From the IMG/VR virus record IMGVR_UViG_3300009314_000007, positions 32,001 to 96,000 of that record: a DNA stretch of 64,000 nt; one strand, 5' to 3'. Positions 1 to 64,000 of this stretch are shown piece by piece (the stretch's first letter is position 1; the number at the start of each line of letters is the position of its first letter). The position numbers and the translations under genes are program-made. This stretch comes from a virus. The notes below the pieces were generated by a model that worked only from the letters and a program-made list of their open reading frames with translations, made no database searches and was not told the origin of the DNA.

Positions 1-1858
1 GCATTCGCAGGATCTCCGGATGCAGTGCGAGCCTCGCTAACTCCGCCATATTCGGCCAGTGGTCAACTCGCCAGAACAGGGCGCAGGCCCCCATGTTGAC
101 CGAGTGAGCGAAGTCGTCCGGGCCTGCTTGTTCGTCGCGAATGATCGTGTACACGTCGGAGCCAAGCCGACTGTCCACCATGTCCTCGGTGAGGGACAGG
201 AAGTCGGAGATGATCGGCGCATCCGTGGCTCCGTCCCAACGGAAGAACTTGATTTTGCCGTAACGAATCAGGTTGCAGCACTGTACCAGGCTTCGAGCCT
301 TATCAAGCTGGTAGTGCATTCGCTCGCCCGTTCTCGGGTTGTAGTTTTTTCGACGCATGAGTGGGCCGTGGCCAGCTCGCAGGTAGACCATTGGGATGAC
401 CCGCCGCGAGGGGTAACCGGCGTTGACGATAATGGTCTCTCGGGCATCCCCGGCTCCGTTGTAGTCGTGGACCAGGTGCGTGCAGTGCCAGGCGGCCATG
501 ATGCGGAAGATCTCGCGGCACTCGGCGTTGTGATCGTGTGGCGTGCGACTCCTCCAGGCGTAGAGCACGTCGATGTCCCCGTTGGCTTTCATGCCCAGTA
601 CGGACGCGACGGTGAACGAGGTCTCTTTCTGTCCACCGCCACCCCAGTCCACAGAGACCATACGGTGAATGTAGTCGCCGATGTGTCCGGCGGCGTAGCT
701 CAGGTCGTTCGGACGATCAGCACAGGCTCGCTTCAATTCGGTTTGCGTGATCAGCCGAGCGCCTTCATCGTAGCTTTCTCCGCACACCTCGTTCCAGTAC
801 GCTGCATCGGTGATCAAGCCGAAGCCCGCTCGCTTGCCAAGCAACACGCCCCATTTTTCGGGGTCGGCGTAGTGCATCGGCATGATCTGCTGAGGCACGT
901 GGTAGCCCTCGGCGATATTCAGCAACTCTTCGTTGTGATGAAACCAGCGCCCGTCTCTCGGGTAAATCGGCTTGCCGCAGCGAGGCCTGGCGCACACCAG
1001 GGCAGGGTGGGCTTCCGAGATCTCGCGGTCCACGTGGTCCGGACCCGTCATCCGCGTGAGATCATGTTCGAGCGATGGAATGTTTTCGTAACCACACGCC
1101 CGGCAGAAAATGTGCCACTCGGCTTGGGAGGAATCCAGCCAGAGCTTTTCCAGCGTTCCATTCAGCGTCTTCGGGGTTCCAGTATGCTGCTCGATCCCGC
1201 CGTACTTCGAGCCGGACATTGTCTCGTTGATAATCGGGATGAAGGATGGGTCGAGATCCTGCACTTCGTCGAATGAGTTCTTGGACGTGTTTAATCCACG
1301 AGTACGGTCGCAGTTCTGGAACGCGAACGAGAAAAACATCTTCGACTCGTTCTTGAAGCCGCGCTGCAACACGTTCTGCGTGGTGTGGCTGTCCACCATG
1401 AGTCGCTTGATTGGCGACTCACGAATGAAGCCAGCCACGTAGTTCGAGGAGAACCGGCGAATCATTTCAAACAGCGGGGTCACGTACAACGTGTTGAAGT
1501 ACGGGATGCAGTTGCTGCTGATAATTCCCTGGGTGGCCAGCGACGTGGACTTGGATACCTGCCGAGCGCATTTGAGCACTATCCGGTGGATCATTCGAGT
1601 CTTGAAGAAGGGCTCGAACGGAAAGTGATCGTCGAGCGTGTACGGCTCCCCGTTCAGATTGAGCATGATTGGGAGCAGGTATTTGAGGTTCGGGAGCCTG
1701 CCGTCCTGGATGGCCCAGGCGGCTGCTTTCAAGTGGTCCTCTATGTCGAGTTTCAGCTTCCGCTGCTGGGCGATTCTGGTCTCGACCGAATCCCGGTGGC
1801 TGGAGTGGCTGCCCTTTGTGAAGACGCCCGTGTGACTCTTCCGAATTGCTATGGACAT
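1..1858 (-). CDS. terL: Phage terminase large subunit (GpA-like), 3' end beyond window
   Basis: Manual translation from ATG 1858 (GGAGG upstream): MSIAIRKSH..., Walker A VLKCARQVSKST, Walker B SFDEVQD, coupling motif TGTPKT, CRAC/CARPRC Cys pairs, nuclease VSVDWGGGG and PDDFAHS; no stop found in the segments translated, frame reaches base 2. Confidence 0.92.
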   Translation of the reverse strand, partial: MSIAIRKSHTGVFTKGSHSSHRDSVETRIAQQRKLKLDIEDHLKAAAWAIQDGRLPNLKYLLPIMLNLNGEPYTLDDHFPFEPFFKTRMIHRIVLKCARQVSKSTSLATQGIISSNCIPYFNTLYVTPLFEMIRRFSSNYVAGFIRESPIKRLMVDSHTTQNVLQRGFKNESKMFFSFAFQNCDRTRGLNTSKNSFDEVQDLDPSFIPIINETMSGSKYGGIEQHTGTPKTLNGTLEKLWLDSSQAEWHIFCRACGYENIPSLEHDLTRMTGPDHVDREISEAHPALVCARPRCGKPIYPRDGRWFHHNEELLNIAEGYHVPQQIMPMHYADPEKWGVLLGKRAGFGLITDAAYWNEVCGESYDEGARLITQTELKRACADRPNDLSYAAGHIGDYIHRMVSVDWGGGGQKETSFTVASVLGMKANGDIDVLYAWRSRTPHDHNAECREIFRIMAAWHCTHLVHDYNGAGDARETIIVNAGYPSRRVIPMVYLRAGHGPLMRRKNYNPRTGERMHYQLDKARSLVQCCNLIRYGKIKFFRWDGATDAPIISDFLSLTEDMVDSRLGSDVYTIIRDEQAGPDDFAHSVNMGACALFWRVDHWPNMAELARLALHPEILRM

Positions 1859-1966
1859 GTTCGATCCTCCATGACAGGTTGGAACCAGCTACTCAATGGA
1901 GTATGATGCTGGAAGGATTCAGTATCGGGTTGCAACGATTGCATTAGTAGTGTAGAGGAAGTTACG

Positions 1967-2215
1967 ATGACGCTCAAGGTCGCGGGCAGTGCCAAGGTCT
2001 TTTTGGAGCGACTCGGGATCTTGCGGGCCAACCGCAATCCCGAGCCGCGTATCCAACCCGGGCATTTCCGGGTCCACGAGATCCCACTGACCCCGCCGCT
2101 TCCGCTACCGGAGTTACAGGGGCACTTCAGCGGGGAACCGCCGCCGGACCAGGGACAGACCCTGCACTGGCCGCATCCCGACCTGGAACGTGCCGCTGAA
2201 GAAGCAGGAGTGTAG
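1967..2215 (+). CDS. Hypothetical protein
   Basis: 82-aa ORF, first gene of the plus-strand block, GAGG upstream. Confidence 0.55.
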   Translation: MTLKVAGSAKVFLERLGILRANRNPEPRIQPGHFRVHEIPLTPPLPLPELQGHFSGEPPPDQGQTLHWPHPDLERAAEEAGV

Positions 2216-2217
2216 CG

Positions 2218-2448
2218 ATGTCAAGTTTTGGATCTGGAGGTTTGTGGGTGGCAATCGCGGTGGGTCACGTCATCGCAGTACCCTTTGTCGGCTTTTGGAC
2301 GGCCGCGTGTTCAGCAGCTCTTGTCTGCATCATTGGCGGGCTGGCTTTGACCGGCGCCAACGACATGTATCACTCGGACGGAACTCGCCGACCGCACCAC
2401 CCCACGAGAAATCCGCATGGACCGAGGAACCATAGACGGAGACGATGA
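2218..2448 (+). CDS. Small membrane protein
   Basis: AGGAG SD, two hydrophobic segments, basic C-terminus. Confidence 0.6.
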   Translation: MSSFGSGGLWVAIAVGHVIAVPFVGFWTAACSAALVCIIGGLALTGANDMYHSDGTRRPHHPTRNPHGPRNHRRRR

Positions 2449-2864
2449 TGGATAGCACTATCGGACTTTCCACTATCGTGATTCTCGGCCTGGCGGTAAG
2501 CCAAGTCGTCGAGGTGATGCGTCACTCGAAGTTGACGCTATCGTTTCGTACACGGGCCCTGAGCGCCGTCTCAGGAGGCGGGCTTCGTGGCTTCGTCGCC
2601 CAGATTCTGACTTGCCCGTTCTGCTTGGCCCACTGGGTTGCCGGTGGGCTCACCCTGCTGCTATTCGTGTCGATGTGGGCATTCTGGCCTGCTCAATTTC
2701 TGGCTGTCGTGTTCGCTGCGACTCGCGTAGCGAATCTAAGCAACGATATTTTCTACAACAGCATTCGCACATTCAAATACGAAATCGAGGAAGTGGAGGA
2801 TCTGGAAGATAATGACGGAGACCCCGACGAACCCAACGAACCCGGCGAGGGCACTTCAGTTTGA
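2445..2864 (+). CDS. DUF1360-like membrane protein
   Basis: Hydrophobic helices with LTCPFCLAHWV motif; ATGA overlap with upstream gene. Confidence 0.6.
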   Translation: MMDSTIGLSTIVILGLAVSQVVEVMRHSKLTLSFRTRALSAVSGGGLRGFVAQILTCPFCLAHWVAGGLTLLLFVSMWAFWPAQFLAVVFAATRVANLSNDIFYNSIRTFKYEIEEVEDLEDNDGDPDEPNEPGEGTSV

Positions 2865-3351
2865 CGAAAAAGCAATAACGTTAGTGGAAGATCTGCTCAA
2901 ACAGGTCTTTTCTCGGATTCCGGAGTTGCGGAGCGCCATTGTCATCTTCGATTGGCAGGGATCGCTCAACGAAGTGGCCAAACCAATGGTTTGGGTCAAA
3001 GAGAGCGGCAAGTCCGTTCAATCTGCGGACCTGGCGGAACTGAGTGGTGGCACCAAGCACACCCTCGCACTGCTTGATAGGCAGTTCCACGCCCTGGACC
3101 AAAACGCCAAAGCAGCTTGGGTCATTGCGGAAAGGAAACATCGTGAAGCGTCCGAAGCTAGTGCCCAGGCCTCGCCGCCCAGTACCGGCGAGCGAGGATC
3201 AGTGTTCCCAGGAGGACAGCGAGAGGGAAGCGGAAGCGATGCAGCTTCAGACCCTCAAGCAGCGGAAGAGTGCGAAGAACAAGCGACTCAAGGAGGCGCT
3301 GGAAGGAGTTCGGACGATTCCGGATCTGCTTCGACTGTTCAGGATTCGTGA
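2812..3351 (+). CDS. Hypothetical protein
   Basis: 179-aa ORF in operon order. Confidence 0.65.
   Translation: MTETPTNPTNPARALQFDEKAITLVEDLLKQVFSRIPELRSAIVIFDWQGSLNEVAKPMVWVKESGKSVQSADLAELSGGTKHTLALLDRQFHALDQNAKAAWVIAERKHREASEASAQASPPSTGERGSVFPGGQREGSGSDAASDPQAAEECEEQATQGGAGRSSDDSGSASTVQDS
2872..2887. repeat. Dispersed 16-bp palindrome copy 1 (GCAATAACGTTAGTGG)
   Basis: Read directly; matches five other copies. Confidence 0.9.
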
Positions 3352-3856
3352 GTGCGACTACGTGCTCATTGGAGACGGTTCTTGCACGGGCAACTGGAAT
3401 TACCAGGCAGGCTGGGCCTGCGTGGCAATCAACGTGCAGAACAATGAGCGACAGGAGGTCTATGGGGGTGCTAACATGGGCACCAACATCCTGTCGGAGA
3501 TGATGGCCTACATCTACGCATTTCACTGGCTGTCCCGCAAGAAGGAAAGCTCGACGATGTACGTAGACGTGTTCACAGATTGTGAATACGTAGTGCAGGC
3601 GGCGGAAAACTCGCATCGGCGAAAAGCCTACCGCGAAGTCTGGCACATGGTTGATGCCTACAAGCGAAGTGGCATGATCATTCGGTGGCACTGGATTCCA
3701 CGAGACACGCTCGATCTGAATCAGCTCTCGCACAACCTGGCCAATCTCGCCCGGGTGGCGATGAAGGAGCTGGGGGCGCAAGCAATATCGAGCATGGACG
3801 TGGAGTCGATCAACGATCTTACACCCAACCGTAACGAGGAGGTCGAAACACAATGA
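3143..3856 (+). CDS. rnhA: Ribonuclease HI-like protein
   Basis: IGDGSC..GWA, GTNILSEMMA, FTDCEYV, WHWIP, NQLSHNLA (last Asp replaced by His); start uncertain (GTG 3143 with AAGGA, or ATG 3239). Confidence 0.85.
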   Translation: MKRPKLVPRPRRPVPASEDQCSQEDSEREAEAMQLQTLKQRKSAKNKRLKEALEGVRTIPDLLRLFRIRECDYVLIGDGSCTGNWNYQAGWACVAINVQNNERQEVYGGANMGTNILSEMMAYIYAFHWLSRKKESSTMYVDVFTDCEYVVQAAENSHRRKAYREVWHMVDAYKRSGMIIRWHWIPRDTLDLNQLSHNLANLARVAMKELGAQAISSMDVESINDLTPNRNEEVETQ

Positions 3857-4056
3857 GCGCGCAGCCCCCGCAAGTCATGCGGCCGTTGACCGCCGAGGAG
3901 ATCCAGCGGCTACAGCAAGACCCGTGCCTATTGGCAAAGCGATCGCGCCCGGTCAACCCGAAGTACCCGGAACTGTGGAGAGGGTTGGTGGACTTCCGAG
4001 CCGGGGGTCAAGCTCCCGAACGCGATAACCCAGATCCAGATCCAGAGCAGGAGTGA
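3853..4056 (+). CDS. Hypothetical protein
   Basis: GGAGG SD, ATGA overlap. Confidence 0.6.
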   Translation: MSAQPPQVMRPLTAEEIQRLQQDPCLLAKRSRPVNPKYPELWRGLVDFRAGGQAPERDNPDPDPEQE

Positions 4057-4059
4057 TCA

Positions 4060-4317
4060 ATGCCACGCGCCCTATGTAAAGTTGACGGATGTTTGGTCAT
4101 CGCAGAGTTCACTCGCTGCGAGCCAGGAACAACGGGCAAGTGTCCGCAGTGCCACCCGCCGCACAGGATGCCGCGACGTGGTGACCACGGTAAGTCACTC
4201 GTCGAGCGAGATGGCTGGCTCGAATGCACGACTGACGAGTGCGATTTTGCAATTCTCGCCTCGGACTACGAGCGGGTGATGATCGAACCGCTGCCATTTA
4301 TCGGCATGGGAATCTAG
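4060..4317 (+). CDS. Small Cys-rich (putative Zn-binding) protein
   Basis: CxxxxC, CPQC, CxxxxC; AGGAG SD. Confidence 0.6.
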   Translation: MPRALCKVDGCLVIAEFTRCEPGTTGKCPQCHPPHRMPRRGDHGKSLVERDGWLECTTDECDFAILASDYERVMIEPLPFIGMGI

Positions 4318-4343
4318 TGGATAACTCGAACCAGGAATGAAGT

Positions 4344-4910
4344 ATGAGCGACCTAACCCGCTGGACGCAGCGCAAACACGAGAAGACCGGCGACTCGTAC
4401 ATGACGCCGGAAGAGCATGGTTGCTGGACGAATTACAGCGAGGCCGACGAAAAGATCGAGCGGCTCAAAGAAGCCCTACGAGTACGTGGTGGCTGCCGAA
4501 TGCTCAGCGAGGGCGACAAGTGCGATTGCGGTCTCTGCAAGCGAGACAACGAGATTGCTCGGCTTCAGGAGATCGAGCGGTTCGCCAGTCACGCGGGCAT
4601 TCTCAAGGCCCAGGAAGACCATAATCGGATGATGAGCGAGATGGCAGCCAAGATTGAGCGTCTGGAGGCCGATATTGCCAAGCATCACGAAGACTACCAG
4701 ACACAGAACGATGAGATAGTCCGGTGTCACGCTAAGATCAAGCTGCTCACTCTTGCCGAGGCCTGTGCGAAGGCAGCTATCGAGTGCGTTCAAGTCACTG
4801 GCGTGCCGTACGCCATCCTGAGACCGGCACTTCGCTGGGAAGAAGTCGCAGAGAAAACCGATGAGGAGATCGCGCAAGGGCTGAACGAGCGTAGCCAAAG
4901 CGACACTTAA
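4344..4910 (+). CDS. Hypothetical coiled-coil protein
   Basis: Heptad-like KIERLKE/EIARLQE/KIERLEA, CDCGLC. Confidence 0.65.
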   Translation: MSDLTRWTQRKHEKTGDSYMTPEEHGCWTNYSEADEKIERLKEALRVRGGCRMLSEGDKCDCGLCKRDNEIARLQEIERFASHAGILKAQEDHNRMMSEMAAKIERLEADIAKHHEDYQTQNDEIVRCHAKIKLLTLAEACAKAAIECVQVTGVPYAILRPALRWEEVAEKTDEEIAQGLNERSQSDT

Positions 4911-4931
4911 CATCTAACCATAACGAGGAAC

Positions 4932-5345
4932 ATGGCTAAAAGGAGACCCGGTCGGCAAGCCCGATCAAACTTGGCGCAACCGAGATTCTTCTCTGTGATT
5001 ACTCCCGCAGAGGCTCGGCAGATTATTGAGCACCGTACCCAGGCATTCTATTTCGGGGATGGGCTGGTGGACCCCAACGAGAACAACGGGGCCGATCTCG
5101 CGAGGCTCACGGGTACGAAGTGGATTCGACGGGCCATGGCGATTGCAGCGTCCTTAGACCACGAGGACAGCCAGGACCAGTGGAAGGGCGGACTGCTGTC
5201 CACTGCGCTGGACAAGGCGATGAATTGGTGGCGATATAGGAAGAAAGCCAGGTGGGGCCTGAAGGTGCCAGTGATCTACAAGATCAATGACCGGGCGATG
5301 GGACTCCAGCTTGCCTGGGCCCGAGCACGCGGAGCGGACGTATGA
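4932..5345 (+). CDS. Hypothetical protein
   Basis: GAGG SD, 137 aa. Confidence 0.65.
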   Translation: MAKRRPGRQARSNLAQPRFFSVITPAEARQIIEHRTQAFYFGDGLVDPNENNGADLARLTGTKWIRRAMAIAASLDHEDSQDQWKGGLLSTALDKAMNWWRYRKKARWGLKVPVIYKINDRAMGLQLAWARARGADV

Positions 5346-5893
5346 GCGGGCAGCCCGAGCATGACCACGTCAGTGTGTCCTTCGGAGCGAGAAACGTGCC
5401 ATACGCCAACTGGTACTACATCAGTTTGACGTTTATCGACGCGAACGGGAACAGATCCGCCACGGCCCTGCACGCCAACTCGTCGGTCGGGGCCCGGGCG
5501 GAGATCGGGGTGAAGAAGATCGGAAAGAAAGTGGGGTTCGGGAAGCACACGGAAGAGACCGTGATTGGCTTCGAGGTTGTCGGTCCCACGTTCCGCAAAC
5601 ACCCGGACGGGATTGTAGTGAGAATCAAGCAGGACGCGGAAGCTCTACTGCGACGGCAGATCTTCGACGGGCAGCCTCCAACTCGGGGGCTTAGCCGCGA
5701 GGAGCAGCAATGCTGCGAGTTCTTTCGGCAGCGTGCTGGAAGGTCGTTCGACGTGATGCGAAACGAAGACGTGCCGCAGATGAGCACGTTACAATTCTGG
5801 AACACCATGCCCACCGATGACGCCTCGGCCGGGTTCTTCCTGCCGCGAGGTTTGTGCGAAGTGGTAGAAACACAGAAACAGGAGGCCGTATGA
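5342..5893 (+). CDS. Hypothetical protein
   Basis: ATGA-coupled ORF, 183 aa. Confidence 0.65.
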   Translation: MSGQPEHDHVSVSFGARNVPYANWYYISLTFIDANGNRSATALHANSSVGARAEIGVKKIGKKVGFGKHTEETVIGFEVVGPTFRKHPDGIVVRIKQDAEALLRRQIFDGQPPTRGLSREEQQCCEFFRQRAGRSFDVMRNEDVPQMSTLQFWNTMPTDDASAGFFLPRGLCEVVETQKQEAV

Positions 5894-6645
5894 GCGTAGA
5901 AATGACCCGTGAGGCCGCAGCCTTGCTCGGGATTCCCGTTGAGCGGGAAGACCGAGAGGGCTGGGACGACGAGGCGAGGGAAGACTCGTACCAACAGGAT
6001 CGGTTCGAGCGGCAGCAGATTCGAGAGAGGTTGCGTCGGATGGCGCAAGTGAGAATGGGGATCTTGCAGGACGAGGCCTTGGCCCTGTACCTGCTGAGCA
6101 TCGACGCGGGCGCCATCAACAGTCACATTGGCTTGTTGCGGGGTGTAGCGAATCGAATGGATCGGAGTGCCAGCGACACAGTTCACGGACAGCTTCAGTC
6201 GTTCTTGGACGGGCAGTGCGACGAACTGGCGACGGACCGGGAGCGGTTCAACAACATTGTGAACAAGTACCTCGGCGACCGGCGGCGGAAGGAACTTGCT
6301 GGGCTGGAGGTGACGACGAACGTTAGCATGTACCAGACACTTCGACACGGAGAGCCGACCAACGTGGATGGTGAACCGCTGCAATACGATCACCAGAAGT
6401 TGCGCGAACTCATCGCGGACGTGCAGACCAAGGAAGCCTACGACGGCAGCAAGTGTCCGAATTGCGGCGCTGGGCACGTTCACGGCGAGGCCTTCGAGCC
6501 CTCCGGGGACTCCCTGGCCTATCGCAATTGCCACTGCGGCGCATGTGACGCGAGGTGGACCGAGGAGCTAGTCGTTCGAGGGTACGATCATCTGGAGGTG
6601 CCAGAGAAAGGAGAAACACCGGATGAAGAATCTGGTAAACACTGA
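5890..6645 (+). CDS. Hypothetical protein with C-terminal zinc ribbon
   Basis: GGAGG SD; CPNCG...CGACDARWTE. Confidence 0.7.
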   Translation: MSVEMTREAAALLGIPVEREDREGWDDEAREDSYQQDRFERQQIRERLRRMAQVRMGILQDEALALYLLSIDAGAINSHIGLLRGVANRMDRSASDTVHGQLQSFLDGQCDELATDRERFNNIVNKYLGDRRRKELAGLEVTTNVSMYQTLRHGEPTNVDGEPLQYDHQKLRELIADVQTKEAYDGSKCPNCGAGHVHGEAFEPSGDSLAYRNCHCGACDARWTEELVVRGYDHLEVPEKGETPDEESGKH

Positions 6646-7219
6646 GAACCGATCCGTGCTACAGGACTGGGTTCACGAGCTGCCGTTCATGCAGCAGTCC
6701 GTGCTCATCACGGCCTGCCGCGGACCGGATGGGCTGCCCAAGGATCACGTGGCGAAGCTGATCTGCCGCTGGTTGCGGCGGTGCTTCATGCTGTCTGCTT
6801 TTGAGGGCCGCGTGATCGACACCCCGGAGCATCCGGGGGGTGGAAGTTTCACGGGACCGTCGATCCCTAGAAGTCACCCGGAGGAGCCCGGCGACAAGCC
6901 GCTCAGCTTCCGCATGCGAGAGCACTTGCTGGCTAAGCTGGTTGGGGAGTACCTGCGACAGGTAGACGAGATGCCGCACCACTTCCAGTTGCACATCCTG
7001 CATGCGGCGGAGATCCTTGGCTACCACCACCCGAAACAGTGGATCAGGCGGTGGTGGCACGAGTTCTATTGCGAGCTGGTCGGCGACATGCACCTGTACT
7101 TGGAGCGGCAGAGCGACATGGACAGAAGGCTGTCCGATCAGAAGGAATTTTGGGAGGCCAGCGAACGCACCCCGGCGCGCCATCCCGGAGAGGAGAGGAC
7201 AGATGCCGACACCGAGTGA
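6623..7219 (+). CDS. Conserved-type phage hypothetical protein
   Basis: AAGGAG SD; SVLQDWV..LPFMQQSVL...RGPDG motif. Confidence 0.75.
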   Translation: MKNLVNTENRSVLQDWVHELPFMQQSVLITACRGPDGLPKDHVAKLICRWLRRCFMLSAFEGRVIDTPEHPGGGSFTGPSIPRSHPEEPGDKPLSFRMREHLLAKLVGEYLRQVDEMPHHFQLHILHAAEILGYHHPKQWIRRWWHEFYCELVGDMHLYLERQSDMDRRLSDQKEFWEASERTPARHPGEERTDADTE

Positions 7220-7655
7220 AAATTATCGGGGAGACAAGTGTCCAGAGTGCGGGTCCACTGAGACTGAGGCGGGAGAAGATCCCAGGCTGCCTCGCGTAAA
7301 CGGCCGCGTGTTCGTGCGAGTCCGTTGCAAGAGCTGCGAGGCTCAGTGGGTTGAGAAGTACGAACTGGCCGGATACGGCGAGCTGGAAGTACCTGGGAAG
7401 GCCAAGGAGGCCAAGAGCAAGAAACTGCCCGTCTCGCACGTCGTGGTGTGGCGAGGCGGACAGGACAGTGATAACGTCCGCGTAGCTGATCGGAACATGG
7501 ATACCGAGTTTGGACGGCAGCGGACGAAGGCTCTTTGCGATTTCCGTGCTGGGAACGTCAACGACAAGCTGACCTTCTGGTACGTGCCACCCGACGGGGC
7601 TAAGGCAGCGACAAGGATCACGGACCCCGACGAGATCGACTGGTCCGGTCTCTAG
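7203..7655 (+). CDS. Zinc-ribbon protein
   Basis: GAGG SD; CPECG...CKSCEAQWVE. Confidence 0.7.
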   Translation: MPTPSENYRGDKCPECGSTETEAGEDPRLPRVNGRVFVRVRCKSCEAQWVEKYELAGYGELEVPGKAKEAKSKKLPVSHVVVWRGGQDSDNVRVADRNMDTEFGRQRTKALCDFRAGNVNDKLTFWYVPPDGAKAATRITDPDEIDWSGL

Positions 7656-7900
7656 CTCAGCATAGTCTGAGCGTCCCTGTGCTCCCTCTGAGCAGCCTCC
7701 CGAGCGAAAAAGGGACTCGGAGTCGCCTGAGGGGCCCAGAGGGCTCGCACGGCGGCTCTGGGCCCATCGGGGTTTTCTGGCAGCGAATTGGACAGCGACA
7801 GGCATTTGCGCAGCGAGTTGGTCTTTGATTTTTTCGTGACAGCGGAGGAGGAACCCCAGGAACGAAGTGGATGGGGTTTCCTCCGTGAGCTGTAATGGCG
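7656..7900. other. Hairpin-rich non-coding region (possible origin or ncRNA)
   Basis: Inverted repeats 7655-7660/7667-7672, 7732-7741/7756-7765 (10 bp perfect), 7843-7858/7872-7885. Confidence 0.5.
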
Positions 7901-7918
7901 GTAGCCACCGGATACACG

Positions 7919-7966
7919 TCTTTTGATACTGGGGGGTTGCATTATCATCAAAAGATAAGGTAGACT
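7919..7966 (+). promoter_or_regulatory. Sigma70-like promoter overlapped by a 9-bp inverted repeat (operator-like)
   Basis: TTGCAT 7937-7942, 18 nt, TAGACT 7961-7966; TCTTTTGAT 7919-7927 / ATCAAAAGA 7947-7955. Confidence 0.55.
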
Positions 7967-8023
7967 GGAAATCCTGGTCGCTGTTTTCCCACTTAATGGG
8001 GTCGTTATTTTGGAGGTTGAAGC

Positions 8024-8968
8024 ATGACATCGCTGGTGAAATCGGGCTTTCGGAAGATCGAATTGACCCGGGTGATGCAAGGTCCGGCCGCTTCGGCTTG
8101 TCGTTACGCTCTGGCCCCTCTTACTAGGGGGGTGGATGTGGAGGTTTCGGACGATAGCAAGGTGCGAGCCGCGTCCCTCGGGCTGATAAACACGTGGCGG
8201 GCCCGTCTGCTGGTTCTTCAGCAGGCAGGCTGGGAGAGTATTCGGGAGCCGGAGCAACTCAGTCGGCTGGGGAATTGCCCTCCGGCTGGTGTTGCGGAAA
8301 CGAAGGGCGGGACGTTCTCCTGTCGCAAGTATCGGATCTGCCCGTTTTGCTGGTGTCGGCAGTACGTGTTGGAGGTGTTCGCTCGGATCTATGCGATCTC
8401 GTCGCGGTTCGAGGCGACCCGCCAGCCATTTGACCTGGTGGAAGTTCGGACCGAGCGAAAGTACCCGATCAAGAGCTACTTGCTGGCGGCTCCGCTTGAC
8501 TGGATCAAGCACTGCAAGTCCGGCTACTATCGAGAGTACATGCCGGACGCTTACGGGGGTTTCGTGCTTTGCACCATCGAGCCCCCCGATTACTCCGCTA
8601 GGGATCGGAATTACCGGCTCTTGCAGCGAGTGCTGGCGCTTGTCCCCAAGCGAGCGCCGACGCCGCCTGTCGAGCTGGCTCGGATGGACAGCGACGAGCT
8701 TCAGCAGGAGTCTCGCAAGGTGCGTCGGACGAGCAATCCAGCCTTGGCGGCAATCACGGCCGCGGTAGGTCGGACGTGCATCTATCCCAAGCAGTTGATG
8801 CAGGGCAATGCCAAGGAGACGGTGGATATTCTGGATGCCCAGGCGATGACCTGGAAGTCGGAGTCGGAGGGGCGAGCGCGGAAGCAGTTCCCGGTCCGGA
8901 CGAGTGAGTTTTACGGAGTTTTACGTCAGCGGCGGGCGCCGACGATACCAGAGGACGGGATGCCCTAG
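8024..8968 (+). CDS. Rolling-circle Rep (Rep_1/HUH)-like protein, HUH motif degenerate
   Basis: GGAGG SD; RLGNC...FSCRKYRICPFC like the Rep_1 Zn motif; C-terminal RTSEFYGVLR; no HxH visible. Confidence 0.5.
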   Translation: MTSLVKSGFRKIELTRVMQGPAASACRYALAPLTRGVDVEVSDDSKVRAASLGLINTWRARLLVLQQAGWESIREPEQLSRLGNCPPAGVAETKGGTFSCRKYRICPFCWCRQYVLEVFARIYAISSRFEATRQPFDLVEVRTERKYPIKSYLLAAPLDWIKHCKSGYYREYMPDAYGGFVLCTIEPPDYSARDRNYRLLQRVLALVPKRAPTPPVELARMDSDELQQESRKVRRTSNPALAAITAAVGRTCIYPKQLMQGNAKETVDILDAQAMTWKSESEGRARKQFPVRTSEFYGVLRQRRAPTIPEDGMP

Positions 8969-8984
8969 TCGAACGGAGGAGCGT

Positions 8985-9335
8985 ATGCTAACCGAGCGGA
9001 AACTGGCGGAGCTGATAAAGACCCCACTGGCCGATACGGCGTTGAGTCTGCGGACGGTCAATACCTTGGAGGATCATGGGATGCTTTATCTACATGAGCT
9101 GCTTCAATGTTGTGGGCGGCCCAGGAAGGCGTGCGACGATTGCAGGTGGTTCGTAGACGACCGTAGGACTTGCGGTCGAGAGACCAAGTTGATAGAGATT
9201 CCCAATTTTGGAACCAAGACGCTTGCCGAGGTGTTCAAGGTCCTGGAGGATCTGGGATTGCATCGCAGCAAGGAACACCCCACGCTGAAGAAGAAGAGAA
9301 GAAGGAGGAGAAAGAAACGTGTCCGACGCAAGTGA
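8985..9335 (+). CDS. Stand-alone RNA polymerase alpha C-terminal domain-like protein
   Basis: TPLADTALSLRTVNTLE and LIEIPNFGTKTLAEV match the alpha-CTD pattern; Cys-rich insert; poly-Lys/Arg tail. Confidence 0.8.
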   Translation: MLTERKLAELIKTPLADTALSLRTVNTLEDHGMLYLHELLQCCGRPRKACDDCRWFVDDRRTCGRETKLIEIPNFGTKTLAEVFKVLEDLGLHRSKEHPTLKKKRRRRRKKRVRRK

Positions 9336-9687
9336 GTCGCCGACCTATTACATCCTGGTCAAATTTGTTGGGCAGGGTAGGCGGAAGAAGCTGGAGTGGT
9401 ACAAGCCGCGAAACGCGATAGTGCCGCTCGTGTCTATCGAGGCGCATGTGGTACGCTTCGCGAGGATGTGTACCAAGATGCGATTGTACAAGCTCAGCGA
9501 GGACTTGCGGGACGCTGCACGGATTGGGGCGGGCGATGCCACGTTCCAGTATCCGCTAACGTTCCGGCTTACCCAGGCGCAGACTCGACTGGTGAAGCGA
9601 GCGCTGAAGTGTAAGGTGAGTCACTGGCTGAAACCTTCGCCGAAGGGCCTGGAGGGTCGTGGTGAACTACCAGGCGATGAGCACTGA
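9319..9687 (+). CDS. Hypothetical protein
   Basis: 122-aa ORF overlapping both neighbours. Confidence 0.55.
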   Translation: MSDASESPTYYILVKFVGQGRRKKLEWYKPRNAIVPLVSIEAHVVRFARMCTKMRLYKLSEDLRDAARIGAGDATFQYPLTFRLTQAQTRLVKRALKCKVSHWLKPSPKGLEGRGELPGDEH

Positions 9688-9937
9688 TGATTTGTGGGAT
9701 TACGTGGAGCAACACCCACAGGAGATGGAGGCGCGCTTTGCGCTTCTTGATCGGATGTCTGACGAGCACACGGATGAGGTGCAGCTTATTCGGCAGCACT
9801 TGCGATCAGGGAGGATAGCGCACGTGGACGCACTGCGGGTTGTTATGGATTTCGAGATCGACTGGGCCATGGTGACTGAGGCTCCGGATGAGCAAGCCAC
9901 TCGGGAGATTTTTCTAGCAGATATAGAGGAGGACTAG
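9677..9937 (+). CDS. Hypothetical protein
   Basis: 86 aa, acidic. Confidence 0.55.
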   Translation: MSTDDLWDYVEQHPQEMEARFALLDRMSDEHTDEVQLIRQHLRSGRIAHVDALRVVMDFEIDWAMVTEAPDEQATREIFLADIEED

Positions 9938-10159
9938 ATGAGCGCTATTGAAGCGAGTCAACAGTGTGACACTATCGTCGAGCTGATCGACGAGGAGGTG
10001 CCGGAGGAGGCTTTCGACAAGGCGGGCGAGATGTTCGAGAGCATTCGCAAGGGGGCTGTCGATATGCAAGAGAAGATCCAAACTTGGGGATCGGTGACCG
10101 AGGGACAGCAGACGGCTCTCGATAACTGGGAGGAGAATGTGCGGAAGTGGATTCACTGA
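9938..10159 (+). CDS. Hypothetical protein
   Basis: GAGG SD, abuts upstream stop. Confidence 0.65.
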   Translation: MSAIEASQQCDTIVELIDEEVPEEAFDKAGEMFESIRKGAVDMQEKIQTWGSVTEGQQTALDNWEENVRKWIH

Positions 10160-10195
10160 TGAAGATCAACTTGCAACAACCTTAGGAGATCGAGT

Positions 10196-10816
10196 ATGGC
10201 GAGATACGCGGAGTCCTCCCGGGCCGCCTACAACATTCTGATGAACGGATTCTCACACGGGCAGCGAATCATTTCCGCGGCTCGGTTGGAGTGTTTACGG
10301 TTCGTGTTGGAGAACTATCAGCGGCATCCCTACAACGGCATGATCTGCCGGGGGGATATTGAGAAGGACTACGCTCGTTGGCGTCGGCAACACGACTCGC
10401 CGATTCCTGGGGCCTCGTCCGATCCCAATACGATTGCCCGCCGGTTGACCGACTGTGTCAACATTGGCGTGTGCGCGTACATCGGGAAGAAAGCGGGGAG
10501 AAGCGCGAGAAGCGTGGACGTGCAGGCCGCAGTGCCAACACGACTGATTACGCCGCTGCGATTGCCGCAGCACGGAGACGGTACGAAACCGCCTGAGTTC
10601 TTGCTGCTCGTGCAGCACGGCACGCCGCAGATCTTTGGGCCGTTCGGTACGCAACGGGCCCTCTACGAAAATGCAGTCTACTTCATGGACGAGATGGAGT
10701 ATCCTGATACTGCATTTCTCATGGTGATTCGCAAGTTCGAGAGCGGGTCATGGTCGTATTCACTGAAGAGACTACGGAGGAGGCAGAGGGATGGCGATTC
10801 GCAGAGGACGAGCTGA
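10196..10816 (+). CDS. Putative winged-helix DNA-binding protein
   Basis: AGGAG SD; CRGDIE...TIARRLTDCVNIG. Confidence 0.55.
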   Translation: MARYAESSRAAYNILMNGFSHGQRIISAARLECLRFVLENYQRHPYNGMICRGDIEKDYARWRRQHDSPIPGASSDPNTIARRLTDCVNIGVCAYIGKKAGRSARSVDVQAAVPTRLITPLRLPQHGDGTKPPEFLLLVQHGTPQIFGPFGTQRALYENAVYFMDEMEYPDTAFLMVIRKFESGSWSYSLKRLRRRQRDGDSQRTS

Positions 10817-11321
10817 TACCCCCCGAGAGGCTTGGGACCATGTTCTGGCTTCTGGAGAGCTGAAGCCCGACGAGGGGGTGTGTGGTCGTTTCGCTTGGGA
10901 CAACTATTTTTGTCATGGTCGCGACGTGACTCGGGCAGAGATTGCGTTTCATTACCGGGATCGCGAGGGCAAACGCCAAAGGGCGAGGTCAATAGCCCGC
11001 AGACACGGGGAGCTAGTGCAGCGGGGTATCTGGCGAAAGACCGTGGAAAGGCCTCCGGATTACGACTCGAAGGCTGAGCCGTCTTGGGCGGCGGAGCCAA
11101 CGCGATTGGCGGTTGTTCGCCCGTTGCCGTCCGCCGAGAAAGGCCACTGGGTTGGGTGGCGAGACGCCGAGGGCGCTCACACGTATCCTGGGCGGTTCGG
11201 GGAATTAGCCGCAGCTCGGAGCTTCGCCGAACAGATGCGGCGAGAAGACGGGCATTCTCGTGGAAGTATGTTCATCCTGATCGTGCTACCCAACTGGGAG
11301 ATGCGGTCGATTCAGGTATAG
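10791..11321 (+). CDS. Putative winged-helix DNA-binding protein (paralog of upstream gene)
   Basis: TRAEIA...SIARRHGELVQRG. Confidence 0.55.
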   Translation: MAIRRGRADTPREAWDHVLASGELKPDEGVCGRFAWDNYFCHGRDVTRAEIAFHYRDREGKRQRARSIARRHGELVQRGIWRKTVERPPDYDSKAEPSWAAEPTRLAVVRPLPSAEKGHWVGWRDAEGAHTYPGRFGELAAARSFAEQMRREDGHSRGSMFILIVLPNWEMRSIQV

Positions 11322-11336
11322 CCAGGAGGTAACGGC

Positions 11337-11963
11337 GTGGCCCAGAAATCCGGATGCGTGTGTTCGGGTCACTGGGCACACAAGAAAGAACACTATGTCG
11401 TCACGCGGCGAGAAAAGGCCACGTCGCTGGACGGCAAGGAGGTGACGAGTAAATACTCAGAGATCAAGTGCATGCACTGCTACAGGAAGTGGCGCAGCAA
11501 CGCAGGGTACATAGCCAAGTTGCCGGATCACGTCGAACGGACGTGGGGGATGCTCACCGACGCGGATGTTCTCAAGCTGGTACGGGCAGGCCGTATCGAG
11601 GTGGACTTCGAGAAGGGCGTGATCTGGAAAGAAAGGCGGGCGGGCAAGACGTGGATGGGCTATATGATCAAGCTCACCGCTCGGACGAACCGCGGTGGCG
11701 AGCGGTGGGAGAGCGACAGGCCACGGGGAGATCCCTATAAGTTCGTGGTCGTGGTGAATAACGAGTGCCGTAAGGAGATCTCGGTGTCTCGATTGGTGTG
11801 GATGGCTTACCACGACCAGTTGATACCGGAAGGCTTTGACGTGGACCATTTCGATAGAAACAAGGAGAATAACGCCATCGACAATCTTCGCTTGCTGGAG
11901 GCGACTCACAACAGGAGTGATAATGGTGACGGCGAACGAGAGTGGGACGAAGACGACTTCTAA
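11337..11963 (+). CDS. HNH endonuclease
   Basis: GGAGGT SD; SRLVWMAY..IPEGFDVDHFDRNKENNAIDNLRLL. Confidence 0.85.
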   Translation: MAQKSGCVCSGHWAHKKEHYVVTRREKATSLDGKEVTSKYSEIKCMHCYRKWRSNAGYIAKLPDHVERTWGMLTDADVLKLVRAGRIEVDFEKGVIWKERRAGKTWMGYMIKLTARTNRGGERWESDRPRGDPYKFVVVVNNECRKEISVSRLVWMAYHDQLIPEGFDVDHFDRNKENNAIDNLRLLEATHNRSDNGDGEREWDEDDF

Positions 11964-12666
11964 GCGAACGGACCTGCCCCCGCCGAGGATTGAGAATCGC
12001 CAGCTCCAACTCTTCGAGACTCGCTTGTTGAACCACGGAGCCTGTCGCCACTTCGCTGGTGACTTCTATGAGCTGGCCACGGTGGCGCTGGTGGGTGGAC
12101 AGCGGTTGCGGACAAACAGCCAGTATGCGACGTGCCCCGACATTCAGTGGCGGGACGAGATCTGCTTCGAGTGCAAGAGTGTGGGTAATACCAACTCTGC
12201 TATCTTGTACGAGATTCGCGTTCAGCGGGACATTGAGTTCGTGCAGCGCGGGTATCAGCTCTACTACTGGTTCTGGCACCATCGGCACCAGGTGGCACAG
12301 TCCCAGTTGATCTCCGAGTTGAATCGCGGCTTGGCGGAGAACATTCGCGAGGTGGTCGTGATTCCCTTCGACGCCATGGCTCGCTGGCTGCGAGGGCGGC
12401 CGGTTAAGGTGATGAACACCGGGCAGGTTTCGAGTAGGGGGAAGAAAGTTGGTTGGGGCAGCAGAGGCTACGGAATGGGCTGGGGAGTGCCCGTGAGCGC
12501 AATGAAAGAGCTGACCACAACGAAGTGGTCGGTGCGGGGATTGAAAGCGGAGGGAGAGAAGTTCCCGGACTTTTCTTTGTTTGGAGACTCTAACATGGAG
12601 TTTCTTGCTTGCCCGCTGAGTGGCGCAGGCACCCGTACGTTTTCGAGAGATGAGACCACAGACTAA
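11923..12666 (+). CDS. PD-(D/E)xK nuclease-fold protein
   Basis: GDFYE...CPDI..CFECKSVG. Confidence 0.6.
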   Translation: MVTANESGTKTTSKRTDLPPPRIENRQLQLFETRLLNHGACRHFAGDFYELATVALVGGQRLRTNSQYATCPDIQWRDEICFECKSVGNTNSAILYEIRVQRDIEFVQRGYQLYYWFWHHRHQVAQSQLISELNRGLAENIREVVVIPFDAMARWLRGRPVKVMNTGQVSSRGKKVGWGSRGYGMGWGVPVSAMKELTTTKWSVRGLKAEGEKFPDFSLFGDSNMEFLACPLSGAGTRTFSRDETTD

Positions 12667-12700
12667 TCTAAGCAATCGTTTTTCAAATGGAGACGCACAG

Positions 12701-13111
12701 ATGGAGAAACCTATTCAATTCGCACTGTCCTCACCCTTCAATCTTTTCCCGGATGGACCCACGGCGACTCTCGTGGTCGGGGTGGGGCTTGCGGAGTACG
12801 CGGATGGCAAGGGCCGCGCCGTGTTCCTGATCTTCAAGAAAGAGAAGCCCGAGGACCAGAGCGGCGGCAAGCAGTTGAGTGTCAGCCTGCCGCAGCACGC
12901 GGGGCAGCTCGACGCGACTGCGGACGAGTTCTTCCTGAAGGACTGGGCCGACAACGAGCAGGCCGCCCAGGTCTGCTTGCGAGAAGGACTAATCGTGGAC
13001 ATCGGCAAAGCACCCGTGCAAGCTGGTGATCGGCAGGTGAAGGCATGCCGGATCGACCGCAGCAAGCTGCGAGAGATGACGCCCGCGGAGCTGGAACTGT
13101 ACAAGCCGTGA
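12701..13111 (+). CDS. Hypothetical protein
   Basis: GGAG SD, 136 aa. Confidence 0.65.
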   Translation: MEKPIQFALSSPFNLFPDGPTATLVVGVGLAEYADGKGRAVFLIFKKEKPEDQSGGKQLSVSLPQHAGQLDATADEFFLKDWADNEQAAQVCLREGLIVDIGKAPVQAGDRQVKACRIDRSKLREMTPAELELYKP

Positions 13112-13842
13112 GTGAAGCGAACAAGCTCTACGCTCGGTGGTATCGCAAACAGTGGTCTGCGGTTGGCGCCTACTTGCGGGAGCAGGACCGGGTGATTTTC
13201 GCGGAGCAGTCGAGGTTGATTCGAGCCGCTCAGAAGCGGCGACAACCTCGACGCCGGAAAAACTTCGATAAGCTGCCGGAGGATCTTCAAGAGGAGATTC
13301 ATCAGCAGCTACTGAAGCAGTTCGCCGATGTGATCCGGATTCGTGACGCGGTGAGAAAAGCACGGAGGGTTCGAGCGGCGAGGCTGCAAACACTGTGGCC
13401 GCGGGTGACCTTCGAGCCGCTTCCGAACATCTGGCAGCAGGTGGATTATTGCAGCTCAAACACCTACCGCTCGCAGGGATGGGGGAAGAACAAGTACGCC
13501 CGGGGTTCGCTGCTGATGTACGAGGAGCTGTTGAAGGAGCACGGGTACGACTGCGACGTGTATCGCGTGTTCGAGAGTCGCGTTGAAGGGCGGCACTATC
13601 CGGGGGCCGGGTACTTGCCGTCCGAGACGTATTATGGGTATGCGCTGTATGCCAACATTGAAGATTGGCGGTATCATGCTTTGATCCGCCGGGGGCTTTC
13701 GACGGAAGAAGAGATCGAGTTGCTGGAGAAACACGGCAGCTTGAACGTGATGGTGTACAACCCGTTTCTTAACCCCACCGAGGTCATGGAGTTGTGGGCG
13801 AAGATTCGCGAGAAGCGGCGGAAAGGAGTAGGACAGGCATGA
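13108..13842 (+). CDS. Hypothetical protein
   Basis: GTGA-coupled start, 244 aa. Confidence 0.65.
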   Translation: MSEANKLYARWYRKQWSAVGAYLREQDRVIFAEQSRLIRAAQKRRQPRRRKNFDKLPEDLQEEIHQQLLKQFADVIRIRDAVRKARRVRAARLQTLWPRVTFEPLPNIWQQVDYCSSNTYRSQGWGKNKYARGSLLMYEELLKEHGYDCDVYRVFESRVEGRHYPGAGYLPSETYYGYALYANIEDWRYHALIRRGLSTEEEIELLEKHGSLNVMVYNPFLNPTEVMELWAKIREKRRKGVGQA

Positions 13843-14027
13843 AACCACTGCGACAGATCGTGAAGAGAGAGCGGTACTTCCCAATGTCAGCTCCCACCGG
13901 CACCGGGTCGGTGATGCTGACGTTGGAGTGCGGCCACGAGGTGCATTGCAAACAGAGCAAGGAGCCCAAGTACCGGGCGAGGTGCTGGTACTGTCCAGAC
14001 AGGGAGACGAATGATGGCGACGGTTAG
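13839..14027 (+). CDS. Small Zn-finger-like protein
   Basis: LECGH...RCWYC. Confidence 0.6.
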   Translation: MKPLRQIVKRERYFPMSAPTGTGSVMLTLECGHEVHCKQSKEPKYRARCWYCPDRETNDGDG

Positions 14028-14472
14028 TCTATACACGTTTCAGGACCGCGAGGGCTGCGAGCAGACTTTCACCACTTTCAGCGCCAGGGAGGCGAAGGAA
14101 GTGGCGGAGAAGAACAACTGGCTCTGTTTCGACAACGAGTACGAATACTCGGATCGGAACGTAGCTTGGGATTGCACGGGTAATCACATCTTGTGGGCGG
14201 CGTGCGAATTGGGGTATATGGTTCAAGTGTTCAAGGGCGGCGAGGAGGAGCCGGAGCACGAGTATCGAGCTGGAAATAGCCCGCGGTGCTCGCAGCCCTA
14301 CGTGCCGCTGGAGGGTCGGCAGGTGTCCTTGGAACAGCTCCGCAGGTTTGCCGAGCAGACTGCGGTGGAGCTGGCACGGGAGTACCATGTGACTCCGTTG
14401 GAGAACATTCACGAGGACGCCGAGGTGCTTGAGCGATTGAAAGAGGAGCTTGGCATAGCAAGCGAAACGTGA
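14011..14472 (+). CDS. Hypothetical protein
   Basis: GGAG SD, 153 aa. Confidence 0.65.
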   Translation: MMATVSLYTFQDREGCEQTFTTFSAREAKEVAEKNNWLCFDNEYEYSDRNVAWDCTGNHILWAACELGYMVQVFKGGEEEPEHEYRAGNSPRCSQPYVPLEGRQVSLEQLRRFAEQTAVELAREYHVTPLENIHEDAEVLERLKEELGIASET

Positions 14473-14501
14473 TATAAGCCGACAGCAACAAGGAGGTTGC
14501 G

Positions 14502-14723
14502 ATGAAAGCGTCAGGACCCCGGGCGAAGCAGAAGTATGCCGATCTTCCGGATCACATCAAGCAGGTGGCCAGCGTTCCGGGCGTTGTCTCCTGCTTGAAG
14601 TGCCGGAAGTTGTTCAAGTCTCCGGACCGTATTCGGATTCGCCTTTGCGGGAAATGTGGCGACGAGAACCTGGACGAGTTTTGTAGCCGGTCAACACCTT
14701 TGACGGAGGGTACTCTTGAGTAA
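14502..14723 (+). CDS. Small Cys4 Zn-binding protein
   Basis: AAGGAGGT SD; CLKC...F.S....RLCGKC. Confidence 0.7.
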   Translation: MKASGPRAKQKYADLPDHIKQVASVPGVVSCLKCRKLFKSPDRIRIRLCGKCGDENLDEFCSRSTPLTEGTLE

Positions 14724-14725
14724 CC

Positions 14726-14741
14726 ACAATAACGTTATTGC
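14726..14741. repeat. Dispersed 16-bp palindrome copy 2 (ACAATAACGTTATTGC)
   Basis: Intergenic, 20 bp upstream of the SbcD-like start. Confidence 0.9.
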
Positions 14742-14761
14742 TAACGAAGTGAGAGGAAAGC

Positions 14762-15934
14762 ATGGCGAACAATAAGCGGCTCGCGATGATCACGGCGGAT
14801 CTTCACCTGGACGATTACGCTTGGGCTGATCGACCGACACTGTCGGGAGATTCCCGGTGGTCGTTTCAGTGGATCTGCGATAAGGCGGAGAAGTTTGGCA
14901 ATCCCAGCGCGGCGAGTCCCAGCTTCTGCGTCATCGCGGCGGGGGATCTGGTCGAGAAGAAACGAAACGAGTCGGGTCCGGTCCACTTCATTCGGCGCAG
15001 GATGGAGCAATTGGAAAACGGCGATCCCAAGTCCGTGGGCTTCTACTACATTCAGGGGCAGCATGACATGCAGGATGAGCCGTGGTTCGGTTCAGCACAC
15101 CGCTGGCCGGAGCATATCCACGAGCCATCTGACGGTTATTGCTATGATCTGGGCGGGTACAAGCTGTGGGGAATCGACTGGACGCCCCCAGATCGCTTGC
15201 AGGAGGCCCTGGATAGGGTTCCCGAGGACACGGATATTCTGGTCATGCACCAGGTGTGTCACGAGTTCATGGGTTCCGTCGCGGCGCCCGAGTTGAGTTT
15301 CGACCGCATTCCGCATGCGAGGTTGCTGATCGTTGGCGACTACCACAAGCGAGTGAAGCTCGAAACACGGGGAGCCCACGGACAAAAGTTGACGGTGCTT
15401 TCTCCGGGCAGTACGAATCTGCGGGAGATCAGCGAGCAGCGGGACAAGGCGGTCTTCATGCTGTACGAGGATCTGAGTGTGAAGGTCGCGAAGATTCCCA
15501 CGAGGGCGGTGATCGAGACGCCGGACCTGCTCATGGAGGAGGCGGTCGAGGATCTCCTGGAGGAACTCGATACGTTAATCGACGCCGCGCAGGTTCGGGC
15601 GGTGAAAGCCGGTTTGCCCGTGGAATTGCACAGGCCGATCATCTACGTTCGGTATCATCGACGACTGGTCGGTACGGAGCCGCGGCTACTGAAGGCCATT
15701 GACCGGCGAGCCCACCTGTTCACCAAGGTGATCGGGGAGCTGGCGGAGGGTGAGGAGGGTGAGTCCGAGGAACTCGATCTGGGTGAGGAGGGTCTCACAC
15801 TTCTCGGGTGCTTGCCGGAGGAGGTGGACGAAGACCAGGAGCCGGGGGTGTTTGAAGGTCTCCAGCGACTGCTCAGCACGGACGAGCCCGCTGTGGAGTT
15901 GTCCAAGATGCGGGCGGAGCACTTGGATGCTTAG
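14762..15934 (+). CDS. sbcD: Mre11/SbcD-like metallophosphoesterase nuclease
   Basis: TADLHL, AGDLVE, QGQHD, VMHQ, GDYHK, SPGS motifs. Confidence 0.88.
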   Translation: MANNKRLAMITADLHLDDYAWADRPTLSGDSRWSFQWICDKAEKFGNPSAASPSFCVIAAGDLVEKKRNESGPVHFIRRRMEQLENGDPKSVGFYYIQGQHDMQDEPWFGSAHRWPEHIHEPSDGYCYDLGGYKLWGIDWTPPDRLQEALDRVPEDTDILVMHQVCHEFMGSVAAPELSFDRIPHARLLIVGDYHKRVKLETRGAHGQKLTVLSPGSTNLREISEQRDKAVFMLYEDLSVKVAKIPTRAVIETPDLLMEEAVEDLLEELDTLIDAAQVRAVKAGLPVELHRPIIYVRYHRRLVGTEPRLLKAIDRRAHLFTKVIGELAEGEEGESEELDLGEEGLTLLGCLPEEVDEDQEPGVFEGLQRLLSTDEPAVELSKMRAEHLDA

Positions 15935-16157
15935 GTTCTATGCCGAGAGCGACGGCGACCCGGGGCGTATGTCTTACTACGTTGTGGACTCGTACGCCGA
16001 TCCCCTGGGTGATCATCGTCGCACCGATTGTGCAAGTCGCGGGGAGGCTCGCAAGCTGGCTCGCGAGTTTAATGCAAACCCCCCGTGGCCCGCTTGGGAC
16101 ACAATTCAAGAGGCTCGGGACAAGGAGAAAGTGGATGCCAAAGCAACCGATAAGTAG
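15927..16157 (+). CDS. Hypothetical protein
   Basis: 76 aa, overlaps sbcD stop. Confidence 0.5.
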   Translation: MLRFYAESDGDPGRMSYYVVDSYADPLGDHRRTDCASRGEARKLAREFNANPPWPAWDTIQEARDKEKVDAKATDK

Positions 16158-16485
16158 AGGGAAGTTCGAGGAGCATACTGGCTTGGTGTTAGAGGCAGTT
16201 GTGGACGGAGCCATCGTGTTTCACGATAGCGCAGCGATGTTCGAGCAACTCGCTGAGGAGCAACGGAGTTGGTTCGTAGCGCATGCAAGTTTACGATTGC
16301 GGTACATGTATGCGAATAAGCCCCAGTTTCGCCAGCTACTAAGAGGTTCGGGAAATGGTGGGCGGGATAGGTGCTACACGTGGGTCGAGCACTGGCTCGA
16401 AGCGTACTTGCGGGACCCGCAGGTTTATCGGGAGAGACACTCATCTACGATGTTTGATGGGGAGGAGACAATATGCGGCTGTTGA
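16135..16485 (+). CDS. Hypothetical protein
   Basis: AAGGAG SD, 116 aa. Confidence 0.6.
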   Translation: MPKQPISRGKFEEHTGLVLEAVVDGAIVFHDSAAMFEQLAEEQRSWFVAHASLRLRYMYANKPQFRQLLRGSGNGGRDRCYTWVEHWLEAYLRDPQVYRERHSSTMFDGEETICGC

Positions 16486-18635
16486 GTTTGGAGTTGCGGC
16501 AGATATGCCAACACGAGTCGCTTAACTGGGATTTCCAGCCAGGACTGATCGGGATCTTTGGTCCCAACGGTTCCGGTAAGTCCACCGCGATCAATGCGGG
16601 GCCGTATTTGGCCCTGACGAACGATTACGCTCGGGTCGTGGGCGGCAAGGCGGGGGCGATCCGCCAGCAGGCGGAGGCTCACGAGCTGTCCTGGGTCAAG
16701 CTCTGCGCAGAGCACCAGGGCACTGAGTTCGAGGTAAGCCGGACGCTGCAACCCGGCAGCAAGCATCGACTGGTGTGTCCGGCGTTGGAGAAACCGCTCA
16801 CCAAGGCCAACGAGATTCGGGATTGGCTTGAGCGGACGCTTGGGATGGATCGCACGCTCACCGACGATTATCTGTTTGTCGGGCAGAGCGATCTCACCGC
16901 TCCATTCAACGAGTCTTCGACGGTGCGAGCTAAGAGTTTGGCCCGGCTGTGCCGGACCACGCACGGCGAGGCGTGTTGGGAGGCCCTGGGTAAGCAGATT
17001 GAAGCTGATCGGCCGCTTGCGGGCCAGGTGATCGACACCTCCGATGGGATTCGCAAGCGGGTCAGTGAGTACAAGGCCAAGCTGAAGCAGGCCAAGAAGG
17101 AGAAGTCCGCAGCCAGCAAGAGGCGGCTCAAGGCGCAGGACCGCAAGATTGCGCAGAATGCTTTGGATCGACGGGCGACTCGCGACCGCTTGCTCGAAGA
17201 GCGCGTCGGGGCAAAGTCAAAAGAGACTGGGCTGCTCGAAAAGACCAAGGCGGCTTTCAGGGCGGCCCGGGAGGCGGAGCACGCCGCGGCGGTGGCCCAG
17301 GAGAACCTGACGACTGCGGAGGGTTTGGAGCGGGATGCCGCGGAGCAGCTCAGGACGTATCGAGCCGACAAGAAGAGGTGGGAGCGGCGGCTCGCGAGGG
17401 AGACCGAGTACAACGAGCTGTCGCAGAGAGTCATACCGTCGCCGCAGAAGCCGGATCTCCCGGATGAGGACACTTTGAGAACCAACTGGTCCGAAGCGAA
17501 AGCGGATGTGACTCGGTGGTCCAAGTGGATCGAGACCGCCGAGGCGGGCCTGGCTGAGTGCCACGAGTGTGGTTCGGATCTGCGCGGGGACGCCGCGGCG
17601 GAGAGGCTGGCGACTATCAAGCGGGAGCTTCCGGCTCGCAAAAAGGAGGAAGAGGCTCGCCACGAGCAGCTCGCCGTGTGGCGGAGGTATAACGCGGCTC
17701 TGACCAAGGCCGCCGCCGAGACCACGGCGCACAACAAGCTACTGACCGCTGCACGTGTTGCGGCGGAAGAGTACAGCGAGGTCGAGGAGCCGGAGGAGAT
17801 CAACGAGGGTCACTTACAGGCCACCGTCAGCGCGGCGGTGGCTGCTCGCATACTGTTCAGCGGCGACCCGAACGACGAGGACGACGGGGGGCTCATTGGC
17901 GCGAGCCGAGAGGCTGACGAGAAGAAGAGCGAGTTGAAGGGCAAGCACCGTGCGGCCAAGGAGCGACTCGCCGAGATCGAGAAGCAGCTCCAGGAGAATG
18001 AGGTTGGTGACGAGGAGGTCGCCGAGGCTCAGCGTCTCCTCGACATTGATGCGGAAGCGAAGCAGCAGGTTGCTGTCGCGGAGAACTCGATTGCGGTTCA
18101 TCAGAACTCGATTGCGGAGCAAGAGGAAGAACTGGGGCGGGTACAGGCTTTGCTCTCCAGGAGCGGGCGGGCCCAGACTTGGTTGCGAAAACAGGAGAGA
18201 ATGCGAGAGGTATTGCACCGGGACAACTTGCCCCGACGAGTGCATCGACGAGCGCTACGTCGCATGGAAAGCGGCATAAACGAGACTTTGGAGCAGTTCG
18301 ATAGTCCCTTCTGGGTGCGAACAGATGAGGAGTTGCGCTTCATAGCGCATTTCCCAAATGGTACCGTGATGCCGGGAGAAGGCCTGTCGGGCGGGGAGCA
18401 ATCCGTGCTGGCGTTGGCTTACCGGTGGACTCTGAACTCCATGTTCGCGAGTCAAATTGGTATGCTGGTGTTGGACGAGCCTACGGCTTGGATCGACGCA
18501 AGAAACTTGGACTGTCTGGAAGCGGCTCTGACCAACCTACGGGGACTGGTGCGAGCCCAGGGATACCAAGTGATCATCATTACACACCACCAACAACTCC
18601 AGAGGGTGTTTGACCAGGTGATCACACTCGAATAA
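16473..18635 (+). CDS. sbcC: Rad50/SbcC-like SMC-family ATPase
   Basis: GPNGSGKST, coiled coils, CHEC zinc hook, LSGGE, LVLDEPT, IITH. Confidence 0.93.
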   Translation: MRLLSLELRQICQHESLNWDFQPGLIGIFGPNGSGKSTAINAGPYLALTNDYARVVGGKAGAIRQQAEAHELSWVKLCAEHQGTEFEVSRTLQPGSKHRLVCPALEKPLTKANEIRDWLERTLGMDRTLTDDYLFVGQSDLTAPFNESSTVRAKSLARLCRTTHGEACWEALGKQIEADRPLAGQVIDTSDGIRKRVSEYKAKLKQAKKEKSAASKRRLKAQDRKIAQNALDRRATRDRLLEERVGAKSKETGLLEKTKAAFRAAREAEHAAAVAQENLTTAEGLERDAAEQLRTYRADKKRWERRLARETEYNELSQRVIPSPQKPDLPDEDTLRTNWSEAKADVTRWSKWIETAEAGLAECHECGSDLRGDAAAERLATIKRELPARKKEEEARHEQLAVWRRYNAALTKAAAETTAHNKLLTAARVAAEEYSEVEEPEEINEGHLQATVSAAVAARILFSGDPNDEDDGGLIGASREADEKKSELKGKHRAAKERLAEIEKQLQENEVGDEEVAEAQRLLDIDAEAKQQVAVAENSIAVHQNSIAEQEEELGRVQALLSRSGRAQTWLRKQERMREVLHRDNLPRRVHRRALRRMESGINETLEQFDSPFWVRTDEELRFIAHFPNGTVMPGEGLSGGEQSVLALAYRWTLNSMFASQIGMLVLDEPTAWIDARNLDCLEAALTNLRGLVRAQGYQVIIITHHQQLQRVFDQVITLE

Positions 18636-18641
18636 GGTAGC

Positions 18642-28400: not shown

Positions 28401-28914
28401 TGGTCGTTTTCGTCGTTTCCCGGTTGCCCGAGAATGGGTAGTCCAGGGCGACTTCGAGCGACAGGCGATGAACTTCCCGATGCAGAACATGGTGGCAGAT
28501 GTAATGAGCAGGGTTGTGGATCACCTGTATCATTATCGAGAAGAATACCCGGACGTGACCTATCGCATGGTGGCGCAGATTCACGACGCGGTGTTGTTGG
28601 AGGTTCCGTACGCGCATGTGTCGCGTGTGATCGACGAAGTGATTCCCGAGTGCATGGTCAATCGCGTACCGATCTACCCGTGTACGCTGGACGGAATGCC
28701 GACAGGTAAGGGCCCCTACTATTTCGGTGCGGACATCGACCCGTATCATCGGTGGGGGCAGGATATGGCTCCGGATGAGTGCATGAAAATTGGACTCGAT
28801 CCGAAGTACGCGCACTGGACGCAGACCGCGAATGGTTATCTGCATCCAGAGAAGAAAGACAAGATTTGGGTTGGGGACATCCATGGAGGAGAACTTGTGT
28901 CTCTGGCGCCCTAA
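25465..28914 (+). CDS. polA: Family A DNA polymerase with N-terminal family-4 UDG-like domain and 3'-5' exonuclease
   Basis: UDG-like YVTNLMK, ILCLGA, ITHPAA; exo GIDAE, YGIYDAD; pol ETGRWAS..PPLQN, EADITGAEL, RLVAKSVIFGIAYG, QIHDA. Confidence 0.93.
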   Translation: MTKERRKLIRKGGPGLAAKTKEPVTTNVIGEADKKPKKKAVLAKRRDQPAPTRSRQPAGNLFPLNAPGMPLPGPDLLEYAAALGGTHEIVGKSRSARLTQAGQTLPALFRKILYSFGDIAVPFKHKGKRHDLSVVSGHVWGDPFGECRGPRQADVMVIAKMLGDEENNQGRNMIGNSGQLFLETCRELGLPRISRWYVTNLMKTLHPEADSGGTRLTAAMIKEWLPFLHQEIRIVQPKYILCLGADASAGLLEYEGGFKRKDKFRASISNMQGRIVEWEYPISRKDEGKIQYKQALVMSITHPAAVLHAPEQEDVYVNGVARFGQMIKGMRWDKEEEGLDHRTITSLVELKELYHEIRADCEDNLLGIDAEWHGDHPQNKGSYLRTIQISWKHKAAVCIRLRAPGGAWAFAGCGRKTVAKWVKRICKGRRLAGHFFSADLEWLIDFGIDLREEFMVPDTWTEYMKRWRRKKGCGFDTGLAAHGIAETDDFSLTSLTLRHTTAPRYDVALVKWVADYCNEHKLKKEELEGYGECPDDVLIPYGIYDADVTRRIAVKFARRLFKDRFNNNCWEAFWMSMRAQPAALEMNMSGVQIDRERLDRLTETYMSAKAKLENTVRTWARWPDMNLNSVFHIREFLYGERYNGHEHPEGTPPIRKRPADGRSLKLNPILTTDKRPMRWSEVVQKGLEDQKTPSTDKMCLAILAQDNQAVRKWHPTKLDYRTYDFSKQVTWVRDYRFISQVLKSMLRTPKIEKLPDKTEAFLKKDDYYVYPGGLPAAVCDDSRVRTHFYQTKETGRWASARPPLQNLTKRREVDYKRILGPDYKWALRTIITARPGHLLLEADITGAELAGMAIMSGDKRMIEHAQRNVLAEDDPNYYDIHSHVAVLAFRLDCEPTKGGLELIGMKHMRLVAKSVIFGIAYGRGAKAIALAAKEEGVNITVEEAQRVIDTIFRMYPRLVPFFEACRARSRDPRWICGCLGRFRRFPVAREWVVQGDFERQAMNFPMQNMVADVMSRVVDHLYHYREEYPDVTYRMVAQIHDAVLLEVPYAHVSRVIDEVIPECMVNRVPIYPCTLDGMPTGKGPYYFGADIDPYHRWGQDMAPDECMKIGLDPKYAHWTQTANGYLHPEKKDKIWVGDIHGGELVSLAP
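25538..25553. repeat. Dispersed 16-bp palindrome copy 3 (CCACTAACGTTATTGG)
   Basis: Inside the 5' end of the polymerase gene. Confidence 0.9.
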
Positions 28915-28934
28915 TCTCTCAACATCTTGTACCG

Positions 28935-28962
28935 TTGACTTCCCGGTGTGCAGTAGTACACT
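28935..28962 (+). promoter_or_regulatory. Sigma70-like promoter
   Basis: TTGACT-16 nt-TACACT in the intergenic gap. Confidence 0.5.
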
Positions 28963-29015
28963 GGGGATGGTCGGTAAACCTGATTTTGTTTCAACCCATT
29001 GGAGGTCTGTTTATT

Positions 29016-31004
29016 GTGAGTAAGAAGAAAACGACGAAGAAGAAAGTAGCCAAGGCAGCCGTGAAGACGCGAGTGCCCGGGGCTCCCAAGGCAAGGAAGC
29101 GGACCAGGGACGCGCAGAAGGGCATGACGGCGCCGACGCTCGCCCCGCCGGACGACCGCACGCTGATGCGTGCAGGAGGGCGGTTGCCGCATGGTGGCAC
29201 GGTGCCGGAGGTGCAACTGTTGCGGCCCTCCTGGAAGGATGGGCACATGATCGTGCGGCCCTTGCCGACGTGGAATCCCATGAAGCCCGGCGAGGAGCTG
29301 GACCCGATTCGGAAGAGCGCCGAGCCGAATGGTTTCCGCGATTGGATTCGGGAAGTCACGGCTGTGTCCTATTGGGGCTCGGACGACGATGCGGTCACCT
29401 TCCTGTTGTACGACAAGGAGAACAGCACGCCGGACGAGTGGAGGGTCAATCCGGCCGTCGTGTTGTTTAGGGCGGTCAACGCGATAGCGAATCCGCAGAA
29501 GCCCACTTCGCAGTCGAAGTACATCGCGAAGTGGGCGAAGCTGATTGTGGGCAGCAAGAGGCTCATCAGCCCGCCCACGTCGTTGCTGTTCATGGGTGGC
29601 CTGGTGTTCAAGCGGGGCAACGACGTGTACTTCGGCAAGGACGCCCTGCGCGTGCCGGTGGGTTTGGCAGACGACGACGCCCCGCCGATCATCCAGCTCA
29701 AGGGCTCGCCTCGTTTCAAGGGTTCCTTGGTGTATCGTGTCAAGGAGGCCCTCAACGCACTCAATCCCGAGTGGGAGGGGGACCTGAGCGACTGGGAGAA
29801 CTCGATGCTCCATGGCGACGTGGTGGCTCCGGAGCACGGGCGATTCCTGACCATTTACAACCCGAAGGCCGAGGGTTTTCTGGCGAAGTCCGACGGGGAC
29901 GACGACGATGACGACGGCGAATTCGGTGTGGGTGGTCAGGGTGATGGTTCGCGAGGCAAGAAGGACGACGCCGAGGATATTCAGGGCTACCAGGTTCGTG
30001 TGGACAGGCACCTCCACCGCAACGGCAAGCTGCTGAAGAAGACGGCGACACTGGAGGACTCGTCCAAGGGTCCGTTCTTGACCACGGCGAAGCGGCAGAT
30101 CGTTTTCCTGGACGATATTCTGTACTTCCCGAGTGTCGAGGAGCAGTGCTTGCTGATCGCCAGGGCCCTGCGGCATTATCGGGAGCTGGTCGAACTTGGT
30201 TGGCAGCGACACCCGGAGTTTCTCACCGACGAGGTGCGGGCGGTGTTGGCCGACGCTACGCAGGCTGCGGTTGGTGGGGACGTTCCGGAAGACGAGGAGG
30301 GCGACGACGAGGCGTTGGACGAAAGCCTGACTCCGGGTAGCCGCGAGCGCCGACGTTCTGCCGGGGTCCCCGCGGCTGAAGTCGAAGAGGCCGAAGCCGA
30401 GGAGGGCGACGACGAGTACGAGACGGTCGAAGAGATCGACGCCGAGGGCGAAGACGAGGCCGAAGTCGCCGAGGGTGAGGAGGGCGACGAGCTTGAAGAG
30501 GACGAAGAGTACGAGGTGGTGGAAGTCGAGGAGGAGGTCGAAGTCGCCGAGGGTGAGGAGGGCGACGACGAGGAGGGCGAGGAGGCTGAAGCCGAAGACG
30601 AGGAGGTCGAAGCCGAGGCTGAGGAAGGCGACGACGAGTACGAGTTCGAGGAGGTCGAAGTCGATGAGGAGGACGAGGCTGCGGAGGAGGGAGAGGACGC
30701 TTCCGACGAATACGAGGACCCCTCTGATGTAGACGACGAGGAGTACGAGGAGGTGTCGGAAGAGGAGCCCGAAGCGGAGGCTGAGGAGCCCGATCCGGAC
30801 GAAGAGAACTTCCAGGAGCTTGCTGAGCAGGCGGAAGCGAGATCGGCTGCTCGTAAGGCCCCGGCGGCGAAGAAAAAGGGCGCGCCGAAGAAGAAGAAGG
30901 CCGCATCGAAGGCCACATCGGAGGCCGCACCGAAAAAGAAGGTGGTCAAGAAGAAGGTGGTCAAGAAGGCTCCTCCGAGCCGCAAGAAGAAGAAGAGCAG
31001 CTAG
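29016..31004 (+). CDS. Putative ssDNA-binding protein with long acidic region and histone H1-like Lys-rich ends
   Basis: GGAGG SD, GTG start; IVRPLP recalls gp32-type SSBs; between pol and RecA; about 190-aa Glu/Asp tract; KKKVVKKKVVKK tail. Confidence 0.55.
   Translation: MSKKKTTKKKVAKAAVKTRVPGAPKARKRTRDAQKGMTAPTLAPPDDRTLMRAGGRLPHGGTVPEVQLLRPSWKDGHMIVRPLPTWNPMKPGEELDPIRKSAEPNGFRDWIREVTAVSYWGSDDDAVTFLLYDKENSTPDEWRVNPAVVLFRAVNAIANPQKPTSQSKYIAKWAKLIVGSKRLISPPTSLLFMGGLVFKRGNDVYFGKDALRVPVGLADDDAPPIIQLKGSPRFKGSLVYRVKEALNALNPEWEGDLSDWENSMLHGDVVAPEHGRFLTIYNPKAEGFLAKSDGDDDDDDGEFGVGGQGDGSRGKKDDAEDIQGYQVRVDRHLHRNGKLLKKTATLEDSSKGPFLTTAKRQIVFLDDILYFPSVEEQCLLIARALRHYRELVELGWQRHPEFLTDEVRAVLADATQAAVGGDVPEDEEGDDEALDESLTPGSRERRRSAGVPAAEVEEAEAEEGDDEYETVEEIDAEGEDEAEVAEGEEGDELEEDEEYEVVEVEEEVEVAEGEEGDDEEGEEAEAEDEEVEAEAEEGDDEYEFEEVEVDEEDEAAEEGEDASDEYEDPSDVDDEEYEEVSEEEPEAEAEEPDPDEENFQELAEQAEARSAARKAPAAKKKGAPKKKKAASKATSEAAPKKKVVKKKVVKKAPPSRKKKKSS
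30461..30567 (+). repeat. Acidic-tract DNA repeat copy A
   Basis: Shares 40-nt and 43-nt identical blocks with 50279-50379. Confidence 0.85.
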
Positions 31005-31050
31005 AGGAAGCGCAGCTAGAGTTACTATCCCGCTTGGTTGTCCGCTCCAC

Positions 31051-31089
31051 GCCCGCCCCGGTCACACGGGGCGGGCTGGGGTCTTTTCC
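31051..31089 (+). terminator. Terminator-like hairpin before RecA-like gene
   Basis: GCCCGCCCCG/CGGGGCGGGC 10-bp stem followed by TGGGGTCTTTT. Confidence 0.55.
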
Positions 31090-31100
31090 AGGAGATGCAC

Positions 31101-32546
31101 ATGGCTAAAGCTAGAGAAGCGCCGAAGGCACGACCTCGACGCGAACCCGCGGCCGATTCCCCCGGGGAGGCACCACGGCCCCCGGCCGCTGTGAAGAAGA
31201 AGGTGGTGAAGAAGAAGGTGGTTCGTAAGGTTGCCAAGAAAAAGAAGAGAAAGACCAAGGCCCAGGTGTTCAAGGAGGCCTGGCAGCCCGAGCGGGTTGA
31301 GCAAAGCGCTGGCGCCTACGTCGATGCGATCATGGATCGGCTACAGAAGGAGAAGGGCGACCCGGACATCGTGATGGTCGGTAGCGACGACACCGTGGAC
31401 GTGGGCATTCCATTTCCCTCGTTCTGTCTGGAGTATCTGTTTGGCATATCCGTGTATCCTTTGGGGCGCATAGTGATGGTGGTAGGTCCCGAGGCGTCCT
31501 TGAAGAGCGGGTTCGTGTTCGAGATCACGAGGTGGTTCAAGGAAAGTTCTGGGCACGCCTTTACACTGGAACACGAGTCCAAGTTCTCGAAGACGCACGC
31601 GCAGTCCATTATTGGGCACGAGTACAAGCGAGCTACCGGTCTCGTGTGGTGCGACTCCATTGATGACTGGCAAGACAACATGCAGGCGATCTTTTCCGAC
31701 ATCAAGCTCAAGATGATCGGGACCAAGACCAATAGGGGTTCAGGTATGGTCTTCCCGGTTCACATGACCGTGGACTCGATCATGGGCAAGTCCCTGAGGG
31801 AGTCGCAGGATCGAATTGAGAAGAAAGGGCACGCTGGGCGGGATCACCCTGTTGAGGCTCAGAGCATCACCAAGTTCATGCGAAAGATCCCGCAAGATAT
31901 TCGTCGGTGGCCTTTCGCGATCACCATGGTGAATCATCTCAAGGCGAAAAAGACTGAGCAGGGTTTTCTGATTCGCGACAAGGCAGGTGGTAAGGGTCTG
32001 GATTTCCAGGAGACCTTCGAGATCGAGATGGCAAGGGTCACGCGGTCGAAGCTGAAGGACTACGAGGTGCTCCGTTTGCGGATGAGGTGTGCCAAGAGTA
32101 GCCTGGGTATCGACCAGCGGAGCATTCTTGCGGACGTGCTATTCTGGGACGAGCCGGAGGACGCGGAGAATCCGGAGGGATCTTGGCACCAGAAAACAGT
32201 GTTCAATTGGCATGGGGCCACTATTGACTTGTTGCTGGGGATGGAGGGCCCGGAGCGCAAGCGGTGGTCGGGAGACAGAGAAGTGGATGATCCAGGTGTG
32301 CTTGATTTGCACAGGCACGATCTAGGCAACAAGGGCAAGGGTGTCTGGTCCAGGACACTGGGGATTCCCGAGACAGACCCGGTTCCGTTCGCAGAAGCGG
32401 GGGCGATCCTGTCCGACAATGTTGAGGTGATGACGGCTCTTCGGCATCGCTTTGGCATCAAGATCTTCCGCGAGTTTGAGCCGGGCACGGACTATCGTGA
32501 AACGCGGGGTACCACCAAGAAGAAAATCCGGGAGAAGCTGCGATGA
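31101..32546 (+). CDS. recA: RecA/UvsX-like recombinase with Lys-rich N-terminus
   Basis: PLGRIVMVVGPEASLKS (variant Walker A), LEHE, TVDSI, MVNHLK, AGGKGLDF. Confidence 0.85.
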   Translation: MAKAREAPKARPRREPAADSPGEAPRPPAAVKKKVVKKKVVRKVAKKKKRKTKAQVFKEAWQPERVEQSAGAYVDAIMDRLQKEKGDPDIVMVGSDDTVDVGIPFPSFCLEYLFGISVYPLGRIVMVVGPEASLKSGFVFEITRWFKESSGHAFTLEHESKFSKTHAQSIIGHEYKRATGLVWCDSIDDWQDNMQAIFSDIKLKMIGTKTNRGSGMVFPVHMTVDSIMGKSLRESQDRIEKKGHAGRDHPVEAQSITKFMRKIPQDIRRWPFAITMVNHLKAKKTEQGFLIRDKAGGKGLDFQETFEIEMARVTRSKLKDYEVLRLRMRCAKSSLGIDQRSILADVLFWDEPEDAENPEGSWHQKTVFNWHGATIDLLLGMEGPERKRWSGDREVDDPGVLDLHRHDLGNKGKGVWSRTLGIPETDPVPFAEAGAILSDNVEVMTALRHRFGIKIFREFEPGTDYRETRGTTKKKIREKLR

Positions 32547-33148
32547 CCACTCAACCTCCGTTTAGTGAGGATGACGTGCTGGGCTCCGTGGATTACACCG
32601 CGAAGGATGCCCAGAAGTACGAGGACACGGTAGTCGCACACCTGTGCAGCCGTTATGGGCTGGGGCCGGGTGTGCGGCAGAGATTGCGGCAGCGGGGCGA
32701 CGGTGTCCTCAGGCTGCGGATGTTCCATGACGAGTTCCCCACGTTCCCGATGATCCTGGCCGCACATCGCTGGCGAAAGGTTCATCTGGGATGTCGAGTG
32801 GTAGACCTGTTTAGCAATTTCCCGACTCGTAAGTTCGTGGAGGAGTGGCGGCGGGCGTGCCTGGCGCATGGGGGCGGGATTGACGGCCACTTCGGATTAG
32901 TGTTTCATTGGCCTTATCTGCGGGGACAATTGTTACCCAGTGAGGACGGGGGGAGGGCCAAGCGGGAGCCCGGTGGCGGTGTTGGGCTGGTTCTTCGCAA
33001 AGGGGCTCCCAACCGGCACGTTCCCGGGGTTCGTGTGGTTTGTATTTCGCCTGGTAACAGCAGCGAGCAGTTCGTGCTGGAGCCACTCTCCGTGCTGCTC
33101 AATGAAATCGACTTCGATTGTGGTGGGATGTGGTGCCCGAATGTCTGA
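32543..33148 (+). CDS. Hypothetical protein
   Basis: ATGA-coupled to recA, 201 aa. Confidence 0.65.
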   Translation: MTTQPPFSEDDVLGSVDYTAKDAQKYEDTVVAHLCSRYGLGPGVRQRLRQRGDGVLRLRMFHDEFPTFPMILAAHRWRKVHLGCRVVDLFSNFPTRKFVEEWRRACLAHGGGIDGHFGLVFHWPYLRGQLLPSEDGGRAKREPGGGVGLVLRKGAPNRHVPGVRVVCISPGNSSEQFVLEPLSVLLNEIDFDCGGMWCPNV

Positions 33149-33590
33149 GAAGCGTAAATGGTTCAATTCTTCCCCTCCGAGTCACATGGAGGAGGTTGTC
33201 CTGCACAGCGCCGCGGGCGTCTCCGCTACTGGTTGTCGGGAGTTCCTGGTTCTCTGCGAGCACTTGTTCGAGCGGAAACGGATTTCCGACAAGACCCACC
33301 GGTTACTCACGTCGTTGGGGCGACAGCAGCCAGCTCGGAGGCTTGCTCGTAATCTCTCGACGGTGTTGCAGAGACTGGCGGACGGTGCTACAGGTTCCGT
33401 GATTCCAGAGGGGATCACAGATCGGGAACTCAAAGCACTGGTGGAGCTTCAGCGGGTGAATGTGAGTTGGGAGATGCGGGCTGTCGCGCAGGGCCTGCTC
33501 AACTTGCACGAGCGGCAGCAGCTTTTGCAAAGTGCGTCCGTCATGTTTCGAGAGGAACGTGCAAGACCATGGGATCTGGAAGATGAGTGA
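33141..33590 (+). CDS. Hypothetical protein
   Basis: 149 aa, overlapping coupling. Confidence 0.6.
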   Translation: MSEKRKWFNSSPPSHMEEVVLHSAAGVSATGCREFLVLCEHLFERKRISDKTHRLLTSLGRQQPARRLARNLSTVLQRLADGATGSVIPEGITDRELKALVELQRVNVSWEMRAVAQGLLNLHERQQLLQSASVMFREERARPWDLEDE

Positions 33591-34773
33591 AGCCGACGCT
33601 ATCATCGCCGTGCCGCCGAAGTGCTATCGTTTTTCCGAGCGAGAGGAGGGAAGGGACGCGGCCGAGTTGGAGCGTATCTTGCGAGCGCAGGACGCCACGG
33701 AGCCTGTGGAGATCAACAAGCCCAAGGATGCGATGCTAGACAGCACTGGGCGGGTGCAGCGGCGGTTTCGGTTCACCACGACGGGTCTTAGCCAGTTGTG
33801 CTCGGCGCTCGCGCCGGGGCTGGCTCAGCTTGCGAGTAACGTGGCGGGACTTCGCAGGAAGGACACCGAGACCGACGAGTGGAAGGTGTACGATCCAGCC
33901 CTGGCGATTCATCAGATTAACGATCTGATTCGGTTGCGATTCAAAGAGCGGCTAGAGGGTCATGGGCTCATAATGGATCGCAGAAGTCTCAGCGTCGAGG
34001 GGGTCGTGGGGCCTCGCTATAAGTTCCTGTCCAACCTGGAGCTGTTTGAGCAGGCCAGGGAATTCGCACGGGAGCAGGAATCCATGCCGCGGTTCTTCGA
34101 GGCGACCCTGGAGGGTCGCCGGGTGGTGATTCGGTATCGAGACGCCGAGAGGCTGTTCTCGCTACCCGCGGCTCAGCAGAAACGCGAGCCGTTTTATCGG
34201 GGGTGGCATTTCTCCAATTCCGAGATTGGCGATTGCTCGATACGGACGGGGATGCTGATTGTCCGGCAGTGGCGGCGAACCTCGTCGCTGCTGGACATCG
34301 GCCGGTTGGTGCATTTGAAGGGCGGGGAGTTTGGTCCAAAGATTGGGGAGTTATTCCAGAAACTTCGGGTACAGGCCAACGCCGAGGCGCAGGAGAACGA
34401 TTACGAGAGCCTGGCGGCGGATATGCAGGCAGAATCTCTGCAACTAGGCGGAGATCCTGTGGCACACGTGCGGCGAGCGCAGAGCCTGGTTGGGCGGCTG
34501 TCTCGGGGACGACTGTCGAAGATCGCAGCGAAGCGGGCGGTCAATCACGCTCTCGCAAACGGGAGTTATCGGGGCGACCGGGTTGAAGGGGGCCGCGTTC
34601 CGACGTACGATGCCCCTGATGAGGATCTCTTGGGTGTTTTTCGTCAGCGCAATGTGTACGATCTGTACAACGCGCTGACGACGATTGCTCGGGAGTCGCC
34701 TCCCGAGCAGCAAGAGGTGGCAGAAGAGCAAGCGTATCGTATACTTGTCCAACGTTTTCGATTACACAATTAG
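33583..34773 (+). CDS. DUF932-like protein
   Basis: VVGPRYKFLSNLELF, GWHFSNSEIGDCSI, NVYDLYNALT. Confidence 0.55.
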   Translation: MSEADAIIAVPPKCYRFSEREEGRDAAELERILRAQDATEPVEINKPKDAMLDSTGRVQRRFRFTTTGLSQLCSALAPGLAQLASNVAGLRRKDTETDEWKVYDPALAIHQINDLIRLRFKERLEGHGLIMDRRSLSVEGVVGPRYKFLSNLELFEQAREFAREQESMPRFFEATLEGRRVVIRYRDAERLFSLPAAQQKREPFYRGWHFSNSEIGDCSIRTGMLIVRQWRRTSSLLDIGRLVHLKGGEFGPKIGELFQKLRVQANAEAQENDYESLAADMQAESLQLGGDPVAHVRRAQSLVGRLSRGRLSKIAAKRAVNHALANGSYRGDRVEGGRVPTYDAPDEDLLGVFRQRNVYDLYNALTTIARESPPEQQEVAEEQAYRILVQRFRLHN

Positions 34774-34789
34774 GAAGGAAGAAACCCCA

Positions 34790-35764
34790 ATGGCGAAGTC
34801 AACAATCGCTTTGACCACGGAACAGAAGAAGCTGTTCCAGATGATGCCGAAGCCACTTCAGGCTATGGCTGCGAAGATGAAGAGGGCTACTGACGAGATT
34901 GTCAGCCACGAGGTGCTCGGCAAGTACGGGCTCGGCGAAGAGGTCCGGCGCGTGACCAACAACGAGCGCAAATACGGCGAGGCCGCGGTGCCCACACTGG
35001 CCGCGTTTTTGGGCGAGCACCCCAACGTGCTTTGGGATTGCCAGCGGTTCTGCAACGCTTACACTCGCACGGAAGTCGAGCGGATGATCAGGCGAGTGGG
35101 CGCAGGCGGCCAGCGGATCACTTTTGGGCACCTGAGAGTGCTTTCCGGGTTGGAGGGCACCGACGCCCTGAAAAAGCGGGTCAGGCTGGAAAAGGCCATT
35201 TTGGAGGAGGGGCTTTCGGTTCGCGCGTTGGAGAAGGCCGTCCAGGCGATACTCGGCTCGCGCACCACGAGTGCTACTCCAGGGCGCAACGTTCGCGTGG
35301 CCAAGGATGTGTTGTCGGGTCTTGCCGACATGACCACCAACACCAAGAAGCTCGTCAACCGAGTGCCGTCCTGGGAGAAGGGCGTGTTCGTCCGCGTGGC
35401 TGCGGGCGACGGCGTGACTAAGAAGACGGTTACGCAGCTCGAAGCGTCGAAGAAGGTCATGGACGATTCCATCGCGAAGCTCGAAGGTGTGTCCTCGCAA
35501 CTAGACAAGGCGATCTCCCAGGCAAAGAAGGAGCTTGCGAAGCCTAATCGACCCGCACCGGCCAAGAAGAAGACGGCTCCGAAGAAGAAGGTCGTGAAGA
35601 AGAAGGTCGTGAAGAAGGCGAAGAAGAAGACGACCAAGAAGAAGAAGGACCCGAAGAAGGCGGCCAAAAAGAAAGTCGTGAAGGCGAAGAAGAAGGTCAA
35701 GAAGAAGCGCACGAGCGCTACCGACCGGATTCAGGCCGCGAGGCGGAAGCGACGACCGGCGTGA
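34790..35764 (+). CDS. ParB/Spo0J-type (DUF1016_N-like) DNA-binding domain protein with coiled coil and H1-like tail
   Basis: KYGEAAVPTLA..L, ITFGHLRVLSGL...ILEEGLSVRALEKAV; no N-terminal ParB CTPase (GxRR) box; about 70-aa Lys-rich tail. Confidence 0.65.
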   Translation: MAKSTIALTTEQKKLFQMMPKPLQAMAAKMKRATDEIVSHEVLGKYGLGEEVRRVTNNERKYGEAAVPTLAAFLGEHPNVLWDCQRFCNAYTRTEVERMIRRVGAGGQRITFGHLRVLSGLEGTDALKKRVRLEKAILEEGLSVRALEKAVQAILGSRTTSATPGRNVRVAKDVLSGLADMTTNTKKLVNRVPSWEKGVFVRVAAGDGVTKKTVTQLEASKKVMDDSIAKLEGVSSQLDKAISQAKKELAKPNRPAPAKKKTAPKKKVVKKKVVKKAKKKTTKKKKDPKKAAKKKVVKAKKKVKKKRTSATDRIQAARRKRRPA

Positions 35765-35973
35765 CGTGTTGCGTTGGCCCCACCACGTGAGATCGCCCTG
35801 ATCGAAGTTGAGTGCTCTATTTGAGACTGCTTCGATCCCGACCTGGCACTCCAGTGGGGACCCCTTTAGGCAGAAAGGCTCGCAGGGTTTGCGGCGGGTC
35901 TGGGTGTGGACGGAAAATGCCGAATCTACCAGGGACGCTGGCCCGGCTAGGTGTATTAAGCCCGATCTTACCA

Positions 35974-36798
35974 ATGGCGAAATCCACACAACGCATCACG
36001 ATTTCCGCTCTCTTCTACGGGGATTACCCGCAGCTTGCCGAACGCTGTCTTGGCACGCTTGCGGGTTCTCTCCTGGAGGGGGAGGACTACCTTCAGGACA
36101 TTCGGCTGATTCTGAACGACTGTTGTCCCGAGACGTACTGCTTCGCGACAGACTGGGCCACACGAGTGCAGGATCTGCATGGGGTGCCAGTTATTCGCTA
36201 CGTTACGGAGGAAAACCAGTGTAAGTATCCGCTCATGCGGAGAATCTGGTGGGACGATCCCCAGAAGCCCGCTTCCTTGCTGATGTGGTTCGACGACGAT
36301 AGTTTCCTGGATCATCCCAAGCCGGGGTGGTACGCGGACATTGTCGATCAGATACAGGGTTGCGACATGCTGGGGCAGATCTGGCATCAGCCCATGCTGG
36401 GGAATCAATGGGCTTTCATTGTCCAGCAGCCGTGGTACAATGCCCGGGCAGGTCAGCCGCCCAGGTACAAGGGCCGTCGTTGCTTTCGTTTTTGCCAGGG
36501 CTCATGGTGGGTGGCTCGTCGCGATGTTCTCCACCGGTACGATTGGCCCACCAAGGCCCTGAAGCACAATGGTGGGGATTCGCTATTTGGCGAGCTGTGT
36601 AGACAGCAGGGATTGCGACTGCGGCACTACGACCGGGGTGTGCGTCTCAACGCGGACGAGAAGGGGAGGCACTCCAAGTCACTGCGGCGAGGTCGCAGTG
36701 AACCTAATTTGGGGCGGCACTACAAACCGCAGGTGGCTCTGGATTTGAGTCACCATAACTTTAACTTGGCTAGGATGGCCGTTCCGGAAGGCTACTAG
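35974..36798 (+). CDS. Glycosyltransferase (GT-A/GT2-like)
   Basis: LILNDC, EENQCK, LLMWFDDDS (DxD), GSWW..R, GGDSLFG. Confidence 0.7.
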   Translation: MAKSTQRITISALFYGDYPQLAERCLGTLAGSLLEGEDYLQDIRLILNDCCPETYCFATDWATRVQDLHGVPVIRYVTEENQCKYPLMRRIWWDDPQKPASLLMWFDDDSFLDHPKPGWYADIVDQIQGCDMLGQIWHQPMLGNQWAFIVQQPWYNARAGQPPRYKGRRCFRFCQGSWWVARRDVLHRYDWPTKALKHNGGDSLFGELCRQQGLRLRHYDRGVRLNADEKGRHSKSLRRGRSEPNLGRHYKPQVALDLSHHNFNLARMAVPEGY

Positions 36799-36800
36799 CC

Positions 36801-37286
36801 ATGCTCCGACCAGGTTTTCGTATTCAGGTAGAACGATTCGATATTTCTGCGCAGTTCCGGCAGGTTGGCAGAGCGCCAGTAGCTGGGTCCGAGGAGCAGA
36901 TTGGAGTCGTTGTCAAAAAAGATCTGGGCAATCCCAGTGGCCAGCGCGTGCGAGTTCGTCACGCGGCCCACACCACGGGCGATCACTGGCTGGTGTTGCA
37001 GGAGAAGCTGCCACCGGAGAATCCGGCCGACATGCGGTGGAGTCTAAGCAAGACCGACCCGCAGGTTTTTGTGCCGATGTTCGCCTATCTACTCCCGGAC
37101 CCAGATCCACTGGTACTCGTTCACTTTGGAGCCCAGACGGGGGCTCTCGCCGTGGCTTTGCTTCCAGGGAGTCAGCGGATCAAAAAGATGTTTCTTGCCA
37201 TTGGTAATGTTTTGCAGCGTCCGGATGGCCAGCCCGGGTATCAGACCTGGGTTGGCTTTGCCGCGGTCGCCGAGAAAGGAGCCTAA
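36801..37286 (+). CDS. Hypothetical protein
   Basis: 161 aa. Confidence 0.6.
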   Translation: MLRPGFRIQVERFDISAQFRQVGRAPVAGSEEQIGVVVKKDLGNPSGQRVRVRHAAHTTGDHWLVLQEKLPPENPADMRWSLSKTDPQVFVPMFAYLLPDPDPLVLVHFGAQTGALAVALLPGSQRIKKMFLAIGNVLQRPDGQPGYQTWVGFAAVAEKGA

Positions 37287-37287
37287 G

Positions 37288-38082
37288 ATGAGCAGTGCTG
37301 GTCTTATCCAGAATAGCGCTACAGCGCCACCAACCGCGCCGCCACAGCCGGTGCATCCGCATCACGAGGGGATTCCCGCGCAACCCGTGGTAGCGATGAG
37401 TCCCACACAGGCCGCCGAGCAGGCTTTCGCGCAGCCCTTGGCGCCGCAACCCGATCCGAGCAGACCCACGATAACTCCGCAGGAGGCATATCAGACGCCC
37501 GCGAATCCCGAGTCCGTGCCGCCGCATACGGAGCAGCAGCACGACACCGGGCTGGCCATGGACCAGGTGATTCGCGGGTTTGTGGACACCGTGAATCGTT
37601 GGGAGATCATCAATTCGGCCTATCGTGGTATCCAGGAATCCGTGACAGGCAAGCGGCAGCCACCTGTCGTGAGCTTCCCCACTGGGGTGCATAACGACGA
37701 AGGGGACCCGGAGATCTGCGAGATTGATCTGAACGCCGTGATCCCGACAGGCATCCCGGAAGAGCAGCGAGTGCAGAAGCTGCGGGAGATGCTCACACCT
37801 TGGAACAACTATCTGGTGAAGGAGTGGCAGCGGCTGTGGATGAAGCTCATGTTCTTCGCGATGCAAGGTGCCGCGAGTCTCGATCCTGAGCATCTCCTGC
37901 AAGAGGCGGCGAAGGTCATGCTCCGCAGTCCGGATCGGCTGCTCGACCTGGCTACGCGGTTGAGCGAGAACATGCGGGCGGTTGCCGAGCAGCCACCAGC
38001 ACCTCCCGCGCAGCCGCCCGCACCTCCGACTGCGCCTCCAACGGCGGTTGGTTCCTCGCAGCTCCCCGCGGTGCCACAATGA
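37288..38082 (+). CDS. Hypothetical protein with Pro/Gln-rich termini
   Basis: AAGGAG SD, 264 aa. Confidence 0.65.
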   Translation: MSSAGLIQNSATAPPTAPPQPVHPHHEGIPAQPVVAMSPTQAAEQAFAQPLAPQPDPSRPTITPQEAYQTPANPESVPPHTEQQHDTGLAMDQVIRGFVDTVNRWEIINSAYRGIQESVTGKRQPPVVSFPTGVHNDEGDPEICEIDLNAVIPTGIPEEQRVQKLREMLTPWNNYLVKEWQRLWMKLMFFAMQGAASLDPEHLLQEAAKVMLRSPDRLLDLATRLSENMRAVAEQPPAPPAQPPAPPTAPPTAVGSSQLPAVPQ

Positions 38083-38639
38083 GCGAGTCCAATAACGTTA
38101 TTGCGAATCCCGAGGACACTAATCCTCGGGACGGATGGAGGGTCAAGGAGTTCGAGGCGTCCATGGACGATTCGATCTCGTTGTGGCTGGAGTTCGTGCA
38201 GGACGGCGTTCCGCGGGAGGAGCATAGTTTCTGCTTGCGGAGATGGCTGCAAGACACCAGCATCAATTCCGGCCAGCGGGAGCGGTTGCGGGCCGTGGTG
38301 ACGGCGATTGCTCGGTATGCGAATCTGGGCGGGCCACTGTCGGCCCTGGATGACGTTGTCCGCAGGATGGAGGACACCGGCCTGGTGATTGACTGGGCGG
38401 GCTGGAGCGTGCTGGACACGCATCAAGAGCCGGATGATGTGATTCACTACCTGGTCAACGGGGCTGGGGAGGTGTTGGTGTGGGCCGAAGACTCGTATTT
38501 CGAGCTGACGACGTTGGACGAGTTGAATCAGGATTTGTTGCATGAGAGCGAGGACGTACCCAATAGGGAAGATCCTCCACCTGAAGGGCCAGATCCTATC
38601 GGACCCGGAGGTGGAGTGCTTCCTGGACCAAGAGATTAA
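38079..38639 (+). CDS. Hypothetical protein
   Basis: ATGA-coupled, 186 aa. Confidence 0.6.
   Translation: MSESNNVIANPEDTNPRDGWRVKEFEASMDDSISLWLEFVQDGVPREEHSFCLRRWLQDTSINSGQRERLRAVVTAIARYANLGGPLSALDDVVRRMEDTGLVIDWAGWSVLDTHQEPDDVIHYLVNGAGEVLVWAEDSYFELTTLDELNQDLLHESEDVPNREDPPPEGPDPIGPGGGVLPGPRD
38089..38104. repeat. Dispersed 16-bp palindrome copy 4 (CCAATAACGTTATTGC)
   Basis: 10 bp into the 38079 gene. Confidence 0.9.
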
Positions 38640-39426
38640 GGGTGGCGCACTGGACAGCCTCACGACCGCGATTCACCGGCAACTCCCCAAGAAGACGCCG
38701 TGGGGCACGGTGTTCGAGTCGCTGATGTCTCTGGCGGGAGTGAGGCTGACAGAGGACCTGCTGGAAAGCAGCGTGTGGCGGCTGGTTGGGAATCTGGAGC
38801 GGCTGTTTCTGCGCCATCCAGCGGTACCCTGGTGCCGTCAGGAGGTGGATGAGGTTGTTCCTGTGCAGGTGCTGGCCGTGCATTACGGCTACTCATCAAG
38901 ATGGCGCTTCGGTGGCGACTTCGAGCTGCGCGTACTGGCGGGGACCCCGGCTTCCATGCTCCTTAGGAAGTTCTGGACGCTCGGTTATTGCCAGATGCTC
39001 AAGGGCATGTTTGGTTTCAGTTCCCCGCGGGGCCTCTACCCGTTCGAGGACATGCGTCAGTTTGTGAATCTGCGTTTTTCGATTCGGATTACCTTGGAGC
39101 TGTCTGGGGCCTCCCCGGACTTCGAGAAGATCTGGCAGGAAAACGACCGTATCAAACCGGCGAGTCTGTACGAGTGGAATCGACAGATGTTGCGGCACCG
39201 ACGACGGGAGGACTTTCGTTGCCCGAGGGACTATGACCGCGAGGAGGTCAAGTGCCACTTCTGCGCTGTTGGCCAGGACGAGTGTGAAGCAGCAACACAT
39301 GACGAAACGTACGAGCAGCGGCACTGCCACGCCTGCGACAAGGTCACCTGGTTCGATCCGGCCGACTCCCAGCAGGAGTTGTGCCTTACCTGCCATCGAG
39401 AAAGTTTGAGGCAGCAGGATGAGTAA
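38542..39426 (+). CDS. Hypothetical protein with Cys-rich C-terminus
   Basis: CHFC..C.AATH..CHAC..CLTC. Confidence 0.7.
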   Translation: MRARTYPIGKILHLKGQILSDPEVECFLDQEIKGGALDSLTTAIHRQLPKKTPWGTVFESLMSLAGVRLTEDLLESSVWRLVGNLERLFLRHPAVPWCRQEVDEVVPVQVLAVHYGYSSRWRFGGDFELRVLAGTPASMLLRKFWTLGYCQMLKGMFGFSSPRGLYPFEDMRQFVNLRFSIRITLELSGASPDFEKIWQENDRIKPASLYEWNRQMLRHRRREDFRCPRDYDREEVKCHFCAVGQDECEAATHDETYEQRHCHACDKVTWFDPADSQQELCLTCHRESLRQQDE

Positions 39427-40312
39427 AAAGAAGCGAAAGAAGAGGGTCGAGGCGACTCCGCTGGTTGATATAGACGAGCAGAACCGGCAGCTCGAAGAGG
39501 CGGAGCGCAGTAAGGGCCGCAGGCGGACAAGTCGCTACACTCGCGAGGACAAGGGGAGTGCCCAGCTACTGCCGGGCAAGAAGTTCGACGAGTGGCTCTG
39601 GCGGTCGCCACTTGGCGACGAGGTGAAGATCCCGGTGCGAGTGGTGAAGGAGCGCGGAGGCCGCTACGACGCGGCGAGAGGCAAGTACGTGAAGGGCGAC
39701 ACGAAGTTGACGTACTTCCAGGTGGTCATGCCGGAGTACGCGATCAACGAGTCGGACACCGACATCGAGTCGCTGCGAGAGAAAGTCTTCGAGGCTATCG
39801 AGATGCCGTTCGAGGTCGAGTGGAAGCCGCACCTGTTCATCGAGATCGAGGGCAGGGATCATCCGCTCAAGACCGCGATGTGGAAGGACTGGGGGTTGCG
39901 GGAGCCCGCCAAGGACCAGACGAAGCATGATGACGACGACGGGCTGAATGGGAAGCTGGAGATCGAGATTGAGATCTCGGAGTGGGAGCTGGGCACAACC
40001 AGGCAGGGGCGAAAGGTCTCTCGGTCGTTACGGCAGGGTCATCGCCAGTACCGAGTCCAAAAGGGCTGGCCCGAGGAGGAAGTCGAAGGAACGTCTTACA
40101 GTGGCTACTGCAACAAGGTGTTGCTCCCGGACACGCACGAGAACCGGGTAGCGCTTGAGTCGCTGATCCAAGGGATCTCCGCGTTTCGGGAGCAATTGGA
40201 TAGCCTGTTGCACCCGGAAGTTGCCGCCAAGCTATTTCAGGCGGCGGCTAAGAGAGTTGTGAAAGCGTTACCTGCGCCGAAGACGAGGCGGAAGAGACCG
40301 AGGAGAGCGTAG
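39419..40312 (+). CDS. Hypothetical protein
   Basis: 297 aa, basic termini. Confidence 0.7.
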   Translation: MSKKKRKKRVEATPLVDIDEQNRQLEEAERSKGRRRTSRYTREDKGSAQLLPGKKFDEWLWRSPLGDEVKIPVRVVKERGGRYDAARGKYVKGDTKLTYFQVVMPEYAINESDTDIESLREKVFEAIEMPFEVEWKPHLFIEIEGRDHPLKTAMWKDWGLREPAKDQTKHDDDDGLNGKLEIEIEISEWELGTTRQGRKVSRSLRQGHRQYRVQKGWPEEEVEGTSYSGYCNKVLLPDTHENRVALESLIQGISAFREQLDSLLHPEVAAKLFQAAAKRVVKALPAPKTRRKRPRRA

Positions 40313-40321
40313 ATCTCGGGC

Positions 40322-40350
40322 TTGTAGGATGCTCTTTTTGTTGGTAAGAT
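40322..40350 (+). promoter_or_regulatory. Sigma70-like promoter with extended -10
   Basis: TTGTAG-17 nt-TAAGAT with TG upstream of -10. Confidence 0.5.
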
Positions 40351-40370
40351 CGTCGGTGGAGGTATCAATA

Positions 40371-40997
40371 ATGGTGCTACGACGATACTCGAAAACGAGA
40401 CCCGGGCAGCGACGGTGCGCTAGACGAGTCGCGAAGGCTTGCCAGGCTCGGAATGGTTGGTGGCCCATCTCGGTTTATGCCGCGAGCAGCACGAACAAGG
40501 ATGGACTGCACTCGTATTGTCCCGAGTGTCGAAAACACTTGGTAAGGGCGTACAAGAAGAAAAACCGCGAGAAGCTCTCGCAGTATCAGCGAGAGTGGCG
40601 GGCAAGGAACCCGGAAAAATACCAGCAGCTTCAGGATAAACATCACGCGGAGAACAGAGAGGCCCAGCGAGCGTATACGCGAGCATATAAAAAAGCGAAC
40701 CCCGTGCGGAATCGTTCGTGGAATAGGGCTCGCAGACTCCGCTTCGCGGTCGCAGGGCGGCTGACCGATAGCGACTGGGAGGAGGTGTTGCAGAGATATG
40801 GCCGTGATTGTCTTTGTTGCGGTGTTGGCGAGGGCATCACTATTGATCACGTCGTACCAGTTCCCGCAGGTCCGAATGACAAGAGCAACGTGCAGCCGCT
40901 TTGTCGTGGTTGCAATAGTAGCAAGGGTCGCAAGGAGACAGACTATCGGTTCGATGGAGGACGGCATTTCGGAAATCAAGGTGACGAACCCGATTAG
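40371..40997 (+). CDS. HNH endonuclease
   Basis: GGAGGT SD; CLCC...TIDHVVP...NDKSNVQPLCRGCNSSK. Confidence 0.88.
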   Translation: MVLRRYSKTRPGQRRCARRVAKACQARNGWWPISVYAASSTNKDGLHSYCPECRKHLVRAYKKKNREKLSQYQREWRARNPEKYQQLQDKHHAENREAQRAYTRAYKKANPVRNRSWNRARRLRFAVAGRLTDSDWEEVLQRYGRDCLCCGVGEGITIDHVVPVPAGPNDKSNVQPLCRGCNSSKGRKETDYRFDGGRHFGNQGDEPD

Positions 40998-41005
40998 GAG
41001 GGCGA

Positions 41006-41485
41006 ATGTTCGTATTGAGTAACAGGAGCTGGACCACGTCGAGTGGGCAGCACGCCACGGGATCATTCCTGTTGGTGTTTCAGCGAGGCTGGGATTTGGG
41101 GGTGGAGCCGCAGCCACGTGAGTTGCGGTGCCTGTTGCGTCACGTTCGTATGAATCAGTGCGGGCAGTTTATGATGGGGGAGGTGAAGTTTCGGCTTCCC
41201 GGGGAGGACGGTTCGGTACGTATCGGATTGTCGGGTTCGTTGGGCAATGACGATCTGCCTCTCACGGTGCCCAAATTTGAGCAGGCACCCACCGAGATTC
41301 CGGCGAGACTGTGGGAGTTGCTCACGGTTATGCCGGAAGAGCTTTCAGAGGCGTTTTGGCGGGGTAATCGTGAGGACGGTTCGCTTGACCGGTCGCTTAG
41401 ACAGATTCGGTTGTGGGCGAGGAAGAACGTGTTACAGCTTCGGCGGCTGCACGTACCCGAGCAGAAGATGGGAGTGGTTCCGTGA
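41006..41485 (+). CDS. Hypothetical protein
   Basis: AGGAGG SD, 159 aa. Confidence 0.65.
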   Translation: MFVLSNRSWTTSSGQHATGSFLLVFQRGWDLGVEPQPRELRCLLRHVRMNQCGQFMMGEVKFRLPGEDGSVRIGLSGSLGNDDLPLTVPKFEQAPTEIPARLWELLTVMPEELSEAFWRGNREDGSLDRSLRQIRLWARKNVLQLRRLHVPEQKMGVVP

Positions 41486-41487
41486 TT

Positions 41488-41688
41488 ATGTTTGATCGAC
41501 GATTCTGGGAGCCCATGGATACTGGTGGTTCTTTCGAGGCGGGCGAAGATGGTTTGTCTGGAAGTGGCCGGGATGTCGTCCGCGTCGGTGTGGTCATTGT
41601 GTTGATCGCACTTGGTACCGGTTTTGTGCTTGGCACAGGGGCGGCCCTGGGCTGGATGTTAATCGAATGGCTTTTTGGTATGGAGTAA
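41488..41688 (+). CDS. Small membrane protein
   Basis: One long hydrophobic segment. Confidence 0.5.
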   Translation: MFDRRFWEPMDTGGSFEAGEDGLSGSGRDVVRVGVVIVLIALGTGFVLGTGAALGWMLIEWLFGME

Positions 41689-41690
41689 CT

Positions 41691-42389
41691 ATGTCGAAAT
41701 ACGACGAACGAGTTATGTGTATCCGGACGGAGGACTTCGAGGAGGTTGGAGCCTTTCAGGGTTTCCAACCGGAGTGGTCCAAGTATCTGGTTAGTCTGCT
41801 TTCGGCTAATCGTGTGGTGTGGCTCCCGCGCGGCGAGTGTGAGACCAACCCAGCGTACAAGCAGATTATCCCGTACGTGGCGATGGCTTGCCGAACGGCG
41901 ATGGGCGTGCTGCTTGGAATGTACCAACGGACCAAGGATGGTGGCGAGTCTCGCTTGCATGGCAAGTGGGCCTGCGGTGTTGGTGGGCACATCAACACGG
42001 GGGATCGCGAGAGTGAGGACGAGTCCGCGATGAACGTGTTCTCACGAGCATGGCAGCGGGAGTTGTCCGAGGAGGTGAAGATCGACTGTCGCTACGACGC
42101 GGCGGTGCAGGGGCTGCTCTACGATGGCACCGACGCGGTGGGTCAGGTGCATCTCGGAGTGTTCATGCTTGCGAATCTTCAGTTCGGCGCGGCTTACCCG
42201 AACAATGAGGAGATCTCGCAGTTGCACTTTGCGCCACTGCGGACCTGGCTCCACGCGGCGAAGCGGAATGATGGCGAGGGCCATGTCGCGATGGAGGGCT
42301 GGACAAAGCTCGTGCTTCAGAGCAAACTCATGCAAGACCTGGGCGACGAGCCGGGACCATCACCTACGAATTTGGAGTTGGCGACTTGA
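41691..42389 (+). CDS. NUDIX-family phosphoesterase (COG4112-like)
   Basis: YKQIIPY, GGESRLHGK, GVGGHIN, RELSEEV, VGQVHLG. Confidence 0.85.
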   Translation: MSKYDERVMCIRTEDFEEVGAFQGFQPEWSKYLVSLLSANRVVWLPRGECETNPAYKQIIPYVAMACRTAMGVLLGMYQRTKDGGESRLHGKWACGVGGHINTGDRESEDESAMNVFSRAWQRELSEEVKIDCRYDAAVQGLLYDGTDAVGQVHLGVFMLANLQFGAAYPNNEEISQLHFAPLRTWLHAAKRNDGEGHVAMEGWTKLVLQSKLMQDLGDEPGPSPTNLELAT

Positions 42390-42652
42390 CGGACTTCATT
42401 GCCGACAACTTGGATCTGTACCGAAGGCACGCTCGGGAGTTTGAGAGGATCTTTGGCTGCAAGCTGAAGCCTTACTTCGACAACCTTACCGGGTTTGACC
42501 TGGTCAAGTTCGATCACGAGGTGCTGAAACCTCGGGAGAGCGAGAGCGGCCACGCCGCCGCGCACAGGCAGTGGGGCGACGAAGGGTTAGCCCTGATTAA
42601 GAAGCTGATTAAAATGGAGGAGACCGATGACACTTCAGCTAGTAGTGGGTGA
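42386..42652 (+). CDS. Hypothetical protein
   Basis: TTG start, GGAG SD, 88 aa. Confidence 0.6.
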   Translation: MTDFIADNLDLYRRHAREFERIFGCKLKPYFDNLTGFDLVKFDHEVLKPRESESGHAAAHRQWGDEGLALIKKLIKMEETDDTSASSG

Positions 42653-43145
42653 GGTGCGCTATGCACCTTCCCGAGACATCGCCTACCTGTGGCCCAGCTT
42701 GCTGGCCACAGTGGCAGATAGACTCGAAGACGCGCCTATGGAGGGCCTGCACAAGATCCTCAAGGAGCGCGGTGTAACGCTCGACGACTTAGGTGAAGCG
42801 GCCGGAGCGTATTGCCGCTTCATCAATTTCTGCCACAGGGAACTGGACTGGAATATGCAGCAGTGCCTTGACGAGAGCGGCTGGGAGAAGGTGAAACCCG
42901 AGGCTCAGATTGCCTACCTGTTCTATGCAGGCGCCCTGCTTACCGGCACGTTCTTCCAGGGTATTCGGGACGCACTCCCGGCCAACGACGAGCGTAGATT
43001 GCCGGTCATGGACGACCTGAACCAGGCGGCCAGGCAGTTCGAGGCCTACGTCTCAATGCCTAGATGGAAGCGCAAGCTATGCCGCATCTCCAAGTGGTTT
43101 CACAGGATGTTCTTACGAGCGAAAGCAGTGAGACGCCCTGTGTAG
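42627..43145 (+). CDS. Hypothetical protein
   Basis: GGAGG SD, 172 aa. Confidence 0.65.
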   Translation: MTLQLVVGEVRYAPSRDIAYLWPSLLATVADRLEDAPMEGLHKILKERGVTLDDLGEAAGAYCRFINFCHRELDWNMQQCLDESGWEKVKPEAQIAYLFYAGALLTGTFFQGIRDALPANDERRLPVMDDLNQAARQFEAYVSMPRWKRKLCRISKWFHRMFLRAKAVRRPV

Positions 43146-43156
43146 GAGAGAATCTG

Positions 43157-43927
43157 ATGAGCTATTGGACGCAGCAGCTTCGCCGGTGGTTTGGAAACCA
43201 GATCCCCGATGACTACCTGACTTTCGACTTCGAGACAACCGGGCTCAAGCGGGACTACGATCTTCCTATCGACTTCGGCTACACGCTGGTGCGAGACAGG
43301 AAGATGGTGACCCGTAAGAGCTTTCTTCTGGACTGGGAGAGCCGGGAGGAGCTGATGGAGCCAGGCTGGTTGGCGTCGAGGCTGGGGAAAATCAGGAAGG
43401 CGTACGCTGCTAGAGGCGATCCATATCACTACTCGACGCAGCGCCTTGCCAAGGAGGGCAAAGATCCTGTGCGCGTGCTTCAGTTCATCCACCAGTTGTT
43501 CACGTCGAACCGCAAGGCCGGTGCGGGGTTTGCCGGACACAACGCGGCGTTCTTCGATTGTGAGATGGCCCGGTCTTGCTTCTGGGAGTACCTGGGCGAG
43601 CACTGGATCTGGCGGGGCGACGAGGTGTTCGATACCGGAGCCATGGAGAAGGCTCTGGAGTGTGCTCGCAAGCTCGAACCACACCGCTGCGCCGTGCCCA
43701 CGAGCGGGGAGTCGATGTACGACTTCTTCGTGCGAACGTCTCGGGGTCGCCGTGCGGGTATCTTCTGGAACATCAAGAAGTGCGTGGAGCGGTATCAGCT
43801 CGACAAGAGGTTCGGGGTTGATCTGAATGCCCTGCACGGGGCGAAGGCTGATTCGTACGTGTGTCATTTGCTCATAGAGGAGTACAGGAATGGGAGGCTC
43901 GATCCAACTGGCAATGGACCCGGGTAA
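43157..43927 (+). CDS. DEDDh 3'-5' exonuclease (DnaQ-like)
   Basis: FDFETTGL, AGHNAAFFD, FDTG, LHGAKADS. Confidence 0.88.
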   Translation: MSYWTQQLRRWFGNQIPDDYLTFDFETTGLKRDYDLPIDFGYTLVRDRKMVTRKSFLLDWESREELMEPGWLASRLGKIRKAYAARGDPYHYSTQRLAKEGKDPVRVLQFIHQLFTSNRKAGAGFAGHNAAFFDCEMARSCFWEYLGEHWIWRGDEVFDTGAMEKALECARKLEPHRCAVPTSGESMYDFFVRTSRGRRAGIFWNIKKCVERYQLDKRFGVDLNALHGAKADSYVCHLLIEEYRNGRLDPTGNGPG

Positions 43928-44681
43928 CGAGAAAACCGGGTGGGTGTCTTACCGTGTAGCACCGGACTTGCCGGGTGGATTGGACATTCTGGAGTCCGGT
44001 GTTACCGCTAACTTTCAGATCCGGGAGATGCTCAGAAGTATCCCCAGGAAGAAGCGAGGCTTGCTTTCGATAGAGACCCCGAAGCCCACGGGGCAGCTTG
44101 CTTCGTCCGAGTTGTTCGAGACGTGCATTATGATCGGGCGATTTCTTCAGGTGTGGGCGGTGAGTCGGTGGAGCTACATCCATCGCGACGACGTGAAGTT
44201 CCACCTGACAAACGACGCCAGGGCGAAGGACAAAAACGTCACGCAGGCGCTCAAGGATCGTTTCGGTGGCGAGCGACACGCGGTTGGCGGCATTCGCTGC
44301 AAGACCTGCGGTGGCAAGGGCTGGCACGGGAGAGGCTGGGTGGATTGTCCGCACTGCAAGAAAGGCTGTGCCAAGTGTAAGAAGAAGGGGCAGATCTTCA
44401 CTCGGCTGCTTTGCGGGGAGTGCGAGGGCGACAAGTGGGAGGTGCCGCCAGGGCCGCTTTATGGCATCAAGTCGCACGCCTGGCAGGCTCTAGCCGTGAG
44501 CTGTTACCACGTTGATCAACCGCGGCTGATCCAGGCGATCATGCTCAAGCCGGATCGCAAGGCTCTGACTAAGAAGCTGGCGGAGGGGCAGCCGCTAACA
44601 CAAGCGCTGCGGAGACAGTTTGGGTACGCAGGCAAGAATCGAAAGAAGAAAAAGAGGGGATCGAAAAAGAATGGATCGTAG
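43890..44681 (+). CDS. RuvC-like Holliday junction resolvase with DnaJ-type Zn-finger insertion
   Basis: LAMDPGNEKTG, LSIE, KDKNV.QAL, PGPLYGIKSHAWQALAV; CKTCGGKG..CPHC..CAKC..CGECEG insert. Confidence 0.7.
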   Translation: MGGSIQLAMDPGNEKTGWVSYRVAPDLPGGLDILESGVTANFQIREMLRSIPRKKRGLLSIETPKPTGQLASSELFETCIMIGRFLQVWAVSRWSYIHRDDVKFHLTNDARAKDKNVTQALKDRFGGERHAVGGIRCKTCGGKGWHGRGWVDCPHCKKGCAKCKKKGQIFTRLLCGECEGDKWEVPPGPLYGIKSHAWQALAVSCYHVDQPRLIQAIMLKPDRKALTKKLAEGQPLTQALRRQFGYAGKNRKKKKRGSKKNGS

Positions 44682-45174
44682 TGTTTATCCTTCTCGCGAT
44701 TGCGATATAAACGCCAATGAGAGGCGAGAGGAACGGAAGAAGCAGAAGCAGAAGAAGCAGAAGAAGCGCGAGAAGCTGGTCAAGTCAATCAAGCCCCGTC
44801 GGGAGTTGAGCGAGGCGGAGCGGGAGCGCTGCGAGGAGCGCGCGAAAAGCTGTGGATGCGCGGTGGTGATCGTTGGGGGGATTATCGTGGCCTGCGGCCT
44901 GCTATGGTTTGCTGGTGATGACTCGTATCGGCAACGCGAGCGAGAGATAGAGATCGCGGACAAGACAGTGTGGTCCATTGTTTTGTTTAACGAGAAAGGC
45001 GAAGAGGAGCAGAGCTGGGTGGCGAAGAGCATAAAACGGCCGTCGATAAGGCCTGTGGGTGATTCGGGGACGATCAGTCGGGTCTCGTGGTATCACCCCA
45101 AGAGCCGAGGGCACGCGGTCGATGTCGCTGTTCCCGTGGGTTGGTTTTTGAAGATCGAGAGGAGGTACGATTGA
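44671..45174 (+). CDS. Single-pass membrane protein
   Basis: Basic N-terminus, one TM helix. Confidence 0.6.
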   Translation: MDRSVYPSRDCDINANERREERKKQKQKKQKKREKLVKSIKPRRELSEAERERCEERAKSCGCAVVIVGGIIVACGLLWFAGDDSYRQREREIEIADKTVWSIVLFNEKGEEEQSWVAKSIKRPSIRPVGDSGTISRVSWYHPKSRGHAVDVAVPVGWFLKIERRYD

Positions 45175-45734
45175 CACGGATCATAACTAATTTCCGAGAG
45201 AGGTTTCCTCGGACCGCGTGTGCGTGCGATGGTTGTAAAGCCTGCTGCCGATTTATGCCCGGCATGCTTTTGCCGGAGGACTTAGATAAGATCGTCGTGG
45301 AGGAAGAGAAACAGGCGCTGACTGCGGAGGACACGCACAAGTGGGCTGCTTGGCAGCTCCACCGAACGGATGCCATACTTGACTTTATCGTGGGTCACTT
45401 CCAGGCGTCGGACGGGGCGTTGGTGATGCGGCAGGGGAAGATGATGCGGATTCCCACAATCACTCCAATGTTGACGGAGAGTGGTTGTGTGTTTCTGGAC
45501 GACGGCGGGCGGTGCAAGATCTGGGCGCATGCCCCGGCGGGGTGTTCGCATTTCGACGTGCATCAGACCAAGGTGGAGGGGGACAGAAGGTCCAGGCAGA
45601 TCCTGGGAGCCTGCATGATGGCGTTCGAGTCCGGGGATCGCTACGTGCAGGTGTGGCAGTGGCTGCGGGATCGGGGGAACGTGCCGCCGCCCGTGCAGGA
45701 GCGGCGAGAGAAGCTACAAGCGGCTCTCAGGTGA
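45171..45734 (+). CDS. YkgJ/FliB-like cysteine-cluster protein
   Basis: CACDGCKACC, CVFL...RCKI..HAP.GC. Confidence 0.75.
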   Translation: MTRIITNFRERFPRTACACDGCKACCRFMPGMLLPEDLDKIVVEEEKQALTAEDTHKWAAWQLHRTDAILDFIVGHFQASDGALVMRQGKMMRIPTITPMLTESGCVFLDDGGRCKIWAHAPAGCSHFDVHQTKVEGDRRSRQILGACMMAFESGDRYVQVWQWLRDRGNVPPPVQERREKLQAALR

Positions 45735-45747
45735 TTGGAGACCGGCG

Positions 45748-45954
45748 ATGCCCAGGAAATACGAGATCCGCGTACTGATGATGCCCTGTGGGGGTGTGAA
45801 TCCGCGGACAGGGTTGCGAGTAGGCAGTAGGCACCGGTGGCTTGACGGCTGGGGTGAGGGCTGTTGCGAGTGGTGTGGGAGAACTCTCGACAGTCTGCGA
45901 GGACGGTATCGTGTTTACGAGGATGGCAGAATTGCTAGGGAGGAAGATTCGTGA
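45748..45954 (+). CDS. Small Zn-finger-like protein
   Basis: C...HRW...CCEWCG. Confidence 0.5.
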   Translation: MPRKYEIRVLMMPCGGVNPRTGLRVGSRHRWLDGWGEGCCEWCGRTLDSLRGRYRVYEDGRIAREEDS

Positions 45955-46706
45955 AGATAGTAGCGGAGATGCGCTTGAAACACGGAGTGCTTCGGGAGCT
46001 AAGGGAAAAGTACGGGACGCTGAAACGAGTTGCCGAGCTTATCGGGGCTCCGTATCAGACTTTGTGTAATTGGGCCGCTTTGCGCGCCGCGCCTACTGCG
46101 GGGCAGTACAAGGGCGCATACACCGAGGAGATCGAGCAGAATCTAGTGTTGCTGAGTGGGGTGCCCGCGGGGGAGATTTTCCCGCCAGCTCTGCGAGAGG
46201 CAATACCGGCGCTGCGAGAAGGACCGGAGCTTGTTCGCGAGGTAGAGCTGGCTCCCGAGGCTTTGTTAGAGCTGGCGCGAAGGGCGCAGGAGAGACTGGA
46301 GGCTCCCGATCCGGCGAGGGGGGCGATGGTGGGAGAGCTTCGCGAGCGCATGTTGGTTGTGCTTAGCGAGTTGCCAGTCCGGTCGCAGCATATTCTTTGT
46401 ATGCGGTACGGCTTGGCGCCGTACACTCGCGAACACACGCAGAGGGAAGTTGGAAAGAAATTCGGGGTGGAGCCTACGAGGATCTCGCAACTAGAGCAAC
46501 GAGCGATAAGGGAGTTGCAGCAGCCTTCTCGAAGCCAGTTGCTTGTGGGATTTGTTCCGGAGGGTCGGCCGAGTCTCTCCTCCGTACAACGGTTGCAGGA
46601 CGAGGCTGCGAACAAGTCAATACACGATATTGCTCAGGAAAGAGAGCAACGAAGACACAGGGAAAGGAGAAAAGATGGGGACGCAAGCGGTTGTGTCGGT
46701 GATTGA
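45951..46706 (+). CDS. XRE-type HTH fused to sigma70 region 4
   Basis: TLKRVAELIGAPYQTLCNW; LPVRSQHILCMRYGL..HTQREVGKKFGV..TRISQLEQRAIREL.QPSR; no sigma region 2 visible. Confidence 0.78.
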   Translation: MKIVAEMRLKHGVLRELREKYGTLKRVAELIGAPYQTLCNWAALRAAPTAGQYKGAYTEEIEQNLVLLSGVPAGEIFPPALREAIPALREGPELVREVELAPEALLELARRAQERLEAPDPARGAMVGELRERMLVVLSELPVRSQHILCMRYGLAPYTREHTQREVGKKFGVEPTRISQLEQRAIRELQQPSRSQLLVGFVPEGRPSLSSVQRLQDEAANKSIHDIAQEREQRRHRERRKDGDASGCVGD

Positions 46707-47259
46707 TCCCGACGACGTGCTGTTACTGAAAGTGGTGTCGGGTACTGGCGGTGGCGATAGTGGCCGTAAGCTCGCGGACTACTTGGCGGACACGGGGGAT
46801 ATTGACCCCATGAGCGTGCATGCCGTTGCGACGGACATGGGCATGGGTTGCGTCGTGGTGCTGGCCAGGGACGAGCAATACCATACCTTGGATGAAGATC
46901 TCCCTTTGCGATACGCAGCTACATTCGCGCTGTGGCAGTTCAATCCGCGATGCAGGGATGGCGCGTGCGACGAGGTGTGGCTTGTGCGCCAGGCACATTT
47001 GGGCTCCGATAAGGGGGCTTCTGTACAGCGGGGCCACGGGCATGCTCGTGTGCCCGCGCTTCAGTACCCGACCGAGATTGCCGACATGGTCGAAGGTCTC
47101 AAGTTGTTCCGGGCGGGCGAGATGATCGGTGTGATACCTTGCGACCCGAAGTATTACGAGTTGCTTGGCCGCCTGTACGACGCGAAGTGCCTGGCTGTCG
47201 CCGGAGAAGCAGACTGGCTCGGGTCGAAGACGTTTCAACAGATTGCAGAGGGCACTTGA
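46675..47259 (+). CDS. Hypothetical protein
   Basis: AAGGAG SD, 194 aa. Confidence 0.6.
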   Translation: MGTQAVVSVIDPDDVLLLKVVSGTGGGDSGRKLADYLADTGDIDPMSVHAVATDMGMGCVVVLARDEQYHTLDEDLPLRYAATFALWQFNPRCRDGACDEVWLVRQAHLGSDKGASVQRGHGHARVPALQYPTEIADMVEGLKLFRAGEMIGVIPCDPKYYELLGRLYDAKCLAVAGEADWLGSKTFQQIAEGT

Positions 47260-55985: not shown

Positions 55986-56477
55986 ATGGAAGTCATCTGT
56001 CACAAGAAGTGTCGCGACTGGCTTGGCTTCTTAATCAAGTTGTTCACGTGGGGGCCGTACAGTCACACAGAGCTGCGATTTTCGGACGACGTGTGTTTTT
56101 CCGCTTCCTGGGTAAAGGAGCGGCGGGGCTTTTTGGGTCTCTTTGGAGTTCGAGCTGGCACGAGGTTCAAAAAGATCGAGCTGAAGCCCGAACGATGGGA
56201 CCGCTGGAAGATCACTCTTAGTCCGGAGGAGGAGGCCAAGATTCGAGCTTGGTGCAAGCAGCGGGCGGGGCGTCCGTACGACATACTGGGTATCCTTGGC
56301 TTTGTTCTCTTCAAGGACATCGACGCTCCATTCGCTTGGTATTGCTCGGAGATCAGTTCCCGAGCACTTACCGTCTTCGGGATCTTCAGGTTTCCAAGCC
56401 AGATTTCTCCTAACGGCATGGCTCGCATCATGCGAGCGCACCCGAACATTTTCCAGCCAGTCACAGAGAGCGAGTAA
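55986..56477 (+). CDS. Permuted papain-like (NlpC/P60, YaeF/YiiX-type) protein
   Basis: YSHTEL ... GRPYD ... WYCSEI (His before Cys). Confidence 0.7.
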   Translation: MEVICHKKCRDWLGFLIKLFTWGPYSHTELRFSDDVCFSASWVKERRGFLGLFGVRAGTRFKKIELKPERWDRWKITLSPEEEAKIRAWCKQRAGRPYDILGILGFVLFKDIDAPFAWYCSEISSRALTVFGIFRFPSQISPNGMARIMRAHPNIFQPVTESE

Positions 56478-56482
56478 CACGG

Positions 56483-58435
56483 ATGGTCGCTTCCTCAGTT
56501 TCCAATAGCAGTTTCTTCTCGCCGTACGGCGCCATGGGCACAGGACGCACGGGGGACTTCTTCCCGTCACCTTGGTTCGATATGGCAACGGCAAGTATGC
56601 CCGACACCAATCGCAACGCGCTGGAGTGGTGCGAGTTCATCTGGCAATCACACGGCACTTTCCGGATGGGGCATGAGAGGATCATCTCCTACTTCCTCAC
56701 GGACATCGAGCTGGGTGCTCCGGACCCGGACAAGTCACTTGGCGAGGACGAAAAAGAGAAGTGGGAAAGCGTGTTGCGAGACACGCTGGGCGGCCTGGAG
56801 GCTGTGCAGGCAATGGACAGGGACAGGGCTTGTTACGGCAACTCGTTTGCATCCCTGGTTGTGCCGTTCGTACGCTTCCTGCGGTGCCCGAAGTGCAAGA
56901 AGGCGATGTTCAAGTTGGAGGAGATGGAGCGGTCCTCGGTCTTCAATCTTGAGTGGGATGGCAGCAACTTCCAGTTTGTCGCCGACTGCCCCATCTGCAA
57001 GCACCACGGACCATGGCAGATCGACGATCAACCGGACGATCTGGAGAAGAAGCTCAAGGTCAAGATCTGGTCGCCGCACGAAATGGAGATCAAGTGCGAC
57101 ATCTACTCCGGGGACTGCACTTACTACTGGCGAATCCCGGAGGAGTACCGGAAGGCCATTCGGGGCGGCGACATGTACCAGATCGCTCGCTGCCCGACGA
57201 AGGTGTTGAAGGCGATCAAGCATAACCTGAACTTCCGCTTCGCCCCGGATGCGTTGTTCCACATGAAGGAACCAACCCTGGGCGGTATCCGCTCCCGTGG
57301 CTGGGGGCTATCCCGTACGCTGACCAACTTCCGCAACGTTTTCTACGTCCAGGTGCTTCGACGATACAACGAGGCCATTGCGCTGGACTACATCATCCCG
57401 TTTCGGGTGATTACTCCGGATGTGCGGCCCACCGCGGGCGGCATTGGCGGCGCCGAGATCGCAGAGCCACTCCGCATGAACGACATGGGGGACTTCACGG
57501 CCCAGGTGCGGCAGATGCTTCGCCGTCGTCGTCGCAACCCGGCGACCTGGAACGTCATTCCTTACCCGCTCAAGTACCAGGCGCTGGGTGGGGAGGCGAG
57601 TCAGCTCGTGCCGAAGGACATGATGGACCAGGGCAACGAGGAGTTGCTCAATGCCATTGGCACGCCCATGGAGCTGTATCGAGGTACGATGCAGTTGCAG
57701 GCGGCGCCCGTCTCGCTGCGGCTGTTCGAGGCCACGCATCACAGCCTGGTTTACGACAACAATCGCTTCTTGCGATGGCTGGCAACGCAAGTTGGGCAGA
57801 TTCTGTCGTTGGCGCCTATCTTGGCCACGATGAAGCGCGTGACGCATGCGGACGACTTCAACAAGATGATGGCCTCGCTCCAGTTGATGATGGGTCAGAC
57901 GATCAGTCAGACCACAGGCCTCAAGGGAATGGGCATCGACTTCAAGGACGAGCAGCGTCTGATCGGGGAGGAGGCCCGCTACCAGCAGGAGCTTCAGGCC
58001 AGAATCCAAGAGGAGATGGCCCAATCGGCCTTCGGCGAGCAGATCGCCCGAGGCCAGATGGCTCCCGGACAGGCAGCAATGGGTGGCGGTATGCCTCCGG
58101 GCGGCGATCCCGCGATGGGTGGAGCGGGTGGAATGCCTCCGGGCGGCGATCCTGCCGCAATGGGCGGGGCTGGCGGTGCGGGCCCGGTTACTGGTATGTT
58201 GATGGGGCCAAATACGCCGGTGACTCCGGAAGACATGCTGGCTCAAGCTCAGTCTCTAGCTCAGTCTTTGCTTGGACTTCCAGAAACGCAAAAGGACAGC
58301 GAGCTTCGCGCTTTGAAGCAGAAGAATGAGGTTTTGCATGCACTTGTTACCGCGCAAATCAAACAAATACGACAATCGGCGCAGAGCGCAGGGCAATCCC
58401 TGCTTCTGGGGCAACAACCAGCAATGGCGCAATAA
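56483..58435 (+). CDS. Probable portal protein with Zn-finger insertion
   Basis: 650 aa, FPSPWFD..MP..ALEWC N-terminus, YGNSF, FHMKE...WGLS, IIPFRVI, LGGE; helical C-terminus; CPKC/CPIC insert. Confidence 0.6.
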   Translation: MVASSVSNSSFFSPYGAMGTGRTGDFFPSPWFDMATASMPDTNRNALEWCEFIWQSHGTFRMGHERIISYFLTDIELGAPDPDKSLGEDEKEKWESVLRDTLGGLEAVQAMDRDRACYGNSFASLVVPFVRFLRCPKCKKAMFKLEEMERSSVFNLEWDGSNFQFVADCPICKHHGPWQIDDQPDDLEKKLKVKIWSPHEMEIKCDIYSGDCTYYWRIPEEYRKAIRGGDMYQIARCPTKVLKAIKHNLNFRFAPDALFHMKEPTLGGIRSRGWGLSRTLTNFRNVFYVQVLRRYNEAIALDYIIPFRVITPDVRPTAGGIGGAEIAEPLRMNDMGDFTAQVRQMLRRRRRNPATWNVIPYPLKYQALGGEASQLVPKDMMDQGNEELLNAIGTPMELYRGTMQLQAAPVSLRLFEATHHSLVYDNNRFLRWLATQVGQILSLAPILATMKRVTHADDFNKMMASLQLMMGQTISQTTGLKGMGIDFKDEQRLIGEEARYQQELQARIQEEMAQSAFGEQIARGQMAPGQAAMGGGMPPGGDPAMGGAGGMPPGGDPAAMGGAGGAGPVTGMLMGPNTPVTPEDMLAQAQSLAQSLLGLPETQKDSELRALKQKNEVLHALVTAQIKQIRQSAQSAGQSLLLGQQPAMAQ

Positions 58436-58437
58436 AT

Positions 58438-58468
58438 GAGCCAGCGAAGTCGATAGCTTCGCTGGCTC
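58438..58468. terminator. 12-bp hairpin between portal and HNH gene (no U-tract)
   Basis: GAGCCAGCGAAG/CTTCGCTGGCTC. Confidence 0.45.
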
Positions 58469-58497
58469 GGACAATCCAATCTGAGAAGGAGATTGAA

Positions 58498-59412
58498 ATG
58501 CCAAAAAGCTATTCTAAGCCAACTGCTCGTAATTTCATAGATCTTGAAGGCCAGAGATCCGGTCGCCTGCTGGTCTTAGCTTTCCGCGGTATGCGAGACG
58601 AGAAGAGCTGGTGGCTTTGCCGCTGTGATTGCGGGACTCGCAAGGTGGTTGAAGGCTACTTGTTACGTTCCAAAAGGACGAAGTCTTGCGGCTGCTTGCA
58701 GCGAGAGCGGGCCGCGGATACTGGCAGAGCTTCGGCACGCCCGAATAGTTTGCGGAGGCAGTATCCGAAAGAGTATCGAGCCTGGGTGTCCGCTCGGCAG
58801 CGTTGTCGAGACCCCCAGCATCATTCCTATTCGGAGTATGGGGGGCGAGGCATCACGTTTTCAGAGGAGTGGGATGCTTTCAGCGACTTCCTTGCCGATG
58901 TAGGGCTAGCGCCTCTTCGAGCGACTCTGGATCGCAAAGACAATAACGAGGGCTACCGTCCCGGGAATTGCCGGTGGACTTCCATGCGGACGCAGATTCG
59001 GAATCGTCGGAACACGCTATGGCTGGAATACGACGGCGAGAGGAGACCGCTAGCTGAGTGGGCCGAAATTGTCGGGATAAGCTACATGACCTTGCGGGGG
59101 AGGCTGCGTGCGGGCTGGGCCGCTTGGGCTATTCTGGCAATTCCGGTGGGGGAGGCCCGATACCGGCTAACTTCGCGAGAGCGCAGGAAGAGGCTTCTAG
59201 CCCGGCGGAGGCTACAGTACGCCATGAAGACTGGCAAAGTTGTTCGACCAGACCGTTGCGAAGACTGCAATAGCAGCGACGGGGTACAAGGGCATCATCA
59301 TCTCGGTTATGATGGCGACAATGTGTATCGGGTGCGCTGGCTGTGCTCGGGATGTCATACTGAAGCAGAACAAGGGCAAGGAGGCCGTAGAGAAGGGTGT
59401 TTCCGTGTCTAA
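58498..59412 (+). CDS. HNH homing endonuclease with second HNH-like C-terminal module
   Basis: WLCRCDCG, KSCGC, YGGRGI, TLDRKDNNEGYRPGNCRW; C-terminal CEDC..GHHH..VRWLCSGCH. Confidence 0.85.
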   Translation: MPKSYSKPTARNFIDLEGQRSGRLLVLAFRGMRDEKSWWLCRCDCGTRKVVEGYLLRSKRTKSCGCLQRERAADTGRASARPNSLRRQYPKEYRAWVSARQRCRDPQHHSYSEYGGRGITFSEEWDAFSDFLADVGLAPLRATLDRKDNNEGYRPGNCRWTSMRTQIRNRRNTLWLEYDGERRPLAEWAEIVGISYMTLRGRLRAGWAAWAILAIPVGEARYRLTSRERRKRLLARRRLQYAMKTGKVVRPDRCEDCNSSDGVQGHHHLGYDGDNVYRVRWLCSGCHTEAEQGQGGRREGCFRV

Positions 59413-60259
59413 GTTTGAGTTCGGTAGTTATGAGTCTCTTTGCGAGATCACGGTCCCCACTAAGAATGCGCTCGTTCTCGTCTGCCCGGTCTGGCAAGCC
59501 TACGTATATTTCCGGAAGACCGTGGAAAGTTTTTTCCGCTATACTCCTCTTGAGTTGAACCCGATCTGTATTGCCCTGGATGACGCAACTTCCTCTCCGC
59601 AATTTCGGGAGCAGAACTGGGACTATTTCTACGCGGGGCCGTCATTGGATCGTGCCTTACCTCGTGAGCGGATTTGCCACCGATACTTCCACGAAAACGC
59701 AGGGCTTACGCGGTCTTGGAATGCGGGGCTGTCAATTGCGAGAGAGCTTGGAGCCCAGTACGCCATCGCCGGGAATGCCGATATTCTTTTCACACCGGGC
59801 TGGGAAAGAGCCCTTATCCATTTTCTGAATCAGGGTGTGCGACTGGTTGGTCCTGTGACCAATGCGCCGGGCCGGACCAATCGACAGCGGCAGAGTGTTC
59901 GCAACTACTTCCCGAACTATAAGGTCAACGACGACCGAGAGTACCTGCACAAAGTGGCTGGCTACCTCTGGCGCAACCACGGGGTCGAAACGATTCGGTA
60001 CATGATGATCAATGGCTTCTTCACCATGTCCACTCTGGCTCACTGGTTCGAGGGCGCCTTCGACCCGCACCACGTATTCGATCCTAGCAAAAAGATGCAG
60101 GGGAACGAGGACGAGTTGGAGGTTCGGTGGCAGCGCAAGCACTGGAAGATCGGCTTCGTGCCCGGGTCTTTTGTGTTTCATTTTCGGGCGGCGTCTCGGG
60201 GCCAGAAGTTCTGTCACACGGGATGGATGCGCACCAACGATCCCCACAAACCAGTTTAG
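59405..60259 (+). CDS. Glycosyltransferase family 2-like
   Basis: VCPVW, ALDDA, NAGLTRSWNAGL, GNADI, VGPVTN, GNEDE, FVFH. Confidence 0.8.
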   Translation: MSKFEFGSYESLCEITVPTKNALVLVCPVWQAYVYFRKTVESFFRYTPLELNPICIALDDATSSPQFREQNWDYFYAGPSLDRALPRERICHRYFHENAGLTRSWNAGLSIARELGAQYAIAGNADILFTPGWERALIHFLNQGVRLVGPVTNAPGRTNRQRQSVRNYFPNYKVNDDREYLHKVAGYLWRNHGVETIRYMMINGFFTMSTLAHWFEGAFDPHHVFDPSKKMQGNEDELEVRWQRKHWKIGFVPGSFVFHFRAASRGQKFCHTGWMRTNDPHKPV

Positions 60260-60268
60260 GAGTCGGGC

Positions 60269-60922
60269 ATGATAACGTACACCGCGATCCTGGGTGGGTT
60301 TCCGGATAGGCTCCATCAACCCGCGGAGGGTTTCGGCCAGCAGAACTCCGTCGCTTTCGTAGATGGCAGTCCCGATTTCTTGGCGCCCGATTTTAAGGAC
60401 GGCTGGGAGCTGATTCCAACAAACGCCAGAGCGAACCCTCGGAGAACGGCAAGACTGCTCAAGGTCTTGGCCCACAAGACGTTCCCCGGCGCCGAGTACA
60501 CTTTATGGGTCGATGGCTGCCTCACCCCGCTGACTCCGATGTGGCAGCTCGTCGATCAGTTCCTGTGCAACCACGACATTTGCGTCTTCGAGCATCTGGA
60601 GCGGGGCTGTGTGTATCGGGAGCTGGAGGCCTGCATCCGGCTGAAGAAGGACGACCCGGCGGTCATGCGGCAGCAGGTGAATGGCTATCGCGAGGAGGGC
60701 TACCCGTACAACCATGGACTAGGCGAGACCACGGCGGTGCTTCGCAGACACAATGAAGTCACCGAGGCGCTTAACGAGGCGTGGTGGGCTGAGATCGAGA
60801 AGGGGAGTTTGAGAGACCAGCTCAGTTTCAACTACGTGTGCTGGAAGCTCGGCGCGGATTACGCCACTTTCGAGGGAAACAGAACGAAGAGTCCGCATTT
60901 CAAACACCGGCCCCACCGATGA
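60269..60922 (+). CDS. DUF616-like glycosyltransferase
   Basis: YTAILGG.D, KVLAH, LWVDG, H.ER.CVY.E, RDQLSFNY. Confidence 0.82.
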   Translation: MITYTAILGGFPDRLHQPAEGFGQQNSVAFVDGSPDFLAPDFKDGWELIPTNARANPRRTARLLKVLAHKTFPGAEYTLWVDGCLTPLTPMWQLVDQFLCNHDICVFEHLERGCVYRELEACIRLKKDDPAVMRQQVNGYREEGYPYNHGLGETTAVLRRHNEVTEALNEAWWAEIEKGSLRDQLSFNYVCWKLGADYATFEGNRTKSPHFKHRPHR

Positions 60923-61956
60923 CTCCAACGACAATAGGAATTCACGCTCCGTACACTTGGGGCGAGACGACGTACATGGCGTTGACCCTGGCGGACCTGG
61001 CGGTTCGGTTCGGGCTCCGCACTTCTTTGCTGCCTACGAATGTCCATGCAGGGCCGGTTCACTTGCGGTGGGACCCGCATGTGTTGAGCAAGCACACAGA
61101 TTTTCGTCTTTGGGCTCGCGATTGTTCCCATGTGGTCTGGTTCGACGTGCAGCAAAACAAGCTGCTCGACGTGAAGGACAAGCCCACCAAGCACGTCCTC
61201 GTGTTGCTTTGGCATCGGCTTCGACTCAAAGACTTGGAGATCCTGCCACTCTACGACTATGTGGTGTGCCCGCACGCACGGGCCATGGAGGTGCTTTCCG
61301 GCAAGGTGGAGGCGAACTACGTGGCAGCGCCCTGGGACCCGGGCGGCTCGATAGTCGATAGTCCCCAGCGGTACGGCGGGGATCGGTTGCTTGTGGTTCT
61401 CGACCCGCACACCACCGAGACGATAGGCCATTTCCTGCTTCACTCCCTGCATGCTCTCCTGGATGCTTTGCCACGGTTGCAGCTCACTGTCTGGCATGAC
61501 AAACGATGGACCACGGCGGCGCACAGGGCGTACGGGGAGCTGATGGCGAAGCACGGGCAGAGGATTCACACCATCCGCAAGCCAACGGACGTGCAGAGGT
61601 CCCAGGCTTACGCCACGCACGACTGGGTCTTCTACCCGTCGATCAGGGACAACGCAAGCCTTCCGCTGCTGGAGGGCCTGTATGCGTCTCGGCCTGGAAT
61701 CGCCTTCAGTAGCCTGCCGCAGGTGGAGGTGCTCACGCAAGGACATGACGGTATGCTGATTCCGTGTGGTAGCCAGGAGACTGCTCTGGGCTCGCACGAA
61801 GTCCAGGTGGACCGGCACTTATTGGCCGACGAGTTGCATAAGATCTTGGCGGATGAGGCGATCTACACTAGACTGAGTCAAACTGACTGGTGGGAATTGT
61901 TGCCCCGGAGATACAAGTTTCAGCGTGTTTGGAAGCAAGTATGGGATTGTCCGTAG
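60919..61956 (+). CDS. GT-B fold glycosyltransferase (GT4-like)
   Basis: YDYVVCP, DWVFYPSIRDNASLPLLEGL...EVL..GHDGML. Confidence 0.72.
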   Translation: MTPTTIGIHAPYTWGETTYMALTLADLAVRFGLRTSLLPTNVHAGPVHLRWDPHVLSKHTDFRLWARDCSHVVWFDVQQNKLLDVKDKPTKHVLVLLWHRLRLKDLEILPLYDYVVCPHARAMEVLSGKVEANYVAAPWDPGGSIVDSPQRYGGDRLLVVLDPHTTETIGHFLLHSLHALLDALPRLQLTVWHDKRWTTAAHRAYGELMAKHGQRIHTIRKPTDVQRSQAYATHDWVFYPSIRDNASLPLLEGLYASRPGIAFSSLPQVEVLTQGHDGMLIPCGSQETALGSHEVQVDRHLLADELHKILADEAIYTRLSQTDWWELLPRRYKFQRVWKQVWDCP

Positions 61957-61966
61957 GAGAATAGCG

Positions 61967-62266
61967 ATGGACCCTGGATTACGTGCTCGCTCGGGTAATG
62001 TGGACTCTGACGACCAACTTGTCGGGTTCCTATATGAGCTGATGCGGGATCATCTTCCGTGCGGTGTGGTCGAAAGGCTGGTGAGTAACAGCAACCCGGC
62101 CAACACGTCAAATGGTGGCAACTGCCGCTTTACCAATGGCTTCCTGGCCAACTACGCGAAGGATTTGAGCCAGAGACTTAGAGGAGACAGAGATGGATGC
62201 TGTTCAACTCGGGAAGGAAGCGGCTCGTCGGACGACAGCGAAGAGCCGCCAGGTGAAAGTGAATAA
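61967..62266 (+). CDS. Conserved-type phage hypothetical protein
   Basis: AGGAG SD; LVGFLYELMRDHLP.G.VE...FTNGFLA.YA. Confidence 0.7.
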   Translation: MDPGLRARSGNVDSDDQLVGFLYELMRDHLPCGVVERLVSNSNPANTSNGGNCRFTNGFLANYAKDLSQRLRGDRDGCCSTREGSGSSDDSEEPPGESE

Positions 62267-62359
62267 GCCGGGTGGCCTCGCGGAGGCTATCCGGGCAACC
62301 AAGGCAGATCCCAAGGACGGGCGGCAGTTGCCGTGGTCTTATGGAGAAAAGAGGCGGAG

Positions 62360-62884
62360 ATGAACCAGGGATTGGTTTTGATGCCGGTGAGTCCAGGAGA
62401 GTTATTGGACCGGTTGACTATTCTGAATGTCAAGCAGGACAAGCTCGATGGTGATAAGCAGATCGCAGCTTTGGAGTTGTCGATGGAGCTGCACGAGGTG
62501 GCTGACCCGCTCCTCGACAAGCCGGGTGTTTCCCTCGTTGCCGATCAACTGTACGAGATCAACACGCAGTTGTGGGAGGTGGAGGACCATTTGCGGGCTG
62601 CTGACGGGCAGGTGTTCCCGATCACTGTCGGGCGGACGATTACCGAGGAGACCGTGAGGTATTGCTCGCTGGCTCGGCTCGTTTACAACCTCAACGATCA
62701 GCGATGTGGTTTGAAGCGAGAGCTTGATGAGATGCTTGGCGGTGTCGTCGAGCCGAAACAATACGCCGAATACGAGAGATCCCATGACAGAGGACGCCCC
62801 GCGGAAGAAAGTGATCAAGAAGAAGGTCATCAGGAAAGTGGCGAAGAAGCCCCAGGAAGCCCCCGCGGCGAGCCCCGTGGATGA
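62360..62884 (+). CDS. DUF6165-like protein
   Basis: PVSPGELLDRLTIL.VK, INTQLWEVED.LR, LARLVY.LND.R..LK, EPKQY. Confidence 0.78.
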   Translation: MNQGLVLMPVSPGELLDRLTILNVKQDKLDGDKQIAALELSMELHEVADPLLDKPGVSLVADQLYEINTQLWEVEDHLRAADGQVFPITVGRTITEETVRYCSLARLVYNLNDQRCGLKRELDEMLGGVVEPKQYAEYERSHDRGRPAEESDQEEGHQESGEEAPGSPRGEPRG

Positions 62885-64000
62885 CATCGACATCCCGACC
62901 GTCGGACCGGTGATGAAGGACTACGATGTCCAGGACGCCTTCGAGTACGACACGGCCTTCAACATGGCCTTTATTGGAGCCGGTGAGGCGGGCGGCCGGA
63001 TCGTGGAAACATTCTACGGCCTCGGCTACCGGCGATTGGCTGCTATCAATGGCGGCGACGAGATCAACCAGTTGCCCGGGGAGATCGCGGCGCTGGATCT
63101 GCGTACCGGCGGGGCGGGCAAAGATCCCCAACTCGGCGCCGCGCAGATTCGAGACCGCGAGGAGGAGATCTTCGAGCTGATGACTCGGGGTTTCGGGAAG
63201 AACCCTGACTTCATCCTGGTGTGTGCCGGTTTTGGCGGCGGTACTGGCGGCGGTGCGGCGCCCAAGCTGATCGACGTGGCTCGCAAGTACATGACGGAGC
63301 GGGGGAAAGACCCCGGCAGAGTCGGAGCCATCGTGACGCTGCCACATCACGCCGAGGGCTACACACCTTGCCGTAACGCGGTGACGTGTTTCAAGCAGGT
63401 TTTTGAGAAGAGACCCTCACCACTTCTGATTATCGACAACCTTCGGATTGGGGAGCTAGCACCAGATGCCGAAAAAGGCTGGAGAAAAATCTACCGTTAC
63501 GCCAACGCGCAAGTTGCCAAGCTCTTCCATCTCTTTAATCGCTTTGCTGCGACAAGAAGTGAAATCCTTACCTTCGACCGAGCGGACTTCGCTTCTCTCC
63601 TTGATTCAGGAATTTGTGTCTTCGGGGCCTCTGCTATCGGGACTTACGACAGCCCAGCAGACATTTCTGAAGCAATCCGCGAGCAGTTGGCGGCTACCGT
63701 CCTGGCCCAAGTCAGTCTCAAAGAAGGACAGAAAGCGGGCTGTCTCTTTGTTGGAAGCCCGGAAATTCTTGACTCAGTGCCAGTGGAGTTTTTTGATGGT
63801 GGGTTCACGATGCTCACCAGACTACTCCAAGAAAACAGCGTTGTGCATCGGGGTGTGTACGAAGGATCTCAGGCCGATTTGCGATGCTACACCATGCTCG
63901 CCGGTCTCCCTGCCCCATCCGAGCGTCTCAAAAAACTTGCCAGTTCAGGAGGATTAGCGGGCCAAGGAACGGCGGGTTTTCTCGGTGTTGATGACGGAGA
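62784..64000 (+). CDS. Tubulin/FtsZ-family GTPase (TubZ/PhuZ/CetZ-like), 3' end beyond window
   Basis: Manual translation: FIGAGEAGGRI, AAING, GGAGKDP, AGFGGGTGGG (tubulin signature), LIIDN, TFDRADF (T7 loop); Lys-rich N-terminus. Confidence 0.92.
   Translation, partial: MTEDAPRKKVIKKKVIRKVAKKPQEAPAASPVDDIDIPTVGPVMKDYDVQDAFEYDTAFNMAFIGAGEAGGRIVETFYGLGYRRLAAINGGDEINQLPGEIAALDLRTGGAGKDPQLGAAQIRDREEEIFELMTRGFGKNPDFILVCAGFGGGTGGGAAPKLIDVARKYMTERGKDPGRVGAIVTLPHHAEGYTPCRNAVTCFKQVFEKRPSPLLIIDNLRIGELAPDAEKGWRKIYRYANAQVAKLFHLFNRFAATRSEILTFDRADFASLLDSGICVFGASAIGTYDSPADISEAIREQLAATVLAQVSLKEGQKAGCLFVGSPEILDSVPVEFFDGGFTMLTRLLQENSVVHRGVYEGSQADLRCYTMLAGLPAPSERLKKLASSGGLAGQGTAGFLGVDDG

Follow-up and report, generated by a model that had tools for sequence, protein, structure and literature searches.

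Polybasic tails that hold single enzymes on DNA are already known, and DNA-binding lysine tails are usually rich in Lys, Ala and Pro. In Streptomyces, the lysine repeats of TopA bind DNA and stabilise the enzyme–DNA complex (PMC5714199). In phage T4, the LAST motif of gp32, (Lys/Arg)3(Ser/Thr)2, is described as a basic pentad that binds ssDNA and an acidic patch in the core region of a neighbouring molecule, while proteins of replication and recombination are brought in by the acidic C-domain (PMC12893549). The SSB of phage T7, gp2.5, anchors its acidic tail on a basic patch of the polymerase (PMC12339929). Type III TubZRC systems and phage tubulins offer a further comparison, in which a mobile element carries a tubulin/FtsZ-like GTPase together with an HTH DNA-binding protein. 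TubZ reaches DNA via TubR and through its own C-terminal tail.

In the window, the whole 64-kb stretch of viral DNA analysed here, one near-identical Lys/Val peptide is carried by four unrelated proteins. A six-frame scan with the strict pattern [KR]KKV[VI]KKKV[VI][KR]K returned exactly four matches, all on the + strand, in the window as in the whole 107,336-bp contig. These confirmed the positions and placements of the original prediction, namely the C-terminus of an SSB-like protein, the N-terminus of a RecA, the C-terminus of a ParB-like protein and the N-terminus of a tubulin. The first copy, KKKVVKKKVVKK, lies at 30933..30968 (+), residues 640–651 of the SSB-like gp77, in the context APKKKVVKKKVVKKAPPSRKKKKSS close to the stop codon. 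The second, KKKVVKKKVVRK, lies at 31194..31229 (+), residues 32–43 of the RecA/UvsX-like protein, with an added VAKK extending it to 31241 (residues 32–47). The third, again KKKVVKKKVVKK, occupies 35582..35617 (+), residues 265–276 of the ParB-like protein; the fourth, RKKVIKKKVIRK, occupies 62802..62837 (+), residues 7–18 of the tubulin-like protein, with a longer form reaching 62849. The two N-terminal copies have a longer common form, xKKV(V/I)KKKV(V/I)RKVAKK, identical at 13 of 16 positions. With K=R and V=I, the tag core is the only 10-mer common to four of the 128 predicted proteins, and KKK[VITSA]2 pentads are confined to five of them: PolA, SSB, RecA, the ParB-like protein and tubulin. 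PolA, a Family A DNA polymerase with a UDG-like domain (25465..28914, +), has a single pentad in its N-terminus (DKKPKKKAVLAKRR, about 25561–25600).

Amino-acid composition predicts about 3e-7 copies of the strict motif. When residues were shuffled within the 14 Lys-rich segments of the proteome, one core match arose in 38 of 20,000 trials and at least two in none of 20,000. The original prediction had read the differing Val codons as a sign of protein-level selection, and this argument held: nucleotide identity over the six pairs of copies (25–31 of 36) matches independent back-translation under the codon usage of the phage genome (P 0.10–0.87). All 15 residues (APKKKVVKKKVVKKA) agree between the copies on gp77 and on the ParB-like protein, but only 38 of 45 nucleotides do, against 37.6 expected. 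As the DNA is no more alike than back-translation gives, the sharing lies at the peptide level, and gene conversion between the copies, for which 36 of 36 nucleotides would be looked for, is unsupported.

Drift of low-complexity DNA has also to be weighed, in which slippage of a 15-nt unit is tolerated in disordered termini, contributes only mild charge and leaves the four copies coincidental. Two copies do use the same Val codons in both halves (GTG GTC twice; GTC GTG twice), and low-complexity DNA is exchanged within this genome: about 100 nt (about 50290–50400) of gene 103, to which no function is assigned (49482..50486, +; C-terminal acidic E/V repeat), are nearly identical to the DNA of the gp77 acidic domain. 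The K/V shifts seen between close relatives, described below, would also suit it. However, Lys runs are costly in a genome of 59% GC, where K makes up 5.3% of residues, yet the same termini keep them in relatives at 86%, 77% and 68% identity. Two unrelated genes agree in all 15 residues with saturated synonymous sites, at least two copies never came out of the shuffles, and neutral slippage would not predict confinement to five of 128 proteins, all of replication, recombination or segregation. Drift of this kind is considered quite improbable.

The reading favoured here, to which about even probability is given, is that the tag serves as a disordered polycationic tether for polyanions, phage DNA first and the acidic domain of the SSB second. 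Each arm would be a pair of Lys3-(Val/Ile)2 pentads at a free end of the protein, with a linker leading to the folded domain. It would hold polyanions electrostatically and without sequence specificity, most likely phage DNA above all. Held in this way, the SSB, recombinase, ParB-like binder and tubulin would stay longer on replicating phage DNA and become locally more concentrated there; that the four proteins end up together would be a side effect. The tags sit at termini with pLDDT below 50–60, on DNA-handling proteins of the replication module. The tether is favoured because every carrier, and most of the other basic-tailed proteins here, handle DNA; the latter include an alpha-CTD-like protein, a putative Zn-finger protein (gene 95) and an N6/N4 DNA methylase. 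As in actinobacterial TopA, a disordered Lys-repeat extension would be fitted to DNA enzymes in a GC-rich genome, with acidic residues nearby. TopA differs in being one cellular enzyme with K/A repeats, whereas four or five phage proteins carry strict K3-(V/I)2 pentads here, for which we infer DNA binding and its effect.

The functions first assigned to the four carriers were borne out by profile searches and by structure comparison of predicted models, that of the ParB-like protein more tentatively. The acidic protein, gp77 (662 aa; 29016..31004, +; GTG start behind GGAGG), consists of a basic N-terminus (1–36, with KKKTT KKKVA), a folded domain (37–420), a polyacidic region (421–600) and a basic C-terminus (601–662). 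Its AF2 model (pLDDT 86) places the core in the T4 gp32 SSB fold: VIA-align gives Z 9.8 to 2atq_B (202 of 210 aligned, rmsd 4.5) and Z 9.2 to 8gme_B, the next match being 3.8, and the top four Foldseek matches are all gp32 at probability 0.90–0.92, yet with E of only about 1e-2. Residues 1–38 (pLDDT 46–60) are predicted to be disordered. Residues 3–7, KKKTT, fit (K/R)3(S/T)2, and gp77 thus shares with gp32 the core fold, the basic N-terminus and the acidic C-terminal region. It differs in a core of about 385 rather than about 230 residues and in an acidic domain of about 180 residues (30276..30815, +), followed by a second basic tail. This E/D/V-rich domain, with stretches such as EVVEVEEEVEV, has a net charge of -10 to -13 per 20 residues. 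It could plausibly be another partner of the arms, as ligand or as competitor. The tags themselves differ from LAST in having Val/Ile for Ser/Thr and in sitting also on other proteins; among the four, only KKKVV or KKKVI occurs, and the true Ser/Thr pair is confined to the N-terminus of gp77 and the tail of the ParB-like protein.

gp77 belongs to a so far poorly described gp32-type SSB family with acid–base block tails (332 representative clusters). Among 150 members, a strongly acidic window is present in 95, a basic C-terminus in 74 and a K/V-type C-terminus in six, and in 13 of the 13 loci with enough flank the RecA-like gene comes immediately after the SSB gene. This arrangement, with the gp32 core and the KKKTT, would suit docking to an SSB hub. 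There, K3-phi2 pentads, as relatives of LAST, would bind acidic surfaces of the gp32-type SSB, either a core patch or the 180-residue polyacidic domain, perhaps also the matching acidic repeat of gene 103. This would draw polymerase, recombinase, ParB-like protein and tubulin to SSB-coated ssDNA, possibly in a charge-driven condensate. The T4 and T7 contacts outlined above set a precedent: in T7 gp2.5, an SSB acidic tail likewise meets clustered Lys/Arg of a replication partner electrostatically, although the basic patch of the T7 polymerase belongs to a folded surface and not to a terminal peptide, and the SSB fold differs. The E/V-rich acidic domain also mirrors the K/V tags, and basic and acidic blocks are paired in gp77, gene 3, the tubulin N-terminus and the ParB-like homologues P0299/P0300. 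However, unrelated phages with no known SSB of this kind also have K/V peptides on their DNA proteins, the short basic start of RecA homologues is kept whether or not the SSB tail is acidic, and the tags have Val where LAST has Ser/Thr. Acidic and basic blocks agree only weakly in their V/I content (rho 0.38, n=58 of 150), and the overall V/I content confounds this relation. Docking of this kind is regarded as unlikely, and if it does occur, the T4/T7 principle of an acidic-tail hub would extend to a larger, possibly condensate-forming scaffold.

A bolder version is an unlikely conjecture. It would be an electrostatic address code, with the giant polyacidic E/V domain of the SSB as scaffold and K3-(V/I)2 tags, descended from the LAST-like cooperativity motif of the SSB itself, as client signals. 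These would bring polymerase, recombinase, ParB-like DNA organiser and tubulin to one membrane-less replication/segregation factory on phage DNA. If true, no cytomotive filament before this tubulin would have been linked to DNA or SSB by a basic arm of its own in place of an adaptor.

To return to the tether and its carriers, the RecA/UvsX-like recombinase (31101..32546, +) scores 33.7 bits against Pfam RecA (cut-off 27) and 2.3e-13 against the PHROG UvsX-like recombinase. Its start was placed at MAKAREAPK after comparison to P0002, its homologue at 86%, and the P-loop K156/S157 varies little or not at all across 23 homologues. Over a RecA tree of 25 rows, the K/V label changes seven times and clusters no better than it does after shuffling (135 of 500 shuffles were as low); by this measure the tag is scattered and evolutionarily labile, as drift would also have it.

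The ParB-DNA-binding-domain-like HTH protein (324 aa; 34790..35764, +) comprises a helical domain (17–156), a coiled coil (164–250), a disordered Lys tail (252–308) and a short terminal helix. Its model (pLDDT 69.5) was built from five sequences, and its best matches are Spo0J/ParB DNA-binding domains: VIA Z is 9.4 to Spo0J (109 aligned, 23% identity) and 9.0 to ParB–parS, values that call for caution in a helical fold at Z below 13. Pfam HTH_ParB gives 19.2 bits, under the cut-off of 22.6. The ParB/Srx CTPase domain gave no Pfam match even at E <= 1, and there is no room for it, since the alignment already pairs residue 17 of the model with residue 100 of Spo0J. The Lys-rich tail of 57 residues (pLDDT <50, predicted disordered) contains, besides the tag, KKKTA, KKKTT and an extra KKKVVK at 35666–35683. 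A homologue at 53% has a K/A tail. In P0299/P0300 the tag is at the N-terminus instead, as MAKKKVVRK or MAKKKAVRK, which suggests that it is modular; a homologue with N-terminal MAKKKVVRK has an acidic C-terminus.

The Tubulin/FtsZ/TubZ-like GTPase (407 aa; 62784..64007, +, the last 7 bases past the window end) scores 39.8 bits against Pfam Tubulin (cut-off 33). It has the GGGTG(S/G)G signature as GFGGGTGGG, and GC3 periodicity changes to its frame at about 62,730. The PDB sequence matches include FtsZ (2.7e-11), RepX (2.1e-10) and TubZ (5.2e-5). The layout of a TubZRC type III partition system, with TubZ beside its TubR adaptor and centromere, is not seen here: the HTH protein lies 27 kb away, and the adjoining genes match no recognised family. 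The basic arm is N-terminal here, and the HTH protein resembles a ParB DNA-binding domain. No precedent for a tubulin with a DNA-binding arm was found described in the literature; if the arm does bind DNA, it suggests a tubulin that grips DNA free of an adaptor.

The presence of a tubulin, as in phages that organise a replication compartment, bears on whether the 12-mer is a dedicated address label. A specific receptor would read it and import or concentrate the carriers in such a compartment or at a cell site. Its exact identity across four unrelated proteins would fit, as would the two extended subtypes (APKKKVVKKKVVKKA at C-termini, ...RKVAKK at N-termini), which suggest more than composition, and the recurrence of MAKKKVVRK on RecA-, ParB- and SSB-like homologues of other clade members. 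However, no receptor, chimallin-like shell or compartment gene was recognised with Pfam (124 proteins) or PHROGs (62 proteins), in libraries that may lack the family and on an open-ended contig. No PhuZ chain is among the 54 PDB sequence matches of the tubulin at E <= 0.01. Many unrelated viruses have the tag too, and it is labile on the RecA tree and in relatives. A dedicated label is judged very unlikely. The original prediction had proposed a shared localisation or DNA-tethering signal: the tethering part fits best, with DNA-handling carriers and charge kept over sequence, and the localisation signal with its compartment is not supported, no receptor or compartment gene having been found in these scans and the tag being labile. 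Docking to the SSB acidic domain is a possible, weaker form of gathering.

Comparison with relatives supports conservation of the tag, in variable form. The 86% relative has the variants KKKVVVKKVVKK, KKKVVKKVVVRK and KKKVAKKKVVKKVVKK at the same three sites, which differ from one another; between close relatives the tags vary by K/V shifts. More distant homologues keep a basic tail, carry the tag on the opposite terminus or have lost it. On these comparisons, position and charge are better conserved than sequence, which favours the tether. It is favoured further by K/V peptides on RecA, HNH, portal and ParB-like proteins, often DNA-contacting, in unrelated phages. A search of 2.9 million IMG/VR contigs gives about 140 stretches that code for KKVVKKKVV, so the tag is not unique to one phage. 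In unrelated viruses, MAKKKVV[RS]K opens a canonical RecA (Pfam 1e-54), HNH nucleases, portal proteins and a DUF1016_N protein, and KKVVKKKVV ends a portal protein in another virus.

The KKKVV tails on portal proteins of other phages would also suit other polyanion targets, with the tags acting as anchors to anionic membrane lipids or as a means of packing the carriers into the capsid with the DNA. Acidic lipids can be bound by peptides that are both polybasic and hydrophobic. Against this, the 5-residue period yields neither an amphipathic helix nor a strand, SSB and RecA have no known need for a membrane or capsid location, and the carriers lie in the replication module with no structural-module context; such targets are held to be highly improbable.

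Some observations count against the tether itself. Charge alone leaves the regular Val pairs and the exact identity of the four copies unexplained; given the three differing variants in the 86% relative, this identity could have come about by chance convergence or by a short gene conversion, the latter unsupported as noted above. The presence in gp77 of both an acidic domain of charge -100 and basic tails suggests that electrostatic contacts between proteins or within one molecule are no less important than those with DNA. By sequence, the K/V motif is rare among tubulin homologues (5 of 111 full-length), and other viruses have carriers unconnected with DNA, namely a DPBB lytic transglycosylase, an FkbM methyltransferase and an ADP-ribosyltransferase domain.

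Here, one near-identical peptide is kept by protein-level selection on four or five unrelated proteins of one phage. Replication is represented by the SSB and perhaps the polymerase, recombination by the RecA-like protein, DNA organisation by the ParB-like protein and the cytoskeleton by the tubulin. Should the arm bind DNA, phages would have in it a simple and transferable means of gathering a whole set of tools on their genome, and 12 residues are small enough for reuse as a DNA-tethering tag.

The identical 9–10-mer (KKKVVKKKVV) also ends NCLDV DUF5871/DUF2738 proteins, directly after acidic low-complexity sequence as in gp77 (Pro–Glu repeats there). Unlike gp77, these come from eukaryotic giant viruses and have an unrelated domain with no assigned function; hhalign gives no link between them and T7 gp2.5 (probability 0.5%). 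The K/V end could be a nuclear or factory signal there. On the contig itself, a fifth related K/V tail, RRKTKIVKKKVKKKVKKKVKK, lies outside the window, and the C-terminal part of its host protein resembles, as a lead only, the RNAP alpha-CTD DNA-binding domain.

The tag [KR]KKV[VI]KKKV[VI][KR]K occurs exactly four times in the six-frame translation of the window, always on the plus strand: in gp77, in a RecA-like protein, in a ParB-like protein and in a tubulin-like protein. All four copies of the original prediction were thus recovered in place, and the motif scan proposed with it, run as a six-frame translation of the whole 107,336-bp contig, yielded no further copy. This single contig (58.9% GC; the window comprises its bases 32001-96000) is open-ended, and its genes were called by a codon-usage heuristic. 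No terminal repeat was found on the contig and no tRNAs were found in the window. Composition predicts approximately 3e-7 copies of the tag. Shuffling of the Lys-rich segments (14 segments in 128 predicted proteins) produced one core match in 38 of 20,000 trials and never two or more. The tag 10-mer is also the only 10-mer common to four of the 128 proteins when K is equated with R and V with I.

The sharing is at the level of the peptide, as had been proposed. Recent DNA copying would predict about 36 of 36 identical nucleotides, and the six copy pairs retain 25-31, the level of independent back-translation with the codon usage of this genome (P 0.10-0.87). The C-terminal copies of gp77 and the ParB-like protein, APKKKVVKKKVVKKA, are identical at 15/15 residues and 38/45 nucleotides, with differences at six of seven four-fold sites. 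The N-terminal copies of the RecA-like and tubulin-like proteins have 13 of 16 residues in common, xKKV(V/I)KKKV(V/I)RKVAKK. The DNA flanking the tags gave no alignment between copies. DNA-level readings of the motif, as a Shine–Dalgarno-like AAGGTGGT or as a recent duplication, were rejected because the ParB-like and tubulin-like copies lack AAGGTGGT and the nucleotide identity matches the back-translation expectation.

The gp77 gene (29016-31004, plus strand, GTG start after GGAGG; tag at residues 640-651 of 662) lies between the genes of a family A DNA polymerase and the RecA-like protein, in a replication module that includes an SbcC-like protein, helicases, primase and the polymerase. The protein has no match in Pfam or PHROG. 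Its family comprises 332 representative clusters at E <= 1e-3 and returned only acidic low-complexity matches from the PDB by sequence, e.g., nucleophosmin and ASF1, so a fold search was needed. The AF2 model of residues 1-421 (pLDDT 86) aligned over 202-205 residues with the SSB core of RB69 and T4 gp32 (Z 9.8 and 9.2; next match 3.8), which substantiates the SSB-like assignment. The top four Foldseek rows were all gp32, yet with E values of only about 1e-2. The gp32-like SSBs have been reported only from phages (PMC4889955). The SSB gene is immediately upstream of the RecA-like gene in 13/13 loci with enough flank.

From end to end, gp77 consists of a basic N-terminus, the core, a polyacidic domain of 180 residues and a basic C-terminus. 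Among the best 150 matches of the family (gp77 itself included), a strongly acidic window is present in 95, a basic C-terminus in 74 and a basic N-terminus in 50; only six carry a K/V motif near the C-terminus. The V/I contents of the acidic and basic blocks are weakly related across the family and the relation is confounded, and for this reason the comparison was not used as evidence. This architecture brings in the main rival to DNA tethering, namely that the tags dock on the SSB. The N-terminus of gp77 reads KKKTT KKKVA, and its E/V-rich polyacid mirrors the K/V tags. In T4, the basic LAST pentad of gp32, (Lys/Arg)3(Ser/Thr)2, binds an acidic patch of a neighbour and the acidic domain of gp32 recruits partners (PMC12893549); in T7, a basic patch of the polymerase anchors the acidic tail of gp2.5 (PMC12339929). 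Docking is considered rather unlikely as the explanation of the tags, and it is compatible with a DNA tether, the two not being mutually exclusive.

Approximately 100 nucleotides of the gp77 acidic domain are nearly identical to the C-terminal acidic repeat of gene 103 (49482-50486), which encodes an otherwise unrelated protein of 334 aa. The common DNA (within window 30400-30620 and 50230-50450) encodes EEGDELEEDEEYE...EEEVEVAEGEEGD. Such near-identity suggests that low-complexity sequence was recently exchanged within the genome, and it marks the gene 103 product as a second polyacidic protein of this phage. A non-acidic branch of the SSB family (P0239-P0295; loci L123-L131) has Gln/Ala/Pro-rich tails in place of the acid-base blocks. 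These tails end in a conserved Ala-rich motif, e.g., RAQAALLAAQRAAG, which may be an alternative partner-binding tip.

The RecA and tubulin assignments hold, both proteins scoring above the Pfam cut-offs. The RecA-like protein (31101-32546, plus strand; start MAKAREAPK as in the 86% homologue; tag at residues 32-43) scored 33.7 bits against a cut-off of 27 for Pfam RecA and matched a UvsX-like recombinase in PHROG. The tubulin-like protein (62784-64007, plus strand; tag at residues 7-18) scored 39.8 bits against 33 for Pfam Tubulin; its sequence matches are FtsZ, RepX and TubZ chains, and PhuZ is absent from them. GC3 periodicity enters its frame near 62,730, and the N-terminal extension is conserved in an 83% homologue. 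An upstream ORF (62333-62884) formally overlaps the tubulin gene by about 100 nt: in the frame of this ORF the purine-rich stretch of the tag contains no stop codon and would be translated as a Glu-rich tail. The coding signal departs from that ORF at about 62,730. The ParB-like protein (34790-35764, plus strand; start MAKSTIAL; tag at residues 265-276 of 324) scores under the Pfam HTH_ParB cut-off and has no space for a CTPase domain. Its modest structure model (pLDDT 69.5, built on five sequences) is most similar to DNA-binding domains, namely those of Spo0J (Z 9.4, 23% identity), ParB-parS (Z 9.0) and KorB. In the model the helical domain leads into a coiled coil and then into a tail of 57 residues whose pLDDT is under 50.

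With the RecA-like protein alone as query, no close relative was found in IMG/VR or in GTDB genomes; a profile search of IMG/VR gave 12 distant loci, and a metagenome scan supplied the 86% and 68% relatives. The 86% relative bears tags at the same three sites, all of them different (KKKVVVKKVVKK, KKKVVKKVVVRK and KKKVAKKKVVKKVVKK), and the 68% relative carries KKKVPTKK and KKKVVKKVTTRRVAKK. At none of the 12 distant loci did the 10 kb on either side of the RecA gene contain the strict doubled tag. A K/V motif lies in the first 60 residues of 9/22 full-length RecA-like homologues, 14/22 having a basic start, and on a 25-row RecA tree this label changes seven times, clustering no more than shuffled labels. 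Among tubulin homologues the motif is present in 5/111, including the 83% homologue (KKTVKKKVAKK). One ParB-like homologue has a K/A tail and one a K/V tail; two others combine an acidic C-terminus with MAKKKVVRK or MAKKKAVRK inserted at the N-terminus. The tag is thus a module that can switch ends. A K/V-tagged DUF3102-like protein (L074) was dropped as a ParB-like homologue, homology being undetectable. Neutral drift of low-complexity sequence as the origin of the tags is thought improbable and ranks below both DNA tethering and docking on the SSB.

The preferred reading, to which we assign about an even chance, is that the tag is a disordered polycationic tether that would hold its carriers on polyanions, mainly DNA, without sequence specificity. 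It is favoured because the carriers handle DNA, homologues preserve charge and position more than sequence, the tag switches ends, and unrelated phages have the same peptide on proteins that contact DNA; the lysine repeats of Streptomyces TopA provide a precedent (PMC5714199). KKK[VITSA]2 pentads occur in only five of the 128 proteins: the polymerase, the SSB and the RecA-like, ParB-like and tubulin-like proteins. Further DNA proteins of this phage also have strongly basic termini. Of the localisation or tethering signal originally proposed, the tether is thus retained on the DNA-handling carriers and the conserved charge; a dedicated address label is ranked lower, below docking as well, and is regarded as highly improbable. 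Individual DNA enzymes with lysine tails are already known, as are SSB hubs with acidic tails. What is new is a near-identical peptide on the SSB, recombinase, ParB-like protein and tubulin of one phage, alongside a gp32-type SSB with acid-base block tails. KKKVVKKK, KKVVKKKVV and KKKVVRK were not found within words of literature text.

A degenerate DNA scan of 2.9 million IMG/VR contigs found about 140 stretches encoding KKVVKKKVV. Most belong to giant viruses and AT-rich phages, and a contig usually has a single one. Of the 57 listed carrier ORFs of at least 150 aa, 53 were scanned and four from truncated loci left out. No family was assigned to 24/53, and 17/53 are giant-virus DUF5871/DUF2738 proteins ending in acidic Pro-Glu repeats and KKKVVKKKVV. 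The others include a portal protein, DPBB lytic transglycosylases, FkbM methyltransferases, a type I restriction-modification specificity (S) subunit and an ADP-ribosyltransferase-domain protein. MAKKKVV[RS]K starts 13 IMG/VR ORFs, namely those of a canonical RecA, HNH nucleases, portal proteins, a DUF1016_N protein, a zinc ribbon and an unknown protein. Membrane or capsid targeting by the tag likewise has very little probability, again below tethering and docking. In the portal proteins of unrelated phages, KKKVVKKKVVKK is C-terminal in one (L009:16-1533) and MAKKKVVRK N-terminal in another (L143:1801-3279).

The DUF5871/DUF2738 proteins (L002, L003, L006, L007, L012, L015, L017, L021, L023, L044, L050, L059, L061, L067, L070, L073 and L077) are about 330 aa long and end in an invariant KKVVKKKVV, which is preceded by acidic Pro-Glu repeats; gp77 has the same acid-then-K/V arrangement. 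Papers that name these domains give their function as unknown. The idea that the DUF5871 family might be a giant-virus gp2.5-like SSB was unsupported: the family had no PDB sequence match, and hhalign did not connect it with T7 gp2.5 (probability 0.5%).

A fifth, looser K/V tail, RRKTKIVKKKVKKKVKKKVKK, lies outside the window near the N-terminus of a 327-aa protein (L138:4211-5191; contig bases 4211-5194). It is followed by an acidic stretch of about 150 residues and a C-terminal part that resembles alpha-CTD domains of RNA polymerase in an ESM Atlas structure search (TM 0.65 over a short match; weak overall). At least two small alpha-CTD-like proteins are encoded (L139:3847-4299 and window 8985-9332; Pfam 5.7e-15 and 3e-8), one of which ends in KKKRRRRRKKRVRRK, and a sigma-70 region 4 protein is located at 45951-46703. 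The 14-bp palindrome CAATAACGTTATTG, the sole one present more than once on the contig, has three exact copies (window 14727 and 38090; contig base 98249).

Follow-up and report, generated by a model that had tools for sequence, protein, structure and literature searches.

A ParB-type protein family without a CTPase domain in large uncultured phages and the dispersed palindromes that it is predicted to read

What does a protein that carries the DNA-reading head of the ParB family read and do when it has no CTP switch? In ParB-family biology the model of a CTP-gated clamp is now dominant, and ParB-type DNA-binding domains read palindromes of about 16 bp as dimers. The stretch of viral DNA analyzed here (the window, 64 kb of a 107-kb record that is about 51% complete) encodes a protein, P0001, for which a preliminary description from the letters alone had proposed a ParB-type DNA-binding domain without CTPase, followed by a helical region and a Lys-rich tail.

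This domain call was borne out by Pfam, profile, AF2 and Foldseek comparisons. Pfam HTH_ParB matched residues 108-154 of P0001 at 19.2-21.2 bits, just under the cut-off of 22.6, and a profile built from 89 relatives matched Spo0J, ParB and Noc chains of the PDB with E-values from 2.8e-4 to 8e-3, Spo0J being the best match (E 2.8e-4). When the AF2 model of P0001 (pLDDT 94) was compared with the PDB by Foldseek, the top ~30 matches were all DNA-binding domains of ParB, Spo0J, Noc or SopB (probability 0.82-1.00, E about 0.02-0.5), and the parS and NBS complexes 6s6h and 6y93 were among the structure matches. VIA-align superposed P0001 on ParB 6s6h (Z 7.0, 106 aligned, rmsd 5.6), on Spo0J 1vz0 (Z 6.4, 93 aligned, rmsd 3.2) and on KorB 8qa8 (Z 5.8, 100 aligned, rmsd 3.7). 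The helix-turn-helix is formed by H66-74 and H78-90; ITFGHLRVL (residues 110-118) is the second DNA-contact helix, with EGLSVRALE coming next, and at least 90% of family members keep H114. P0001 thus shares with ParB/Spo0J the HTH and the helices that follow it, including the L(S/T)xGHxR..L and LSVR.LE elements.

Unlike ParB/Spo0J, P0001 has no CTPase domain. ParB_N (PF02195) found no match in the protein or anywhere in the 107-kb record, the GxxR box is missing, and in the AF2 model residues 1-57, which stand in place of the CTPase domain, are helices only. We conclude that the central region of P0001 (residues ~40-164) has the ParB/Spo0J/Noc/KorB DNA-binding fold without the CTPase domain, which is hereby confirmed; lacking the CTP-binding N-domain, P0001 therefore cannot work as a CTP-gated sliding clamp, with neither clamp closure nor sliding. 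The ParB_C dimerisation domain gave no Pfam match in P0001 either, and no AAA_31 (ParA) match was found in the record, which covers about half of the genome (51%).

Instead of ParB_C, dimerisation is predicted to run through a bundle of the N-terminal helix and a C-terminal hairpin. The region described beforehand as a heptad coiled coil is indeed helical, and its form in the AF2 model is an antiparallel hairpin (H174-205 and H211-246) whose structural matches were generic helical hairpins only. The N-terminal helix packs on this hairpin and shares the predicted dimer interface (residues 12-55). Prediction of the homodimer gave an ipSAE of 0.80, compared to 0.01 for the best control; among solved proteins, 20 of 30 that are pairs of one chain and 1 of 23 that are single chains score as high, counts that are only rough because the alignment for P0001 was self-made. 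Three dimer runs agreed in at least 92% of contacts, with a partner pLDDT of at least 83, and the interface was symmetric. This prediction supports the expectation that palindromes are read by a dimer. The coordinates of these features are collected in Table 1.

Table 1. Features of the P0001 locus, the tubulin gene and the palindrome copies, in window coordinates
Feature	Position	Strand	Remark
Upstream neighbour c8 (~396 aa)	33583..34773	+	ends 16 nt 5' of P0001 gene
RBS-like AGGAAGGA	34772-34779	+	5' of P0001 gene
P0001 gene (324 aa)	34790..35764	+	ATG at 34790, stop 35762-35764
Residues 1-57	34790..34960	+	short helix and long N-terminal helix H21-57 (AF2)
Residues 58-154	34961..35251	+	ParB/Noc/KorB-type DNA-binding domain
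Residues 155-173	35252..35308	+	linker, lower confidence; family-conserved G(G)R..P motif (G165, R166)
Residues 174-246	35309..35527	+	antiparallel helical hairpin; main predicted homodimer interface
Residues 251-324	35540..35761	+	disordered Lys-rich tail containing KKKVVKKKVVKK, ending in SATDRIQAARRKRRPA
Downstream neighbour c4	35812..36798	+	DDD motif; weakly GT2-like
Tubulin/FtsZ-family gene	62724-63998	+	Pfam Tubulin, E 1.1e-10
Palindrome copy GCAATAACGTTAGTGG	2872..2887		
Palindrome copy ACAATAACGTTATTGC	14726..14741		intergenic, 21 nt 5' of ATG at 14762
Palindrome copy CCACTAACGTTATTGG	25538..25553		73 nt into annotated PolA ORF
Palindrome copy CCAATAACGTTATTGC	38089..38104		10 nt past ATG of ORF 38079-38639; nearest 3' of P0001 gene
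Palindrome copy CCACTAACGTTAGTGG	48845..48860		within ORF 48338-49645
Palindrome copy CCAATAACGTTAATGG	55960..55975		10 nt 5' of ATG at 55986

P0001 belongs to a family of 575 representative clusters at 50% identity (E<=1e-3), found in metagenomes only and mostly viral, whose members have a uniform length of about 300 aa. Pfam HTH_ParB was matched by 12 of the 89 aligned relatives at E<=0.01. The family had no match in PHROGs and nothing meaningful in NCBIfam; no family match came from GenBank phages or PLSDB plasmids by tblastn, from viral contigs searched with family alignments and with single members, or from a scan of genome contigs. It is a large, uncharacterised, CTPase-less family with a ParB reading domain. 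Among the closest predicted structures were those of DUF3102 phage/plasmid proteins, Chlamydia pGP6-D/CT583 (UPF0137) and DUF6192, all from mobile elements, which likewise place a ParB-like HTH between long helices, but they have no significant sequence similarity to P0001 and serve as leads only.

The position of the gene is unchanged in 35 of 38 related loci, and the gene is single-copy in 15 of the 17 whole records searched. The order PolA, SSB-like, UvsX, c5, optionally c8, the P0001 gene and a GT-like gene was shared by every one of the 25 related phage loci in the synteny comparison, with c8 kept at its place upstream in 10 of them and c4 adjoining the P0001 gene in 24. The model of c8 was confident (pLDDT 84.5) and had no Foldseek PDB match and no Pfam family; profiles of c4 and c5 found no match among PDB sequences. 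These data show that the P0001 gene is a core, single-copy member of the replication/recombination module in a clade of uncultured phages of ~100-230 kb.

As a candidate target, the genome of P0001 carries a dispersed palindrome with the consensus sCAMTAACGTTAKTGs, written out as a site CCAMTAACGTTAKTGG or CCAATAACGTTATTGG, of which the 107-kb record holds 12 copies, or about one per 9.5 kb. Its core, TAACGTTA, is present in 10 copies, where 0.1-0.7 would be expected in the record. The copy near the start of the PolA ORF heads the tightly packed string of genes from PolA to P0001, and a copy at the same place is kept in relative L001. The 3 kb on either side of the P0001 gene hold no copy in this genome, the nearest ones being at +3.3 kb and -9.3 kb.

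The preliminary description had suggested following the gene and the motif across phages. About 13 of the 15 family-bearing relatives that were fetched whole, in addition to this genome, have a dispersed (quasi)palindrome of their own that differs from lineage to lineage, an agreement at clade level that many other core genes have too. Lineage-specific (quasi)palindromes were found in G000, G001 (TTTTCCGGAAAA), G003 (AAAAGTACTTTT), G005, G006, G012, G013, G014 (ATTAGCGCTAAT), G015 and G016, and weaker ones in G007, G008 and G011; G002 was ambiguous, and G009 has the family gene and no clear lattice. A motif in relatives lacking the gene had been named as a result that would speak against the link, and none was seen in the gene-less controls, which were two outgroup phages (G017 and G018). 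The GC-rich palindrome of G013 was set aside for its lack of flank conservation and its random spacing, and the short palindromes of G007, G008, G002 and G017 were set aside on the same two grounds. Nothing relevant came up when the literature was searched for phage palindromes that are dispersed and regularly spaced.

In six genomes the palindromes are spaced more evenly than random (P from <5e-5 to 8e-3). Intergenic sites make up 62 of 134, where about 6% of the DNA is non-coding, and 52 of 127 site centres (about 40%) fall 0-50 nt 5' of a predicted start codon. Where the palindrome is asymmetric, its orientation is independent of the gene strand, which fits a symmetric dimer and speaks against a promoter or RNA element; directional promoters and RNA hairpins were rejected on this ground.

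The description had also named P0001 the best candidate binder of the dispersed palindrome, and here the evidence is circumstantial. A motif copy lies 12-36 nt 5' of the P0001 orthologue in G003, G004, G005, G006, G012, G016 and G019, and in G001 and G007 one is placed where the neighbouring 5' gene, c8, begins; these nine genomes stand for only about four independent lineages, and the adjacency was inconsistent with exact cores, becoming visible only when 1-3 mismatches were allowed. In G004 and G019, neither of which had been examined before, the palindrome upstream of the orthologue predicted the genome-wide motif, with 9 sites versus 1 for the control and 6 sites versus 0, respectively. 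Comparison of recognition-helix residues with motif sequences revealed no clear co-variation beyond phylogeny. Collectively, the co-occurrence, the upstream copies and the prediction in G004 and G019 lend circumstantial support to binding, and P0001 probably reads the dispersed palindrome of its phage, as predicted from sequence.

Sites near start codons, and copies before the gene or operon in many relatives, therefore suggest a site-anchored global operator or organiser. By a modest balance of probability, we favor P0001 as a constitutive, CTP-independent homodimer that plays this part on the dispersed palindromes. Two subunits, each with a ParB/Noc/KorB-type HTH domain, would form the constitutive homodimer, joined by a six-helix bundle to which each contributes its N-terminal helix and C-terminal hairpin. 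The most likely targets would be the phage's own dispersed 14-20-bp (quasi)palindromes, on which the protein should stay without spreading. We infer from the computed features that P0001 would bind these sites in the way that KorB or Noc do, minus the spreading, and that it probably autoregulates. A more ambitious proposal, which we hold to be doubtful, is that in this clade of ~200-kb phages the evenly spaced, fast-changing palindromes form a lattice that the CTP-independent, ParB-like P0001 reads to organise the genome beyond mere repression, for example as a multi-origin replication initiator, a chromosome scaffold or a looping factor.

Several known systems offer working analogies. MatP, which acts in the Ter macrodomain of E. 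coli, is a dimeric, coiled-coil protein with about 23 dispersed matS palindromes; it may be compared with P0001 as a site-specific dimer that organises a DNA domain from dispersed palindromes, but its fold is ribbon-helix-helix, and it was absent from the fold searches with P0001. Noc binds many dispersed 16-bp palindromes and needs CTP and an N-terminal amphipathic helix for the membrane. P0001 shares its ParB-type domain, and the motifs TTTTCCGGAAAA and AAATCCGGATTT of relatives resemble the core of the Noc-binding site, whereas features of a CTP requirement and an amphipathic N-terminal helix are absent from P0001. The closest working analogy is KorB of plasmid RK2, with its ParB-type DNA-binding domain. 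KorB acts at a dozen palindromic operators scattered across a mobile genome, often near promoters, regulates its own operon, and is a CTP-dependent sliding clamp that is locked in place by KorA (PMC11790492). P0001, in contrast, has no CTPase domain and no known KorA-like partner, and its sequence similarity to KorB goes no further than the fold.

What is new here is the P0001 family itself, a widespread and mostly viral one that retains the reading head of ParB but has a fixed dimer bundle in place of the CTP switch, together with its predicted homodimer, its fixed locus, the lineage-specific palindromes and the upstream copies that predict the motif. If P0001 reads these sites, it would show how large phages regulate or organise their genomes with neither ParA nor CTP and, in several members, with no tubulin, and the family would provide a protein-site pair that is simple and testable, has diverged repeatedly and would suit the study of how DNA-binding specificity evolves.

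P0001 could instead bind DNA to assist replication or recombination within the PolA-SSB-UvsX module, for instance as an origin-binding protein, a loader or a mediator on DNA, while another factor reads the palindromes; motif copies near its gene would then merely mark the heads of transcription units under another's control. This appears unlikely to us, on evidence that points both ways. The invariant place of the gene in the replication module (25/25 loci), the lack of a motif copy adjoining the gene in this genome and the missing residue-motif co-variation are what it would lead one to expect. Further DNA-binding proteins are at hand in the window, namely a sigma-70 region-4 protein and an RNAP alpha-CTD-like protein, and since the record is about 51% complete, the missing half could encode another palindrome reader. 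However, dimeric reading of ~16-bp palindromes is typical of ParB-type domains, the only HTH_ParB-like region found in the 107-kb record is that of P0001, and in about four lineages a motif copy recurs directly before the gene or its operon, with predictive power.

The other roles that were weighed concern parts of the protein beyond its reading head. The preliminary description had likened the tail to histone H1 and proposed a site-anchored compactor; a further reading is a mainly non-specific compactor in which the tail would do the work and the HTH would assist. Linker histone H1 has a winged-helix globular domain and a Lys-rich C-terminal domain; P0001 resembles it in tail composition only, and matches of the tail to PDB sequences of H1/H2B tails had E>0.6. 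The tail is strongly basic (32 K and 7 R in 74 residues, 53%), as are those of 68 of 146 members of the wider family, but in a comparison of protein tails across 15 family-bearing genomes only this genome and G003 had a Lys-rich one. In other orthologues of the clade the tail is acidic or short and mixed, and it is acidic in the close homologues P0004 and P0005; the conserved part of the family is the HTH-plus-bundle core. Since the KKKVVKKKVV tag of the tail is also carried by the SSB-like and UvsX-like proteins of this genome, it looks like a phage-wide add-on. An H1-like, mainly non-specific compactor role is thus very unlikely, and the tail is an accessory, variable feature that would add non-specific DNA affinity in this phage; its terminal motif ERIxAAR..RRPxPA (SATDRIQAARRKRRPA) recurs in distant family members. 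The tubulin adaptor that the description had also suggested would be a TubR-like centromere adaptor, which binds the palindromes and couples the genome to TubZ/PhuZ-like filaments. Tubulin accompanies the family gene in six relatives (G003, G005, G006, G008, G012 and G016), and Lys/Val-rich tags are found alike on the tubulin N-terminus and the P0001 tail. As a conserved role the adaptor fails, because neither tblastn nor Pfam detected tubulin in five gene-bearing relatives that are 89-100% complete (G001, G009, G013, G014 and G015), of which four have a palindrome lattice. The two genes lie 27 kb apart here, while tubR is normally adjacent to tubZ, and TubR has a winged-helix fold, not a ParB-type one; we regard this role as highly improbable. 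Descent from a YhcG-type nuclease, with P0001 as the targeting domain of a decayed or split enzyme whose nuclease is separate, for example in defence or anti-defence, is scarcely credible. DUF1016_N (PF17761), the N-domain of YhcG-type PD-(D/E)XK nucleases, matches the family as a whole better than any other Pfam model, with 61 of the 89 aligned members (best E 4.5e-12), although for P0001 itself it is absent from the Pfam matches at E<=10. A PD-(D/E)XK C-domain was found neither in P0001 nor in any scanned member of the 89-member alignment; where it would be, P0001 has the helical hairpin and the charged tail. The uniform length of the family also argues against a decayed nuclease, and what is conserved around its gene is replication genes and one GT-like gene, not nucleases.

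The gene under study belongs to a tight string on the plus strand, which carries nearly all genes of this IMG/VR virus record (107,336 bp, about 51% complete by CheckV). The string comprises genes for PolA, an SSB-like protein, a UvsX-like protein, two unknowns, P0001 (the product studied here) and a glycosyltransferase (GT)-like protein. P0001 stayed below the Pfam HTH_ParB cut-off of 22.6 bits, scoring 19.2 with its tail and 21.2 without it; residues 108-154 corresponded to model positions 57-100 of 102. When the PDB was searched with a profile made from 89 relatives, Spo0J (E 2.8e-4), Myxococcus ParB and Noc were hit over the same stretch. The AlphaFold2 model of residues 1-247 on this 89-relative alignment was confident (pLDDT 94.1, pTM 0.72), and its best 30 or so Foldseek matches in the PDB were all ParB, Spo0J, Noc or SopB DNA-binding domains (probability 0.82-1.00, E ~0.02-0.5). 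VIA-align placed model residues 40-164 on ParB-parS (6s6h; Z 7.0, 106 aligned, rmsd 5.6) and also aligned P0001 with Spo0J (1vz0; Z 6.4, 93 aligned, rmsd 3.2), KorB (8qa8; Z 5.8, 100 aligned, rmsd 3.7) and SopB (Z 5.4), values that are modest for helical proteins. Since these four independent lines agree, the ParB-type domain proposed in the preliminary description is safe despite the modest Z. The proposed lack of a CTPase was also borne out, as no ParB_N/CTPase domain was found in P0001 or in the whole record and the first 57 residues were modelled as helices. The supposed heptad region is indeed helical and takes the form of a hairpin (H174-205 and H211-246) in the AlphaFold2 model. All structures modelled here are predictions.

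Coordinates of the features discussed (window positions unless stated)
Feature	Position	Strand	Remark
Family-A DNA polymerase with UDG domain (PolA)	25465-28914		first of the tight string
RecA/UvsX-like recombinase	31038-32546		tight string, after the SSB-like gene
Upstream neighbour c8, ~396 aa	33583-34773	+	same spot in 10/25 related loci
AGGAAGGA	34772-34779		precedes the ATG of the P0001 gene
P0001 gene	34790-35764	+	ORF, 324 codons, start ATG
C-terminal motif, P0001 residues 309-324	35714-35761		also ends P0002, P0007, P0009, P0011, P0012, P0015 and others
Downstream neighbour c4, GT-like	35812-36798	+	adjoins family gene in 24/25 loci
Tubulin gene	62724-63998	+	
Palindrome copies	2872, 14726, 25538, 38089, 48845, 55960		copies inside the window
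KKKVVKKKVV tag	30852-30998, 31182-31274, 35546-35728		also genome 4265-4363, outside the window

When two copies of P0001 were co-folded on the family alignment, ipSAE was 0.80, against 0.01 for the best control. Among proteins solved as pairs of one chain, 20 of 30 scored this high, as did 1 of 23 solved as single chains; a custom alignment was supplied, so these counts apply to P0001 only roughly. Runs agreed in at least 92% of contacts with a partner pLDDT of at least 83, and the N-terminal helix and hairpin together make up a predicted interface that is symmetric and large. The model supports, short of proof, a fixed dimer with two HTH domains, in keeping with the dimer assumed earlier. 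Overall, P0001 is very probably a DNA-binding dimer with a ParB-type head.

A word-indexed search with P0001 found four relatives only; exhaustive phmmer gave 575 representative clusters (E<=1e-3; 103 at E<=1e-10), mostly of ~300 aa and aligned across residues 1-245. All ten family clusters looked up were metagenomic, none of them informatively named, and the nearest ESM-Atlas clusters were mostly viral; the family had no PHROG match, and tblastn against GenBank phages and PLSDB plasmids gave none. Among the 89 members scanned with Pfam, 61 matched DUF1016_N (in YhcG-type nucleases, the N-domain) and 12 HTH_ParB; none showed a nuclease domain. The viral models nearest in structure were those of unnamed phage proteins and DUF3102 proteins. 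Neither a CTPase domain nor ParB_C nor a ParA partner was found (the last in a record about 51% complete), so P0001 does not belong to the ParB-CTPase family. The best family label is a DUF1016_N-like, ParB-type HTH protein. Many members, only ~30% identical, end in an ERIxAAR..RRPxPA-like motif, S..(D/E)R(I/V).(A/T)A(R/K), then basic residues and, at the very end, RP.PA, which may be a partner-binding peptide.

A PolA alignment search yielded 38 related IMG/VR loci (PolA identity 25-51%), and in 35 of them the strand of PolA also carried a family member, 4.5-7 kb further downstream. With crude ORF calls (longest ORFs), the order in 25 loci was PolA – [c9] – SSB-like – UvsX – c5 – [c8] – family – c4 (GT-like) – … – c6, where c-numbers denote neighbouring genes, and the family gene held the syntenic place in 25/25 loci compared gene by gene. 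Exactly one copy was present in 15 of 17 whole records and none in G017 and G018, which are PolA outgroups. A close relative (L001, 80% identity) shares gene order and two palindrome positions with the genome under study (G000). The confident c8 model (pLDDT 84.5, pTM 0.83) had no Foldseek match in the PDB and no Pfam family. In c4 the DDD motif is invariant and 4/23 members weakly match Glycos_transf_2; a glycosyltransferase that modifies DNA or protein may thus lie within the replication module. A Pfam census of 85 window ORFs also found an N6/N4 DNA methylase (E 1.4e-48), a sigma-70 region-4 protein, an RNAP alpha-CTD-like protein, three HNH endonucleases, RNase H and an SMC_N/AAA_23 (Rad50-like) protein.

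The motif sCAMTAACGTTAKTGs occurs 12 times in the G000 record, its core TAACGTTA 10 times against 0.1-0.7 expected, with a mean gap of 9.5 kb (CV 0.25). The same search was run on 16 whole related records (G001 and 15 more), 14 with the family gene and two without. Relatives proved to have dispersed (quasi)palindromes of their own: ttcTTTTCCGGAAAAgaa in G001 (13 copies), ctAAAAAGTACTTTTTg in G003 (11), taAAATCCGGATTTta in G005, G006 and G012 (6, 4 and 6), gATgTAATTAGCGCTAATTAcaTc in G014 (14), gCGGTGCTTAAtTACCGc in G015 (18-19), ttAAAATCCGGAATTwaa in G016 (14) and tTCAATCCGCGGGtATTGAa in G013 (~11); G007 (TTGATAGAyGTCTATCAA), G008 and G011 were weaker cases. Gene and palindrome set occur together in most relatives, G002 being ambiguous and G009, which has the gene, showing no clear dispersed palindrome; none was found in the two gene-less outgroups, the only such controls. 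Spacing was more even than random in G000 (P<5e-5), G015 (1e-4), G001 (4e-4), G014 (8e-4), G016 (1e-3) and G003 (8e-3). Across this clade of ~100-230-kb uncultured phages (G000-G016; loci L006-L015, L053-L192), the (quasi)palindromes span 14-24 bp, with 4-19 copies per genome and mean gaps of 9.5-33 kb. Separately, G009 (L097-L098) has repeat clusters of 61-62-nt period containing TATCCACGCACGCGTGGGTGAGAC (13654-13778, 29008-29069, 30291-30475), which could be an iteron set or CRISPR-like array, and G017 (L153-L163) has ~9 copies of a non-palindromic, promoter-like looking motif, ctATATCTAAAAgaTtCa.

Sites are intergenic in 62/134 cases against ~6% non-coding sequence, and a predicted start codon follows within 0-50 nt of 52/127 site centres (~40%). 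Asymmetric motifs are oriented independently of the adjacent gene, same/opposite strand being 8/6 in G015, 4/3 in G016, 3/5 in G013 and 6/4 in G007; this argues for recognition on DNA by a symmetric dimer and speaks against a directional promoter or RNA element. With exact cores only, adjacency of the motif to the family gene was inconsistent. With 1-3 mismatches allowed, a copy lay just before the family gene's RBS in G003, G005, G006 and G016 and at the start of c8 in G001 and G007, and previously unexamined loci (L018-L025, L040, L048, L049) had matching palindromes at the same upstream spot. As a test of prediction, the upstream palindrome was taken from two further genomes, G004 and G019, and then sought genome-wide. 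In G004 it matched 9 sites (<=2 mismatches), the reversed pattern used as control only 1; in G019 it matched 6 positions, the control 0. In G009 the result was weak. A DNA-binding protein that is site-specific and regulates its own gene should give such a pattern, here seen in about four independent lineages. In G000 no copy adjoins the P0001 gene; the nearest upstream one falls within the PolA ORF (+81), where the unbroken string that runs to the P0001 gene begins. HTH residues showed no visible co-variation with motif sequence beyond phylogeny. The upstream palindromes of G006 (L024 ~17738) and G005 (L021 ~17984) differ by a symmetric double change (AAAATCTAGATTTT versus AAAATCCAGATTTT or AAAATCCGGATTTT) that leaves them palindromic, in line with a dimer operator. 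On balance, P0001 is somewhat more probably than not the reader of the dispersed palindromes, where it may act as global regulator, organiser or initiator. By analogy, its mode would most resemble that of KorB (PMC11790492) or Noc, each at its dispersed palindromes.

The preliminary description had also suggested a tubulin adaptor. Tubulin homologues accompany the family in G003, G005, G006, G008, G012 and G016, but tblastn and Pfam found none in G001 (93% complete), G009 (91%), G013 (100%), G014 (89%) and G015 (100%), all of which carry the family gene and four of which have the palindrome set. Because these genomes keep the gene without tubulin, a tubulin-adaptor role cannot be the conserved function, and the family is unlikely to be a conserved tubulin adaptor. 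The histone H1-like tail held up as Lys-rich (32 K and 7 R among the 74 residues 251-324), its likeness to histone tails being one of composition. Tails are variable (68 of 146 members strongly basic, 17 acidic), and among those of 15 family-bearing genomes only G000 and G003 had a Lys-rich one. In G000 a KKKVVKKKVV tag recurs at the end of the SSB-like protein, at the start of the UvsX-like protein, in the P0001 tail and in one more ORF. The tag seems to be a phage-specific addition to proteins that handle DNA, and may serve as a phage-wide DNA-affinity or localisation tag. The N-terminal start of the tubulin carries a looser version of this Lys/Val tag.
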